A DNA stretch of 64,000 bases from Mytilus trossulus (taxonomy: Eukaryota). Below the pieces are notes generated by a model. The model worked only from the letters and a program-made list of their open reading frames with translations, made no database searches and was not told the origin of the DNA. Below are positions 1-64,000 of the stretch, in pieces (within the stretch, counting starts at the first letter, position 1; every line of letters starts with the position of its first letter). The DNA is taken from assembly GCF_036588685.1 (NCBI RefSeq), contig NC_086380.1, positions 73,036,001 through 73,100,000 on the forward strand, in the 5' to 3' direction. A program made the position numbers and the translations under genes.

Positions 1-2197
1 CAAAAACAGAAGTTGAAAAATGTGCTGAAAATGAAACAAAAACAGGGTAAGAATACTTTTTTTTGTTATTAAGCTTTCAAAAATAATTAAACTTGCTTAA
101 AAAAGTCACTTATAAACAACTATGAAGAAAAAGGCATGTGTCTTATATGCCAATTCTTTAAATGTGACAGCTGAAGAAAATGCAAGCTAGGATAATACTT
201 ATTTTTAAATTTCTAGTCCTATATATATTTTCAAGAATTAAATAGTGCATGATTTTTATATATAATATATATAAAAACACAGGCAAAGAAAAAAATATGC
301 ACTTTTGAGAGTAAATTTGATCAAAAAGCTTATTTAAAGAAAACACTATTGTAAGGGAGGTAATTCAAAATAAAATTATTTTCACCTTTCCAAAACTTAG
401 TTTTTACAAATAAAAAACTAATTCACTTCAATTTTGGCAACATTTTTCAACTTCAGGTCAGAGAAAAATAGTTTTCGACTCCTTCGGATCAATGAACTTG
501 AACAGATGTGGAATGAGGTTTTCATAGAACACAGAAAAATATCCCCTATGTGTACAGGGTTCATATCATGGGATTTAAGTGCAGAACAGCAAAGAGGGGC
601 TGCCTGGAGGGAAAAGGCAAGCTGCAATAAGTGTTCTTACCATTCAAAAATGTTCAACCTTTACAATGAGGTGATCGCAAAGAAACGTGGTCGTCGAACA
701 GCAGCTATTAATCTATCCATACAAGTCGCACTTAATCACATAGCTATCAGCACAACTGGTCTACAGAAATTATTTCTTGGTTCTAATATACCAGCTCCTT
801 CCACTTCAAGTATGCAACACAGTGCTAATGTTGTTTCTGAAATTATAGAAGAGTACAATCAAAAGGATTTGGTTCAGAAAAGAAAATTACTGAAGGAAAT
901 AAACATATTAAGAGGTGATAATCCTAATATTATTAACATTCAGGCCGACGGAATGTATAATAACCCTATTTATTCCGGAATGGGTAAAACACCATTTCAA
1001 CCAGCTACTCAATGTACGTATAACATGTTAGAAAATAATACTTATAAGCACAGTATTGTAAGCACAAGACAAGTGTCTAAGCTTTGCTCAAATAAGAGTG
1101 AACATAAAACAAAAACAAAAGTTAAATCTCACAAAGGTCACTGTTCCGCAAACATTGAAATGCATGACAGCATAGGCAGTGAGGAGCGATGGGCTAAAGA
1201 CTGCTTGTTAGACCTGAAAAATGATGGTCTGGAAGTTCAAGAAATTACCACTGACCCTGACAGCAGTGCATTTAGAGCTGCAGAGTCTCTCTTTAAAGCT
1301 GGTACAACCAATACTCAGCCAATTCATTTTCTAGATACGAGACATGTGTCCGCAAATCATAGAAATTTTATTAAAAAAATGTCAGGTCTGAAGGAAATAA
1401 TGCCGGCACGATTAGTTTCAGAGAAAGATAAAATGCTAAAAAGGTTTGCATTAGATATGGCAGCACGTTGTCAGGCAGAGTACAATGCTGCCTTTGATAA
1501 ATTCAATATGGACTCTGTACGGGTAAAAGTTCACCTATCATATGCATGTCATGCTATAGTTTCTTGCTATCAGGGCGATCATAATGGTTGTACAAAATAT
1601 TCCCTTGTTTGTTCAAATAGGAACAGTTTGAAGACATGGACTGAAAAATCAGCTTATCTGAAAAATAACTTTAAATTAAATAAATCAGAGAACACAGCAG
1701 CATTGTTACGTGAATGCGTAAAATATCGCCTTGGACCTACCATGCTAAACTGTACATGCAAAAACACTAACACACAAAAAGCTGAAGCAACTAACCGTGC
1801 AATACGTGCAACTGTACCTAGCAATGTAACATTTACCAGAAACTATAAAGGAAGGGTACATACAGCTATACATAACGTAAATAATGGCCCTGGAGAATCC
1901 ATCGTGAAACTCTGTCAAGCGGCTGGGGTTCCCATCGAACCAGGAAGTCGTGCTGCCCATGGTCTGAAAAATATTCAACAACATAATGAAAAACATAAAT
2001 CATATAAGCAGTCAAAGAAGTACACAGATCAGAGATGCTCAAAAAAACATGAACTGTATAAAATATATGATGAGCATCAAGAGGAAAAAGACTATGAGAA
2101 AAACAAACTTTTACCGACAAAACGACTGGCCGCAAAACAACCTCAAGAGTATTCGTTTGCCAAAAAACTCCGATCAAGACATGTTAAAAATAAATAA
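1..2197 (+). CDS. DDD/E transposase (Kolobok/Mutator-like), 5' partial: end of exon 1 (1-46), intron 47-456, exon 2 457-2197
   Basis: Putative catalytic motifs IQADG (D at 947-949), ITTDPDS (D at 1253-1255), FLDTRH (DxxH) and TQKAEATN (E at 1784-1786). N-terminal H/C...CNKC Zn-binding-like motif; basic C-terminus. Confidence 0.85.
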
Positions 2198-2207
2198 ATT
2201 ACCTGCA

Positions 2208-2666
2208 TCAGATAAGACAACACGGTAAATGATTATTTGTACACTGTTTTGCCCGTCTACAGAAAATTCTCTCTATGTTTATACTGTGCGACTCTAAGAT
2301 CAGGTGCTCCGGTTTAATACATTTGGGGTTATGGCAAAGGTGTGAAATATCTAAAGGATCACCGTTTGGAGAGAAACGGGGAAGATTTTCTTTTAATATT
2401 CTTTTATCTAGCATATAAGATAATCTGTGAGCTCTTTCAAGAGTTCTAGTGCCATCAGGCCAATTCATAACTTTTTTCCCATAGACCCCATGCTCCAAAG
2501 CTCCAACCCACACTGTACAGTCATAATTTCCATGATTTTTTTCACTTTTCTTAGACAAAGCTAAAGCCAATGCATTCCAAAATGATTCCATGTTGTTTCT
2601 GTAAAATGAAAACCCAAAAGGGGTCCGAAATTGGGATCCCAGGGAGGCTGAGGGGTGAATTCCCAT
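2208..2666 (-). CDS. His-Me finger / His-Cys box (I-PpoI-like HNH) endonuclease; probable true start is the ATG at 2591 (127 aa)
   Basis: Motifs CTVWVG...GVYG...AHRLSY...SHLCHNPKCIKPEHLILESHSINIERIFC, plus C-terminal C-x5-C-x3-H-x2-C. This is typical of Zn-binding His-Me homing-type endonucleases. Confidence 0.9.
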   Translation of the reverse strand: MGIHPSASLGSQFRTPFGFSFYRNNMESFWNALALALSKKSEKNHGNYDCTVWVGALEHGVYGKKVMNWPDGTRTLERAHRLSYMLDKRILKENLPRFSPNGDPLDISHLCHNPKCIKPEHLILESHSINIERIFCRRAKQCTNNHLPCCLI

Positions 2667-2673
2667 TATTTAC
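2599..2673 (-). other. Putative 75-nt 5'-UTR intron of the endonuclease gene (representative)
   Basis: Minus strand reads TATAAG|GTAAAT...GGTTTTCATTTTACAG|AAACAACATG: canonical donor, pyrimidine-rich acceptor, then ATG in AAC context. Confidence 0.6.
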
Positions 2674-3381
2674 CTTATACTGTACTTTCAAACCCCTTTT
2701 AGTATCAAAATATTCTTATATTCTTGTTGTTATATATGTAAGTAATAGAAAATAATAAGTTACAATGGTAGTTTTTTCATTATTGTATTTTTATAGTACT
2801 TCTAGTAACTATACCCTGTTTGCGGCAAGATGTGTTTTTTTCCTGTTCACTATTTTTTTTTTTTTTATGCAATTTATATTTTTTTTTGTCTACTTAATAA
2901 ACTCATTATATATTTGTGTTTTTCTTGTACCTTTGTGTAATAGCTATTTGAATCATGGTTAGTTTTACTACAATCTGTTTATTTTGTAGAATTTTTGTTT
3001 TCTTTATGTACTATACCATAAAATGCATAAAAAGTTGTCATACAAGCTTCAAAAAACTATCCCTATAACAAAAACATACACCTTATCTTTACTTTCTGTT
3101 TATGTTATAGCACACAAGCCTGTCAGCACTGATAAAAAAATTCAATGAAGAGAGGTCAAATTATATGAACTTGTCAAATTACAAAATAATGAGATTAACC
3201 ATCATGATGATTTTTATATGATTTATATAAAAAATCTTACATCTGGGGTCACCTTCAGTACCATCTGATATAAACAAAAAACTTAGTCATTCATGATTGT
3301 TTAGTTGTAAGGTCCTATATTTGTTATTTAAATATTAAAATACTGGAATAAAGTGCATTTCAAACAATTCTTACAATAACA

Positions 3382-5807
3382 ATGGGTCTAATCCCATGGC
3401 GTCTAAGGAAATACACATTTCAGAAAGGAAACAAGCCATATAATAAGGGGAAAAAATACAGAAATAAGACTTTACCTGCTGAAAAAGGCAAATTTGTGAG
3501 ACTACCAAAAGACTTGTATGACTTAGTGACTAAATCTGTTCATAATAAGAATGTTCAACTCATTCCTGCCTCTACAAAATCAGCTCGCTTTCTAAGGCCG
3601 AAGCCTCCGACAAAAACAGAAGTTGAAAAATGTGCTGAAAATGAAACAAAAACAGGGTAAGAATACTTTTTTTTGTTATTAAGCTTTCAAAAATAATTAA
3701 ACTTGCTTAAAAAAGTCACTTATAAACAACTATGAAGAAAAAGGCATGTGTCTTATATGCCAATTCTTTAAATGTGACAGCTGAAGAAAATGCAAGCTAG
3801 GATAATACTTATTTTTAAATTTCTAGTCCTATATATATTTTCAAGAATTAAATAGTGCATGATTTTTATATATAATATATATAAAAACACAGGCAAAGAA
3901 AAAAATATGCACTTTTGAGAGTAAATTTGATCATTAAGCTTATTTAAAGAAAACACTATTGTAAGGGAGGTAATTCAAAATAAAATTATTTTCACCTTTC
4001 CAAAACTTAGTTTTTACAAATAAAAAACTAATTCACTTCAATTTTGGCAACATTTTTCAACTTCAGGTCAGAGAAAAATAGTTTTCGACTCCTTCGGATC
4101 AATGAACTTGAACAGATGTGGAATGAGGTTTTCATAGAACACAGAAAAATATCCCCTATGTGTACAGGGTTCATATCATGGGATTTAAGTGCAGAACAGC
4201 AAAGAGGGGCTGCCTGGAGGGAAAAGGCAAGCTGCAATAAGTGTTCTTACCATTCAAAAATGTTCAACCTTTACAATGAGGTGATCGCAAAGAAACGTGG
4301 TCGTCGAACAGCAGCTATTAATCTATCCATACAAGTCGCACTTAATCACATAGCTATCAGCACAACTGGTCTACAGAAATTATTTCTTGGTTCTAATATA
4401 CCAGCTCCTTCCACTTCAAGTATGCAACACAGTGCTAATGTTGTTTCTGAAATTATAGAAGAGTACAATCAAAAGGATTTGGTTCAGAAAAGAAAATTAC
4501 TGAAGGAAATAAACATATTAAGAGGTGATAATCCTAATATTATTAACATTCAGGCCGACGGAATGTATAATAACCCTATTTATTCCGGAATGGGTAAAAC
4601 ACCATTTCAACCAGCTACTCAATGTACGTATAACATGTTAGAAAATAATACTTATAAGCACAGTATTGTAAGCACAAGACAAGTGTCTAAGCTTTGCTCA
4701 AATAAGAGTGAACATAAAACAAAAACAAAAGTTAAATCTCACAAAGGTCACTGTTCCGCAAACATTGAAATGCATGACAGCATAGGCAGTGAGGAGCGAT
4801 GGGCTAAAGACTGCTTGTTAGACCTGAAAAATGATGGTCTGGAAGTTCAAGAAATTACCACTGACCCTGACAGCAGTGCATTTAGAGCTGCAGAGTCTCT
4901 CTTTAAAGCTGGTACAACCAATACTCAGCCAATTCATTTTCTAGATACGAGACATGTGTCCGCAAATCATAGAAATTTTATTAAAAAAATGTCAGGTCTG
5001 AAGGAAATAATGCCGGCACGATTAGTTTCAGAGAAAGATAAAATGCTAAAAAGGTTTGCATTAGATATGGCAGCACGTTGTCAGGCAGAGTACAATGCTG
5101 CCTTTGATAAATTCAATATGGACTCTGTACGGGTAAAAGTTCACCTATCATATGCATGTCATGCTATAGTTTCTTGCTATCAGGGCGATCATAATGGTTG
5201 TACAAAATATTCCCTTGTTTGTTCAAATAGGAACAGTTTGAAGACATGGACTGAAAAATCAGCTTATCTGAAAAATAACTTTAAATTAAATAAATCAGAG
5301 AACACAGCAGCATTGTTACGTGAATGCGTAAAATATCGCCTTGGACCTACCATGCTAAACTGTACATGCAAAAACACTAACACACAAAAAGCTGAAGCAA
5401 CTAACCGTGCAATACGTGCAACTGTACCTAGCAATGTAACATTTACCAGAAACTATAAAGGAAGGGTACATACAGCTATACATAACGTAAATAATGGCCC
5501 TGGAGAATCCATCGTGAAACTCTGTCAAGCGGCTGGGGTTCCCATCGAACCAGGAAGTCGTGCTGCCCATGGTCTGAAAAATATTCAACAACATAATGAA
5601 AAACATAAATCATATAAGCAGTCAAAGAAGTACACAGATCAGAGATGCTCAAAAAAACATGAACTGTATAAAATATATGATGAGCATCAAGAGGAAAAAG
5701 ACTATGAGAAAAACAAACTTTTACCGACAAAACGACTGGCCGCAAAACAACCTCAAGAGTATTCGTTTGCCAAAAAACTCCGATCAAGACATGTTAAAAA
5801 TAAATAA
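3382..5807 (+). CDS. DDD/E transposase, join(3382..3656,4067..5807), 671 aa
   Basis: ATG in ACAATGG context; donor GG|GTAAGA; branch-like CTAAT at 4028-4032; acceptor TTTTTCAACTTCAG|G. The phase-2 splice joins the 92-aa and 587-aa ORFs in frame. DDE motifs as in copy 1. Confidence 0.87.
3657..4066 (+). other. 410-bp spliceosomal GT-AG intron of the transposase gene (representative; present in every unit)
   Basis: GTAAGA...CTAAT...TTTTTCAACTTCAG, very AT-rich; removal restores the reading frame. Confidence 0.85.
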
Positions 5808-5817
5808 ATTACCTGCA

Positions 5818-6276
5818 TCAGATAAGACAACACGGTAAATGATTATTTGTACACTGTTTTGCCCGTCTACAGAAAATTCTCTCTATGTTTATACTGTGCG
5901 ACTCTAAGATCAGGTGCTCCGGTTTAATACATTTGGGGTTATGGCAAAGGTGTGAAATATCTAAAGGATCACCGTTTGGAGAGAAACGGGGAAGATTTTC
6001 TTTTAATATTCTTTTATCTAGCATATAAGATAATCTGTGAGCTCTTTCAAGAGTTCTAGTGCCATCAGGCCAATTCATAACTTTTTTCCCATAGACCCCA
6101 TGCTCCAAAGCTCCAACCCACACTGTACAGTCATAATTTCCATGATTTTTTTCACTTTTCTTAGACAAAGCTAAAGCCAATGCATTCCAAAATGATTCCA
6201 TGTTGTTTCTGTAAAATGAAAACCCAAAAGGGGTCCGAAATTGGGATCCCAGGGAGGCTGAGGGGTGAATTCCCAT
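5818..6276 (-). CDS. His-Me finger endonuclease
   Basis: Identical copy of 2208-2666. Confidence 0.9.
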   Translation of the reverse strand: MGIHPSASLGSQFRTPFGFSFYRNNMESFWNALALALSKKSEKNHGNYDCTVWVGALEHGVYGKKVMNWPDGTRTLERAHRLSYMLDKRILKENLPRFSPNGDPLDISHLCHNPKCIKPEHLILESHSINIERIFCRRAKQCTNNHLPCCLI

Positions 6277-6991
6277 TATTTACCTTATACTGTACTTTCA
6301 AACCCCTTTTAGTATCAAAATATTCTTATATTCTTGTTGTTATATATGTAAGTAATAGAAAATAATAAGTTACAATGGTAGTTTTTTCATTATTGTATTT
6401 TTATAGTACTTCTAGTAACTATACCCTGTTTGCGGCAAGATGTGTTTTTTTCCTGTTCACTATTTTTTTTTTTTTTATGCAATTTATATTTTTTTTTGTC
6501 TACTTAATAAACTCATTATATATTTGTGTTTTTCTTGTACCTTTGTGTAATAGCTATTTGAATCATGGTTAGTTTTACTACAATCTGTTTATTTTGTAGA
6601 ATTTTTGTTTTCTTTATGTACTATACCATAAAATGCATAAAAAGTTGTCATACAAGCTTCAAAAAACTATCCCTATAACAAAAACATACACCTTATCTTT
6701 ACTTTCTGTTTATGTTATAGCACACAAGCCTGTCAGCACTGATAAAAAAATTCAATGAAGAGAGGTCAAATTATATGAACTTGTCAAATTACAAAATAAT
6801 GAGATTAACCATCATGATGATTTTTATATGATTTATATAAAAAATCTTACATCTGGGGTCACCTTCAGTACCATCTGATATAAACAAAAAACTTAGTCAT
6901 TCATGATTGTTTAGTTGTAAGGTCCTATATTTGTTATTTAAATATTAAAATACTGGAATAAAGTGCATTTCAAACAATTCTTACAATAACA

Positions 6992-9417
6992 ATGGGTCTA
7001 ATCCCATGGCGTCTAAGGAAATACACATTTCAGAAAGGAAACAAGCCATATAATAAGGGGAAAAAATACAGAAATAAGACTTTACCTGCTGAAAAAGGCA
7101 AATTTGTGAGACTACCAAAAGACTTGTATGACTTAGTGACTAAATCTGTTCATAATAAGAATGTTCAACTCATTCCTGCCTCTACAAAATCAGCTCGCTT
7201 TCTAAGGCCGAAGCCTCCGACAAAAACAGAAGTTGAAAAATGTGCTGAAAATGAAACAAAAACAGGGTAAGAATACTTTTTTTTGTTATTAAGCTTTCAA
7301 AAATAATTAAACTTGCTTAAAAAAGTCACTTATAAACAACTATGAAGAAAAAGGCATGTGTCTTATATGCCAATTCTTTAAATGTGACAGCTGAAGAAAA
7401 TGCAAGCTAGGATAATACTTATTTTTAAATTTCTAGTCCTATATATATTTTCAAGAATTAAATAGTGCATGATTTTTATATATAATATATATAAAAACAC
7501 AGGCAAAGAAAAAAATATGCACTTTTGAGAGTAAATTTGATCATTAAGCTTATTTAAAGAAAACACTATTGTAAGGGAGGTAATTCAAAATAAAATTATT
7601 TTCACCTTTCCAAAACTTAGTTTTTACAAATAAAAAACTAATTCACTTCAATTTTGGCAACATTTTTCAACTTCAGGTCAGAGAAAAATAGTTTTCGACT
7701 CCTTCGGATCAATGAACTTGAACAGATGTGGAATGAGGTTTTCATAGAACACAGAAAAATATCCCCTATGTGTACAGGGTTCATATCATGGGATTTAAGT
7801 GCAGAACAGCAAAGAGGGGCTGCCTGGAGGGAAAAGGCAAGCTGCAATAAGTGTTCTTACCATTCAAAAATGTTCAACCTTTACAATGAGGTGATCGCAA
7901 AGAAACGTGGTCGTCGAACAGCAGCTATTAATCTATCCATACAAGTCGCACTTAATCACATAGCTATCAGCACAACTGGTCTACAGAAATTATTTCTTGG
8001 TTCTAATATACCAGCTCCTTCCACTTCAAGTATGCAACACAGTGCTAATGTTGTTTCTGAAATTATAGAAGAGTACAATCAAAAGGATTTGGTTCAGAAA
8101 AGAAAATTACTGAAGGAAATAAACATATTAAGAGGTGATAATCCTAATATTATTAACATTCAGGCCGACGGAATGTATAATAACCCTATTTATTCCGGAA
8201 TGGGTAAAACACCATTTCAACCAGCTACTCAATGTACGTATAACATGTTAGAAAATAATACTTATAAGCACAGTATTGTAAGCACAAGACAAGTGTCTAA
8301 GCTTTGCTCAAATAAGAGTGAACATAAAACAAAAACAAAAGTTAAATCTCACAAAGGTCACTGTTCCGCAAACATTGAAATGCATGACAGCATAGGCAGT
8401 GAGGAGCGATGGGCTAAAGACTGCTTGTTAGACCTGAAAAATGATGGTCTGGAAGTTCAAGAAATTACCACTGACCCTGACAGCAGTGCATTTAGAGCTG
8501 CAGAGTCTCTCTTTAAAGCTGGTACAACCAATACTCAGCCAATTCATTTTCTAGATACGAGACATGTGTCCGCAAATCATAGAAATTTTATTAAAAAAAT
8601 GTCAGGTCTGAAGGAAATAATGCCGGCACGATTAGTTTCAGAGAAAGATAAAATGCTAAAAAGGTTTGCATTAGATATGGCAGCACGTTGTCAGGCAGAG
8701 TACAATGCTGCCTTTGATAAATTCAATATGGACTCTGTACGGGTAAAAGTTCACCTATCATATGCATGTCATGCTATAGTTTCTTGCTATCAGGGCGATC
8801 ATAATGGTTGTACAAAATATTCCCTTGTTTGTTCAAATAGGAACAGTTTGAAGACATGGACTGAAAAATCAGCTTATCTGAAAAATAACTTTAAATTAAA
8901 TAAATCAGAGAACACAGCAGCATTGTTACGTGAATGCGTAAAATATCGCCTTGGACCTACCATGCTAAACTGTACATGCAAAAACACTAACACACAAAAA
9001 GCTGAAGCAACTAACCGTGCAATACGTGCAACTGTACCTAGCAATGTAACATTTACCAGAAACTATAAAGGAAGGGTACATACAGCTATACATAACGTAA
9101 ATAATGGCCCTGGAGAATCCATCGTGAAACTCTGTCAAGCGGCTGGGGTTCCCATCGAACCAGGAAGTCGTGCTGCCCATGGTCTGAAAAATATTCAACA
9201 ACATAATGAAAAACATAAATCATATAAGCAGTCAAAGAAGTACACAGATCAGAGATGCTCAAAAAAACATGAACTGTATAAAATATATGATGAGCATCAA
9301 GAGGAAAAAGACTATGAGAAAAACAAACTTTTACCGACAAAACGACTGGCCGCAAAACAACCTCAAGAGTATTCGTTTGCCAAAAAACTCCGATCAAGAC
9401 ATGTTAAAAATAAATAA
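6992..9417 (+). CDS. DDD/E transposase, two exons (intron 7267-7676)
   Basis: Identical copy of 3382-5807. Confidence 0.87.
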
Positions 9418-9427
9418 ATTACCTGCA

Positions 9428-9886
9428 TCAGATAAGACAACACGGTAAATGATTATTTGTACACTGTTTTGCCCGTCTACAGAAAATTCTCTCTATGTTT
9501 ATACTGTGCGACTCTAAGATCAGGTGCTCCGGTTTAATACATTTGGGGTTATGGCAAAGGTGTGAAATATCTAAAGGATCACCGTTTGGAGAGAAACGGG
9601 GAAGATTTTCTTTTAATATTCTTTTATCTAGCATATAAGATAATCTGTGAGCTCTTTCAAGAGTTCTAGTGCCATCAGGCCAATTCATAACTTTTTTCCC
9701 ATAGACCCCATGCTCCAAAGCTCCAACCCACACTGTACAGTCATAATTTCCATGATTTTTTTCACTTTTCTTAGACAAAGCTAAAGCCAATGCATTCCAA
9801 AATGATTCCATGTTGTTTCTGTAAAATGAAAACCCAAAAGGGGTCCGAAATTGGGATCCCAGGGAGGCTGAGGGGTGAATTCCCAT
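9428..9886 (-). CDS. His-Me finger endonuclease
   Basis: Identical copy. Confidence 0.9.
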   Translation of the reverse strand: MGIHPSASLGSQFRTPFGFSFYRNNMESFWNALALALSKKSEKNHGNYDCTVWVGALEHGVYGKKVMNWPDGTRTLERAHRLSYMLDKRILKENLPRFSPNGDPLDISHLCHNPKCIKPEHLILESHSINIERIFCRRAKQCTNNHLPCCLI

Positions 9887-10601
9887 TATTTACCTTATAC
9901 TGTACTTTCAAACCCCTTTTAGTATCAAAATATTCTTATATTCTTGTTGTTATATATGTAAGTAATAGAAAATAATAAGTTACAATGGTAGTTTTTTCAT
10001 TATTGTATTTTTATAGTACTTCTAGTAACTATACCCTGTTTGCGGCAAGATGTGTTTTTTTCCTGTTCACTATTTTTTTTTTTTTTATGCAATTTATATT
10101 TTTTTTTGTCTACTTAATAAACTCATTATATATTTGTGTTTTTCTTGTACCTTTGTGTAATAGCTATTTGAATCATGGTTAGTTTTACTACAATCTGTTT
10201 ATTTTGTAGAATTTTTGTTTTCTTTATGTACTATACCATAAAATGCATAAAAAGTTGTCATACAAGCTTCAAAAAACTATCCCTATAACAAAAACATACA
10301 CCTTATCTTTACTTTCTGTTTATGTTATAGCACACAAGCCTGTCAGCACTGATAAAAAAATTCAATGAAGAGAGGTCAAATTATATGAACTTGTCAAATT
10401 ACAAAATAATGAGATTAACCATCATGATGATTTTTATATGATTTATATAAAAAATCTTACATCTGGGGTCACCTTCAGTACCATCTGATATAAACAAAAA
10501 ACTTAGTCATTCATGATTGTTTAGTTGTAAGGTCCTATATTTGTTATTTAAATATTAAAATACTGGAATAAAGTGCATTTCAAACAATTCTTACAATAAC
10601 A

Positions 10602-13027
10602 ATGGGTCTAATCCCATGGCGTCTAAGGAAATACACATTTCAGAAAGGAAACAAGCCATATAATAAGGGGAAAAAATACAGAAATAAGACTTTACCTGCT
10701 GAAAAAGGCAAATTTGTGAGACTACCAAAAGACTTGTATGACTTAGTGACTAAATCTGTTCATAATAAGAATGTTCAACTCATTCCTGCCTCTACAAAAT
10801 CAGCTCGCTTTCTAAGGCCGAAGCCTCCGACAAAAACAGAAGTTGAAAAATGTGCTGAAAATGAAACAAAAACAGGGTAAGAATACTTTTTTTTGTTATT
10901 AAGCTTTCAAAAATAATTAAACTTGCTTAAAAAAGTCACTTATAAACAACTATGAAGAAAAAGGCATGTGTCTTATATGCCAATTCTTTAAATGTGACAG
11001 CTGAAGAAAATGCAAGCTAGGATAATACTTATTTTTAAATTTCTAGTCCTATATATATTTTCAAGAATTAAATAGTGCATGATTTTTATATATAATATAT
11101 ATAAAAACACAGGCAAAGAAAAAAATATGCACTTTTGAGAGTAAATTTGATCATTAAGCTTATTTAAAGAAAACACTATTGTAAGGGAGGTAATTCAAAA
11201 TAAAATTATTTTCACCTTTCCAAAACTTAGTTTTTACAAATAAAAAACTAATTCACTTCAATTTTGGCAACATTTTTCAACTTCAGGTCAGAGAAAAATA
11301 GTTTTCGACTCCTTCGGATCAATGAACTTGAACAGATGTGGAATGAGGTTTTCATAGAACACAGAAAAATATCCCCTATGTGTACAGGGTTCATATCATG
11401 GGATTTAAGTGCAGAACAGCAAAGAGGGGCTGCCTGGAGGGAAAAGGCAAGCTGCAATAAGTGTTCTTACCATTCAAAAATGTTCAACCTTTACAATGAG
11501 GTGATCGCAAAGAAACGTGGTCGTCGAACAGCAGCTATTAATCTATCCATACAAGTCGCACTTAATCACATAGCTATCAGCACAACTGGTCTACAGAAAT
11601 TATTTCTTGGTTCTAATATACCAGCTCCTTCCACTTCAAGTATGCAACACAGTGCTAATGTTGTTTCTGAAATTATAGAAGAGTACAATCAAAAGGATTT
11701 GGTTCAGAAAAGAAAATTACTGAAGGAAATAAACATATTAAGAGGTGATAATCCTAATATTATTAACATTCAGGCCGACGGAATGTATAATAACCCTATT
11801 TATTCCGGAATGGGTAAAACACCATTTCAACCAGCTACTCAATGTACGTATAACATGTTAGAAAATAATACTTATAAGCACAGTATTGTAAGCACAAGAC
11901 AAGTGTCTAAGCTTTGCTCAAATAAGAGTGAACATAAAACAAAAACAAAAGTTAAATCTCACAAAGGTCACTGTTCCGCAAACATTGAAATGCATGACAG
12001 CATAGGCAGTGAGGAGCGATGGGCTAAAGACTGCTTGTTAGACCTGAAAAATGATGGTCTGGAAGTTCAAGAAATTACCACTGACCCTGACAGCAGTGCA
12101 TTTAGAGCTGCAGAGTCTCTCTTTAAAGCTGGTACAACCAATACTCAGCCAATTCATTTTCTAGATACGAGACATGTGTCCGCAAATCATAGAAATTTTA
12201 TTAAAAAAATGTCAGGTCTGAAGGAAATAATGCCGGCACGATTAGTTTCAGAGAAAGATAAAATGCTAAAAAGGTTTGCATTAGATATGGCAGCACGTTG
12301 TCAGGCAGAGTACAATGCTGCCTTTGATAAATTCAATATGGACTCTGTACGGGTAAAAGTTCACCTATCATATGCATGTCATGCTATAGTTTCTTGCTAT
12401 CAGGGCGATCATAATGGTTGTACAAAATATTCCCTTGTTTGTTCAAATAGGAACAGTTTGAAGACATGGACTGAAAAATCAGCTTATCTGAAAAATAACT
12501 TTAAATTAAATAAATCAGAGAACACAGCAGCATTGTTACGTGAATGCGTAAAATATCGCCTTGGACCTACCATGCTAAACTGTACATGCAAAAACACTAA
12601 CACACAAAAAGCTGAAGCAACTAACCGTGCAATACGTGCAACTGTACCTAGCAATGTAACATTTACCAGAAACTATAAAGGAAGGGTACATACAGCTATA
12701 CATAACGTAAATAATGGCCCTGGAGAATCCATCGTGAAACTCTGTCAAGCGGCTGGGGTTCCCATCGAACCAGGAAGTCGTGCTGCCCATGGTCTGAAAA
12801 ATATTCAACAACATAATGAAAAACATAAATCATATAAGCAGTCAAAGAAGTACACAGATCAGAGATGCTCAAAAAAACATGAACTGTATAAAATATATGA
12901 TGAGCATCAAGAGGAAAAAGACTATGAGAAAAACAAACTTTTACCGACAAAACGACTGGCCGCAAAACAACCTCAAGAGTATTCGTTTGCCAAAAAACTC
13001 CGATCAAGACATGTTAAAAATAAATAA
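10602..13027 (+). CDS. DDD/E transposase, two exons (intron 10877-11286)
   Basis: Identical copy. Confidence 0.87.
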
Positions 13028-13037
13028 ATTACCTGCA

Positions 13038-13496
13038 TCAGATAAGACAACACGGTAAATGATTATTTGTACACTGTTTTGCCCGTCTACAGAAAATTCT
13101 CTCTATGTTTATACTGTGCGACTCTAAGATCAGGTGCTCCGGTTTAATACATTTGGGGTTATGGCAAAGGTGTGAAATATCTAAAGGATCACCGTTTGGA
13201 GAGAAACGGGGAAGATTTTCTTTTAATATTCTTTTATCTAGCATATAAGATAATCTGTGAGCTCTTTCAAGAGTTCTAGTGCCATCAGGCCAATTCATAA
13301 CTTTTTTCCCATAGACCCCATGCTCCAAAGCTCCAACCCACACTGTACAGTCATAATTTCCATGATTTTTTTCACTTTTCTTAGACAAAGCTAAAGCCAA
13401 TGCATTCCAAAATGATTCCATGTTGTTTCTGTAAAATGAAAACCCAAAAGGGGTCCGAAATTGGGATCCCAGGGAGGCTGAGGGGTGAATTCCCAT
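13038..13496 (-). CDS. His-Me finger endonuclease
   Basis: Identical copy. Confidence 0.9.
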   Translation of the reverse strand: MGIHPSASLGSQFRTPFGFSFYRNNMESFWNALALALSKKSEKNHGNYDCTVWVGALEHGVYGKKVMNWPDGTRTLERAHRLSYMLDKRILKENLPRFSPNGDPLDISHLCHNPKCIKPEHLILESHSINIERIFCRRAKQCTNNHLPCCLI

Positions 13497-14211
13497 TATT
13501 TACCTTATACTGTACTTTCAAACCCCTTTTAGTATCAAAATATTCTTATATTCTTGTTGTTATATATGTAAGTAATAGAAAATAATAAGTTACAATGGTA
13601 GTTTTTTCATTATTGTATTTTTATAGTACTTCTAGTAACTATACCCTGTTTGCGGCAAGATGTGTTTTTTTCCTGTTCACTATTTTTTTTTTTTTTATGC
13701 AATTTATATTTTTTTTTGTCTACTTAATAAACTCATTATATATTTGTGTTTTTCTTGTACCTTTGTGTAATAGCTATTTGAATCATGGTTAGTTTTACTA
13801 CAATCTGTTTATTTTGTAGAATTTTTGTTTTCTTTATGTACTATACCATAAAATGCATAAAAAGTTGTCATACAAGCTTCAAAAAACTATCCCTATAACA
13901 AAAACATACACCTTATCTTTACTTTCTGTTTATGTTATAGCACACAAGCCTGTCAGCACTGATAAAAAAATTCAATGAAGAGAGGTCAAATTATATGAAC
14001 TTGTCAAATTACAAAATAATGAGATTAACCATCATGATGATTTTTATATGATTTATATAAAAAATCTTACATCTGGGGTCACCTTCAGTACCATCTGATA
14101 TAAACAAAAAACTTAGTCATTCATGATTGTTTAGTTGTAAGGTCCTATATTTGTTATTTAAATATTAAAATACTGGAATAAAGTGCATTTCAAACAATTC
14201 TTACAATAACA

Positions 14212-16637
14212 ATGGGTCTAATCCCATGGCGTCTAAGGAAATACACATTTCAGAAAGGAAACAAGCCATATAATAAGGGGAAAAAATACAGAAATAAGAC
14301 TTTACCTGCTGAAAAAGGCAAATTTGTGAGACTACCAAAAGACTTGTATGACTTAGTGACTAAATCTGTTCATAATAAGAATGTTCAACTCATTCCTGCC
14401 TCTACAAAATCAGCTCGCTTTCTAAGGCCGAAGCCTCCGACAAAAACAGAAGTTGAAAAATGTGCTGAAAATGAAACAAAAACAGGGTAAGAATACTTTT
14501 TTTTGTTATTAAGCTTTCAAAAATAATTAAACTTGCTTAAAAAAGTCACTTATAAACAACTATGAAGAAAAAGGCATGTGTCTTATATGCCAATTCTTTA
14601 AATGTGACAGCTGAAGAAAATGCAAGCTAGGATAATACTTATTTTTAAATTTCTAGTCCTATATATATTTTCAAGAATTAAATAGTGCATGATTTTTATA
14701 TATAATATATATAAAAACACAGGCAAAGAAAAAAATATGCACTTTTGAGAGTAAATTTGATCATTAAGCTTATTTAAAGAAAACACTATTGTAAGGGAGG
14801 TAATTCAAAATAAAATTATTTTCACCTTTCCAAAACTTAGTTTTTACAAATAAAAAACTAATTCACTTCAATTTTGGCAACATTTTTCAACTTCAGGTCA
14901 GAGAAAAATAGTTTTCGACTCCTTCGGATCAATGAACTTGAACAGATGTGGAATGAGGTTTTCATAGAACACAGAAAAATATCCCCTATGTGTACAGGGT
15001 TCATATCATGGGATTTAAGTGCAGAACAGCAAAGAGGGGCTGCCTGGAGGGAAAAGGCAAGCTGCAATAAGTGTTCTTACCATTCAAAAATGTTCAACCT
15101 TTACAATGAGGTGATCGCAAAGAAACGTGGTCGTCGAACAGCAGCTATTAATCTATCCATACAAGTCGCACTTAATCACATAGCTATCAGCACAACTGGT
15201 CTACAGAAATTATTTCTTGGTTCTAATATACCAGCTCCTTCCACTTCAAGTATGCAACACAGTGCTAATGTTGTTTCTGAAATTATAGAAGAGTACAATC
15301 AAAAGGATTTGGTTCAGAAAAGAAAATTACTGAAGGAAATAAACATATTAAGAGGTGATAATCCTAATATTATTAACATTCAGGCCGACGGAATGTATAA
15401 TAACCCTATTTATTCCGGAATGGGTAAAACACCATTTCAACCAGCTACTCAATGTACGTATAACATGTTAGAAAATAATACTTATAAGCACAGTATTGTA
15501 AGCACAAGACAAGTGTCTAAGCTTTGCTCAAATAAGAGTGAACATAAAACAAAAACAAAAGTTAAATCTCACAAAGGTCACTGTTCCGCAAACATTGAAA
15601 TGCATGACAGCATAGGCAGTGAGGAGCGATGGGCTAAAGACTGCTTGTTAGACCTGAAAAATGATGGTCTGGAAGTTCAAGAAATTACCACTGACCCTGA
15701 CAGCAGTGCATTTAGAGCTGCAGAGTCTCTCTTTAAAGCTGGTACAACCAATACTCAGCCAATTCATTTTCTAGATACGAGACATGTGTCCGCAAATCAT
15801 AGAAATTTTATTAAAAAAATGTCAGGTCTGAAGGAAATAATGCCGGCACGATTAGTTTCAGAGAAAGATAAAATGCTAAAAAGGTTTGCATTAGATATGG
15901 CAGCACGTTGTCAGGCAGAGTACAATGCTGCCTTTGATAAATTCAATATGGACTCTGTACGGGTAAAAGTTCACCTATCATATGCATGTCATGCTATAGT
16001 TTCTTGCTATCAGGGCGATCATAATGGTTGTACAAAATATTCCCTTGTTTGTTCAAATAGGAACAGTTTGAAGACATGGACTGAAAAATCAGCTTATCTG
16101 AAAAATAACTTTAAATTAAATAAATCAGAGAACACAGCAGCATTGTTACGTGAATGCGTAAAATATCGCCTTGGACCTACCATGCTAAACTGTACATGCA
16201 AAAACACTAACACACAAAAAGCTGAAGCAACTAACCGTGCAATACGTGCAACTGTACCTAGCAATGTAACATTTACCAGAAACTATAAAGGAAGGGTACA
16301 TACAGCTATACATAACGTAAATAATGGCCCTGGAGAATCCATCGTGAAACTCTGTCAAGCGGCTGGGGTTCCCATCGAACCAGGAAGTCGTGCTGCCCAT
16401 GGTCTGAAAAATATTCAACAACATAATGAAAAACATAAATCATATAAGCAGTCAAAGAAGTACACAGATCAGAGATGCTCAAAAAAACATGAACTGTATA
16501 AAATATATGATGAGCATCAAGAGGAAAAAGACTATGAGAAAAACAAACTTTTACCGACAAAACGACTGGCCGCAAAACAACCTCAAGAGTATTCGTTTGC
16601 CAAAAAACTCCGATCAAGACATGTTAAAAATAAATAA
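14212..16637 (+). CDS. DDD/E transposase, two exons (intron 14487-14896)
   Basis: Identical copy. Confidence 0.87.
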
Positions 16638-16647
16638 ATTACCTGCA

Positions 16648-17106
16648 TCAGATAAGACAACACGGTAAATGATTATTTGTACACTGTTTTGCCCGTCTAC
16701 AGAAAATTCTCTCTATGTTTATACTGTGCGACTCTAAGATCAGGTGCTCCGGTTTAATACATTTGGGGTTATGGCAAAGGTGTGAAATATCTAAAGGATC
16801 ACCGTTTGGAGAGAAACGGGGAAGATTTTCTTTTAATATTCTTTTATCTAGCATATAAGATAATCTGTGAGCTCTTTCAAGAGTTCTAGTGCCATCAGGC
16901 CAATTCATAACTTTTTTCCCATAGACCCCATGCTCCAAAGCTCCAACCCACACTGTACAGTCATAATTTCCATGATTTTTTTCACTTTTCTTAGACAAAG
17001 CTAAAGCCAATGCATTCCAAAATGATTCCATGTTGTTTCTGTAAAATGAAAACCCAAAAGGGGTCCGAAATTGGGATCCCAGGGAGGCTGAGGGGTGAAT
17101 TCCCAT
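16648..17106 (-). CDS. His-Me finger endonuclease
   Basis: Identical copy. Confidence 0.9.
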   Translation of the reverse strand: MGIHPSASLGSQFRTPFGFSFYRNNMESFWNALALALSKKSEKNHGNYDCTVWVGALEHGVYGKKVMNWPDGTRTLERAHRLSYMLDKRILKENLPRFSPNGDPLDISHLCHNPKCIKPEHLILESHSINIERIFCRRAKQCTNNHLPCCLI

Positions 17107-17821
17107 TATTTACCTTATACTGTACTTTCAAACCCCTTTTAGTATCAAAATATTCTTATATTCTTGTTGTTATATATGTAAGTAATAGAAAATAATAAGT
17201 TACAATGGTAGTTTTTTCATTATTGTATTTTTATAGTACTTCTAGTAACTATACCCTGTTTGCGGCAAGATGTGTTTTTTTCCTGTTCACTATTTTTTTT
17301 TTTTTTATGCAATTTATATTTTTTTTTGTCTACTTAATAAACTCATTATATATTTGTGTTTTTCTTGTACCTTTGTGTAATAGCTATTTGAATCATGGTT
17401 AGTTTTACTACAATCTGTTTATTTTGTAGAATTTTTGTTTTCTTTATGTACTATACCATAAAATGCATAAAAAGTTGTCATACAAGCTTCAAAAAACTAT
17501 CCCTATAACAAAAACATACACCTTATCTTTACTTTCTGTTTATGTTATAGCACACAAGCCTGTCAGCACTGATAAAAAAATTCAATGAAGAGAGGTCAAA
17601 TTATATGAACTTGTCAAATTACAAAATAATGAGATTAACCATCATGATGATTTTTATATGATTTATATAAAAAATCTTACATCTGGGGTCACCTTCAGTA
17701 CCATCTGATATAAACAAAAAACTTAGTCATTCATGATTGTTTAGTTGTAAGGTCCTATATTTGTTATTTAAATATTAAAATACTGGAATAAAGTGCATTT
17801 CAAACAATTCTTACAATAACA

Positions 17822-20247
17822 ATGGGTCTAATCCCATGGCGTCTAAGGAAATACACATTTCAGAAAGGAAACAAGCCATATAATAAGGGGAAAAAATACA
17901 GAAATAAGACTTTACCTGCTGAAAAAGGCAAATTTGTGAGACTACCAAAAGACTTGTATGACTTAGTGACTAAATCTGTTCATAATAAGAATGTTCAACT
18001 CATTCCTGCCTCTACAAAATCAGCTCGCTTTCTAAGGCCGAAGCCTCCGACAAAAACAGAAGTTGAAAAATGTGCTGAAAATGAAACAAAAACAGGGTAA
18101 GAATACTTTTTTTTGTTATTAAGCTTTCAAAAATAATTAAACTTGCTTAAAAAAGTCACTTATAAACAACTATGAAGAAAAAGGCATGTGTCTTATATGC
18201 CAATTCTTTAAATGTGACAGCTGAAGAAAATGCAAGCTAGGATAATACTTATTTTTAAATTTCTAGTCCTATATATATTTTCAAGAATTAAATAGTGCAT
18301 GATTTTTATATATAATATATATAAAAACACAGGCAAAGAAAAAAATATGCACTTTTGAGAGTAAATTTGATCATTAAGCTTATTTAAAGAAAACACTATT
18401 GTAAGGGAGGTAATTCAAAATAAAATTATTTTCACCTTTCCAAAACTTAGTTTTTACAAATAAAAAACTAATTCACTTCAATTTTGGCAACATTTTTCAA
18501 CTTCAGGTCAGAGAAAAATAGTTTTCGACTCCTTCGGATCAATGAACTTGAACAGATGTGGAATGAGGTTTTCATAGAACACAGAAAAATATCCCCTATG
18601 TGTACAGGGTTCATATCATGGGATTTAAGTGCAGAACAGCAAAGAGGGGCTGCCTGGAGGGAAAAGGCAAGCTGCAATAAGTGTTCTTACCATTCAAAAA
18701 TGTTCAACCTTTACAATGAGGTGATCGCAAAGAAACGTGGTCGTCGAACAGCAGCTATTAATCTATCCATACAAGTCGCACTTAATCACATAGCTATCAG
18801 CACAACTGGTCTACAGAAATTATTTCTTGGTTCTAATATACCAGCTCCTTCCACTTCAAGTATGCAACACAGTGCTAATGTTGTTTCTGAAATTATAGAA
18901 GAGTACAATCAAAAGGATTTGGTTCAGAAAAGAAAATTACTGAAGGAAATAAACATATTAAGAGGTGATAATCCTAATATTATTAACATTCAGGCCGACG
19001 GAATGTATAATAACCCTATTTATTCCGGAATGGGTAAAACACCATTTCAACCAGCTACTCAATGTACGTATAACATGTTAGAAAATAATACTTATAAGCA
19101 CAGTATTGTAAGCACAAGACAAGTGTCTAAGCTTTGCTCAAATAAGAGTGAACATAAAACAAAAACAAAAGTTAAATCTCACAAAGGTCACTGTTCCGCA
19201 AACATTGAAATGCATGACAGCATAGGCAGTGAGGAGCGATGGGCTAAAGACTGCTTGTTAGACCTGAAAAATGATGGTCTGGAAGTTCAAGAAATTACCA
19301 CTGACCCTGACAGCAGTGCATTTAGAGCTGCAGAGTCTCTCTTTAAAGCTGGTACAACCAATACTCAGCCAATTCATTTTCTAGATACGAGACATGTGTC
19401 CGCAAATCATAGAAATTTTATTAAAAAAATGTCAGGTCTGAAGGAAATAATGCCGGCACGATTAGTTTCAGAGAAAGATAAAATGCTAAAAAGGTTTGCA
19501 TTAGATATGGCAGCACGTTGTCAGGCAGAGTACAATGCTGCCTTTGATAAATTCAATATGGACTCTGTACGGGTAAAAGTTCACCTATCATATGCATGTC
19601 ATGCTATAGTTTCTTGCTATCAGGGCGATCATAATGGTTGTACAAAATATTCCCTTGTTTGTTCAAATAGGAACAGTTTGAAGACATGGACTGAAAAATC
19701 AGCTTATCTGAAAAATAACTTTAAATTAAATAAATCAGAGAACACAGCAGCATTGTTACGTGAATGCGTAAAATATCGCCTTGGACCTACCATGCTAAAC
19801 TGTACATGCAAAAACACTAACACACAAAAAGCTGAAGCAACTAACCGTGCAATACGTGCAACTGTACCTAGCAATGTAACATTTACCAGAAACTATAAAG
19901 GAAGGGTACATACAGCTATACATAACGTAAATAATGGCCCTGGAGAATCCATCGTGAAACTCTGTCAAGCGGCTGGGGTTCCCATCGAACCAGGAAGTCG
20001 TGCTGCCCATGGTCTGAAAAATATTCAACAACATAATGAAAAACATAAATCATATAAGCAGTCAAAGAAGTACACAGATCAGAGATGCTCAAAAAAACAT
20101 GAACTGTATAAAATATATGATGAGCATCAAGAGGAAAAAGACTATGAGAAAAACAAACTTTTACCGACAAAACGACTGGCCGCAAAACAACCTCAAGAGT
20201 ATTCGTTTGCCAAAAAACTCCGATCAAGACATGTTAAAAATAAATAA
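17822..20247 (+). CDS. DDD/E transposase, two exons (intron 18097-18506)
   Basis: Identical copy. Confidence 0.87.
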
Positions 20248-20257
20248 ATTACCTGCA

Positions 20258-20716
20258 TCAGATAAGACAACACGGTAAATGATTATTTGTACACTGTTTT
20301 GCCCGTCTACAGAAAATTCTCTCTATGTTTATACTGTGCGACTCTAAGATCAGGTGCTCCGGTTTAATACATTTGGGGTTATGGCAAAGGTGTGAAATAT
20401 CTAAAGGATCACCGTTTGGAGAGAAACGGGGAAGATTTTCTTTTAATATTCTTTTATCTAGCATATAAGATAATCTGTGAGCTCTTTCAAGAGTTCTAGT
20501 GCCATCAGGCCAATTCATAACTTTTTTCCCATAGACCCCATGCTCCAAAGCTCCAACCCACACTGTACAGTCATAATTTCCATGATTTTTTTCACTTTTC
20601 TTAGACAAAGCTAAAGCCAATGCATTCCAAAATGATTCCATGTTGTTTCTGTAAAATGAAAACCCAAAAGGGGTCCGAAATTGGGATCCCAGGGAGGCTG
20701 AGGGGTGAATTCCCAT
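20258..20716 (-). CDS. His-Me finger endonuclease
   Basis: Identical copy. Confidence 0.9.
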   Translation of the reverse strand: MGIHPSASLGSQFRTPFGFSFYRNNMESFWNALALALSKKSEKNHGNYDCTVWVGALEHGVYGKKVMNWPDGTRTLERAHRLSYMLDKRILKENLPRFSPNGDPLDISHLCHNPKCIKPEHLILESHSINIERIFCRRAKQCTNNHLPCCLI

Positions 20717-21431
20717 TATTTACCTTATACTGTACTTTCAAACCCCTTTTAGTATCAAAATATTCTTATATTCTTGTTGTTATATATGTAAGTAATAGAA
20801 AATAATAAGTTACAATGGTAGTTTTTTCATTATTGTATTTTTATAGTACTTCTAGTAACTATACCCTGTTTGCGGCAAGATGTGTTTTTTTCCTGTTCAC
20901 TATTTTTTTTTTTTTTATGCAATTTATATTTTTTTTTGTCTACTTAATAAACTCATTATATATTTGTGTTTTTCTTGTACCTTTGTGTAATAGCTATTTG
21001 AATCATGGTTAGTTTTACTACAATCTGTTTATTTTGTAGAATTTTTGTTTTCTTTATGTACTATACCATAAAATGCATAAAAAGTTGTCATACAAGCTTC
21101 AAAAAACTATCCCTATAACAAAAACATACACCTTATCTTTACTTTCTGTTTATGTTATAGCACACAAGCCTGTCAGCACTGATAAAAAAATTCAATGAAG
21201 AGAGGTCAAATTATATGAACTTGTCAAATTACAAAATAATGAGATTAACCATCATGATGATTTTTATATGATTTATATAAAAAATCTTACATCTGGGGTC
21301 ACCTTCAGTACCATCTGATATAAACAAAAAACTTAGTCATTCATGATTGTTTAGTTGTAAGGTCCTATATTTGTTATTTAAATATTAAAATACTGGAATA
21401 AAGTGCATTTCAAACAATTCTTACAATAACA

Positions 21432-23857
21432 ATGGGTCTAATCCCATGGCGTCTAAGGAAATACACATTTCAGAAAGGAAACAAGCCATATAATAAGGGG
21501 AAAAAATACAGAAATAAGACTTTACCTGCTGAAAAAGGCAAATTTGTGAGACTACCAAAAGACTTGTATGACTTAGTGACTAAATCTGTTCATAATAAGA
21601 ATGTTCAACTCATTCCTGCCTCTACAAAATCAGCTCGCTTTCTAAGGCCGAAGCCTCCGACAAAAACAGAAGTTGAAAAATGTGCTGAAAATGAAACAAA
21701 AACAGGGTAAGAATACTTTTTTTTGTTATTAAGCTTTCAAAAATAATTAAACTTGCTTAAAAAAGTCACTTATAAACAACTATGAAGAAAAAGGCATGTG
21801 TCTTATATGCCAATTCTTTAAATGTGACAGCTGAAGAAAATGCAAGCTAGGATAATACTTATTTTTAAATTTCTAGTCCTATATATATTTTCAAGAATTA
21901 AATAGTGCATGATTTTTATATATAATATATATAAAAACACAGGCAAAGAAAAAAATATGCACTTTTGAGAGTAAATTTGATCATTAAGCTTATTTAAAGA
22001 AAACACTATTGTAAGGGAGGTAATTCAAAATAAAATTATTTTCACCTTTCCAAAACTTAGTTTTTACAAATAAAAAACTAATTCACTTCAATTTTGGCAA
22101 CATTTTTCAACTTCAGGTCAGAGAAAAATAGTTTTCGACTCCTTCGGATCAATGAACTTGAACAGATGTGGAATGAGGTTTTCATAGAACACAGAAAAAT
22201 ATCCCCTATGTGTACAGGGTTCATATCATGGGATTTAAGTGCAGAACAGCAAAGAGGGGCTGCCTGGAGGGAAAAGGCAAGCTGCAATAAGTGTTCTTAC
22301 CATTCAAAAATGTTCAACCTTTACAATGAGGTGATCGCAAAGAAACGTGGTCGTCGAACAGCAGCTATTAATCTATCCATACAAGTCGCACTTAATCACA
22401 TAGCTATCAGCACAACTGGTCTACAGAAATTATTTCTTGGTTCTAATATACCAGCTCCTTCCACTTCAAGTATGCAACACAGTGCTAATGTTGTTTCTGA
22501 AATTATAGAAGAGTACAATCAAAAGGATTTGGTTCAGAAAAGAAAATTACTGAAGGAAATAAACATATTAAGAGGTGATAATCCTAATATTATTAACATT
22601 CAGGCCGACGGAATGTATAATAACCCTATTTATTCCGGAATGGGTAAAACACCATTTCAACCAGCTACTCAATGTACGTATAACATGTTAGAAAATAATA
22701 CTTATAAGCACAGTATTGTAAGCACAAGACAAGTGTCTAAGCTTTGCTCAAATAAGAGTGAACATAAAACAAAAACAAAAGTTAAATCTCACAAAGGTCA
22801 CTGTTCCGCAAACATTGAAATGCATGACAGCATAGGCAGTGAGGAGCGATGGGCTAAAGACTGCTTGTTAGACCTGAAAAATGATGGTCTGGAAGTTCAA
22901 GAAATTACCACTGACCCTGACAGCAGTGCATTTAGAGCTGCAGAGTCTCTCTTTAAAGCTGGTACAACCAATACTCAGCCAATTCATTTTCTAGATACGA
23001 GACATGTGTCCGCAAATCATAGAAATTTTATTAAAAAAATGTCAGGTCTGAAGGAAATAATGCCGGCACGATTAGTTTCAGAGAAAGATAAAATGCTAAA
23101 AAGGTTTGCATTAGATATGGCAGCACGTTGTCAGGCAGAGTACAATGCTGCCTTTGATAAATTCAATATGGACTCTGTACGGGTAAAAGTTCACCTATCA
23201 TATGCATGTCATGCTATAGTTTCTTGCTATCAGGGCGATCATAATGGTTGTACAAAATATTCCCTTGTTTGTTCAAATAGGAACAGTTTGAAGACATGGA
23301 CTGAAAAATCAGCTTATCTGAAAAATAACTTTAAATTAAATAAATCAGAGAACACAGCAGCATTGTTACGTGAATGCGTAAAATATCGCCTTGGACCTAC
23401 CATGCTAAACTGTACATGCAAAAACACTAACACACAAAAAGCTGAAGCAACTAACCGTGCAATACGTGCAACTGTACCTAGCAATGTAACATTTACCAGA
23501 AACTATAAAGGAAGGGTACATACAGCTATACATAACGTAAATAATGGCCCTGGAGAATCCATCGTGAAACTCTGTCAAGCGGCTGGGGTTCCCATCGAAC
23601 CAGGAAGTCGTGCTGCCCATGGTCTGAAAAATATTCAACAACATAATGAAAAACATAAATCATATAAGCAGTCAAAGAAGTACACAGATCAGAGATGCTC
23701 AAAAAAACATGAACTGTATAAAATATATGATGAGCATCAAGAGGAAAAAGACTATGAGAAAAACAAACTTTTACCGACAAAACGACTGGCCGCAAAACAA
23801 CCTCAAGAGTATTCGTTTGCCAAAAAACTCCGATCAAGACATGTTAAAAATAAATAA
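21432..23857 (+). CDS. DDD/E transposase, two exons (intron 21707-22116)
   Basis: Identical copy. Confidence 0.87.
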
Positions 23858-23867
23858 ATTACCTGCA

Positions 23868-24326
23868 TCAGATAAGACAACACGGTAAATGATTATTTGT
23901 ACACTGTTTTGCCCGTCTACAGAAAATTCTCTCTATGTTTATACTGTGCGACTCTAAGATCAGGTGCTCCGGTTTAATACATTTGGGGTTATGGCAAAGG
24001 TGTGAAATATCTAAAGGATCACCGTTTGGAGAGAAACGGGGAAGATTTTCTTTTAATATTCTTTTATCTAGCATATAAGATAATCTGTGAGCTCTTTCAA
24101 GAGTTCTAGTGCCATCAGGCCAATTCATAACTTTTTTCCCATAGACCCCATGCTCCAAAGCTCCAACCCACACTGTACAGTCATAATTTCCATGATTTTT
24201 TTCACTTTTCTTAGACAAAGCTAAAGCCAATGCATTCCAAAATGATTCCATGTTGTTTCTGTAAAATGAAAACCCAAAAGGGGTCCGAAATTGGGATCCC
24301 AGGGAGGCTGAGGGGTGAATTCCCAT
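23868..24326 (-). CDS. His-Me finger endonuclease
   Basis: Identical copy. Confidence 0.9.
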   Translation of the reverse strand: MGIHPSASLGSQFRTPFGFSFYRNNMESFWNALALALSKKSEKNHGNYDCTVWVGALEHGVYGKKVMNWPDGTRTLERAHRLSYMLDKRILKENLPRFSPNGDPLDISHLCHNPKCIKPEHLILESHSINIERIFCRRAKQCTNNHLPCCLI

Positions 24327-25041
24327 TATTTACCTTATACTGTACTTTCAAACCCCTTTTAGTATCAAAATATTCTTATATTCTTGTTGTTATATATGTA
24401 AGTAATAGAAAATAATAAGTTACAATGGTAGTTTTTTCATTATTGTATTTTTATAGTACTTCTAGTAACTATACCCTGTTTGCGGCAAGATGTGTTTTTT
24501 TCCTGTTCACTATTTTTTTTTTTTTTATGCAATTTATATTTTTTTTTGTCTACTTAATAAACTCATTATATATTTGTGTTTTTCTTGTACCTTTGTGTAA
24601 TAGCTATTTGAATCATGGTTAGTTTTACTACAATCTGTTTATTTTGTAGAATTTTTGTTTTCTTTATGTACTATACCATAAAATGCATAAAAAGTTGTCA
24701 TACAAGCTTCAAAAAACTATCCCTATAACAAAAACATACACCTTATCTTTACTTTCTGTTTATGTTATAGCACACAAGCCTGTCAGCACTGATAAAAAAA
24801 TTCAATGAAGAGAGGTCAAATTATATGAACTTGTCAAATTACAAAATAATGAGATTAACCATCATGATGATTTTTATATGATTTATATAAAAAATCTTAC
24901 ATCTGGGGTCACCTTCAGTACCATCTGATATAAACAAAAAACTTAGTCATTCATGATTGTTTAGTTGTAAGGTCCTATATTTGTTATTTAAATATTAAAA
25001 TACTGGAATAAAGTGCATTTCAAACAATTCTTACAATAACA

Positions 25042-27467
25042 ATGGGTCTAATCCCATGGCGTCTAAGGAAATACACATTTCAGAAAGGAAACAAGCCATA
25101 TAATAAGGGGAAAAAATACAGAAATAAGACTTTACCTGCTGAAAAAGGCAAATTTGTGAGACTACCAAAAGACTTGTATGACTTAGTGACTAAATCTGTT
25201 CATAATAAGAATGTTCAACTCATTCCTGCCTCTACAAAATCAGCTCGCTTTCTAAGGCCGAAGCCTCCGACAAAAACAGAAGTTGAAAAATGTGCTGAAA
25301 ATGAAACAAAAACAGGGTAAGAATACTTTTTTTTGTTATTAAGCTTTCAAAAATAATTAAACTTGCTTAAAAAAGTCACTTATAAACAACTATGAAGAAA
25401 AAGGCATGTGTCTTATATGCCAATTCTTTAAATGTGACAGCTGAAGAAAATGCAAGCTAGGATAATACTTATTTTTAAATTTCTAGTCCTATATATATTT
25501 TCAAGAATTAAATAGTGCATGATTTTTATATATAATATATATAAAAACACAGGCAAAGAAAAAAATATGCACTTTTGAGAGTAAATTTGATCATTAAGCT
25601 TATTTAAAGAAAACACTATTGTAAGGGAGGTAATTCAAAATAAAATTATTTTCACCTTTCCAAAACTTAGTTTTTACAAATAAAAAACTAATTCACTTCA
25701 ATTTTGGCAACATTTTTCAACTTCAGGTCAGAGAAAAATAGTTTTCGACTCCTTCGGATCAATGAACTTGAACAGATGTGGAATGAGGTTTTCATAGAAC
25801 ACAGAAAAATATCCCCTATGTGTACAGGGTTCATATCATGGGATTTAAGTGCAGAACAGCAAAGAGGGGCTGCCTGGAGGGAAAAGGCAAGCTGCAATAA
25901 GTGTTCTTACCATTCAAAAATGTTCAACCTTTACAATGAGGTGATCGCAAAGAAACGTGGTCGTCGAACAGCAGCTATTAATCTATCCATACAAGTCGCA
26001 CTTAATCACATAGCTATCAGCACAACTGGTCTACAGAAATTATTTCTTGGTTCTAATATACCAGCTCCTTCCACTTCAAGTATGCAACACAGTGCTAATG
26101 TTGTTTCTGAAATTATAGAAGAGTACAATCAAAAGGATTTGGTTCAGAAAAGAAAATTACTGAAGGAAATAAACATATTAAGAGGTGATAATCCTAATAT
26201 TATTAACATTCAGGCCGACGGAATGTATAATAACCCTATTTATTCCGGAATGGGTAAAACACCATTTCAACCAGCTACTCAATGTACGTATAACATGTTA
26301 GAAAATAATACTTATAAGCACAGTATTGTAAGCACAAGACAAGTGTCTAAGCTTTGCTCAAATAAGAGTGAACATAAAACAAAAACAAAAGTTAAATCTC
26401 ACAAAGGTCACTGTTCCGCAAACATTGAAATGCATGACAGCATAGGCAGTGAGGAGCGATGGGCTAAAGACTGCTTGTTAGACCTGAAAAATGATGGTCT
26501 GGAAGTTCAAGAAATTACCACTGACCCTGACAGCAGTGCATTTAGAGCTGCAGAGTCTCTCTTTAAAGCTGGTACAACCAATACTCAGCCAATTCATTTT
26601 CTAGATACGAGACATGTGTCCGCAAATCATAGAAATTTTATTAAAAAAATGTCAGGTCTGAAGGAAATAATGCCGGCACGATTAGTTTCAGAGAAAGATA
26701 AAATGCTAAAAAGGTTTGCATTAGATATGGCAGCACGTTGTCAGGCAGAGTACAATGCTGCCTTTGATAAATTCAATATGGACTCTGTACGGGTAAAAGT
26801 TCACCTATCATATGCATGTCATGCTATAGTTTCTTGCTATCAGGGCGATCATAATGGTTGTACAAAATATTCCCTTGTTTGTTCAAATAGGAACAGTTTG
26901 AAGACATGGACTGAAAAATCAGCTTATCTGAAAAATAACTTTAAATTAAATAAATCAGAGAACACAGCAGCATTGTTACGTGAATGCGTAAAATATCGCC
27001 TTGGACCTACCATGCTAAACTGTACATGCAAAAACACTAACACACAAAAAGCTGAAGCAACTAACCGTGCAATACGTGCAACTGTACCTAGCAATGTAAC
27101 ATTTACCAGAAACTATAAAGGAAGGGTACATACAGCTATACATAACGTAAATAATGGCCCTGGAGAATCCATCGTGAAACTCTGTCAAGCGGCTGGGGTT
27201 CCCATCGAACCAGGAAGTCGTGCTGCCCATGGTCTGAAAAATATTCAACAACATAATGAAAAACATAAATCATATAAGCAGTCAAAGAAGTACACAGATC
27301 AGAGATGCTCAAAAAAACATGAACTGTATAAAATATATGATGAGCATCAAGAGGAAAAAGACTATGAGAAAAACAAACTTTTACCGACAAAACGACTGGC
27401 CGCAAAACAACCTCAAGAGTATTCGTTTGCCAAAAAACTCCGATCAAGACATGTTAAAAATAAATAA
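25042..27467 (+). CDS. DDD/E transposase, two exons (intron 25317-25726)
   Basis: Identical copy. Confidence 0.87.
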
Positions 27468-27477
27468 ATTACCTGCA

Positions 27478-27936
27478 TCAGATAAGACAACACGGTAAAT
27501 GATTATTTGTACACTGTTTTGCCCGTCTACAGAAAATTCTCTCTATGTTTATACTGTGCGACTCTAAGATCAGGTGCTCCGGTTTAATACATTTGGGGTT
27601 ATGGCAAAGGTGTGAAATATCTAAAGGATCACCGTTTGGAGAGAAACGGGGAAGATTTTCTTTTAATATTCTTTTATCTAGCATATAAGATAATCTGTGA
27701 GCTCTTTCAAGAGTTCTAGTGCCATCAGGCCAATTCATAACTTTTTTCCCATAGACCCCATGCTCCAAAGCTCCAACCCACACTGTACAGTCATAATTTC
27801 CATGATTTTTTTCACTTTTCTTAGACAAAGCTAAAGCCAATGCATTCCAAAATGATTCCATGTTGTTTCTGTAAAATGAAAACCCAAAAGGGGTCCGAAA
27901 TTGGGATCCCAGGGAGGCTGAGGGGTGAATTCCCAT
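27478..27936 (-). CDS. His-Me finger endonuclease
   Basis: Identical copy. Confidence 0.9.
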   Translation of the reverse strand: MGIHPSASLGSQFRTPFGFSFYRNNMESFWNALALALSKKSEKNHGNYDCTVWVGALEHGVYGKKVMNWPDGTRTLERAHRLSYMLDKRILKENLPRFSPNGDPLDISHLCHNPKCIKPEHLILESHSINIERIFCRRAKQCTNNHLPCCLI

Positions 27937-28651
27937 TATTTACCTTATACTGTACTTTCAAACCCCTTTTAGTATCAAAATATTCTTATATTCTTGTTGT
28001 TATATATGTAAGTAATAGAAAATAATAAGTTACAATGGTAGTTTTTTCATTATTGTATTTTTATAGTACTTCTAGTAACTATACCCTGTTTGCGGCAAGA
28101 TGTGTTTTTTTCCTGTTCACTATTTTTTTTTTTTTTATGCAATTTATATTTTTTTTTGTCTACTTAATAAACTCATTATATATTTGTGTTTTTCTTGTAC
28201 CTTTGTGTAATAGCTATTTGAATCATGGTTAGTTTTACTACAATCTGTTTATTTTGTAGAATTTTTGTTTTCTTTATGTACTATACCATAAAATGCATAA
28301 AAAGTTGTCATACAAGCTTCAAAAAACTATCCCTATAACAAAAACATACACCTTATCTTTACTTTCTGTTTATGTTATAGCACACAAGCCTGTCAGCACT
28401 GATAAAAAAATTCAATGAAGAGAGGTCAAATTATATGAACTTGTCAAATTACAAAATAATGAGATTAACCATCATGATGATTTTTATATGATTTATATAA
28501 AAAATCTTACATCTGGGGTCACCTTCAGTACCATCTGATATAAACAAAAAACTTAGTCATTCATGATTGTTTAGTTGTAAGGTCCTATATTTGTTATTTA
28601 AATATTAAAATACTGGAATAAAGTGCATTTCAAACAATTCTTACAATAACA

Positions 28652-31077
28652 ATGGGTCTAATCCCATGGCGTCTAAGGAAATACACATTTCAGAAAGGAA
28701 ACAAGCCATATAATAAGGGGAAAAAATACAGAAATAAGACTTTACCTGCTGAAAAAGGCAAATTTGTGAGACTACCAAAAGACTTGTATGACTTAGTGAC
28801 TAAATCTGTTCATAATAAGAATGTTCAACTCATTCCTGCCTCTACAAAATCAGCTCGCTTTCTAAGGCCGAAGCCTCCGACAAAAACAGAAGTTGAAAAA
28901 TGTGCTGAAAATGAAACAAAAACAGGGTAAGAATACTTTTTTTTGTTATTAAGCTTTCAAAAATAATTAAACTTGCTTAAAAAAGTCACTTATAAACAAC
29001 TATGAAGAAAAAGGCATGTGTCTTATATGCCAATTCTTTAAATGTGACAGCTGAAGAAAATGCAAGCTAGGATAATACTTATTTTTAAATTTCTAGTCCT
29101 ATATATATTTTCAAGAATTAAATAGTGCATGATTTTTATATATAATATATATAAAAACACAGGCAAAGAAAAAAATATGCACTTTTGAGAGTAAATTTGA
29201 TCATTAAGCTTATTTAAAGAAAACACTATTGTAAGGGAGGTAATTCAAAATAAAATTATTTTCACCTTTCCAAAACTTAGTTTTTACAAATAAAAAACTA
29301 ATTCACTTCAATTTTGGCAACATTTTTCAACTTCAGGTCAGAGAAAAATAGTTTTCGACTCCTTCGGATCAATGAACTTGAACAGATGTGGAATGAGGTT
29401 TTCATAGAACACAGAAAAATATCCCCTATGTGTACAGGGTTCATATCATGGGATTTAAGTGCAGAACAGCAAAGAGGGGCTGCCTGGAGGGAAAAGGCAA
29501 GCTGCAATAAGTGTTCTTACCATTCAAAAATGTTCAACCTTTACAATGAGGTGATCGCAAAGAAACGTGGTCGTCGAACAGCAGCTATTAATCTATCCAT
29601 ACAAGTCGCACTTAATCACATAGCTATCAGCACAACTGGTCTACAGAAATTATTTCTTGGTTCTAATATACCAGCTCCTTCCACTTCAAGTATGCAACAC
29701 AGTGCTAATGTTGTTTCTGAAATTATAGAAGAGTACAATCAAAAGGATTTGGTTCAGAAAAGAAAATTACTGAAGGAAATAAACATATTAAGAGGTGATA
29801 ATCCTAATATTATTAACATTCAGGCCGACGGAATGTATAATAACCCTATTTATTCCGGAATGGGTAAAACACCATTTCAACCAGCTACTCAATGTACGTA
29901 TAACATGTTAGAAAATAATACTTATAAGCACAGTATTGTAAGCACAAGACAAGTGTCTAAGCTTTGCTCAAATAAGAGTGAACATAAAACAAAAACAAAA
30001 GTTAAATCTCACAAAGGTCACTGTTCCGCAAACATTGAAATGCATGACAGCATAGGCAGTGAGGAGCGATGGGCTAAAGACTGCTTGTTAGACCTGAAAA
30101 ATGATGGTCTGGAAGTTCAAGAAATTACCACTGACCCTGACAGCAGTGCATTTAGAGCTGCAGAGTCTCTCTTTAAAGCTGGTACAACCAATACTCAGCC
30201 AATTCATTTTCTAGATACGAGACATGTGTCCGCAAATCATAGAAATTTTATTAAAAAAATGTCAGGTCTGAAGGAAATAATGCCGGCACGATTAGTTTCA
30301 GAGAAAGATAAAATGCTAAAAAGGTTTGCATTAGATATGGCAGCACGTTGTCAGGCAGAGTACAATGCTGCCTTTGATAAATTCAATATGGACTCTGTAC
30401 GGGTAAAAGTTCACCTATCATATGCATGTCATGCTATAGTTTCTTGCTATCAGGGCGATCATAATGGTTGTACAAAATATTCCCTTGTTTGTTCAAATAG
30501 GAACAGTTTGAAGACATGGACTGAAAAATCAGCTTATCTGAAAAATAACTTTAAATTAAATAAATCAGAGAACACAGCAGCATTGTTACGTGAATGCGTA
30601 AAATATCGCCTTGGACCTACCATGCTAAACTGTACATGCAAAAACACTAACACACAAAAAGCTGAAGCAACTAACCGTGCAATACGTGCAACTGTACCTA
30701 GCAATGTAACATTTACCAGAAACTATAAAGGAAGGGTACATACAGCTATACATAACGTAAATAATGGCCCTGGAGAATCCATCGTGAAACTCTGTCAAGC
30801 GGCTGGGGTTCCCATCGAACCAGGAAGTCGTGCTGCCCATGGTCTGAAAAATATTCAACAACATAATGAAAAACATAAATCATATAAGCAGTCAAAGAAG
30901 TACACAGATCAGAGATGCTCAAAAAAACATGAACTGTATAAAATATATGATGAGCATCAAGAGGAAAAAGACTATGAGAAAAACAAACTTTTACCGACAA
31001 AACGACTGGCCGCAAAACAACCTCAAGAGTATTCGTTTGCCAAAAAACTCCGATCAAGACATGTTAAAAATAAATAA
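28652..31077 (+). CDS. DDD/E transposase, two exons (intron 28927-29336)
   Basis: Identical copy. Confidence 0.87.
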
Positions 31078-31087
31078 ATTACCTGCA

Positions 31088-31546
31088 TCAGATAAGACAA
31101 CACGGTAAATGATTATTTGTACACTGTTTTGCCCGTCTACAGAAAATTCTCTCTATGTTTATACTGTGCGACTCTAAGATCAGGTGCTCCGGTTTAATAC
31201 ATTTGGGGTTATGGCAAAGGTGTGAAATATCTAAAGGATCACCGTTTGGAGAGAAACGGGGAAGATTTTCTTTTAATATTCTTTTATCTAGCATATAAGA
31301 TAATCTGTGAGCTCTTTCAAGAGTTCTAGTGCCATCAGGCCAATTCATAACTTTTTTCCCATAGACCCCATGCTCCAAAGCTCCAACCCACACTGTACAG
31401 TCATAATTTCCATGATTTTTTTCACTTTTCTTAGACAAAGCTAAAGCCAATGCATTCCAAAATGATTCCATGTTGTTTCTGTAAAATGAAAACCCAAAAG
31501 GGGTCCGAAATTGGGATCCCAGGGAGGCTGAGGGGTGAATTCCCAT
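31088..31546 (-). CDS. His-Me finger endonuclease (LDR dimer immediately upstream)
   Basis: Identical copy. Confidence 0.9.
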   Translation of the reverse strand: MGIHPSASLGSQFRTPFGFSFYRNNMESFWNALALALSKKSEKNHGNYDCTVWVGALEHGVYGKKVMNWPDGTRTLERAHRLSYMLDKRILKENLPRFSPNGDPLDISHLCHNPKCIKPEHLILESHSINIERIFCRRAKQCTNNHLPCCLI

Positions 31547-31559
31547 TATTTACCTTATA

Positions 31560-32018
31560 GGTTGCACTTGTGTAAAACCAGCAATGCAATTTTCCATAGG
31601 AACTGCCTAAATTGCATATGCAGTCACTCTTCATTCAGGAAGTTTTGAGGAGAATGTTAGATTTCCCTGGAAAGGAGACATGCACTACTTTTTTTTGCAC
31701 TAATAAAAACATATAGCTGTGCGGCATATTTTCAAGTTTTACTGCCCTCCATTTATAAACATTGCAGGTTCGCACTGAATTTTTCCATTAAATTTGACTC
31801 AACACCCAAATGTCTTCCAGTCCTCCTGAAAAATAAGTTAAATAAATAGACATTTTTATTTATATCCATTTAATTCTCCAATCAAGTCTTAATTAAAAAA
31901 AAAAAACTTTGCATCCATGGCAACAACTATGTAAACAGTAGCAGTATTTAGTGCACATTCAATTTCTCCCCAAAAGAGGCGTGACTTGCAAATCACACGT
32001 GATTTACAAAGTGCAACC
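31560..32018 (+). mobile_element. 459-bp LDR (long direct repeat) / non-autonomous TIR module, copy 1
   Basis: Starts GGTTGCACTTGTGTAAA and ends TTTACAAAGTGCAACC (10-bp perfect TIR, extending to ~16 bp with one bulge). Flanked by TATA at 31556-31559 and 32019-32022. Absent from most unit junctions. Confidence 0.93.
31878..32001. promoter_or_regulatory. Candidate promoter motif cluster in the LDR (also in LDR copies 2 and 3)
   Basis: CCAATCA (31878-31884), RFX X-box-like GCATCCATGGCAAC (31911-31924), forkhead-like TGTAAACA (31930-31937), E-box CACGTG (31996-32001). These are motif matches only. Confidence 0.4.
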
Positions 32019-32022
32019 TATA

Positions 32023-32481
32023 GGTTGCACTTGTGTAAAACCAGCAATGCAATTTTCCATAGGAACTGCCTAAATTGCATATGCAGTCACTCTTCATTCA
32101 GGAAGTTTTGAGGAGAATGTTAGATTTCCCTGGAAAGGAGACATGCACTACTTTTTTTTGCACTAATAAAAACATATAGCTGTGCGGCATATTTTCAAGT
32201 TTTACTGCCCTCCATTTATAAACATTGCAGGTTCGCACTGAATTTTTCCATTAAATTTGACTCAACACCCAAATGTCTTCCAGTCCTCCTGAAAAATAAG
32301 TTAAATAAATAGACATTTTTATTTATATCCATTTAATTCTCCAATCAAGTCTTAATTAAAAAAAAAAAACTTTGCATCCATGGCAACAACTATGTAAACA
32401 GTAGCAGTATTTAGTGCACATTCAATTTCTCCCCAAAAGAGGCGTGACTTGCAAATCACACGTGATTTACAAAGTGCAACC
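32023..32481 (+). mobile_element. 459-bp LDR / non-autonomous TIR module, copy 2 (tandem with copy 1)
   Basis: Same sequence and orientation as 31560-32018; flanked by TATA at 32019-32022 and 32482-32485. Confidence 0.93.
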
Positions 32482-33187
32482 TATACTGTACTTTCAAACC
32501 CCTTTTAGTATCAAAATATTCTTATATTCTTGTTGTTATATATGTAAGTAATAGAAAATAATAAGTTACAATGGTAGTTTTTTCATTATTGTATTTTTAT
32601 AGTACTTCTAGTAACTATACCCTGTTTGCGGCAAGATGTGTTTTTTTCCTGTTCACTATTTTTTTTTTTTTTATGCAATTTATATTTTTTTTTGTCTACT
32701 TAATAAACTCATTATATATTTGTGTTTTTCTTGTACCTTTGTGTAATAGCTATTTGAATCATGGTTAGTTTTACTACAATCTGTTTATTTTGTAGAATTT
32801 TTGTTTTCTTTATGTACTATACCATAAAATGCATAAAAAGTTGTCATACAAGCTTCAAAAAACTATCCCTATAACAAAAACATACACCTTATCTTTACTT
32901 TCTGTTTATGTTATAGCACACAAGCCTGTCAGCACTGATAAAAAAATTCAATGAAGAGAGGTCAAATTATATGAACTTGTCAAATTACAAAATAATGAGA
33001 TTAACCATCATGATGATTTTTATATGATTTATATAAAAAATCTTACATCTGGGGTCACCTTCAGTACCATCTGATATAAACAAAAAACTTAGTCATTCAT
33101 GATTGTTTAGTTGTAAGGTCCTATATTTGTTATTTAAATATTAAAATACTGGAATAAAGTGCATTTCAAACAATTCTTACAATAACA

Positions 33188-35613
33188 ATGGGTCTAATCC
33201 CATGGCGTCTAAGGAAATACACATTTCAGAAAGGAAACAAGCCATATAATAAGGGGAAAAAATACAGAAATAAGACTTTACCTGCTGAAAAAGGCAAATT
33301 TGTGAGACTACCAAAAGACTTGTATGACTTAGTGACTAAATCTGTTCATAATAAGAATGTTCAACTCATTCCTGCCTCTACAAAATCAGCTCGCTTTCTA
33401 AGGCCGAAGCCTCCGACAAAAACAGAAGTTGAAAAATGTGCTGAAAATGAAACAAAAACAGGGTAAGAATACTTTTTTTTGTTATTAAGCTTTCAAAAAT
33501 AATTAAACTTGCTTAAAAAAGTCACTTATAAACAACTATGAAGAAAAAGGCATGTGTCTTATATGCCAATTCTTTAAATGTGACAGCTGAAGAAAATGCA
33601 AGCTAGGATAATACTTATTTTTAAATTTCTAGTCCTATATATATTTTCAAGAATTAAATAGTGCATGATTTTTATATATAATATATATAAAAACACAGGC
33701 AAAGAAAAAAATATGCACTTTTGAGAGTAAATTTGATCAAAAAGCTTATTTAAAGAAAACACTATTGTAAGGGAGGTAATTCAAAATAAAATTATTTTCA
33801 CCTTTCCAAAACTTAGTTTTTACAAATAAAAAACTAATTCACTTCAATTTTGGCAACATTTTTCAACTTCAGGTCAGAGAAAAATAGTTTTCGACTCCTT
33901 CGGATCAATGAACTTGAACAGATGTGGAATGAGGTTTTCATAGAACACAGAAAAATATCCCCTATGTGTACAGGGTTCATATCATGGGATTTAAGTGCAG
34001 AACAGCAAAGAGGGGCTGCCTGGAGGGAAAAGGCAAGCTGCAATAAGTGTTCTTACCATTCAAAAATGTTCAACCTTTACAATGAGGTGATCGCAAAGAA
34101 ACGTGGTCGTCGAACAGCAGCTATTAATCTATCCATACAAGTCGCACTTAATCACATAGCTATCAGCACAACTGGTCTACAGAAATTATTTCTTGGTTCT
34201 AATATACCAGCTCCTTCCACTTCAAGTATGCAACACAGTGCTAATGTTGTTTCTGAAATTATAGAAGAGTACAATCAAAAGGATTTGGTTCAGAAAAGAA
34301 AATTACTGAAGGAAATAAACATATTAAGAGGTGATAATCCTAATATTATTAACATTCAGGCCGACGGAATGTATAATAACCCTATTTATTCCGGAATGGG
34401 TAAAACACCATTTCAACCAGCTACTCAATGTACGTATAACATGTTAGAAAATAATACTTATAAGCACAGTATTGTAAGCACAAGACAAGTGTCTAAGCTT
34501 TGCTCAAATAAGAGTGAACATAAAACAAAAACAAAAGTTAAATCTCACAAAGGTCACTGTTCCGCAAACATTGAAATGCATGACAGCATAGGCAGTGAGG
34601 AGCGATGGGCTAAAGACTGCTTGTTAGACCTGAAAAATGATGGTCTGGAAGTTCAAGAAATTACCACTGACCCTGACAGCAGTGCATTTAGAGCTGCAGA
34701 GTCTCTCTTTAAAGCTGGTACAACCAATACTCAGCCAATTCATTTTCTAGATACGAGACATGTGTCCGCAAATCATAGAAATTTTATTAAAAAAATGTCA
34801 GGTCTGAAGGAAATAATGCCGGCACGATTAGTTTCAGAGAAAGATAAAATGCTAAAAAGGTTTGCATTAGATATGGCAGCACGTTGTCAGGCAGAGTACA
34901 ATGCTGCCTTTGATAAATTCAATATGGACTCTGTACGGGTAAAAGTTCACCTATCATATGCATGTCATGCTATAGTTTCTTGCTATCAGGGCGATCATAA
35001 TGGTTGTACAAAATATTCCCTTGTTTGTTCAAATAGGAACAGTTTGAAGACATGGACTGAAAAATCAGCTTATCTGAAAAATAACTTTAAATTAAATAAA
35101 TCAGAAAACACAGCAGCATTGTTACGTGAATGCGTAAAATATCGCCTTGGACCTACCATGCTAAACTGTACATGCAAAAACACTAACACACAAAAAGCTG
35201 AAGCAACTAACCGTGCAATACGTGCAACTGTACCTAGCAATGTAACATTTACCAGAAACTATAAAGGAAGGGTACATACAGCTATACATAACGTAAATAA
35301 TGGCCCTGGAGAATCCATCGTGAAACTCTGTCAAGCGGCTGGGGTTCCCATCGAACCAGGAAGTCGTGCTGCCCATGGTCTGAAAAATATTCAACAACAT
35401 AATGAAAAACATAAATCATATAAGCAGTCAAAGAAGTACACAGATCAGAGATGCTCAAAAAAACATGAACTGTATAAAATATATGATGAGCATCAAGAGG
35501 AAAAAGACTATGAGAAAAACAAACTTTTACCGACAAAACGACTGGCCGCAAAACAACCTCAAGAGTATTCGTTTGCCAAAAAACTCCGATCAAGACATGT
35601 TAAAAATAAATAA
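33188..35613 (+). CDS. DDD/E transposase, two exons (intron 33463-33872); directly downstream of the LDR dimer
   Basis: Same protein; synonymous GAG>GAA at 35106. Confidence 0.87.
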
Positions 35614-35623
35614 ATTACCTGCA

Positions 35624-36082
35624 TCAGATAAGACAACACGGTAAATGATTATTTGTACACTGTTTTGCCCGTCTACAGAAAATTCTCTCTATGTTTATAC
35701 TGTGCGACTCTAAGATCAGGTGCTCCGGTTTAATACATTTGGGGTTATGGCAAAGGTGTGAAATATCTAAAGGATCACCGTTTGGAGAGAAACGGGGAAG
35801 ATTTTCTTTTAATATTCTTTTATCTAGCATATAAGATAATCTGTGAGCTCTTTCAAGAGTTCTAGTGCCATCAGGCCAATTCATAACTTTTTTCCCATAG
35901 ACCCCATGCTCCAAAGCTCCAACCCACACTGTACAGTCATAATTTCCATGATTTTTTTCACTTTTCTTAGACAAAGCTAAAGCCAATGCATTCCAAAATG
36001 ATTCCATGTTGTTTCTGTAAAATGAAAACCCAAAAGGGGTCCGAAATTGGGATCCCAGGGAGGCTGAGGGGTGAATTCCCAT
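35624..36082 (-). CDS. His-Me finger endonuclease
   Basis: Identical copy. Confidence 0.9.
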   Translation of the reverse strand: MGIHPSASLGSQFRTPFGFSFYRNNMESFWNALALALSKKSEKNHGNYDCTVWVGALEHGVYGKKVMNWPDGTRTLERAHRLSYMLDKRILKENLPRFSPNGDPLDISHLCHNPKCIKPEHLILESHSINIERIFCRRAKQCTNNHLPCCLI

Positions 36083-36797
36083 TATTTACCTTATACTGTA
36101 CTTTCAAACCCCTTTTAGTATCAAAATATTCTTATATTCTTGTTGTTATATATGTAAGTAATAGAAAATAATAAGTTACAATGGTAGTTTTTTCATTATT
36201 GTATTTTTATAGTACTTCTAGTAACTATACCCTGTTTGCGGCAAGATGTGTTTTTTTCCTGTTCACTATTTTTTTTTTTTTTATGCAATTTATATTTTTT
36301 TTTGTCTACTTAATAAACTCATTATATATTTGTGTTTTTCTTGTACCTTTGTGTAATAGCTATTTGAATCATGGTTAGTTTTACTACAATCTGTTTATTT
36401 TGTAGAATTTTTGTTTTCTTTATGTACTATACCATAAAATGCATAAAAAGTTGTCATACAAGCTTCAAAAAACTATCCCTATAACAAAAACATACACCTT
36501 ATCTTTACTTTCTGTTTATGTTATAGCACACAAGCCTGTCAGCACTGATAAAAAAATTCAATGAAGAGAGGTCAAATTATATGAACTTGTCAAATTACAA
36601 AATAATGAGATTAACCATCATGATGATTTTTATATGATTTATATAAAAAATCTTACATCTGGGGTCACCTTCAGTACCATCTGATATAAACAAAAAACTT
36701 AGTCATTCATGATTGTTTAGTTGTAAGGTCCTATATTTGTTATTTAAATATTAAAATACTGGAATAAAGTGCATTTCAAACAATTCTTACAATAACA

Positions 36798-39223
36798 ATG
36801 GGTCTAATCCCATGGCGTCTAAGGAAATACACATTTCAGAAAGGAAACAAGCCATATAATAAGGGGAAAAAATACAGAAATAAGACTTTACCTGCTGAAA
36901 AAGGCAAATTTGTGAGACTACCAAAAGACTTGTATGACTTAGTGACTAAATCTGTTCATAATAAGAATGTTCAACTCATTCCTGCCTCTACAAAATCAGC
37001 TCGCTTTCTAAGGCCGAAGCCTCCGACAAAAACAGAAGTTGAAAAATGTGCTGAAAATGAAACAAAAACAGGGTAAGAATACTTTTTTTTGTTATTAAGC
37101 TTTCAAAAATAATTAAACTTGCTTAAAAAAGTCACTTATAAACAACTATGAAGAAAAAGGCATGTGTCTTATATGCCAATTCTTTAAATGTGACAGCTGA
37201 AGAAAATGCAAGCTAGGATAATACTTATTTTTAAATTTCTAGTCCTATATATATTTTCAAGAATTAAATAGTGCATGATTTTTATATATAATATATATAA
37301 AAACACAGGCAAAGAAAAAAATATGCACTTTTGAGAGTAAATTTGATCAAAAAGCTTATTTAAAGAAAACACTATTGTAAGGGAGGTAATTCAAAATAAA
37401 ATTATTTTCACCTTTCCAAAACTTAGTTTTTACAAATAAAAAACTAATTCACTTCAATTTTGGCAACATTTTTCAACTTCAGGTCAGAGAAAAATAGTTT
37501 TCGACTCCTTCGGATCAATGAACTTGAACAGATGTGGAATGAGGTTTTCATAGAACACAGAAAAATATCCCCTATGTGTACAGGGTTCATATCATGGGAT
37601 TTAAGTGCAGAACAGCAAAGAGGGGCTGCCTGGAGGGAAAAGGCAAGCTGCAATAAGTGTTCTTACCATTCAAAAATGTTCAACCTTTACAATGAGGTGA
37701 TCGCAAAGAAACGTGGTCGTCGAACAGCAGCTATTAATCTATCCATACAAGTCGCACTTAATCACATAGCTATCAGCACAACTGGTCTACAGAAATTATT
37801 TCTTGGTTCTAATATACCAGCTCCTTCCACTTCAAGTATGCAACACAGTGCTAATGTTGTTTCTGAAATTATAGAAGAGTACAATCAAAAGGATTTGGTT
37901 CAGAAAAGAAAATTACTGAAGGAAATAAACATATTAAGAGGTGATAATCCTAATATTATTAACATTCAGGCCGACGGAATGTATAATAACCCTATTTATT
38001 CCGGAATGGGTAAAACACCATTTCAACCAGCTACTCAATGTACGTATAACATGTTAGAAAATAATACTTATAAGCACAGTATTGTAAGCACAAGACAAGT
38101 GTCTAAGCTTTGCTCAAATAAGAGTGAACATAAAACAAAAACAAAAGTTAAATCTCACAAAGGTCACTGTTCCGCAAACATTGAAATGCATGACAGCATA
38201 GGCAGTGAGGAGCGATGGGCTAAAGACTGCTTGTTAGACCTGAAAAATGATGGTCTGGAAGTTCAAGAAATTACCACTGACCCTGACAGCAGTGCATTTA
38301 GAGCTGCAGAGTCTCTCTTTAAAGCTGGTACAACCAATACTCAGCCAATTCATTTTCTAGATACGAGACATGTGTCCGCAAATCATAGAAATTTTATTAA
38401 AAAAATGTCAGGTCTGAAGGAAATAATGCCGGCACGATTAGTTTCAGAGAAAGATAAAATGCTAAAAAGGTTTGCATTAGATATGGCAGCACGTTGTCAG
38501 GCAGAGTACAATGCTGCCTTTGATAAATTCAATATGGACTCTGTACGGGTAAAAGTTCACCTATCATATGCATGTCATGCTATAGTTTCTTGCTATCAGG
38601 GCGATCATAATGGTTGTACAAAATATTCCCTTGTTTGTTCAAATAGGAACAGTTTGAAGACATGGACTGAAAAATCAGCTTATCTGAAAAATAACTTTAA
38701 ATTAAATAAATCAGAGAACACAGCAGCATTGTTACGTGAATGCGTAAAATATCGCCTTGGACCTACCATGCTAAACTGTACATGCAAAAACACTAACACA
38801 CAAAAAGCTGAAGCAACTAACCGTGCAATACGTGCAACTGTACCTAGCAATGTAACATTTACCAGAAACTATAAAGGAAGGGTACATACAGCTATACATA
38901 ACGTAAATAATGGCCCTGGAGAATCCATCGTGAAACTCTGTCAAGCGGCTGGGGTTCCCATCGAACCAGGAAGTCGTGCTGCCCATGGTCTGAAAAATAT
39001 TCAACAACATAATGAAAAACATAAATCATATAAGCAGTCAAAGAAGTACACAGATCAGAGATGCTCAAAAAAACATGAACTGTATAAAATATATGATGAG
39101 CATCAAGAGGAAAAAGACTATGAGAAAAACAAACTTTTACCGACAAAACGACTGGCCGCAAAACAACCTCAAGAGTATTCGTTTGCCAAAAAACTCCGAT
39201 CAAGACATGTTAAAAATAAATAA
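36798..39223 (+). CDS. DDD/E transposase, two exons (intron 37073-37482)
   Basis: Identical protein. Confidence 0.87.
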
Positions 39224-39233
39224 ATTACCTGCA

Positions 39234-39692
39234 TCAGATAAGACAACACGGTAAATGATTATTTGTACACTGTTTTGCCCGTCTACAGAAAATTCTCTCT
39301 ATGTTTATACTGTGCGACTCTAAGATCAGGTGCTCCGGTTTAATACATTTGGGGTTATGGCAAAGGTGTGAAATATCTAAAGGATCACCGTTTGGAGAGA
39401 AACGGGGAAGATTTTCTTTTAATATTCTTTTATCTAGCATATAAGATAATCTGTGAGCTCTTTCAAGAGTTCTAGTGCCATCAGGCCAATTCATAACTTT
39501 TTTCCCATAGACCCCATGCTCCAAAGCTCCAACCCACACTGTACAGTCATAATTTCCATGATTTTTTTCACTTTTCTTAGACAAAGCTAAAGCCAATGCA
39601 TTCCAAAATGATTCCATGTTGTTTCTGTAAAATGAAAACCCAAAAGGGGTCCGAAATTGGGATCCCAGGGAGGCTGAGGGGTGAATTCCCAT
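39234..39692 (-). CDS. His-Me finger endonuclease (LDR copy 3 immediately upstream)
   Basis: Identical copy. Confidence 0.9.
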   Translation of the reverse strand: MGIHPSASLGSQFRTPFGFSFYRNNMESFWNALALALSKKSEKNHGNYDCTVWVGALEHGVYGKKVMNWPDGTRTLERAHRLSYMLDKRILKENLPRFSPNGDPLDISHLCHNPKCIKPEHLILESHSINIERIFCRRAKQCTNNHLPCCLI

Positions 39693-39705
39693 TATTTACC
39701 TTATA

Positions 39706-40164
39706 GGTTGCACTTGTGTAAAACCAGCAATGCAATTTTCCATAGGAACTGCCTAAATTGCATATGCAGTCACTCTTCATTCAGGAAGTTTTGAGGAGAA
39801 TGTTAGATTTCCCTGGAAAGGAGACATGCACTACTTTTTTTTGCACTAATAAAAACATATAGCTGTGCGGCATATTTTCAAGTTTTACTGCCCTCCATTT
39901 ATAAACATTGCAGGTTCGCACTGAATTTTTCCATTAAATTTGACTCAACACCCAAATGTCTTCCAGTCCTCCTGAAAAATAAGTTAAATAAATAGACATT
40001 TTTATTTATATCCATTTAATTCTCCAATCAAGTCTTAATTAAAAAAAAAAAACTTTGCATCCATGGCAACAACTATGTAAACAGTAGCAGTATTTAGTGC
40101 ACATTCAATTTCTCCCCAAAAGAGGCGTGACTTGCAAATCACACGTGATTTACAAAGTGCAACC
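39706..40164 (+). mobile_element. 459-bp LDR / non-autonomous TIR module, copy 3
   Basis: Same sequence and orientation; flanked by TATA at 39702-39705 and 40165-40168, at the same unit position as copies 1-2. Confidence 0.93.
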
Positions 40165-40870
40165 TATACTGTACTTTCAAACCCCTTTTAGTATCAAAAT
40201 ATTCTTATATTCTTGTTGTTATATATGTAAGTAATAGAAAATAATAAGTTACAATGGTAGTTTTTTCATTATTGTATTTTTATAGTACTTCTAGTAACTA
40301 TACCCTGTTTGCGGCAAGATGTGTTTTTTTCCTGTTCACTATTTTTTTTTTTTTTATGCAATTTATATTTTTTTTTGTCTACTTAATAAACTCATTATAT
40401 ATTTGTGTTTTTCTTGTACCTTTGTGTAATAGCTATTTGAATCATGGTTAGTTTTACTACAATCTGTTTATTTTGTAGAATTTTTGTTTTCTTTATGTAC
40501 TATACCATAAAATGCATAAAAAGTTGTCATACAAGCTTCAAAAAACTATCCCTATAACAAAAACATACACCTTATCTTTACTTTCTGTTTATGTTATAGC
40601 ACACAAGCCTGTCAGCACTGATAAAAAAATTCAATGAAGAGAGGTCAAATTATATGAACTTGTCAAATTACAAAATAATGAGATTAACCATCATGATGAT
40701 TTTTATATGATTTATATAAAAAATCTTACATCTGGGGTCACCTTCAGTACCATCTGATATAAACAAAAAACTTAGTCATTCATGATTGTTTAGTTGTAAG
40801 GTCCTATATTTGTTATTTAAATATTAAAATACTGGAATAAAGTGCATTTCAAACAATTCTTACAATAACA

Positions 40871-43296
40871 ATGGGTCTAATCCCATGGCGTCTAAGGAAA
40901 TACACATTTCAGAAAGGAAACAAGCCATATAATAAGGGGAAAAAATACAGAAATAAGACTTTACCTGCTGAAAAAGGCAAATTTGTGAGACTACCAAAAG
41001 ACTTGTATGACTTAGTGACTAAATCTGTTCATAATAAGAATGTTCAACTCATTCCTGCCTCTACAAAATCAGCTCGCTTTCTAAGGCCGAAGCCTCCGAC
41101 AAAAACAGAAGTTGAAAAATGTGCTGAAAATGAAACAAAAACAGGGTAAGAATACTTTTTTTTGTTATTAAGCTTTCAAAAATAATTAAACTTGCTTAAA
41201 AAAGTCACTTATAAACAACTATGAAGAAAAAGGCATGTGTCTTATATGCCAATTCTTTAAATGTGACAGCTGAAGAAAATGCAAGCTAGGATAATACTTA
41301 TTTTTAAATTTCTAGTCCTATATATATTTTCAAGAATTAAATAGTGCATGATTTTTATATATAATATATATAAAAACACAGGCAAAGAAAAAAATATGCA
41401 CTTTTGAGAGTAAATTTGATCAAAAAGCTTATTTAAAGAAAACACTATTGTAAGGGAGGTAATTCAAAATAAAATTATTTTCACCTTTCCAAAACTTAGT
41501 TTTTACAAATAAAAAACTAATTCACTTCAATTTTGGCAACATTTTTCAACTTCAGGTCAGAGAAAAATAGTTTTCGACTCCTTCGGATCAATGAACTTGA
41601 ACAGATGTGGAATGAGGTTTTCATAGAACACAGAAAAATATCCCCTATGTGTACAGGGTTCATATCATGGGATTTAAGTGCAGAACAGCAAAGAGGGGCT
41701 GCCTGGAGGGAAAAGGCAAGCTGCAATAAGTGTTCTTACCATTCAAAAATGTTCAACCTTTACAATGAGGTGATCGCAAAGAAACGTGGTCGTCGAACAG
41801 CAGCTATTAATCTATCCATACAAGTCGCACTTAATCACATAGCTATCAGCACAACTGGTCTACAGAAATTATTTCTTGGTTCTAATATACCAGCTCCTTC
41901 CACTTCAAGTATGCAACACAGTGCTAATGTTGTTTCTGAAATTATAGAAGAGTACAATCAAAAGGATTTGGTTCAGAAAAGAAAATTACTGAAGGAAATA
42001 AACATATTAAGAGGTGATAATCCTAATATTATTAACATTCAGGCCGACGGAATGTATAATAACCCTATTTATTCCGGAATGGGTAAAACACCATTTCAAC
42101 CAGCTACTCAATGTACGTATAACATGTTAGAAAATAATACTTATAAGCACAGTATTGTAAGCACAAGACAAGTGTCTAAGCTTTGCTCAAATAAGAGTGA
42201 ACATAAAACAAAAACAAAAGTTAAATCTCACAAAGGTCACTGTTCCGCAAACATTGAAATGCATGACAGCATAGGCAGTGAGGAGCGATGGGCTAAAGAC
42301 TGCTTGTTAGACCTGAAAAATGATGGTCTGGAAGTTCAAGAAATTACCACTGACCCTGACAGCAGTGCATTTAGAGCTGCAGAGTCTCTCTTTAAAGCTG
42401 GTACAACCAATACTCAGCCAATTCATTTTCTAGATACGAGACATGTGTCCGCAAATCATAGAAATTTTATTAAAAAAATGTCAGGTCTGAAGGAAATAAT
42501 GCCGGCACGATTAGTTTCAGAGAAAGATAAAATGCTAAAAAGGTTTGCATTAGATATGGCAGCACGTTGTCAGGCAGAGTACAATGCTGCCTTTGATAAA
42601 TTCAATATGGACTCTGTACGGGTAAAAGTTCACCTATCATATGCATGTCATGCTATAGTTTCTTGCTATCAGGGCGATCATAATGGTTGTACAAAATATT
42701 CCCTTGTTTGTTCAAATAGGAACAGTTTGAAGACATGGACTGAAAAATCAGCTTATCTGAAAAATAACTTTAAATTAAATAAATCAGAGAACACAGCAGC
42801 ATTGTTACGTGAATGCGTAAAATATCGCCTTGGACCTACCATGCTAAACTGTACATGCAAAAACACTAACACACAAAAAGCTGAAGCAACTAACCGTGCA
42901 ATACGTGCAACTGTACCTAGCAATGTAACATTTACCAGAAACTATAAAGGAAGGGTACATACAGCTATACATAACGTAAATAATGGCCCTGGAGAATCCA
43001 TCGTGAAACTCTGTCAAGCGGCTGGGGTTCCCATCGAACCAGGAAGTCGTGCTGCCCATGGTCTGAAAAATATTCAACAACATAATGAAAAACATAAATC
43101 ATATAAGCAGTCAAAGAAGTACACAGATCAGAGATGCTCAAAAAAACATGAACTGTATAAAATATATGATGAGCATCAAGAGGAAAAAGACTATGAGAAA
43201 AACAAACTTTTACCGACAAAACGACTGGCCGCAAAACAACCTCAAGAGTATTCGTTTGCCAAAAAACTCCGATCAAGACATGTTAAAAATAAATAA
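40871..43296 (+). CDS. DDD/E transposase, two exons (intron 41146-41555); directly downstream of LDR copy 3
   Basis: Identical protein. Confidence 0.87.
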
Positions 43297-43306
43297 ATTA
43301 CCTGCA

Positions 43307-43765
43307 TCAGATAAGACAACACGGTAAATGATTATTTGTACACTGTTTTGCCCGTCTACAGAAAATTCTCTCTATGTTTATACTGTGCGACTCTAAGATC
43401 AGGTGCTCCGGTTTAATACATTTGGGGTTATGGCAAAGGTGTGAAATATCTAAAGGATCACCGTTTGGAGAGAAACGGGGAAGATTTTCTTTTAATATTC
43501 TTTTATCTAGCATATAAGATAATCTGTGAGCTCTTTCAAGAGTTCTAGTGCCATCAGGCCAATTCATAACTTTTTTCCCATAGACCCCATGCTCCAAAGC
43601 TCCAACCCACACTGTACAGTCATAATTTCCATGATTTTTTTCACTTTTCTTAGACAAAGCTAAAGCCAATGCATTCCAAAATGATTCCATGTTGTTTCTG
43701 TAAAATGAAAACCCAAAAGGGGTCCGAAATTGGGATCCCAGGGAGGCTGAGGGGTGAATTCCCAT
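43307..43765 (-). CDS. His-Me finger endonuclease
   Basis: Identical copy. Confidence 0.9.
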   Translation of the reverse strand: MGIHPSASLGSQFRTPFGFSFYRNNMESFWNALALALSKKSEKNHGNYDCTVWVGALEHGVYGKKVMNWPDGTRTLERAHRLSYMLDKRILKENLPRFSPNGDPLDISHLCHNPKCIKPEHLILESHSINIERIFCRRAKQCTNNHLPCCLI

Positions 43766-44479
43766 TATTTACCTTATACTGTACTTTCAAACCCCTTTTA
43801 GTATCAAAATATTCTTATATTCTTGTTGTTATATATGTAAGTAATAGAAAATAATAAGTTACAATGGTAGTTTTTTCATTATTGTATTTTTATAGTACTT
43901 CTAGTAACTATACCCTGTTTGCGGCAAGATGTGTTTTTTTCCTGTTCACTATTTTTTTTTTTTTATGCAATTTATATTTTTTTTTGTCTACTTAATAAAC
44001 TCATTATATATTTGTGTTTTTCTTGTACCTTTGTGTAATAGCTATTTGAATCATGGTTAGTTTTACTACAATCTGTTTATTTTGTAGAATTTTTGTTTTC
44101 TTTATGTACTATACCATAAAATGCATAAAAAGTTGTCATACAAGCTTCAAAAAACTATCCCTATAACAAAAACATACACCTTATCTTTACTTTCTGTTTA
44201 TGTTATAGCACACAAGCCTGTCAGCACTGATAAAAAAATTCAATGAAGAGAGGTCAAATTATATGAACTTGTCAAATTACAAAATAATGAGATTAACCAT
44301 CATGATGATTTTTATATGATTTATATAAAAAATCTTACATCTGGGGTCACCTTCAGTACCATCTGATATAAACAAAAAACTTAGTCATTCATGATTGTTT
44401 AGTTGTAAGGTCCTATATTTGTTATTTAAATATTAAAATACTGGAATAAAGTGCATTTCAAACAATTCTTACAATAACA

Positions 44480-46905
44480 ATGGGTCTAATCCCATGGCGT
44501 CTAAGGAAATACACATTTCAGAAAGGAAACAAGCCATATAATAAGGGGAAAAAATACAGAAATAAGACTTTACCTGCTGAAAAAGGCAAATTTGTGAGAC
44601 TACCAAAAGACTTGTATGACTTAGTGACTAAATCTGTTCATAATAAGAATGTTCAACTCATTCCTGCCTCTACAAAATCAGCTCGCTTTCTAAGGCCGAA
44701 GCCTCCGACAAAAACAGAAGTTGAAAAATGTGCTGAAAATGAAACAAAAACAGGGTAAGAATACTTTTTTTTGTTATTAAGCTTTCAAAAATAATTAAAC
44801 TTGCTTAAAAAAGTCACTTATAAACAACTATGAAGAAAAAGGCATGTGTCTTATATGCCAATTCTTTAAATGTGACAGCTGAAGAAAATGCAAGCTAGGA
44901 TAATACTTATTTTTAAATTTCTAGTCCTATATATATTTTCAAGAATTAAATAGTGCATGATTTTTATATATAATATATATAAAAACACAGGCAAAGAAAA
45001 AAATATGCACTTTTGAGAGTAAATTTGATCAAAAAGCTTATTTAAAGAAAACACTATTGTAAGGGAGGTAATTCAAAATAAAATTATTTTCACCTTTCCA
45101 AAACTTAGTTTTTACAAATAAAAAACTAATTCACTTCAATTTTGGCAACATTTTTCAACTTCAGGTCAGAGAAAAATAGTTTTCGACTCCTTCGGATCAA
45201 TGAACTTGAACAGATGTGGAATGAGGTTTTCATAGAACACAGAAAAATATCCCCTATGTGTACAGGGTTCATATCATGGGATTTAAGTGCAGAACAGCAA
45301 AGAGGGGCTGCCTGGAGGGAAAAGGCAAGCTGCAATAAGTGTTCTTACCATTCAAAAATGTTCAACCTTTACAATGAGGTGATCGCAAAGAAACGTGGTC
45401 GTCGAACAGCAGCTATTAATCTATCCATACAAGTCGCACTTAATCACATAGCTATCAGCACAACTGGTCTACAGAAATTATTTCTTGGTTCTAATATACC
45501 AGCTCCTTCCACTTCAAGTATGCAACACAGTGCTAATGTTGTTTCTGAAATTATAGAAGAGTACAATCAAAAGGATTTGGTTCAGAAAAGAAAATTACTG
45601 AAGGAAATAAACATATTAAGAGGTGATAATCCTAATATTATTAACATTCAGGCCGACGGAATGTATAATAACCCTATTTATTCCGGAATGGGTAAAACAC
45701 CATTTCAACCAGCTACTCAATGTACGTATAACATGTTAGAAAATAATACTTATAAGCACAGTATTGTAAGCACAAGACAAGTGTCTAAGCTTTGCTCAAA
45801 TAAGAGTGAACATAAAACAAAAACAAAAGTTAAATCTCACAAAGGTCACTGTTCCGCAAACATTGAAATGCATGACAGCATAGGCAGTGAGGAGCGATGG
45901 GCTAAAGACTGCTTGTTAGACCTGAAAAATGATGGTCTGGAAGTTCAAGAAATTACCACTGACCCTGACAGCAGTGCATTTAGAGCTGCAGAGTCTCTCT
46001 TTAAAGCTGGTACAACCAATACTCAGCCAATTCATTTTCTAGATACGAGACATGTGTCCGCAAATCATAGAAATTTTATTAAAAAAATGTCAGGTCTGAA
46101 GGAAATAATGCCGGCACGATTAGTTTCAGAGAAAGATAAAATGCTAAAAAGGTTTGCATTAGATATGGCAGCACGTTGTCAGGCAGAGTACAATGCTGCC
46201 TTTGATAAATTCAATATGGACTCTGTACGGGTAAAAGTTCACCTATCATATGCATGTCATGCTATAGTTTCTTGCTATCAGGGCGATCATAATGGTTGTA
46301 CAAAATATTCCCTTGTTTGTTCAAATAGGAACAGTTTGAAGACATGGACTGAAAAATCAGCTTATCTGAAAAATAACTTTAAATTAAATAAATCAGAGAA
46401 CACAGCAGCATTGTTACGTGAATGCGTAAAATATCGCCTTGGACCTACCATGCTAAACTGTACATGCAAAAACACTAACACACAAAAAGCTGAAGCAACT
46501 AACCGTGCAATACGTGCAACTGTACCTAGCAATGTAACATTTACCAGAAACTATAAAGGAAGGGTACATACAGCTATACATAACGTAAATAATGGCCCTG
46601 GAGAATCCATCGTGAAACTCTGTCAAGCGGCTGGGGTTCCCATCGAACCAGGAAGTCGTGCTGCCCATGGTCTGAAAAATATTCAACAACATAATGAAAA
46701 ACATAAATCATATAAGCAGTCAAAGAAGTACACAGATCAGAGATGCTCAAAAAAACATGAACTGTATAAAATATATGATGAGCATCAAGAGGAAAAAGAC
46801 TATGAGAAAAACAAACTTTTACCGACAAAACGACTGGCCGCAAAACAACCTCAAGAGTATTCGTTTGCCAAAAAACTCCGATCAAGACATGTTAAAAATA
46901 AATAA
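44480..46905 (+). CDS. DDD/E transposase, two exons (intron 44755-45164)
   Basis: Identical protein. Confidence 0.87.
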
Positions 46906-46915
46906 ATTACCTGCA

Positions 46916-47374
46916 TCAGATAAGACAACACGGTAAATGATTATTTGTACACTGTTTTGCCCGTCTACAGAAAATTCTCTCTATGTTTATACTGTGCGAC
47001 TCTAAGATCAGGTGCTCCGGTTTAATACATTTGGGGTTATGGCAAAGGTGTGAAATATCTAAAGGATCACCGTTTGGAGAGAAACGGGGAAGATTTTCTT
47101 TTAATATTCTTTTATCTAGCATATAAGATAATCTGTGAGCTCTTTCAAGAGTTCTAGTGCCATCAGGCCAATTCATAACTTTTTTCCCATAGACCCCATG
47201 CTCCAAAGCTCCAACCCACACTGTACAGTCATAATTTCCATGATTTTTTTCACTTTTCTTAGACAAAGCTAAAGCCAATGCATTCCAAAATGATTCCATG
47301 TTGTTTCTGTAAAATGAAAACCCAAAAGGGGTCCGAAATTGGGATCCCAGGGAGGCTGAGGGGTGAATTCCCAT
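46916..47374 (-). CDS. His-Me finger endonuclease
   Basis: Identical copy. Confidence 0.9.
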   Translation of the reverse strand: MGIHPSASLGSQFRTPFGFSFYRNNMESFWNALALALSKKSEKNHGNYDCTVWVGALEHGVYGKKVMNWPDGTRTLERAHRLSYMLDKRILKENLPRFSPNGDPLDISHLCHNPKCIKPEHLILESHSINIERIFCRRAKQCTNNHLPCCLI

Positions 47375-48089
47375 TATTTACCTTATACTGTACTTTCAAA
47401 CCCCTTTTAGTATCAAAATATTCTTATATTCTTGTTGTTATATATGTAAGTAATAGAAAATAATAAGTTACAATGGTAGTTTTTTCATTATTGTATTTTT
47501 ATAGTACTTCTAGTAACTATACCCTGTTTGCGGCAAGATGTGTTTTTTTCCTGTTCACTATTTTTTTTTTTTTTATGCAATTTATATTTTTTTTTGTCTA
47601 CTTAATAAACTCATTATATATTTGTGTTTTTCTTGTACCTTTGTGTAATAGCTATTTGAATCATGGTTAGTTTTACTACAATCTGTTTATTTTGTAGAAT
47701 TTTTGTTTTCTTTATGTACTATACCATAAAATGCATAAAAAGTTGTCATACAAGCTTCAAAAAACTATCCCTATAACAAAAACATACACCTTATCTTTAC
47801 TTTCTGTTTATGTTATAGCACACAAGCCTGTCAGCACTGATAAAAAAATTCAATGAAGAGAGGTCAAATTATATGAACTTGTCAAATTACAAAATAATGA
47901 GATTAACCATCATGATGATTTTTATATGATTTATATAAAAAATCTTACATCTGGGGTCACCTTCAGTACCATCTGATATAAACAAAAAACTTAGTCATTC
48001 ATGATTGTTTAGTTGTAAGGTCCTATATTTGTTATTTAAATATTAAAATACTGGAATAAAGTGCATTTCAAACAATTCTTACAATAACA

Positions 48090-50005
48090 ATGGGTCTAAT
48101 CCCATGGCGTCTAAGGAAATACACATTTCAGAAAGGAAACAAGCCATATAATAAGGGGAAAAAATACAGAAATAAGACTTTACCTGCTGAAAAAGGCAAA
48201 TTTGTGAGACTACCAAAAGACTTGTATGACTTAGTGACTAAATCTGTTCATAATAAGAATGTTCAACTCATTCCTGCCTCTACAAAATCAGCTCGCTTTC
48301 TAAGGCCGAAGCCTCCGACAAAAACAGAAGTTGAAAAATGTGCTGAAAATGAAACAAAAACAGGGTAAGAATACTTTTTTTTGTTATTAAGCTTTCAAAA
48401 ATAATTAAACTTGCTTAAAAAAGTCACTTATAAACAACTATGAAGAAAAAGGCATGTGTCTTATATGCCAATTCTTTAAATGTGACAGCTGAAGAAAATG
48501 CAAGCTAGGATAATACTTATTTTTAAATTTCTAGTCCTATATATATTTTCAAGAATTAAATAGTGCATGATTTTTATATATAATATATATAAAAACACAG
48601 GCAAAGAAAAAAATATGCACTTTTGAGAGTAAATTTGATCAAAAAGCTTATTTAAAGAAAACACTATTGTAAGGGAGGTAATTCAAAATAAAATTATTTT
48701 CACCTTTCCAAAACTTAGTTTTTACAAATAAAAAACTAATTCACTTCAATTTTGGCAACATTTTTCAACTTCAGGTCAGAGAAAAATAGTTTTCGACTCC
48801 TTCGGATCAATGAACTTGAACAGATGTGGAATGAGGTTTTCATAGAACACAGAAAAATATCCCCTATGTGTACAGGGTTCATATCATGGGATTTAAGTGC
48901 AGAACAGCAAAGAGGGGCTGCCTGGAGGGAAAAGGCAAGCTGCAATAAGTGTTCTTACCATTCAAAAATGTTCAACCTTTACAATGAGGTGATCGCAAAG
49001 AAACGTGGTCGTCGAACAGCAGCTATTAATCTATCCATACAAGTCGCACTTAATCACATAGCTATCAGCACAACTGGTCTACAGAAATTATTTCTTGGTT
49101 CTAATATACCAGCTCTTTCCACTTCAAGTATGCAACACAGTGCTAATGTTGTTTCTGAAATTATAGAAGAGTACAATCAAAAGGATTTGGTTCAGAAAAG
49201 AAAATTACTGAAGGAAATAAACATATTAAGAGGTGATAATCCTAATATTATTAACATTCAGGCCGACGGAATGTATAATAACCCTATTTATTCCGGAATG
49301 GGTAAAACACCATTTCAACCAGCTACTCAATGTACGTATAACATGTTAGAAAATAATACTTATAAGCACAGTATTGTAAGCACAAGACAAGTGTCTAAGC
49401 TTTGCTCAAATAAGAGTGAACATAAAACAAAAACAAAAGTTAAATCTCACAAAGGTCACTGTTCCGCAAACATTGAAATGCATGACAGCATAGGCAGTGA
49501 GGAGCGATGGGCTAAAGACTGCTTGTTAGACCTGAAAAATGATGGTCTGGAAGTTCAAGAAATTACCACTGACCCTGACAGCAGTGCATTTAGAGCTGCA
49601 GAGTCTCTCTTTAAAGCTGGTACAACCAATACTCAGCCAATTCATTTTCTAGATACGAGACATGTGTCCGCAAATCATAGAAATTTTATTAAAAAAATGT
49701 CAGGTCTGAAGGAAATAATGCCGGCACGATTAGTTTCAGAGAAAGATAAAATGCTAAAAAGGTTTGCATTAGATATGGCAGCACGTTGTCAGGCAGAGTA
49801 CAATGCTGCCTTTGATAAATTCAATATGGACTCTGTACGGGTAAAAGTTCACCTATCATATGCATGTCATGCTATAGTTTCTTGCTATCAGGGCGATCAT
49901 AATGGTTGTACAAAATATTCCCTTGTTTGTTCAAATAGGAACAGTTTGAAGACATGGACTGAAAAATCAGCTTATCTGAAAAATAACTTTAAATTAAATA
50001 AATCA
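48090..50005 (+). CDS. DDD/E transposase, 3' end lost in the assembly gap (intron 48365-48774)
   Basis: Matches other copies up to the N-run; CCT>CTT (P>L) at 49116. Confidence 0.8.
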
Positions 50006-50105
50006 NNNNNNNNNNNNNNNNNNNNNNNNNNNNNNNNNNNNNNNNNNNNNNNNNNNNNNNNNNNNNNNNNNNNNNNNNNNNNNNNNNNNNNNNNNNNNNN
50101 NNNNN
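50006..50105. other. Assembly gap (100 N, unknown true size)
   Basis: Run of exactly 100 n; the same repeat lies on both sides in the same orientation but at different unit positions. Confidence 0.99.
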
Positions 50106-50679
50106 CTATACCCTGTTTGCGGCAAGATGTGTTTTTTTCCTGTTCACTATTTTTTTTTTTTTTTATGCAATTTATATTTTTTTTTGTCTACTTAATAAAC
50201 TCATTATATATTTGTGTTTTTCTTGTACCTTTGTGTAATAGCTATTTGAATCATGGTTAGTTTTACTACAATCTGTTTATTTTGTAGAATTTTTGTTTTC
50301 TTTATGTACTATACCATAAAATGCATAAAAAGTTGTCATACAAGCTTCAAAAAACTATCCCTATAACAAAAACATACACCTTATCTTTACTTTCTGTTTA
50401 TGTTATAGCACACAAGCCTGTCAGCACTGATAAAAAAATTCAATGAAGAGAGGTCAAATTATATGAACTTGTCAAATTACAAAATAATGAGATTAACCAT
50501 CATGATGATTTTTATATGATTTATATAAAAAATCTTACATCTGGGGTCACCTTCAGTACCATCTGATATAAACAAAAAACTTAGTCATTCATGATTGTTT
50601 AGTTGTAAGGTCCTATATTTGTTATTTAAATATTAAAATACTGGAATAAAGTGCATTTCAAACAATTCTTACAATAACA

Positions 50680-53105
50680 ATGGGTCTAATCCCATGGCGT
50701 CTAAGGAAATACACATTTCAGAAAGGAAACAAGCCATATAATAAGGGGAAAAAATACAGAAATAAGACTTTACCTGCTGAAAAAGGCAAATTTGTGAGAC
50801 TACCAAAAGACTTGTATGACTTAGTGACTAAATCTGTTCATAATAAGAATGTTCAACTCATTCCTGCCTCTACAAAATCAGCTCGCTTTCTAAGGCCGAA
50901 GCCTCCGACAAAAACAGAAGTTGAAAAATGTGCTGAAAATGAAACAAAAACAGGGTAAGAATACTTTTTTTTGTTATTAAGCTTTCAAAAATAATTAAAC
51001 TTGCTTAAAAAAGTCACTTATAAACAACTATGAAGAAAAAGGCATGTGTCTTATATGCCAATTCTTTAAATGTGACAGCTGAAGAAAATGCAAGCTAGGA
51101 TAATACTTATTTTTAAATTTCTAGTCCTATATATATTTTCAAGAATTAAATAGTGCATGATTTTTATATATAATATATATAAAAACACAGGCAAAGAAAA
51201 AAATATGCACTTTTGAGAGTAAATTTGATCAAAAAGCTTATTTAAAGAAAACACTATTGTAAGGGAGGTAATTCAAAATAAAATTATTTTCACCTTTCCA
51301 AAACTTAGTTTTTACAAATAAAAAACTAATTCACTTCAATTTTGGCAACATTTTTCAACTTCAGGTCAGAGAAAAATAGTTTTCGACTCCTTCGGATCAA
51401 TGAACTTGAACAGATGTGGAATGAGGTTTTCATAGAACACAGAAAAATATCCCCTATGTGTACAGGGTTCATATCATGGGATTTAAGTGCAGAACAGCAA
51501 AGAGGGGCTGCCTGGAGGGAAAAGGCAAGCTGCAATAAGTGTTCTTACCATTCAAAAATGTTCAACCTTTACAATGAGGTGATCGCAAAGAAACGTGGTC
51601 GTCGAACAGCAGCTATTAATCTATCCATACAAGTCGCACTTAATCACATAGCTATCAGCACAACTGGTCTACAGAAATTATTTCTTGGTTCTAATATACC
51701 AGCTCCTTCCACTTCAAGTATGCAACACAGTGCTAATGTTGTTTCTGAAATTATAGAAGAGTACAATCAAAAGGATTTGGTTCAGAAAAGAAAATTACTG
51801 AAGGAAATAAACATATTAAGAGGTGATAATCCTAATATTATTAACATTCAGGCCGACGGAATGTATAATAACCCTATTTATTCCGGAATGGGTAAAACAC
51901 CATTTCAACCAGCTACTCAATGTACGTATAACATGTTAGAAAATAATACTTATAAGCACAGTATTGTAAGCACAAGACAAGTGTCTAAGCTTTGCTCAAA
52001 TAAGAGTGAACATAAAACAAAAACAAAAGTTAAATCTCACAAAGGTCACTGTTCCGCAAACATTGAAATGCATGACAGCATAGGCAGTGAGGAGCGATGG
52101 GCTAAAGACTGCTTGTTAGACCTGAAAAATGATGGTCTGGAAGTTCAAGAAATTACCACTGACCCTGACAGCAGTGCATTTAGAGCTGCAGAGTCTCTCT
52201 TTAAAGCTGGTACAACCAATACTCAGCCAATTCATTTTCTAGATACGAGACATGTGTCCGCAAATCATAGAAATTTTATTAAAAAAATGTCAGGTCTGAA
52301 GGAAATAATGCCGGCACGATTAGTTTCAGAGAAAGATAAAATGCTAAAAAGGTTTGCATTAGATATGGCAGCACGTTGTCAGGCAGAGTACAATGCTGCC
52401 TTTGATAAATTCAATATGGACTCTGTACGGGTAAAAGTTCACCTATCATATGCATGTCATGCTATAGTTTCTTGCTATCAGGGCGATCATAATGGTTGTA
52501 CAAAATATTCCCTTGTTTGTTCAAATAGGAACAGTTTGAAGACATGGACTGAAAAATCAGCTTATCTGAAAAATAACTTTAAATTAAATAAATCAGAGAA
52601 CACAGCAGCATTGTTACGTGAATGCGTAAAATATCGCCTTGGACCTACCATGCTAAACTGTACATGCAAAAACACTAACACACAAAAAGCTGAAGCAACT
52701 AACCGTGCAATACGTGCAACTGTACCTAGCAATGTAACATTTACCAGAAACTATAAAGGAAGGGTACATACAGCTATACATAACGTAAATAATGGCCCTG
52801 GAGAATCCATCGTGAAACTCTGTCAAGCGGCTGGGGTTCCCATCGAACCAGGAAGTCGTGCTGCCCATGGTCTGAAAAATATTCAACAACATAATGAAAA
52901 ACATAAATCATATAAGCAGTCAAAGAAGTACACAGATCAGAGATGCTCAAAAAAACATGAACTGTATAAAATATATGATGAGCATCAAGAGGAAAAAGAC
53001 TATGAGAAAAACAAACTTTTACCGACAAAACGACTGGCCGCAAAACAACCTCAAGAGTATTCGTTTGCCAAAAAACTCCGATCAAGACATGTTAAAAATA
53101 AATAA
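50680..53105 (+). CDS. DDD/E transposase, two exons (intron 50955-51364)
   Basis: Identical protein. Confidence 0.87.
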
Positions 53106-53115
53106 ATTACCTGCA

Positions 53116-53574
53116 TCAGATAAGACAACACGGTAAATGATTATTTGTACACTGTTTTGCCCGTCTACAGAAAATTCTCTCTATGTTTATACTGTGCGAC
53201 TCTAAGATCAGGTGCTCCGGTTTAATACATTTGGGGTTATGGCAAAGGTGTGAAATATCTAAAGGATCACCGTTTGGAGAGAAACGGGGAAGATTTTCTT
53301 TTAATATTCTTTTATCTAGCATATAAGATAATCTGTGAGCTCTTTCAAGAGTTCTAGTGCCATCAGGCCAATTCATAACTTTTTTCCCATAGACCCCATG
53401 CTCCAAAGCTCCAACCCACACTGTACAGTCATAATTTCCATGATTTTTTTCACTTTTCTTAGACAAAGCTAAAGCCAATGCATTCCAAAATGATTCCATG
53501 TTGTTTCTGTAAAATGAAAACCCAAAAGGGGTCCGAAATTGGGATCCCAGGGAGGCTGAGGGGTGAATTCCCAT
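53116..53574 (-). CDS. His-Me finger endonuclease
   Basis: Identical copy. Confidence 0.9.
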   Translation of the reverse strand: MGIHPSASLGSQFRTPFGFSFYRNNMESFWNALALALSKKSEKNHGNYDCTVWVGALEHGVYGKKVMNWPDGTRTLERAHRLSYMLDKRILKENLPRFSPNGDPLDISHLCHNPKCIKPEHLILESHSINIERIFCRRAKQCTNNHLPCCLI

Positions 53575-54288
53575 TATTTACCTTATACTGTACTTTCAAA
53601 CCCCTTTTAGTATCAAAATATTCTTATATTCTTGTTGTTATATATGTAAGTAATAGAAAATAATAAGTTACAATGGTAGTTTTTTCATTATTGTATTTTT
53701 ATAGTACTTCTAGTAACTATACCCTGTTTGCGGCAAGATGTGTTTTTTTCCTGTTCACTATTTTTTTTTTTTTATGCAATTTATATTTTTTTTTGTCTAC
53801 TTAATAAACTCATTATATATTTGTGTTTTTCTTGTACCTTTGTGTAATAGCTATTTGAATCATGGTTAGTTTTACTACAATCTGTTTATTTTGTAGAATT
53901 TTTGTTTTCTTTATGTACTATACCATAAAATGCATAAAAAGTTGTCATACAAGCTTCAAAAAACTATCCCTATAACAAAAACATACACCTTATCTTTACT
54001 TTCTGTTTATGTTATAGCACACAAGCCTGTCAGCACTGATAAAAAAATTCAATGAAGAGAGGTCAAATTATATGAACTTGTCAAATTACAAAATAATGAG
54101 ATTAACCATCATGATGATTTTTATATGATTTATATAAAAAATCTTACATCTGGGGTCACCTTCAGTACCATCTGATATAAACAAAAAACTTAGTCATTCA
54201 TGATTGTTTAGTTGTAAGGTCCTATATTTGTTATTTAAATATTAAAATACTGGAATAAAGTGCATTTCAAACAATTCTTACAATAACA

Positions 54289-56714
54289 ATGGGTCTAATC
54301 CCATGGCGTCTAAGGAAATACACATTTCAGAAAGGAAACAAGCCATATAATAAGGGGAAAAAATACAGAAATAAGACTTTACCTGCTGAAAAAGGCAAAT
54401 TTGTGAGACTACCAAAAGACTTGTATGACTTAGTGACTAAATCTGTTCATAATAAGAATGTTCAACTCATTCCTGCCTCTACAAAATCAGCTCGCTTTCT
54501 AAGGCCGAAGCCTCCGACAAAAACAGAAGTTGAAAAATGTGCTGAAAATGAAACAAAAACAGGGTAAGAATACTTTTTTTTGTTATTAAGCTTTCAAAAA
54601 TAATTAAACTTGCTTAAAAAAGTCACTTATAAACAACTATGAAGAAAAAGGCATGTGTCTTATATGCCAATTCTTTAAATGTGACAGCTGAAGAAAATGC
54701 AAGCTAGGATAATACTTATTTTTAAATTTCTAGTCCTATATATATTTTCAAGAATTAAATAGTGCATGATTTTTATATATAATATATATAAAAACACAGG
54801 CAAAGAAAAAAATATGCACTTTTGAGAGTAAATTTGATCAAAAAGCTTATTTAAAGAAAACACTATTGTAAGGGAGGTAATTCAAAATAAAATTATTTTC
54901 ACCTTTCCAAAACTTAGTTTTTACAAATAAAAAACTAATTCACTTCAATTTTGGCAACATTTTTCAACTTCAGGTCAGAGAAAAATAGTTTTCGACTCCT
55001 TCGGATCAATGAACTTGAACAGATGTGGAATGAGGTTTTCATAGAACACAGAAAAATATCCCCTATGTGTACAGGGTTCATATCATGGGATTTAAGTGCA
55101 GAACAGCAAAGAGGGGCTGCCTGGAGGGAAAAGGCAAGCTGCAATAAGTGTTCTTACCATTCAAAAATGTTCAACCTTTACAATGAGGTGATCGCAAAGA
55201 AACGTGGTCGTCGAACAGCAGCTATTAATCTATCCATACAAGTCGCACTTAATCACATAGCTATCAGCACAACTGGTCTACAGAAATTATTTCTTGGTTC
55301 TAATATACCAGCTCCTTCCACTTCAAGTATGCAACACAGTGCTAATGTTGTTTCTGAAATTATAGAAGAGTACAATCAAAAGGATTTGGTTCAGAAAAGA
55401 AAATTACTGAAGGAAATAAACATATTAAGAGGTGATAATCCTAATATTATTAACATTCAGGCCGACGGAATGTATAATAACCCTATTTATTCCGGAATGG
55501 GTAAAACACCATTTCAACCAGCTACTCAATGTACGTATAACATGTTAGAAAATAATACTTATAAGCACAGTATTGTAAGCACAAGACAAGTGTCTAAGCT
55601 TTGCTCAAATAAGAGTGAACATAAAACAAAAACAAAAGTTAAATCTCACAAAGGTCACTGTTCCGCAAACATTGAAATGCATGACAGCATAGGCAGTGAG
55701 GAGCGATGGGCTAAAGACTGCTTGTTAGACCTGAAAAATGATGGTCTGGAAGTTCAAGAAATTACCACTGACCCTGACAGCAGTGCATTTAGAGCTGCAG
55801 AGTCTCTCTTTAAAGCTGGTACAACCAATACTCAGCCAATTCATTTTCTAGATACGAGACATGTGTCCGCAAATCATAGAAATTTTATTAAAAAAATGTC
55901 AGGTCTGAAGGAAATAATGCCGGCACGATTAGTTTCAGAGAAAGATAAAATGCTAAAAAGGTTTGCATTAGATATGGCAGCACGTTGTCAGGCAGAGTAC
56001 AATGCTGCCTTTGATAAATTCAATATGGACTCTGTACGGGTAAAAGTTCACCTATCATATGCATGTCATGCTATAGTTTCTTGCTATCAGGGCGATCATA
56101 ATGGTTGTACAAAATATTCCCTTGTTTGTTCAAATAGGAACAGTTTGAAGACATGGACTGAAAAATCAGCTTATCTGAAAAATAACTTTAAATTAAATAA
56201 ATCAGAGAACACAGCAGCATTGTTACGTGAATGCGTAAAATATCGCCTTGGACCTACCATGCTAAACTGTACATGCAAAAACACTAACACACAAAAAGCT
56301 GAAGCAACTAACCGTGCAATACGTGCAACTGTACCTAGCAATGTAACATTTACCAGAAACTATAAAGGAAGGGTACATACAGCTATACATAACGTAAATA
56401 ATGGCCCTGGAGAATCCATCGTGAAACTCTGTCAAGCGGCTGGGGTTCCCATCGAACCAGGAAGTCGTGCTGCCCATGGTCTGAAAAATATTCAACAACA
56501 TAATGAAAAACATAAATCATATAAGCAGTCAAAGAAGTACACAGATCAGAGATGCTCAAAAAAACATGAACTGTATAAAATATATGATGAGCATCAAGAG
56601 GAAAAAGACTATGAGAAAAACAAACTTTTACCGACAAAACGACTGGCCGCAAAACAACCTCAAGAGTATTCGTTTGCCAAAAAACTCCGATCAAGACATG
56701 TTAAAAATAAATAA
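54289..56714 (+). CDS. DDD/E transposase, two exons (intron 54564-54973)
   Basis: Identical protein. Confidence 0.87.
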
Positions 56715-56724
56715 ATTACCTGCA

Positions 56725-57183
56725 TCAGATAAGACAACACGGTAAATGATTATTTGTACACTGTTTTGCCCGTCTACAGAAAATTCTCTCTATGTTTATA
56801 CTGTGCGACTCTAAGATCAGGTGCTCCGGTTTAATACATTTGGGGTTATGGCAAAGGTGTGAAATATCTAAAGGATCACCGTTTGGAGAGAAACGGGGAA
56901 GATTTTCTTTTAATATTCTTTTATCTAGCATATAAGATAATCTGTGAGCTCTTTCAAGAGTTCTAGTGCCATCAGGCCAATTCATAACTTTTTTCCCATA
57001 GACCCCATGCTCCAAAGCTCCAACCCACACTGTACAGTCATAATTTCCATGATTTTTTTCACTTTTCTTAGACAAAGCTAAAGCCAATGCATTCCAAAAT
57101 GATTCCATGTTGTTTCTGTAAAATGAAAACCCAAAAGGGGTCCGAAATTGGGATCCCAGGGAGGCTGAGGGGTGAATTCCCAT
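56725..57183 (-). CDS. His-Me finger endonuclease
   Basis: Identical copy. Confidence 0.9.
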   Translation of the reverse strand: MGIHPSASLGSQFRTPFGFSFYRNNMESFWNALALALSKKSEKNHGNYDCTVWVGALEHGVYGKKVMNWPDGTRTLERAHRLSYMLDKRILKENLPRFSPNGDPLDISHLCHNPKCIKPEHLILESHSINIERIFCRRAKQCTNNHLPCCLI

Positions 57184-57898
57184 TATTTACCTTATACTGT
57201 ACTTTCAAACCCCTTTTAGTATCAAAATATTCTTATATTCTTGTTGTTATATATGTAAGTAATAGAAAATAATAAGTTACAATGGTAGTTTTTTCATTAT
57301 TGTATTTTTATAGTACTTCTAGTAACTATACCCTGTTTGCGGCAAGATGTGTTTTTTTCCTGTTCACTATTTTTTTTTTTTTTATGCAATTTATATTTTT
57401 TTTTGTCTACTTAATAAACTCATTATATATTTGTGTTTTTCTTGTACCTTTGTGTAATAGCTATTTGAATCATGGTTAGTTTTACTACAATCTGTTTATT
57501 TTGTAGAATTTTTGTTTTCTTTATGTACTATACCATAAAATGCATAAAAAGTTGTCATACAAGCTTCAAAAAACTATCCCTATAACAAAAACATACACCT
57601 TATCTTTACTTTCTGTTTATGTTATAGCACACAAGCCTGTCAGCACTGATAAAAAAATTCAATGAAGAGAGGTCAAATTATATGAACTTGTCAAATTACA
57701 AAATAATGAGATTAACCATCATGATGATTTTTATATGATTTATATAAAAAATCTTACATCTGGGGTCACCTTCAGTACCATCTGATATAAACAAAAAACT
57801 TAGTCATTCATGATTGTTTAGTTGTAAGGTCCTATATTTGTTATTTAAATATTAAAATACTGGAATAAAGTGCATTTCAAACAATTCTTACAATAACA

Positions 57899-60324
57899 AT
57901 GGGTCTAATCCCATGGCGTCTAAGGAAATACACATTTCAGAAAGGAAACAAGCCATATAATAAGGGGAAAAAATACAGAAATAAGACTTTACCTGCTGAA
58001 AAAGGCAAATTTGTGAGACTACCAAAAGACTTGTATGACTTAGTGACTAAATCTGTTCATAATAAGAATGTTCAACTCATTCCTGCCTCTACAAAATCAG
58101 CTCGCTTTCTAAGGCCGAAGCCTCCGACAAAAACAGAAGTTGAAAAATGTGCTGAAAATGAAACAAAAACAGGGTAAGAATACTTTTTTTTGTTATTAAG
58201 CTTTCAAAAATAATTAAACTTGCTTAAAAAAGTCACTTATAAACAACTATGAAGAAAAAGGCATGTGTCTTATATGCCAATTCTTTAAATGTGACAGCTG
58301 AAGAAAATGCAAGCTAGGATAATACTTATTTTTAAATTTCTAGTCCTATATATATTTTCAAGAATTAAATAGTGCATGATTTTTATATATAATATATATA
58401 AAAACACAGGCAAAGAAAAAAATATGCACTTTTGAGAGTAAATTTGATCAAAAAGCTTATTTAAAGAAAACACTATTGTAAGGGAGGTAATTCAAAATAA
58501 AATTATTTTCACCTTTCCAAAACTTAGTTTTTACAAATAAAAAACTAATTCACTTCAATTTTGGCAACATTTTTCAACTTCAGGTCAGAGAAAAATAGTT
58601 TTCGACTCCTTCGGATCAATGAACTTGAACAGATGTGGAATGAGGTTTTCATAGAACACAGAAAAATATCCCCTATGTGTACAGGGTTCATATCATGGGA
58701 TTTAAGTGCAGAACAGCAAAGAGGGGCTGCCTGGAGGGAAAAGGCAAGCTGCAATAAGTGTTCTTACCATTCAAAAATGTTCAACCTTTACAATGAGGTG
58801 ATCGCAAAGAAACGTGGTCGTCGAACAGCAGCTATTAATCTATCCATACAAGTCGCACTTAATCACATAGCTATCAGCACAACTGGTCTACAGAAATTAT
58901 TTCTTGGTTCTAATATACCAGCTCCTTCCACTTCAAGTATGCAACACAGTGCTAATGTTGTTTCTGAAATTATAGAAGAGTACAATCAAAAGGATTTGGT
59001 TCAGAAAAGAAAATTACTGAAGGAAATAAACATATTAAGAGGTGATAATCCTAATATTATTAACATTCAGGCCGACGGAATGTATAATAACCCTATTTAT
59101 TCCGGAATGGGTAAAACACCATTTCAACCAGCTACTCAATGTACGTATAACATGTTAGAAAATAATACTTATAAGCACAGTATTGTAAGCACAAGACAAG
59201 TGTCTAAGCTTTGCTCAAATAAGAGTGAACATAAAACAAAAACAAAAGTTAAATCTCACAAAGGTCACTGTTCCGCAAACATTGAAATGCATGACAGCAT
59301 AGGCAGTGAGGAGCGATGGGCTAAAGACTGCTTGTTAGACCTGAAAAATGATGGTCTGGAAGTTCAAGAAATTACCACTGACCCTGACAGCAGTGCATTT
59401 AGAGCTGCAGAGTCTCTCTTTAAAGCTGGTACAACCAATACTCAGCCAATTCATTTTCTAGATACGAGACATGTGTCCGCAAATCATAGAAATTTTATTA
59501 AAAAAATGTCAGGTCTGAAGGAAATAATGCCGGCACGATTAGTTTCAGAGAAAGATAAAATGCTAAAAAGGTTTGCATTAGATATGGCAGCACGTTGTCA
59601 GGCAGAGTACAATGCTGCCTTTGATAAATTCAATATGGACTCTGTACGGGTAAAAGTTCACCTATCATATGCATGTCATGCTATAGTTTCTTGCTATCAG
59701 GGCGATCATAATGGTTGTACAAAATATTCCCTTGTTTGTTCAAATAGGAACAGTTTGAAGACATGGACTGAAAAATCAGCTTATCTGAAAAATAACTTTA
59801 AATTAAATAAATCAGAGAACACAGCAGCATTGTTACGTGAATGCGTAAAATATCGCCTTGGACCTACCATGCTAAACTGTACATGCAAAAACACTAACAC
59901 ACAAAAAGCTGAAGCAACTAACCGTGCAATACGTGCAACTGTACCTAGCAATGTAACATTTACCAGAAACTATAAAGGAAGGGTACATACAGCTATACAT
60001 AACGTAAATAATGGCCCTGGAGAATCCATCGTGAAACTCTGTCAAGCGGCTGGGGTTCCCATCGAACCAGGAAGTCGTGCTGCCCATGGTCTGAAAAATA
60101 TTCAACAACATAATGAAAAACATAAATCATATAAGCAGTCAAAGAAGTACACAGATCAGAGATGCTCAAAAAAACATGAACTGTATAAAATATATGATGA
60201 GCATCAAGAGGAAAAAGACTATGAGAAAAACAAACTTTTACCGACAAAACGACTGGCCGCAAAACAACCTCAAGAGTATTCGTTTGCCAAAAAACTCCGA
60301 TCAAGACATGTTAAAAATAAATAA
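57899..60324 (+). CDS. DDD/E transposase, two exons (intron 58174-58583)
   Basis: Identical protein. Confidence 0.87.
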
Positions 60325-60334
60325 ATTACCTGCA

Positions 60335-60793
60335 TCAGATAAGACAACACGGTAAATGATTATTTGTACACTGTTTTGCCCGTCTACAGAAAATTCTCTC
60401 TATGTTTATACTGTGCGACTCTAAGATCAGGTGCTCCGGTTTAATACATTTGGGGTTATGGCAAAGGTGTGAAATATCTAAAGGATCACCGTTTGGAGAG
60501 AAACGGGGAAGATTTTCTTTTAATATTCTTTTATCTAGCATATAAGATAATCTGTGAGCTCTTTCAAGAGTTCTAGTGCCATCAGGCCAATTCATAACTT
60601 TTTTCCCATAGACCCCATGCTCCAAAGCTCCAACCCACACTGTACAGTCATAATTTCCATGATTTTTTTCACTTTTCTTAGACAAAGCTAAAGCCAATGC
60701 ATTCCAAAATGATTCCATGTTGTTTCTGTAAAATGAAAACCCAAAAGGGGTCCGAAATTGGGATCCCAGGGAGGCTGAGGGGTGAATTCCCAT
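60335..60793 (-). CDS. His-Me finger endonuclease
   Basis: Identical copy. Confidence 0.9.
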   Translation of the reverse strand: MGIHPSASLGSQFRTPFGFSFYRNNMESFWNALALALSKKSEKNHGNYDCTVWVGALEHGVYGKKVMNWPDGTRTLERAHRLSYMLDKRILKENLPRFSPNGDPLDISHLCHNPKCIKPEHLILESHSINIERIFCRRAKQCTNNHLPCCLI

Positions 60794-61508
60794 TATTTAC
60801 CTTATACTGTACTTTCAAACCCCTTTTAGTATCAAAATATTCTTATATTCTTGTTGTTATATATGTAAGTAATAGAAAATAATAAGTTACAATGGTAGTT
60901 TTTTCATTATTGTATTTTTATAGTACTTCTAGTAACTATACCCTGTTTGCGGCAAGATGTGTTTTTTTCCTGTTCACTATTTTTTTTTTTTTTATGCAAT
61001 TTATATTTTTTTTTGTCTACTTAATAAACTCATTATATATTTGTGTTTTTCTTGTACCTTTGTGTAATAGCTATTTGAATCATGGTTAGTTTTACTACAA
61101 TCTGTTTATTTTGTAGAATTTTTGTTTTCTTTATGTACTATACCATAAAATGCATAAAAAGTTGTCATACAAGCTTCAAAAAACTATCCCTATAACAAAA
61201 ACATACACCTTATCTTTACTTTCTGTTTATGTTATAGCACACAAGCCTGTCAGCACTGATAAAAAAATTCAATGAAGAGAGGTCAAATTATATGAACTTG
61301 TCAAATTACAAAATAATGAGATTAACCATCATGATGATTTTTATATGATTTATATAAAAAATCTTACATCTGGGGTCACCTTCAGTACCATCTGATATAA
61401 ACAAAAAACTTAGTCATTCATGATTGTTTAGTTGTAAGGTCCTATATTTGTTATTTAAATATTAAAATACTGGAATAAAGTGCATTTCAAACAATTCTTA
61501 CAATAACA

Positions 61509-63934
61509 ATGGGTCTAATCCCATGGCGTCTAAGGAAATACACATTACAGAAAGGAAACAAGCCATATAATAAGGGGAAAAAATACAGAAATAAGACTTT
61601 ACCTGCTGAAAAAGGCAAATTTGTGAGACTACCAAAAGACTTGTATGACTTAGTGACTAAATCTGTTCATAATAAGAATGTTCAACTCATTCCTGCCTCT
61701 ACAAAATCAGCTCGCTTTCTAAGGCCGAAGCCTCCGACAAAAACAGAAGTTGAAAAATGTGCTGAAAATGAAACAAAAACAGGGTAAGAATACTTTTTTT
61801 TGTTATTAAGCTTTCAAAAATAATTAAACTTGCTTAAAAAAGTCACTTATAAACAACTATGAAGAAAAAGGCATGTGTCTTATATGCCAATTCTTTAAAT
61901 GTGACAGCTGAAGAAAATGCAAGCTAGGATAATACTTATTTTTAAATTTCTAGTCCTATATATATTTTCAAGAATTAAATAGTGCATGATTTTTATATAT
62001 AATATATATAAAAACACAGGCAAAGAAAAAAATATGCACTTTTGAGAGTAAATTTGATCAAAAAGCTTATTTAAAGAAAACACTATTGTAAGGGAGGTAA
62101 TTCAAAATAAAATTATTTTCACCTTTCCAAAACTTAGTTTTTACAAATAAAAAACTAATTCACTTCAATTTTGGCAACATTTTTCAACTTCAGGTCAGAG
62201 AAAAATAGTTTTCGACTCCTTCGGATCAATGAACTTGAACAGATGTGGAATGAGGTTTTCATAGAACACAGAAAAATATCCCCTATGTGTACAGGGTTCA
62301 TATCATGGGATTTAAGTGCAGAACAGCAAAGAGGGGCTGCCTGGAGGGAAAAGGCAAGCTGCAATAAGTGTTCTTACCATTCAAAAATGTTCAACCTTTA
62401 CAATGAGGTGATCGCAAAGAAACGTGGTCGTCGAACAGCAGCTATTAATCTATCCATACAAGTCGCACTTAATCACATAGCTATCAGCACAACTGGTCTA
62501 CAGAAATTATTTCTTGGTTCTAATATACCAGCTCCTTCCACTTCAAGTATGCAACACAGTGCTAATGTTGTTTCTGAAATTATAGAAGAGTACAATCAAA
62601 AGGATTTGGTTCAGAAAAGAAAATTACTGAAGGAAATAAACATATTAAGAGGTGATAATCCTAATATTATTAACATTCAGGCCGACGGAATGTATAATAA
62701 CCCTATTTATTCCGGAATGGGTAAAACACCATTTCAACCAGCTACTCAATGTACGTATAACATGTTAGAAAATAATACTTATAAGCACAGTATTGTAAGC
62801 ACAAGACAAGTGTCTAAGCTTTGCTCAAATAAGAGTGAACATAAAACAAAAACAAAAGTTAAATCTCACAAAGGTCACTGTTCCGCAAACATTGAAATGC
62901 ATGACAGCATAGGCAGTGAGGAGCGATGGGCTAAAGACTGCTTGTTAGACCTGAAAAATGATGGTCTGGAAGTTCAAGAAATTACCACTGACCCTGACAG
63001 CAGTGCATTTAGAGCTGCAGAGTCTCTCTTTAAAGCTGGTACAACCAATACTCAGCCAATTCATTTTCTAGATACGAGACATGTGTCCGCAAATCATAGA
63101 AATTTTATTAAAAAAATGTCAGGTCTGAAGGAAATAATGCCGGCACGATTAGTTTCAGAGAAAGATAAAATGCTAAAAAGGTTTGCATTAGATATGGCAG
63201 CACGTTGTCAGGCAGAGTACAATGCTGCCTTTGATAAATTCAATATGGACTCTGTACGGGTAAAAGTTCACCTATCATATGCATGTCATGCTATAGTTTC
63301 TTGCTATCAGGGCGATCATAATGGTTGTACAAAATATTCCCTTGTTTGTTCAAATAGGAACAGTTTGAAGACATGGACTGAAAAATCAGCTTATCTGAAA
63401 AATAACTTTAAATTAAATAAATCAGAGAACACAGCAGCATTGTTACGTGAATGCGTAAAATATCGCCTTGGACCTACCATGCTAAACTGTACATGCAAAA
63501 ACACTAACACACAAAAAGCTGAAGCAACTAACCGTGCAATACGTGCAACTGTACCTAGCAATGTAACATTTACCAGAAACTATAAAGGAAGGGTACATAC
63601 AGCTATACATAACGTAAATAATGGCCCTGGAGAATCCATCGTGAAACTCTGTCAAGCGGCTGGGGTTCCCATCGAACCAGGAAGTCGTGCTGCCCATGGT
63701 CTGAAAAATATTCAACAACATAATGAAAAACATAAATCATATAAGCAGTCAAAGAAGTACACAGATCAGAGATGCTCAAAAAAACATGAACTGTATAAAA
63801 TATATGATGAGCATCAAGAGGAAAAAGACTATGAGAAAAACAAACTTTTACCGACAAAACGACTGGCCGCAAAACAACCTCAAGAGTATTCGTTTGCCAA
63901 AAAACTCCGATCAAGACATGTTAAAAATAAATAA
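61509..63934 (+). CDS. DDD/E transposase, two exons (intron 61784-62193)
   Basis: Same protein except F13L (TTT>TTA at 61547). Confidence 0.87.
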
Positions 63935-63944
63935 ATTACCTGCA

Positions 63945-64000
63945 TCAGATAAGACAACACGGTAAATGATTATTTGTACACTGTTTTGCCCGTCTACAGA
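63945..64000 (-). CDS. His-Me finger endonuclease, 3' end only (cut by the window edge)
   Basis: Matches 2208-2263 of the first copy. Confidence 0.75.
   Translation of the reverse strand, partial: CRRAKQCTNNHLPCCLI

What the first reader, a model, noticed from the sequence alone, without database searches (positions are those of the whole stretch)
1..64000. Coding mega-satellite of a DDE-transposase + His-Me homing-type endonuclease transposon (KolobokP-like)
Seen: at least 64 kb of head-to-tail 3,610-bp units, each with an intact spliced DDD/E transposase and an intact convergent His-Cys-box nuclease (16 complete copies of each). Established (from memory): a DDE transposase plus His-Me nuclease inside TIR-bearing long direct repeats is the KolobokP architecture described by Kojima and Bao in invertebrates, so the gene pair is probably not new. 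Inference: cut-and-paste elements normally disperse. A long array made mostly of internal regions lacking transposon ends implies another amplification route, such as rolling-circle copying of an excised INT circle or break-induced unequal exchange. The element's own nucleases could drive either.
Basis: partly seen in the sequence, partly recalled or inferred. Interest (0 to 1): 0.85.

Follow-up and report, generated by a model that had tools for sequence, protein, structure and literature searches.

The report
Mussel KolobokP transposon core tandem array
The window is a long head-to-tail array of the internal, two-gene part of an already catalogued mussel DNA transposon (KolobokP-5_MyEd family) that has lost most of its mobile end-repeats; it is an unusually large example of a multimer type described in 2022, not a new kind of element.

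Summary
The whole window is a 3,610-bp tandem array with 17 anchor-to-anchor units that differ by 0-2 bases. It holds 16 identical copies each of a 587-aa transposase ORF, a 92-aa upstream exon and a convergent 152-aa His-Cys-box nuclease.

The element is a known one. Its 459-bp end repeat, 10-bp TIR, 4,532-bp canonical length and core start and end match KolobokP-5_MyEd of Mytilus edulis (Kojima & Bao 2022). That paper already describes multimers, directly abutted cores sharing one TATA (up to four), and an unequal-crossover model.

What is new is the scale. At least 17 cores lie in 64 kb or more, 14 of the 16 visible junctions lack the end repeat, and all ORFs are open.

All window units carry a private Arg440Cys change that is absent from five independent data sets. 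The array is therefore a local clonal expansion of one unit.

No core-to-core junction was seen outside the window. A 31-kb stretch is perfectly periodic, and an N gap sits inside the array. Copy number and array ends therefore remain unverified.

Splicing and transcription were not shown. The scan noted KolobokP-like elements on other pieces of this genome.

The parts
1..64000 (.). Head-to-tail array, basic period 3,610 bp. Both ends of the array lie outside the window.
   Evidence: k-mer spacing, anchor positions and unit-by-unit comparison.
2676..2679 (.). Representative INT-INT junction, a single TATA between ...TTTACCT and CTGTACTTT... The same empty junction is at 6286, 9896, 13506, 17116, 20726, 24336, 27946, 36092, 43775, 47384, 53584, 57193 and 60803. 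Filled junctions are at 31556 (two LTDRs) and 39702 (one LTDR).
   Evidence: (flank search). The paper reports one TATA at INT-INT junctions of KolobokP-1_MeMe.
2680..6285 (+). One complete internal region (INT, 3,606 bp). With its two TATAs it is 3,614 bp, and 459+3,614+459 = 4,532, the full length listed for KolobokP-5_MyEd.
3382..3656 (+). Predicted transposase exon 1 (ATG at 3382; 91 codons plus 2 bases). It encodes a basic N-terminal region.
   Evidence: BLASTP to the N-terminus of an annotated Mytilus edulis protein (P0045) gives E 2e-4. The same N-terminal motifs appear in six homologues in alignment A1.
3657..4066 (+). Predicted 410-nt intron (GTAAGA ... polypyrimidine tract ... CAG).
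   Evidence: Read from the sequence; the frame is kept across the join. It is not confirmed: RNA-library contigs run straight through it (X15 records 16 and 17).
4067..5807 (+). Predicted transposase exon 2 with stop codon. It holds the DDE core: D172, D274 and E451, DxxH at 301-304, and Cys-rich insertions (numbering of the 587-aa ORF).
5818..6276 (-). [quoted passage not shown] Its ATG lies 10 bp from the INT right end.
   Evidence: PF05551 at 57.9 bits (cut-off 27). The alignment to I-PpoI keeps S97, H98, C100, C105, H110, E114, N119 and C125.
31560..32018 (+). LTDR copy 1 (459 bp; 10-bp TIR GGTTGCACTT/AAGTGCAACC; TATA on both sides).
   Evidence: It resembles KolobokP-3_MyCo-LTDR as printed in the paper's supplement.
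32023..32481 (+). LTDR copy 2, identical to copy 1 and separated from it by one TATA.
32009..32032 (.). Perfect 24-bp palindrome made by two abutted LTDR ends around TATA.
39706..40164 (+). LTDR copy 3, identical to copies 1 and 2, single, between two INTs.
326..31559 (.). Stretch of perfect 3,610-bp periodicity (31.2 kb, no difference between successive units).
1751..1753 (+). Codon 440 of the transposase ORF. It is TGT (Cys) in all 17 readable units of the window and CGT (Arg) in every outside source.
   Evidence: place 42850, T>C in X1, X10, X15 and X16; L001; P0001-P0003. The column is K or R in 90 of 108 homologues.
50006..50105 (.). Assembly gap inside the array. Its flanks correspond to unit coordinates 1687 and 2809.

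Best explanation
The window is a multimer of a KolobokP DNA transposon of a Mytilus mussel, family KolobokP-5_MyEd or its counterpart in a sister species. The canonical element is LTDR-INT-LTDR, with every module bounded by TATA.

Shown: here the 3.6-kb internal region (INT) is repeated at least 17 times. INT carries the Kolobok DDE transposase gene and a convergent I-PpoI-like nuclease gene. 14 of the 16 visible junctions have no 459-bp LTDR and keep one TATA. All units share a private Arg440Cys change, and variants lie in blocks.

Inferred history: one LTDR-less INT-TATA-INT junction arose when the transposase excised an LTDR, which has its own 10-bp TIRs. That 3,610-bp unit was then amplified in place by unequal sister-chromatid or homologue exchange, or by replication-coupled break repair, in the 3,610-bp register. 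The LTDRs at two junctions are either survivors or re-insertions into the junction TATA. The LTDR dimer is best read as such an insertion.

Double-strand breaks made by the element's own nuclease or transposase may have stimulated the exchange. That step is untested.

INT units without LTDRs have no transposase recognition ends, so they can spread only by host recombination or replication.
For: Identity:
- PF20700 at 4e-46 and PF05551 at 1.7e-15.
- I-PpoI alignment with the catalytic residues kept.
- 110 bivalve homologues, the best from Mytilus edulis and M. galloprovincialis.
- DDE and DxxH conserved.
- Full length 4,532, LTDR 459, TIR 10 and the INT start and end match KolobokP-5_MyEd in Table S1 and Data S1 of PMC9587614.

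Known precedent: LTDR-(INT)n-LTDR, one TATA at INT-INT, LTDR excision and the unequal-crossover model.

Clonal local origin: Cys440 is in all 17 units and Arg in X1, X10, X15, X16, L001 and P0001-3. Apart from that site, the 4,073-bp contig of X1 is identical to the window.

In-array duplication or conversion: TT in eight adjacent units and AA in the other ten copies of the site.

No ends in INT: no TIR-like site with one mismatch or fewer.
Against: - No INT-INT junction was seen in any outside data. X1, X10, X15 and metagenome contig L001 all show INT-TATA-LTDR. The empty junction is so far known only from this assembly.
- The 31-kb perfectly periodic block and the internal N gap mean the unit count is not independently supported.
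- Nothing here separates one excision followed by amplification from many independent excisions or from a circle-based route.
- No evidence bears on whether the nuclease takes part.
Confidence: 0.6

Rival explanations
1. The array began as a canonical (LTDR-INT)n multimer. It lost its LTDRs one by one through many independent transposase-mediated excisions, each leaving a single TATA. The two filled junctions are the ones not yet excised.
For: LTDR excision from KolobokP copies is documented, with loss of 3-4 bp at the INT-INT junction. Outside data show LTDR and INT at a 1:1 ratio in a contig that closes on itself with period 4,073 (X1). That is what an (LTDR-INT)n array or a monomer with identical LTDRs gives.
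Against: It needs at least 14 excisions, all leaving exactly the same footprint. The paper reports variable 1-5 bp loss on either side. It does not explain the LTDR-TATA-LTDR dimer. The 31-kb block without a single difference fits recent duplication of an already LTDR-less unit better.
Confidence: 0.15
2. An INT-only circle (3,610 bp, one TATA) was released when both LTDR ends facing the INT were cut, leaving an LTDR-TATA-LTDR dimer behind. The circle was copied by rolling-circle or break-induced replication into a concatemer that was integrated or retained at the locus.
For: All junctions are identical and all units share one private substitution. An LTDR-TATA-LTDR dimer, the expected reciprocal product, sits in the array. 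The paper considers circular intermediates for KolobokP.
Against: There is no direct evidence for circles. The only self-closing contig seen has period 4,073, not 3,610, and tandem DNA gives the same picture. The block of eight TT units needs later in-array exchange anyway. The LTDR dimer is equally explained by an LTDR inserting into the TATA next to another LTDR.
Confidence: 0.1
3. The length of the array, or the array itself, is an assembly artefact. A short multimer or a few near-identical copies were threaded repeatedly through a repeat loop of the assembly graph and then scaffolded across a gap.
For: 31.2 kb have no difference between units. An N gap lies inside the array with out-of-phase flanks. 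No INT-INT junction appears in four outside runs and one metagenome contig.
Against: The window has ordered, non-periodic variation that a simple loop would not give. Examples are a TT block versus AA blocks, two T13 junctions, three private SNPs, and LTDRs at only two junctions with one of them double. The precise LTDR-less junction with one TATA is a biologically documented structure, and assemblers do not invent it.
Confidence: 0.15

Closest known systems
KolobokP-5_MyEd (Mytilus edulis), Kojima & Bao 2022, Mob DNA 13:24, Table S1 / Data S1
   Same: Full length 4,532 bp equals 459 + 3,614 + 459 computed from the window. LTDR is 459 bp and the TIR 10 bp. INT begins TATACTGTACTTTCAAACC... and ends ...GGGGTGAATTCCCATTATTTACCTTATA. 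It has the same gene pair in the same convergent order.
   Different: The catalogue lists 32 LTDR and 6 INT copies with the TSD undetermined. Here at least 17 INTs lie in one array, mostly without LTDRs, and all carry Cys at codon 440. A full-length alignment to the consensus was not made, because the supplement text cannot be passed to the tools.
KolobokP multimers LTDR-(INT)n-LTDR (e.g. KolobokP-1_MeMe, n up to 4) in the same paper
   Same: INTs abut directly and share a single TATA. LTDRs are present at only some junctions. Units are near-identical.
   Different: The scale differs: at least 17 units over 64 kb or more, against 2-4. The outer LTDRs and TSDs are not visible here. An LTDR-TATA-LTDR dimer lies inside the array.
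Tandem arrays of LTR-type elements (TRIM/Cassandra) and IS26 translocatable-unit arrays in bacteria
   Same: A composite element with direct terminal repeats is multiplied head to tail by recombination rather than by transposition. The paper itself draws this analogy.
   Different: In those arrays the terminal repeat is kept between units. Here the repeat is mostly gone, and the homology used must be the internal region itself.
I-PpoI, His-Cys box homing endonuclease of a Physarum group I intron (PDB 1A73, 1CZ0)
   Same: Same Pfam family (PF05551). S97, H98, C100, C105, H110, E114, N119 and C125 are aligned and kept.
   Different: It is encoded in a DNA transposon, not in an rDNA intron. The target site is unknown. 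Only about 40 residues align by sequence (E 0.006).

Membership tests
KolobokP lineage of Kolobok DNA transposons | DDD/E transposase with the C/DxxH signature after the second D and a Cys-rich (zinc-finger) insertion between it and the catalytic E | tested here: met
   D172, D274/D276, D301xxH304 and E451 are conserved in 105-110 of 110 homologues. C346, C378, C386 and C393 are invariant in A1 between DxxH and E.
KolobokP lineage of Kolobok DNA transposons | [quoted passage not shown] | tested here: met
   The 152-aa ORF at 2208-2666 (-) starts 11 bp after the transposase stop at 2197. PF05551 at 1.7e-15.
KolobokP lineage of Kolobok DNA transposons | Long terminal direct repeats of about 450 or about 660 bp with their own short TIRs and termini 5'-RR...YY-3' | tested here: met
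   459-bp module with a 10-bp perfect TIR and termini GG...CC.
KolobokP lineage of Kolobok DNA transposons | Composite order LTDR-INT-LTDR | tested here: inconclusive
   In the window only 2 of 16 junctions hold an LTDR, and no INT has an LTDR on both sides. Outside data for the same sequence show INT flanked by LTDR edges on both sides (X10) and a 4,073-bp self-closing LTDR+INT contig (X1). L001 shows INT-TATA-LTDR.
KolobokP lineage of Kolobok DNA transposons | 3-5 bp target-site duplication at the outer ends of the insertion or multimer | not testable with these tools
   The array ends lie outside the window.
Family KolobokP-5_MyEd | Sequence and dimensions of the published consensus | tested here: met
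   Length, LTDR length, TIR length and both INT termini agree. Only the termini and dimensions were compared, not the full length.
His-Cys box homing endonucleases (I-PpoI group, PF05551) | His-Me finger catalytic residues H98 and N119 with H110, S97 and E114 | tested here: met
   In the phmmer alignment to 1EVW/1CZ0, SHLCHNPKCIKPEHLILESHSIN pairs with SHLCHNTRCHNPLHLCWES..DDN.
His-Cys box homing endonucleases (I-PpoI group, PF05551) | Eight Cys/His forming two zinc sites | tested here: inconclusive
   C100, C105 and C125 are aligned, and a C-x-H-x-CC tail is visible. The N-terminal ligands were not aligned, and no structure was predicted.
His-Cys box homing endonucleases (I-PpoI group, PF05551) | Encoded within a group I intron and homing into an intron-less allele | tested here: not met
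   The gene lies in a DNA transposon. No Rfam family, including group I introns, matches one unit plus LTDR.
MuDR/Mutator superfamily (the name Pfam gives PF20700) | Mutator-type transposase, without a zinc finger between the second D and E according to PMC9587614; long TIRs and 8-11 bp TSDs from general knowledge | tested here: not met
   PF20700 matches. However, invariant cysteines lie between DxxH and E, the TIRs are 10 bp, and the flanking repeat is 4 bp. The element equals a catalogued Kolobok family.
Satellite DNA (macro/mega-satellite) | Long head-to-tail array whose size is supported by independent reads or depth | not tested
   The array is present in the assembly.

The most novel reading that the evidence does not exclude
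The internal region of a KolobokP element has become a self-contained, gene-bearing satellite. It amplifies without transposon ends by an LTDR-independent route. In that route its own His-Cys-box nuclease, or an INT circle, supplies the breaks or templates, so this would be a transposon caught turning into a coding tandem repeat. The LTDR dimer with its perfect 24-bp palindrome would be the reciprocal product or the nuclease's substrate.
Probability: 0.15. Interest if true: 0.7.

Novelty: new member of a known kind. Interest (0 to 1): 0.35.

Why it matters
KolobokP is the only eukaryotic DNA-transposon lineage known to carry a homing-type nuclease. The proposal that this nuclease drives multimer formation was still called unconfirmed in 2026 (PMC13565253).

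If confirmed by reads, an array of at least 17 near-identical cores that mostly lack the LTDRs would be a natural test case. It would show that multimers can keep growing when the supposed LTDR cleavage or exchange sites are gone.

It also offers defined substrates for a cleavage assay: the INT-INT, INT-LTDR and palindromic LTDR-LTDR junctions. The private Arg440Cys marker allows the expansion to be traced in populations.

For genome annotation, it warns that dozens of intact transposase genes at one locus may be a single clonal block.

Tried and rejected
- The genome search 'own': no whole genome is held for this window. Array ends, genome-wide copy number and other loci could not be examined.
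- Read laying: the only call was used on two RNA-library runs and two independent DNA-type runs, all kept as contigs. It gave no INT-INT joint and no splice joint. RNA-library contigs (95-99% alike) run through the predicted intron, so neither splicing nor transcription is shown.
- Metagenome scan for the INT right end: one contig, with an INT-TATA-LTDR junction.
- Rfam scan of one unit plus LTDR: nothing.
- Search for TIR-like sites or 4-bp-centred palindromes in INT as candidate nuclease or transposase sites: none convincing.
- The Pfam name 'Mutator-like' was considered and rejected as the superfamily assignment (see membership test).
- The spliced transposase was handled exon by exon by reference.
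- The N gap was not filled.
- I did not run a fold prediction, a second large protein search or complex prediction. Pfam above its cut-off and the I-PpoI alignment already settle the nuclease family, and no binding claim is made.
- Full alignment to the published consensus was left out, because the supplement sequence has no reference usable by the tools.


Full report
**1. The observation**

The window is one tandem array.
- 40,606 25-mers recur at a spacing of 3,610 bp.
- An anchor 40-mer occurs 18 times, defining 17 units.
- Twelve units are 3,610 bp and differ from the first by 0-2 bases.
- Two units are 3,609 bp because a T-run is 13 instead of 14.
- One unit is 4,073 bp and one is 4,536 bp, which is one or two extra 463-bp pieces.
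- One unit holds the N run.

The gap flanks were tested first. The left flank stops at unit coordinate 1687, inside the transposase ORF. The right flank resumes at 2809 in the same orientation and register. At least 1,121 bp, plus any number of whole units, are therefore missing. The 100 N are nominal, and nothing can be said about continuity or frame. The gap was not filled.

Each unit carries a 587-aa ORF, a 92-aa ORF upstream of it and a convergent 152-aa ORF. There are 16 letter-identical copies of each. The remaining copies carry one synonymous change, P122L or F13L, or are cut by the gap.

**2. What the genes are**

The large ORF matches Pfam PF20700 at 4e-46. The small ORF matches PF05551, the zinc-binding loop region of homing endonucleases, at 1.7e-15, well above its cut-off.

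The small ORF aligns to I-PpoI chains of the PDB. S97, H98, C100, C105, H110, E114, N119 and C125 are all kept.

The large ORF has 110 homologues. The closest (84-98%) are from Mytilus edulis, M. galloprovincialis and an ENA assembly. Others come from Pinctada, Mercenaria and Magallana. Earlier notes of this scan also call this genome a Mytilus mussel.

In an alignment of all 110, D172, D274, D301xxH304 and E451 are conserved in 105-110 sequences. Invariant cysteines lie between DxxH and E. According to Kojima & Bao, that feature separates Kolobok from MuDR, P and hAT. The Pfam label 'Mutator-like' is therefore only a label.

The upstream 92-aa ORF is homologous to the N-terminus of annotated relatives (E 2e-4 to P0045; shared motifs in six sequences). 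A canonical GTAAGA donor at 3657 and a CAG acceptor ending at 4066 join it in frame to the large ORF. The exons were examined separately by reference, and the joined protein was not built or searched.

The splice is not confirmed. Contigs from RNA libraries run through the intron. Those contigs may derive from DNA or from unspliced RNA of a 95-99% similar copy, so transcription is not shown either.

**3. What the element is**

The 463-bp extra is a 459-bp module with a perfect 10-bp TIR (GGTTGCACTT / AAGTGCAACC, termini GG...CC) plus TATA. Three identical copies exist.

Every module boundary is a TATA. This holds for INT-TATA-INT (14 junctions), INT-TATA-LTDR-TATA-INT (one) and INT-TATA-LTDR-TATA-LTDR-TATA-INT (one).

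It defines KolobokP as LTDR-INT-LTDR with a transposase and a convergent I-PpoI-like nuclease.

Its Table S1 lists KolobokP-5_MyEd of Mytilus edulis with full length 4,532, LTDR 459 and TIR 10. From the window, 459 + 3,614 + 459 = 4,532. The printed consensus of KolobokP-5_MyEd-I starts and ends like the window's INT. The LTDR resembles the printed KolobokP-3_MyCo LTDR. The family is thus already catalogued.

**4. What was already known about arrays**

The same paper reports several relevant points:
- multimers (LTDR-INT)n-LTDR;
- directly abutted INTs, LTDR-(INT)n-LTDR, with n up to 4;
- only one TATA at such junctions in KolobokP-1_MeMe;
- evidence that solo LTDRs are excised;
- models of unequal crossover, circular LTDR-INT units and nuclease-induced unequal crossover.

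It also notes that tandem insertions are under-counted because long repeats assemble poorly. A 2026 review still calls the nuclease model unconfirmed.

**5. What is new here**

(a) Scale. At least 17 INTs lie in 64 kb or more, with both array ends outside the window.

(b) Almost all junctions are LTDR-less. INT has no TIR-like site, so these units cannot be moved by the transposase.

(c) All 17 readable units have TGT (Cys) at codon 440. Two independent DNA-type runs, two RNA-library runs, a metagenome contig and the three closest database proteins all have CGT (Arg). Apart from this base, the 4,073-bp contig of run X1 is identical to the window. The column is K or R in 90 of 108 homologues, and no homologue has Cys. 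The array is therefore a clonal, very recent expansion of one variant unit. An open reading frame does not prove an active transposase.

(d) Variants lie in blocks. TT is found in eight adjacent units and AA in the others. This needs duplication or conversion inside the array.

(e) An LTDR-TATA-LTDR dimer forms a perfect 24-bp palindrome. The paper speculated that this kind of abutted-TIR site could be a target of the dimeric nuclease.

**6. Limits**

- No INT-INT junction was found outside the window. X1 gives a contig that closes on itself with period 4,073 (LTDR+INT). X10 gives INT with LTDR edges on both sides. X15 and the metagenome contig L001 show INT-TATA-LTDR.
- These are assembled contigs that drop rare variants.
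- Positions 326-31559 are perfectly periodic, so the unit number there rests on the assembler's read lengths.
Array ends and copy number could not be obtained.

**7. Mechanism**

Best supported (0.6): an LTDR was excised from a multimer, leaving INT-TATA-INT. This 3,610-bp unit was then multiplied in place by unequal exchange or break repair in the INT register. The LTDRs now present are survivors or re-insertions into the junction TATA.

The structure, the clonality and the blockwise variants are shown. The order of events and any role of the nuclease are inferred.

The rivals are many independent excisions (0.15), an INT circle copied by rolling-circle replication (0.1) and inflation of the array by the assembler (0.15). 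Their tests are listed under decisive next steps.

**8. Verdict**

The gene pair, the family and the multimer type are already published. The window is an unusually large and clean instance, a new member of a known kind, of moderate interest mainly as a test case for the multimerisation model.

Noticed in passing
window 32009-32032: The junction of the two adjacent LTDRs is a perfect 24-bp palindrome (AAGTGCAACC TATA GGTTGCACTT). This is the kind of symmetric site a dimeric I-PpoI-like nuclease could recognise. It sits uncut in the chromosome.
   Followed up: partly
window 1751-1753 and the same codon in every unit (e.g. 42850-42852): Private Arg440Cys in the transposase of all array units, at a position that is K or R in 83% of 108 homologues and lies 11 residues before the catalytic E451. 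The array's transposase may be impaired.
   Followed up: partly
window 39230-43300 as laid, run X10 (and X13 of the same study): Two very small runs (27.6 and 12 million letters) hold 96-97% of the element. In X10 the INT contig has depth 156 and LTDR-internal contigs have depth 1,650-7,300. Either the library is not random shotgun, or the element and especially its LTDR are extremely abundant in that organism.
   Followed up: no
window 39704-40352 in run X15: In one RNA-type library the LTDR plus the first 184 nt of INT has about 14 times the contig depth of the coding parts (144 versus 6-10). This could mean LTDR-driven transcripts or many solo LTDRs within other transcripts.
   Followed up: no
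window 2666-2680 (and each junction): The nuclease ATG lies only 10 bp from the INT edge. Its upstream region is therefore the LTDR in canonical copies, but the left end of the next INT in the array. Loss of the LTDR changes whatever promoter the nuclease gene uses.
   Followed up: no
window 41935-42963 in run X15: One RNA-library contig joins 41935 to 42963, skipping 1,027 bp inside the transposase ORF. This may be an internally deleted (non-autonomous) copy, as described for KolobokP-1_MeMe.
   Followed up: no
window 43775-43970 and 53584-53780; 50106-50150: The T-run about 170 bp right of the junction is 13 in two units, 14 in the others, and one base longer just after the gap. This may be real length variation or long-read homopolymer error.
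   Followed up: partly

Follow-up and report, generated by a model that had tools for sequence, protein, structure and literature searches.

In the window, a 64,000-nucleotide stretch of Mytilus trossulus contig NC_086380.1, the repeat that an earlier note had named LDR is the end repeat (LTDR) of a KolobokP transposon. Our preferred reading, with a probability of about 0.55, is that a 272-nt minus-strand exon comes from this repeat and is joined, past the nuclease gene, to exons running antisense to the transposase, and that the repeat likely also holds the promoter of the minus-strand unit. The element itself is already known, and the anatomy of the transcripts carrying an LTDR exon is new. 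Its repeats and genes in the window are:

31560 to 32018, no strand: LTDR copy 1, 459 bp, GG..CC, 10-bp inverted ends
32023 to 32481, no strand: LTDR copy 2, identical, linked to copy 1 by a single TATA
39706 to 40164, no strand: LTDR copy 3, single, the reference copy for placing RNA contigs
31088 to 31471, minus strand: His-Me finger (His-Cys box) nuclease reading frame, 127 aa (PF05551, E 1.7e-15)
31479 to 31553, minus strand: predicted 75-nt intron before the nuclease; its donor is used, use of its acceptor was not seen
33188 to 35613, plus strand: DDD/E transposase, 671 aa (PF20700, E 3.9e-46), predicted intron 33463-33872

Judged by its sequence, the window element is the known transposon KolobokP, a lineage of the Kolobok superfamily (Kojima and Bao, 2022). 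KolobokP has LTDRs of about 450 or 660 bp that flank the internal region (INT) and bear short TIRs and RR..YY ends; the three LTDRs of the array are identical, each 459 bp long with GG..CC ends, 10-bp perfect inverted ends and a TATA on each side. The C/DxxH motif of the direct-strand DDD/E transposase (PF20700) is present as D385xxH388, and the His-Me finger nuclease (PF05551) lies downstream on the complementary strand. The transposase residues D256, D358, D385xxH388 and E535 were placed by eye against the published supplement alignment, and Cys and His residues that may correspond to the KolobokP CCHC finger follow the first catalytic D. KolobokP-5_MyEd and KolobokP-3_MyCo share with the window the 459-bp LTDR, the 10-bp TIR (given as 10 for KolobokP-5_MyEd in Table S1 of PMC9587614), an INT that begins and ends with TATA, the transposase on the direct and the nuclease on the opposite strand, and multimers whose INT-INT junctions carry a single TATA (PMC9587614). 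By eye, the window LTDR differs from KolobokP-5_MyEd-LTDR by about 5 substitutions (~99% identity), and the nuclease core is nearly identical to the KolobokP_5_MyEd supplement sequence; other KolobokP families were compared by eye in a few printed passages only. A metagenome scan returned one locus, 98% identical and unspliced, and a viral scan gave a single 12-residue match, dropped as being at chance level.

The window is a tandem array of at least 17 units of 3610 bp, extending past both window ends. Fourteen of the 16 readable junctions are empty, with a single TATA, and two are filled, the first by LTDR copies 1 and 2, whose joint forms a 24-bp perfect palindrome (32009-32032), and the second by copy 3; a further junction lies in or at the 100-N gap of the array. 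The double LTDR of the assembly was seen in none of the eight runs described below and is not among the structures described in the consulted part of the KolobokP paper, whose text names no series of joined INTs longer than (INT)4 (PMC9587614). That empty junctions are an assembly artefact was rejected, since unspliced contigs cross them in three of the eight independent runs (X1, X2, X3) and since INT-INT junctions with one TATA are already published together with LTDR excision, which that paper strongly suggests (PMC9587614). A 2-nt variant is common to a block of eight units, which points to amplification of one empty unit and not to repeated excision, so that the empty units are, at least in part, better read as amplified copies of one LTDR-less unit than as separate excisions or as a feedback state under regulation. 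The variant at 35106, put forward earlier as an RNA marker for the LTDR-adjacent transposase, is confirmed as a synonymous change present in one unit only, but it marks one of two such genes, the second (40871) being identical to the units at empty junctions; at the matching position 38716 no variant was found among the rows listed, which is uninformative since the runs come from other animals. Likeness of the LTDR to the start of INT showed no excess over shuffles (132 of 200).

Assemblies of eight runs were compared, seven of RNA type (X1, X2, X3, X8, X11, X13 and X16; only X13, a random-primed library, is on record as RNA) and one DNA-like (X17). All are contigs from other individuals and other copies than the window array, in which strand, start and level are not readable and rare forms are dropped. 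Donors and acceptors were ranked by a crude score of our own among 233 GT and 218 AG sites in about 4130 minus-strand positions. The minus-strand exons follow the order B (LTDR), C, A, optionally D, and B again, all with GT-AG introns:

31554 to 31825, minus strand: exon B, 272 nt, the left part of the LTDR with TATA and 2 nt of INT; 39700-39971 in copy 3
30744 to 30843, minus strand: exon C, 100 nt, antisense to the 3' part of the transposase; 38890-38989
29521 to 29716, minus strand: exon A, 196 nt, antisense to the transposase; 37667-37862, next copy 34057-34252
33282 to 33440, minus strand: exon D, 159 nt, optional, antisense to transposase exon 1; 40965-41123

Exon B has its acceptor within the LTDR and its donor 2 bp inside INT. 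This donor (AAG/GTAAAT, joint first of the 233 GT sites by the crude score) had been predicted from the sequence, and it is indeed used: the B-C joint was found in five of the seven RNA-type runs (X1, X2, X8, X11, X16), from five studies, always with LTDR sequence upstream. The A-B joint was present in four of the seven, the D-B joint in one of the seven and the C-A joint in two of a subset of three (one contig's shorter side measuring 101 nt); exon D rests on a donor joint in X1 and on an X16 contig beginning at 41123. Every joint shows CT..AC ends, and the sites are shared between runs, recurring across six studies in copies ~97% identical. In X1 and X2 the contigs over empty junctions are unspliced, and the spliced donor is accompanied by LTDR sequence. 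In X17 a single unspliced contig of 4103 nt runs round the unit, with no spliced joint (0 of 1), and DNA deletion copies are an unlikely source of the joints given the GT-AG ends throughout, the common sites and their absence from this one DNA-like run. No splice joint was found in X3, whose holes at exons A and C carry no evidential weight. The spliced product omits the nuclease reading frame and runs antisense to the transposase into the next LTDR, with its own acceptor. A hidden protein in this RNA was rejected, as no frame exceeds 60 codons in five exon orders without the nuclease exon.

The nuclease genes (minus strand; ATG 31471, end 31088, and ATG 39617, end 39234) and the transposases next to the LTDR junctions (plus strand; ATGs 33188 and 40871) diverge from the TATA junction at the coordinates first proposed. 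The earlier note further argued that the first nuclease exon lies in the LTDR. LTDR sequence does stand upstream of the donor, but the common spliced RNA leaves the nuclease out, and a contig with the nuclease exon spliced in was seen in none of the seven RNA-type runs. The joint for the predicted 75-nt intron was absent from all eight runs; the nuclease frame stays open across this putative intron from an upstream ATG, and hence could be read with no need of splicing. The corresponding 26-residue upstream extension was rejected because it is not kept in relatives, and the start methionine is invariant (9 of 9). The predicted exon around the reading frame is a 396-nt cassette (31083-31478); its donor, 5 nt past the stop, holds joint rank 1 by the crude score among minus-strand GT sites. 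By eye, KolobokP 4_MyCo and 8_MyEd have a different donor 6 nt past the nuclease stop, while 3_MyGa has a weak donor there and 4_MyEd no evident one. In 4_MyCo, 8_MyEd and 4_MyEd, also by eye, the nuclease ATG lies ~90-95 nt from the INT end, and an acceptor-like site is found ~40 nt in, with no preceding donor inside INT.

In the preferred reading, the B-C-A RNA would represent the transcription unit of the nuclease gene itself, which would extend from LTDR to LTDR, and the predicted 396-nt exon would be a cassette that is usually skipped. An RNA that includes this exon would have the nuclease stop a long way upstream of the later junctions, and the upstream ATGs of exon B would precede the nuclease reading frame, so that splicing and decay would keep the nuclease low whether the LTDR is present or absent. 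RNA that skips the exon would provide the element with an antisense of its own to the transposase. Where an LTDR is lost, exon B would go with it, as probably would the local promoter. The recurrence of the same joints speaks for this reading, as does the short stretch of INT, only 88 bp, in front of the conserved nuclease ATG. Because exon B carries an acceptor of its own, it can also serve as an internal or last exon, so its presence is no proof of a start site. Observations on the other side are that use of exon B could reflect exon definition and not a promoter, that cryptic acceptors are to be expected on the T-rich antisense strand, that foreign sequence occurs at exon boundaries, that A-C joints skip the LTDR exon in two of the seven RNA-type runs (X13, X11), and that X3 is unspliced.

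The foreign sequence touches exon boundaries in X11 (37864, 40965) and X2 (39975), a sign that host transcripts may splice into the element and out again. It could be that antisense copies in host introns or piRNA precursor loci are read through and cryptically spliced, the LTDR having no special promoter, and we regard this as possible, if on the improbable side. Both exon C and exon A fall within the coding strand of the transposase, whose T-rich antisense offers many acceptors (that of exon C ranks 31st of 218 by the crude score), and Kolobok elements are enriched in the piRNA clusters of one snail in the cited portion of PMC6128900. However, read-through would have to give identical joints in the six studies, in copies that are ~97% identical, and loose ends with host flank at the right end of the LTDR, where read-in would be expected, are listed for only one of the seven RNA-type runs (left end, four of seven). 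The contigs listed for X16 close the B-C-A cycle with no loose end, and the nuclease would still require a promoter, for which the monomer offers only those 88 bp.

The idea of the earlier note was that the LTDR drives both genes as a two-way promoter, and that its excision by the transposase silences both in a negative feedback. Candidate signals in this region are:

32341 to 32464, plus strand: LTDR right-end cluster of candidate motifs (CCAAT 32341, X-box-like 32374, GTAAACA 32394, GC/KLF-like 32440, CACGTG 32459)
32544 to 32549, plus strand: GTAAGT donor-like site, use not seen, crossed by unspliced contigs
32678 to 32707, no strand: candidate TATAAAT (minus, 32684-32678) and AATAAA (plus, 32702-32707), adjoining a T-run; a weak hint

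The motifs named earlier (CCAAT, X-box-like, forkhead-like, E-box) are all present, but they were picked post hoc, with 16 patterns tried. CCAAT is at chance level (P 0.82, 1000 dinucleotide shuffles), with no NF-Y context even at one mismatch, and was dropped as promoter evidence; the X-box-like motif has two mismatches to its consensus (P 0.023, 300 shuffles), and shuffles gave P 0.11 for GTAAACA and 0.017 for CACGTG, which leaves the X-box-like motif and the E-box as weak picks. By eye, the sister LTDRs of 4_MyCo and 8_MyEd carry CCAAT, GGGCGG and TGACGT at the same end, whereas the X-box-like motif and CACGTG are not evident in them; a full X-box with a forkhead site kept among relatives, as ciliary RFX/forkhead control would have it, was not found. 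GTAAGT does lie ~58 bp into INT (2738-2743 in unit 1), but it is perfect on the intron side only, with TAT on the exon side, and is read through unspliced; plus-strand splicing was seen in none of the eight runs, and the transposase intron 33463-33872 was never seen spliced.

A two-way switch of this kind seems unlikely. The junction geometry holds, the minus-strand donor is used with the LTDR upstream, LTDR excision is strongly suggested in the relevant part of PMC9587614, and deep unspliced contigs in X13 and X8, made of the LTDR and ~190 bp of INT, could be plus-strand RNA that starts in the LTDR and ends early. These contigs are unstranded and stop at the T-run near AATAAA (40352 and 40329). 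Against the switch, the nuclease is skipped even where the LTDR is present, the empty units are at least partly clonal, and excision has no link to transposase level in these data. A doubtful variant has the LTDR as a removable two-way promoter with both outputs throttled after initiation: the minus-strand RNA would omit the nuclease exon and act as antisense to the transposase, the plus-strand RNA would end at a poly(A) site lying 220 bp inside INT unless the weak donor splices past it, and transposase-driven excision would switch the unit off. Arrays of genes that are intact yet silent would result, an LTDR landing in a TATA junction switching them on again.

It is also rather improbable that the joints come from back-spliced circular RNAs (568-nt B-C-A, 296-nt C-A). 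In a monomer, A-C would be a back-splice, and it was seen in X13, the random-primed library, and in X11, while X16 gives a closed cycle; tandem arrays or a linear LTDR-to-LTDR RNA would nevertheless give the same joints, and circles account for the form of the RNA and not for where transcription starts. Less probable still are promoters inside INT (minus strand near TATAAAT 32684-32678, reading across the junction), with empty junctions transcribed too and the LTDR a passenger exon or recombination unit: the X13 and X8 contigs do end ~10-30 nt beyond the minus-strand TATAAAT, and unspliced contigs cross empty junctions in X1, X2 and X3, but the ends fall at a T-run, where assemblies break off, the contigs over empty junctions have background depth and may derive from DNA, INT contains 25 matches to TATAWAW, and among the joints listed for the runs none links the INT 5' end to exon C.

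Two questions are left open in the consulted text of PMC9587614, the sole paper on the element: how KolobokP coexists with a homing-type nuclease that is intact, and for what reason it retains its terminal repeats; the words promoter and expression each have no match there. The RNA data give a first answer: the repeat serves as an exon, and the nuclease is missing from the common RNA, which is antisense to the transposase. If promoter and excision both hold true, a eukaryotic transposon would switch its genes through the movement of its own end repeat; otherwise this would be ordinary antisense splicing through a transposon, of specialist interest.

Maize MuDR offers a precedent, with terminal-repeat promoters and convergent and antisense RNA in the parts of the sources cited (PMC3440606; bioRxiv 10.1101/2023.06.05.543741). 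In MuDR the repeats are inverted and do not leave on their own, whereas those of KolobokP are direct and have their own TIRs; the second gene of the KolobokP window is, unlike that of MuDR, a homing-type nuclease, and the window promoter is inferred and not mapped. In HTLV-1, HBZ is a protein-coding antisense spliced RNA from the 3' LTR, with its first exon in a direct terminal repeat. The window likewise has a direct-repeat exon antisense to the main genes, but it has no reverse transcriptase and its spliced RNA has no frame above 60 codons. In bacterial composite transposons, a flanking IS can supply promoters. Like these, to which PMC9587614 compares KolobokP in structure, the window element has mobile flanking units that are able to leave; they may also carry the promoter of internal genes. 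In the window, however, the transposase is internal and the flanking unit is noncoding.

An exon inside the LTDR, the 459-bp terminal repeat of the KolobokP transposon, and skipping of the nuclease in the RNA that carries it are new here. Eight of 21 available sequencing runs were examined as assembled contigs, from eight studies: seven are RNA or guessed RNA (RNA being on record for X13 only), and one, X17, is unlabelled and DNA-like in behaviour. Across the eight runs, at least five kinds of joint have CT..AC ends, which read as GT-AG on the minus strand, and the joints bound the following exons, located at the third LTDR copy and in the internal sequence on either side of it:

41123-40965, minus strand, exon D
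39971-39700, minus strand, exon B, in the LTDR
38989-38890, minus strand, exon C
37862-37667, minus strand, exon A

The B-C joint is present in at least five of the seven RNA-type runs, A-B in at least four, A-C in at least two and D-B in at least one. C-A occurs in at least two of the three RNA-type runs of one set, and in the other set it is unlisted, though contig ends are compatible. X3 has no joint among its pieces listed, and X17 gives a single unspliced contig round the whole unit. A 710-nt intron takes out the entire nuclease frame; the spliced RNA passes the nuclease, runs antisense through the transposase and enters the next LTDR, with no reading frame over 60 codons. Among the pieces listed, from contigs that drop rare forms, none of the eight runs shows splicing of the 75-nt intron that would yield nuclease mRNA or of the transposase intron, or use of the donor at +58 of the internal region (INT). 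The donor 2 bp inside the INT, the GTAAGT site and the four motifs described in the earlier note are where it placed them. Its proposal that the first nuclease exon lies in the LTDR holds in that the donor is real and has the LTDR upstream each time, but the product skips the nuclease frame.

The whole window is one tandem array (period 3610 bp, identity over 99.9%). At 14 of the 16 readable junctions there is a single TATA (empty), and at two there is LTDR sequence (filled). Features of the array are:

31560-32481, doubled LTDR at a filled junction
39706-40164, single LTDR at a filled junction
49116, single-unit variant, Pro206 to Leu in one transposase
50006-50105, 100-N gap inside a unit, leaving one junction unreadable
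61547, single-unit variant in the last unit, within exon 1 of the transposase

In every unit the plus strand encodes a transposase of 671 residues, with one predicted intron, and the minus strand a His-Me finger nuclease of 127 residues. Both frames are intact in 14/14 complete units checked, a count that leaves aside the gapped unit and the two units truncated by the edges of the window; given the gap, the true unit number is uncertain. Eight adjacent empty units (3934-3935 and the next seven units, to 29205) all carry TT in place of AA in the transposase intron, so the empty junctions of at least these eight were copied from one unit, which points to recent, local amplification. Empty junctions are crossed by unspliced contigs in X1, X2 and X3 at background depth, and these may be DNA. 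Where two LTDRs abut (32009-32032) there is a 24-bp perfect palindrome with TATA at its centre; as it is found in none of the eight runs, among pieces listed, it may be private to the source animal or an assembly error. This arrangement of abutted ends has been proposed both for circles and as a candidate target of the nuclease (PMC9587614, available sections).

The LTDR likely holds a promoter, as the INT has only 88 bp ahead of the nuclease start methionine, which is invariant in 9/9 aligned proteins. Exon B has nine ATGs, and a start at the last one would lengthen the nuclease to 144 residues. In P0002, a 66% identical relative, the called frame starts inside its LTDR and crosses the junction, and its terminal peptide pattern is the same, which suggests that the relative has this junction layout too. 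On a crude score devised here, the acceptor ahead of the nuclease frame is good (rank 10 of 218), and the donor 5 nt past the stop of the frame ties for first of 233. By eye, in the available part of the published sister families, a different donor lies 6 nt past the stop in 4_MyCo and 8_MyEd; the one in 3_MyGa is weak, and none is evident in 4_MyEd. We infer that the nuclease would be a cassette exon in a unit running from LTDR to LTDR. The predicted nuclease-included form has its stop at 663 and later junctions at 668, 768 and 964; under the 50-nt rule, by which junctions well past a stop invite RNA decay, this form would invite decay.

Several observations weigh against an LTDR promoter. 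Exon B has its own acceptor and is thus usable without any promoter in it, the A-C joints bypass the LTDR, and in X11 and X2 foreign sequence abuts exon boundaries, which suggests that host transcripts run into and out of the element. Loci for host silencing are a reasonable alternative source of the spliced RNA, since snail piRNA clusters are enriched in Kolobok elements (PMC6128900, in the portion available). Deep, strandless contigs in X13 and X8 cover the LTDR, extend 190 bp into the INT and end at a T-run; plus-strand RNA ended at AATAAA (40385) and minus-strand RNA starting in INT behind TATAAAT (40367) fit them equally well. The excisable two-way promoter switch that had been suggested is possible but doubtful (about one chance in five), and no datum links LTDR excision to the level of the transposase. 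Ciliary or sperm expression finds no support, as the sister LTDRs, by eye in the available sequences, carry promoter-type motifs of other kinds at the equivalent end, without evident X-box-like or E-box sites.

In the LTDR itself, CCAAT is at chance level, and X-box-like, E-box and GC-box-like sites each have P near 0.02, among 16 patterns picked afterwards. Two related X-box-like 14-mers (39736-39749 and 40057-40070), one near each LTDR end, could be transposase subterminal sites. TGCGGC, found ~160 bp into the LTDR (39866) and ~145 bp into INT (36237), recurs at like places in the available sister sequences by eye and may be a protein-binding site; overall likeness of the LTDR and INT-start regions is not above shuffles. 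The donor-like site at +58 overlaps a TTATGTAA motif (40221-40232), which could be a bZIP-type site instead of a donor; by eye, it is kept in the available 3_MyCo, 5_MyEd, 4_MyCo and 8_MyEd sequences, and the window copies carry a change in it.

The element is a member of KolobokP, with LTDR and INT start matching KolobokP-5_MyEd and KolobokP-3_MyCo by eye (PMC9587614, available supplements). LTDR excision, multimers and INT-INT junctions with one TATA are already described for this group, and the available sections mention neither promoter nor expression (PMC9587614); the accessible part of a 2026 review adds nothing on either (PMC13565253). Among the papers listed on Kolobok transposon transcripts in bivalves, none concerns KolobokP transcription by its title, and as far as our searches go KolobokP is known and its transcription has not been described. 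In maize MuDR, the promoters of two convergent genes lie in the terminal repeats, which also give rise to antisense RNA (PMC3440606, part available), and an outward promoter is also reported (bioRxiv 10.1101/2023.06.05.543741, part available). By analogy, the KolobokP element may work like MuDR.

What the first reader, a model, noticed from the sequence alone, without database searches (positions are those of the whole stretch)
31556..40168. A 459-bp TIR module present or cleanly absent at one fixed TATA: detachable transposon ends
Seen: 14 of 16 visible junctions read TTTACCT-TATA-CTGTAC, and two read TTTACCT-TATA-[GGTTGCACTT...AAGTGCAACC]-TATA-CTGTAC. All three modules are in the same orientation at the same TATA, although each AT-rich unit has many other TATA sites. 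Empty junctions show no footprint. Inference: the module is the element's own LDR and supplies the TIRs that the INT lacks. It either excises precisely (piggyBac-like restoration of the 4-bp site) or re-inserts site-specifically. The element can then toggle between an immobile INT array and a mobilisable LDR-INT-LDR form.
Basis: partly seen in the sequence, partly recalled or inferred. Interest (0 to 1): 0.85.

Follow-up and report, generated by a model that had tools for sequence, protein, structure and literature searches.

The report
Known KolobokP transposon array, mussel
The 459-base module is the published terminal repeat (LTDR) of the mussel DNA transposon KolobokP-5_MyEd, and its presence or clean absence at one TATA between tandem copies of the transposon body was already described for this transposon lineage in 2022, so the finding is correct but not new.

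Summary
The whole 64-kb window is a head-to-tail array of a 3,610-bp unit. Of 16 visible junctions, 14 read TTTACCT-TATA-CTGTAC, one carries a 459-bp module and one carries two modules in tandem. The modules are identical, point the same way and are each flanked by TATA.

The element is already published as KolobokP (Kojima & Bao 2022, PMC9587614). The unit matches the consensus KolobokP-5_MyEd-I, and the module matches the LTDR of its M. coruscus counterpart, KolobokP-3_MyCo. The sizes fit exactly: 459 + 3,614 + 459 = 4,532 bp, the published full length.

That paper already reports all of the following:
- LTDR-INT-LTDR monomers, solo LTDRs and (LTDR-INT)n multimers.
- LTDR-less INT-INT junctions that keep a single TATA.
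- Inferred excision of LTDRs as non-autonomous transposons.

Repeated toggling and site-specific re-insertion are neither needed nor shown. Eight adjacent units share a private 2-bp variant, which points to one or a few LTDR losses later spread by unequal crossover.

Modest additions here: a very long, nearly mutation-free INT-only run with intact genes, and a chromosomal abutted-TIR palindrome.

The parts
1..64000 (+). Tandem multimer of the KolobokP-5_MyEd internal region (INT). It holds 14 complete units, the two incomplete units cut by the window's ends, and the interval 47384-53583 broken by the N gap. The array runs off both ends of the window.
   Evidence: Junction spacing 3610 bp. Units differ at 4 columns only. 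Partial units at both ends match the unit.
31560..32018 (+). LTDR copy 1 (459 bp), flanked by TATA at 31556-31559 and 32019-32022
   Evidence: Matches the published KolobokP-3_MyCo LTDR.
32023..32481 (+). LTDR copy 2, in tandem with copy 1. It shares the single TATA at 32019-32022 and is followed by TATA at 32482-32485.
   Evidence: TRF period 463, 2.0 copies, 100% match
32009..32032 (.). Perfect 24-bp palindrome AAGTGCAACC-TATA-GGTTGCACTT, formed by the abutted right and left TIRs of the two LTDRs
   Evidence: The sequence equals its own reverse complement
39706..40164 (+). LTDR copy 3 (single), flanked by TATA at 39702-39705 and 40165-40168
32482..36095 (+). One complete INT as defined in the published consensus (3614 bp, starting and ending with TATA)
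   Evidence: The published KolobokP-5_MyEd-I begins tatactgtactttcaaacc and ends cattatttaccttata. 459 + 3614 + 459 = 4532, the published full length.
33188..33462 (+). Transposase exon 1 (inferred GT donor at 33463)
   Evidence: ORF list. The spliced model gives 671 aa with no internal stop. Exon 1 is conserved in L002, L006 and L022. The splice itself is not confirmed by RNA.
33873..35613 (+). Transposase exon 2, encoding a Kolobok DDD/E transposase that Pfam names 'Mutator-like'
   Evidence: PF20700, E 4.1e-46. Invariant D172, D274/D276, D301-x-x-H304 and E451 across 11 relatives.
35624..36082 (-). His-Me finger (His-Cys box, I-PpoI-like) nuclease gene, convergent with the transposase. Its conserved part starts near residue 24-26 of the ORF.
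   Evidence: PF05551, E 1.7e-15. Weak match to I-PpoI, E 0.006, over SHLCHN..C..P.HL. Conserved next to the transposase in 18 of 22 related loci.
36092..36095 (.). Example of an LTDR-less INT-INT junction with a single TATA. The other 13 are at 2676, 6286, 9896, 13506, 17116, 20726, 24336, 27946, 43775, 47384, 53584, 57193 and 60803.
2676..31555 (+). Block of 8 consecutive INT units that carry a private TT (instead of AA) variant, all with empty junctions. Its right end is the LTDR dimer.
50006..50105 (.). Assembly gap (N) inside the array. The number of units and the junction states across it are unknown, and it was left untouched.

Best explanation
The window is a large multimer of the published composite-like DNA transposon KolobokP-5_MyEd, the Mytilus counterpart of KolobokP-3_MyCo.

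The 3,610-bp unit is its internal region (INT). INT encodes a 671-aa Kolobok DDD/E transposase and, on the other strand, an I-PpoI-like His-Me nuclease. The 459-bp module is its long terminal direct repeat (LTDR), which carries the only terminal inverted repeats.

[quoted passage not shown] An INT-INT junction with one TATA is an LTDR-less junction. It forms when an LTDR is lost together with one of its two flanking TATAs. The published inference is excision of the LTDR as a small non-autonomous transposon, but a deletion between the two TATAs would give the same product.

In this array that loss probably happened once or a few times (inferred). The LTDR-less unit was then multiplied by unequal crossover or gene conversion, which also keeps the units almost identical.

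The three LTDRs are either remnants of the original multimer or later additions at the flanking TATA. The dimer is an LTDR next to an LTDR with one 4-bp spacer, a configuration that also appears in the published supplementary figures for another family.

Shown here: the identity with the published family, the anatomy, the gene pair and the local amplification. Inferred: the mechanism of LTDR loss and the origin of the dimer.
For: Match to the published sequences:
- KolobokP-5_MyEd-I has the same first and last bases as the unit, including the terminal TATAs.
- The first 70 nt shown of KolobokP-3_MyCo-LTDR differ from the module at 2 positions, and both end in AAGTGCAACC.
- Table S1 gives KolobokP-5_MyEd as 4532 bp with a 459-bp LTDR and 10-bp TIR, which equals 459 + 3614 + 459 here.

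What the paper already describes:
- The paper describes INT-INT junctions with a single TATA, LTDR-(INT)n-LTDR structures, solo LTDRs and inferred LTDR excision.
- Its supplementary figure text shows tandem LTDRs sharing one TTAA.

Genes:
- PF20700 transposase and PF05551 His-Me nuclease.
- The convergent gene pair is conserved in 18 of 22 metagenome relatives at 30-54% identity.

Filled junction in independent data:
- One run of another organism label (X4) gives a single closed 4073-bp contig cycle, which is INT plus one LTDR.
- Metagenome contig L001, 98.5% identical, carries INT-TATA-LTDR.
- Contigs in X9 and X14 carry the LTDR end plus TATA followed by heterogeneous flanks, which indicates LTDR copies at other loci.

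Local amplification:
- Eight adjacent units share a private TT variant.
- The units are otherwise nearly identical.
Against: - The empty junction was not seen in any listed contig record of the four public runs, so it rests on this assembly alone. An N gap also interrupts the array.
- The ends of the array and its TSDs lie outside the window.
- The published table gives only 6 INT copies for this family in an older short-read assembly. The array's size is therefore new and unverified.
- The match to the published consensus was judged by eye on OCR-noisy supplementary text and was not computed.
Confidence: 0.9

Rival explanations
1. Active toggle. LTDRs are repeatedly and precisely excised and then re-inserted at this one TATA, so the array keeps switching between an immobile INT-only state and a mobilisable LTDR-INT-LTDR state.
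For: - All genes are intact and the units are almost mutation-free.
- The LTDRs are 100% identical.
- An LTDR dimer sharing one TATA is what a second insertion into the TATA beside a resident LTDR would give.
- LTDR excision is inferred in the literature.
Against: - The fixed site and orientation are explained by descent from an (LTDR-INT)n multimer.
- The private TT variant shared by 8 adjacent empty units shows that the empty junctions were copied and not made one by one.
- The paper finds no strong target specificity for KolobokP.
- No read-level polymorphism at a given junction could be examined, because all four runs laid were contigs.
Confidence: 0.1
2. The LTDR-less junctions arose without transposase, by deletion between the two 4-bp TATA repeats (microhomology-mediated repair or replication slippage). 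They then spread by unequal crossover.
For: The product, LTDR plus one TATA removed, is identical to that of excision. The amplification step is supported.
Against: - Four base pairs of homology is very short.
- The paper's counts (40 INT-LTDR against 6 LTDR-INT, plus solo INTs) favour transposase-type excision of LTDRs in another family.
- LTDR-less junctions recur in several KolobokP families.
Confidence: 0.25
3. The module is an unrelated MITE that inserted once into the array and was then duplicated.
For: It has TIRs, a 4-bp TATA duplication and no ORF. LTDR-like copies occur at other loci.
Against: - The same LTDR and INT pair is published as one family in two Mytilus species, with LTDR-INT-LTDR copies bounded by TSDs.
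- A closed LTDR+INT cycle occurs in another organism's run.
- A 98.5%-identical diverged copy has the same junction.
- Relatives L016 and L022 also carry TIR-bounded modules (about 459 and 446 bp) with TATA on at least one side.
Confidence: 0.02
4. The filled and empty pattern is an assembly artefact in a near-identical array.
For: Units are more than 99.9% identical. There is an N gap. The empty junction was not confirmed in the listed public contigs. In run X14 an exact LTDR contig has about the same depth as INT (370 against 342), unlike the 3:17 ratio here.
Against: - An assembler does not create fourteen exact 463-bp deletions.
- The same junction type is published for other KolobokP families from other assemblies.
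- In X14 a contig starts exactly at the junction TATA, as expected if two different upstream paths share only TATA.
Confidence: 0.07

Closest known systems
KolobokP-5_MyEd (Mytilus edulis) and KolobokP-3_MyCo (M. coruscus), Kojima & Bao 2022, Mob DNA 13:24 (PMC9587614)
   Same: Same INT start and end sequence. The LTDR sequence matches the published KolobokP-3_MyCo LTDR (the KolobokP-5_MyEd LTDR text was not found in the supplement). Also the same: 459-bp LTDR, 10-bp TIR, 4532-bp monomer length, convergent transposase and His-Me nuclease.
   Different: Here the element forms a run of at least 17 INTs with only 3 LTDRs. The table lists 6 INT and 32 LTDR copies in an older assembly, with the TSD undetermined.
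KolobokP-1_MeMe LTDR-(INT)2-4-LTDR multimers (same paper)
   Same: INT starts and ends with TATA, and only one TATA is left at INT-INT junctions. The authors read this as excision of a solo LTDR.
   Different: A different family and species. The longest published run is 4 INTs, against at least 9 consecutive here.
Bacterial composite transposons and IS26-type translocatable units
   Same: Two directly repeated, TIR-bearing modules flank a payload. The modules can move alone. A circle of one module plus the payload is proposed. Closed LTDR+INT cycles are seen here in public contigs.
   Different: In KolobokP the transposase is in the payload and not in the flanking module. The host is a eukaryote, and no biochemistry has been done.
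piggyBac (precise excision restoring TTAA)
   Same: A 4-bp T/A-rich target is restored as a single copy at the empty site.
   Different: A different transposase superfamily. For KolobokP the paper describes the event as LTDR plus 1-5 flanking bp removed from one side, and it suggests an IS3/IS256-like circle. Precise excision is not shown here.
Tandem arrays of LTR retrotransposons and TRIMs
   Same: Units that share direct repeats, solo repeats, and unequal crossover.
   Different: This is a DNA transposon, its repeats have TIRs, and no reverse transcription is involved.

Membership tests
KolobokP (Kolobok superfamily, composite-like lineage) | Internal region flanked or separated by long direct repeats of about 450 or about 660 bp | tested here: met
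   The LTDR is 459 bp. LTDR-INT-INT-LTDR is present at 32023-40164.
KolobokP (Kolobok superfamily, composite-like lineage) | LTDR has its own short TIRs with termini 5'-RR...YY-3' | tested here: met
   GGTTGCACTT...AAGTGCAACC, 10 bp perfect
KolobokP (Kolobok superfamily, composite-like lineage) | DDD/E transposase with C/DxxH motif and a Cys/His cluster before the last catalytic E | tested here: met
   Invariant D172, D274/D276, D301-T-R-H304, C346, C378, C386, C393 and E451 in an 11-sequence alignment (H383 nearly invariant). PF20700, E 4e-46. A phylogenetic placement inside Kolobok was not redone.
KolobokP (Kolobok superfamily, composite-like lineage) | His-Me finger (His-Cys box) nuclease downstream on the complementary strand | tested here: met
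   PF05551, E 1.7e-15. I-PpoI motif match. Synteny is conserved in relatives.
KolobokP (Kolobok superfamily, composite-like lineage) | 3-5 bp target-site duplication at the outer ends of monomer, multimer or solo LTDR | tested here: inconclusive
   The array ends are outside the window. Contigs in X9 and X14 show the LTDR end plus TATA followed by heterogeneous flanks, which fits a 4-bp TATA-type TSD, but both sides of one insertion were never seen.
KolobokP-5_MyEd (specific family) | Sequence identity to the published consensus | tested here: met
   The INT termini and the first lines of the consensus match by eye. The length arithmetic is exact.
Independent MITE | TIRs and TSD belong to an autonomous element other than the one it sits in | tested here: not met
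   The LTDR is published as part of the same family as this INT. Closed LTDR+INT cycle in X4. L001.
piggyBac-like precise excision | Transposase-dependent excision that restores the target exactly | not testable with these tools
   Only the end products are visible, and a TATA-to-TATA deletion gives the same sequence.

The most novel reading that the evidence does not exclude
The array could be a currently active KolobokP 'factory'. In this reading the His-Me nuclease cuts the abutted-TIR palindrome (present in the chromosome at 32009-32032) or an LTDR, and so drives unequal crossover. Transposase-mediated LTDR excision and re-capture at the flanking TATA would then really switch units between a silent INT-only state and a mobilisable LTDR-INT-LTDR state. 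That would provide the first natural substrate set for testing the dual-propagation model experimentally.
Probability: 0.1. Interest if true: 0.6.

Novelty: already known. Interest (0 to 1): 0.2.

Why it matters
KolobokP is an unusual eukaryotic transposon. It is built like a bacterial composite transposon and carries a homing-type nuclease, and only two papers in the searched library mention it, neither of them experimental.

This window adds no new principle, but it is a clean natural specimen:
- The transposase and nuclease genes are intact and the units are nearly mutation-free.
- All three junction types (INT-INT, LTDR-INT and LTDR-LTDR) occur within 9 kb.
- A perfect abutted-TIR palindrome sits in the chromosome, and this is the target the authors hypothesised for the nuclease.

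It would therefore be a good source of substrates and proteins for the first biochemical test of the published model.

It also shows that older assemblies badly under-counted these arrays, and that Pfam labels this Kolobok transposase 'Mutator-like'.

Tried and rejected
- The genome search 'own': no genome is held for this window, so no genome-wide census of solo LTDRs or array ends was possible.
The Mytilus contigs behind P0002 and P0003 and the Logan contigs of relatives could not be fetched.
- The search of earlier findings by sequence returned nothing.
- Rfam and tRNA scans of one unit plus LTDR found nothing credible (best E 0.07, far below gathering). The array is therefore not built around an RNA gene.
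- Read laying returned only Logan contigs. No per-read tally of filled against empty junctions, no copy number and no proof of transcription could be obtained. RNA-library contigs cover the LTDR and parts of INT, but DNA carry-over cannot be excluded and no splice joint was listed.
- My first working idea, an unrelated MITE spread by array homogenisation, was rejected once the published family was found.
- A simple inverted-repeat scan of the metagenome relatives was noisy. Only L008, L016, L018, L022 and the end of L002 gave LTDR-like candidates.
- A computed alignment to the published consensus was not done. The supplement is OCR text, and long sequence may not be typed.
Full report
**Observation**

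The window is one continuous head-to-tail array. The motif TTTACCTTATA marks 16 junctions. Their spacing is 3610 bp, with three exceptions: 4536 (3610 + 2x463), 4073 (3610 + 463), and 6200, which contains the assembly gap at 50006-50105.

The empty-junction 17-mer TTTACCTTATACTGTAC occurs 14 times without mismatch, against 0.05 expected. The module ends (TATAGGTTGCACTT) occur as three inverted pairs. The three modules are 459 bp and identical, and two of them form a 463-bp-period tandem sharing one TATA. Each module has a perfect 10-bp TIR. Each unit has 42 TATA sites.

Fourteen complete units differ at only four alignment columns.

**What the unit encodes**

On the + strand a two-exon model (33188-33462 and 33873-35613) gives a 671-aa protein with no internal stop. 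Its large exon matches Pfam PF20700 'Mutator-like transposase' at E 4e-46.

On the - strand, convergent with it, ORF 36082-35624 matches PF05551, the zinc-binding loop of I-PpoI-type homing endonucleases, at E 1.7e-15. It aligns weakly to I-PpoI itself over the SHLCHN..C..P.HL motif.

No RNA gene was found in the unit or the module.

**Relatives**

The transposase has many homologues. The closest named ones are from Mytilus edulis and M. galloprovincialis, and earlier scan notes also call this genome a mussel.

A metagenome scan returned 22 related loci:
- 18 of them carry the same convergent transposase and His-Me nuclease pair at 30-54% identity.
- 7 of them (L005, L006, L007, L009, L014, L016, L020) repeat their own start at their end, so they assemble as closed cycles or more than one unit of 3.6-4.2 kb.
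- L016 and L022 contain modules of about 459 and about 446 bp with GG...CC TIRs. TATA flanks both sides in L022, and TATA and TATT flank L016.
- L001, 98.5% identical to the window over 2.65 kb, carries the filled junction INT-TATA-LTDR.

**Public runs**

The filled junction region is held completely by runs from 11 studies. These include seawater, macroalgal and mollusc metagenomes and several very small runs, which suggests a high copy number.

All four runs laid on window:39300-44100 were Logan contigs:
- In X4, from another organism label, one 4103-nt contig 'goes back 4073'. That is a closed cycle of one INT plus one LTDR, with no empty-junction branch.
- In X9 and X14, contigs end or start at the junction TATA.
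- In X14, an exact LTDR contig has about the same depth as INT (370 against 342).
- In both X9 and X14, four contigs carry the LTDR end plus TATA followed by heterogeneous sequence (agreement 0.55-0.57). These are LTDR copies at other loci.
- No listed record spans the empty junction.
- RNA-library contigs cover the LTDR and parts of INT. That does not prove transcription, and no splice joint was listed.

**Identification**

A literature search found Kojima & Bao 2022 (PMC9587614). The paper describes KolobokP, a Kolobok lineage especially rich in bivalves. Its features are an internal region (INT), long terminal direct repeats (LTDRs) of about 450 or about 660 bp with their own short TIRs (5'-RR...YY-3'), a DDD/E transposase, and a downstream antisense His-Me nuclease related to I-PpoI.

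The paper's supplementary data match the window:
- The consensus KolobokP-5_MyEd-I starts and ends with the same bases as this unit, including the terminal TATAs. The same holds for KolobokP-3_MyCo-I.
- The first 70 nt shown of KolobokP-3_MyCo-LTDR (458 bp) differ from the module at two positions, and both end in AAGTGCAACC.
- Table S1 lists KolobokP-5_MyEd as 4532 bp, LTDR 459, TIR 10, TSD '?'. The window gives 459 + 3614 + 459 = 4532.

The family assignment is therefore secure. Pfam's 'Mutator-like' label is only a naming difference.

**What was already known**

The paper reports each of these:
- LTDR-INT-LTDR monomers, solo LTDRs with 3-5 bp TSDs, and (LTDR-INT)n-LTDR multimers.
- An explanation of those junctions by excision of a solo LTDR. 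From counts in Corbicula, it argues that LTDRs are excised as non-autonomous transposons, possibly through a circle with a TSD-length spacer.
- Multimer growth by unequal crossover, perhaps induced by the His-Me nuclease, and the suggestion that abutted TIRs on a circle might be the nuclease target.

The supplementary figure text even shows tandem LTDRs sharing one TTAA in a Mercenaria family.

Every element of the finding therefore has a published counterpart: the detachable TIR module, clean absence at a 4-bp site, and LTDR-INT-LTDR against INT arrays.

**How it most likely works here**

The same position and orientation of all LTDRs follow from descent from an (LTDR-INT)n multimer. No site-specific insertion is needed.

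Units 2676-31555 (eight in a row, all with empty junctions) share a private TT-for-AA variant that the units on either side lack. An already LTDR-less unit was therefore copied locally, by unequal crossover or gene conversion. The near-identity of all units says the same.

The most economical history is one or a few LTDR losses followed by amplification (inferred). The loss itself (LTDR plus one TATA) could be transposase excision, which is the published view, or a TATA-to-TATA deletion. The sequence cannot distinguish the two.

The LTDR dimer sits exactly at the right edge of the TT block. It could have three origins, and none can be chosen here:
- The meeting point of two sub-arrays.
- A second LTDR insertion into the flanking TATA.
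- Recombination of an LTDR circle with a resident LTDR.

**What is modestly new**

- The INT-only run is far longer than published: at least 9 consecutive INTs and at least 17 in the window, against a published maximum of 4.
- The genes are intact and divergence is almost zero.
- A perfect 24-bp palindrome of abutted TIRs lies in the chromosome at 32009-32032.
- There is a weak indication that LTDR copies elsewhere are followed by TATA. The published TSD for this family was undetermined.
- Closed LTDR+INT cycles are common among distant relatives in metagenome assemblies.

**Limits**

The array's ends, its TSDs and a genome-wide census are therefore missing.
- The reads tool gave only contigs, so filled and empty states per molecule could not be counted. 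The empty junction is not independently confirmed.
- The N gap was left untouched.
- The comparison with the published consensus was made by eye on OCR text.

**Verdict**

The phenomenon is already known. Interest is low, apart from the window's value as a clean experimental substrate.

Noticed in passing
window 2676-31555 (variant at 3934-3935 and every 3610 bp up to 29204-29205): Eight consecutive units carry TT instead of AA in GATCA[AA/TT]AAGC. The units on both sides carry AA. This is a footprint of local tandem amplification inside the array.
   Followed up: yes
window 32009-32032: The abutted TIRs of the LTDR dimer form a perfect 24-bp palindrome centred on TATA. This is the structure that Kojima & Bao proposed, on a circular intermediate, as a possible target of the His-Me nuclease. 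I-PpoI cuts a semi-palindrome and leaves a 4-nt overhang.
   Followed up: partly
window 36008-36095, minus strand: The conserved part of the nuclease begins at Met26 of the ORF, about 80 bp from the junction. On the minus strand the junction reads TATAAG|GTAAAT, with a TTTTACAG acceptor just before that ATG, so an upstream non-coding exon in the LTDR or in the neighbouring INT is possible. No RNA evidence was obtained.
   Followed up: no
window 50006-50105 and its flanks 47384-53583: An N gap lies inside the array. The flanking pieces (2622 + 3478 bp) add up to less than two units, so at least about 1.1 kb, and possibly whole units or LTDRs, are missing.
   Followed up: partly
window 43775-47383, 53584-57192 and right of the gap: There are one-base length differences in a poly-T tract (unit column 178) and four single-base differences: column 2625 (35116 against 38716), column 1733 (left of the gap), column 745 (last unit), plus the TT/AA pair. 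These are the only variation in 64 kb.
   Followed up: yes
L005, L006, L007, L009, L014, L016, L020 (metagenome contigs): Distant relatives (32-41% transposase identity) assemble as closed cycles, or as 1.5 units, of 3.6-4.2 kb. This fits multimers or circles of LTDR+INT being usual for the lineage in marine samples.
   Followed up: partly
runs X3, X8, X11-X13: Runs of only 7-12 million letters hold 97-100% of the sampled words of the LTDR-INT junction region, and seawater metagenomes hold it fully. The element must be very abundant in mussel DNA, or these libraries are enriched for it.
   Followed up: no
window 33873-35613: Pfam calls this Kolobok transposase 'Mutator-like' (PF20700). Public protein records carry that name too, and one M. 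edulis model fuses it to a trypsin domain (P0002). These annotation labels can mislead classification.
   Followed up: partly
window 39783-39943 (inside the LTDR): In X9 and X14 this part of the LTDR has 2-6 times the summed contig depth of the rest. A sub-segment of the LTDR may be shared with other repeats.
   Followed up: no
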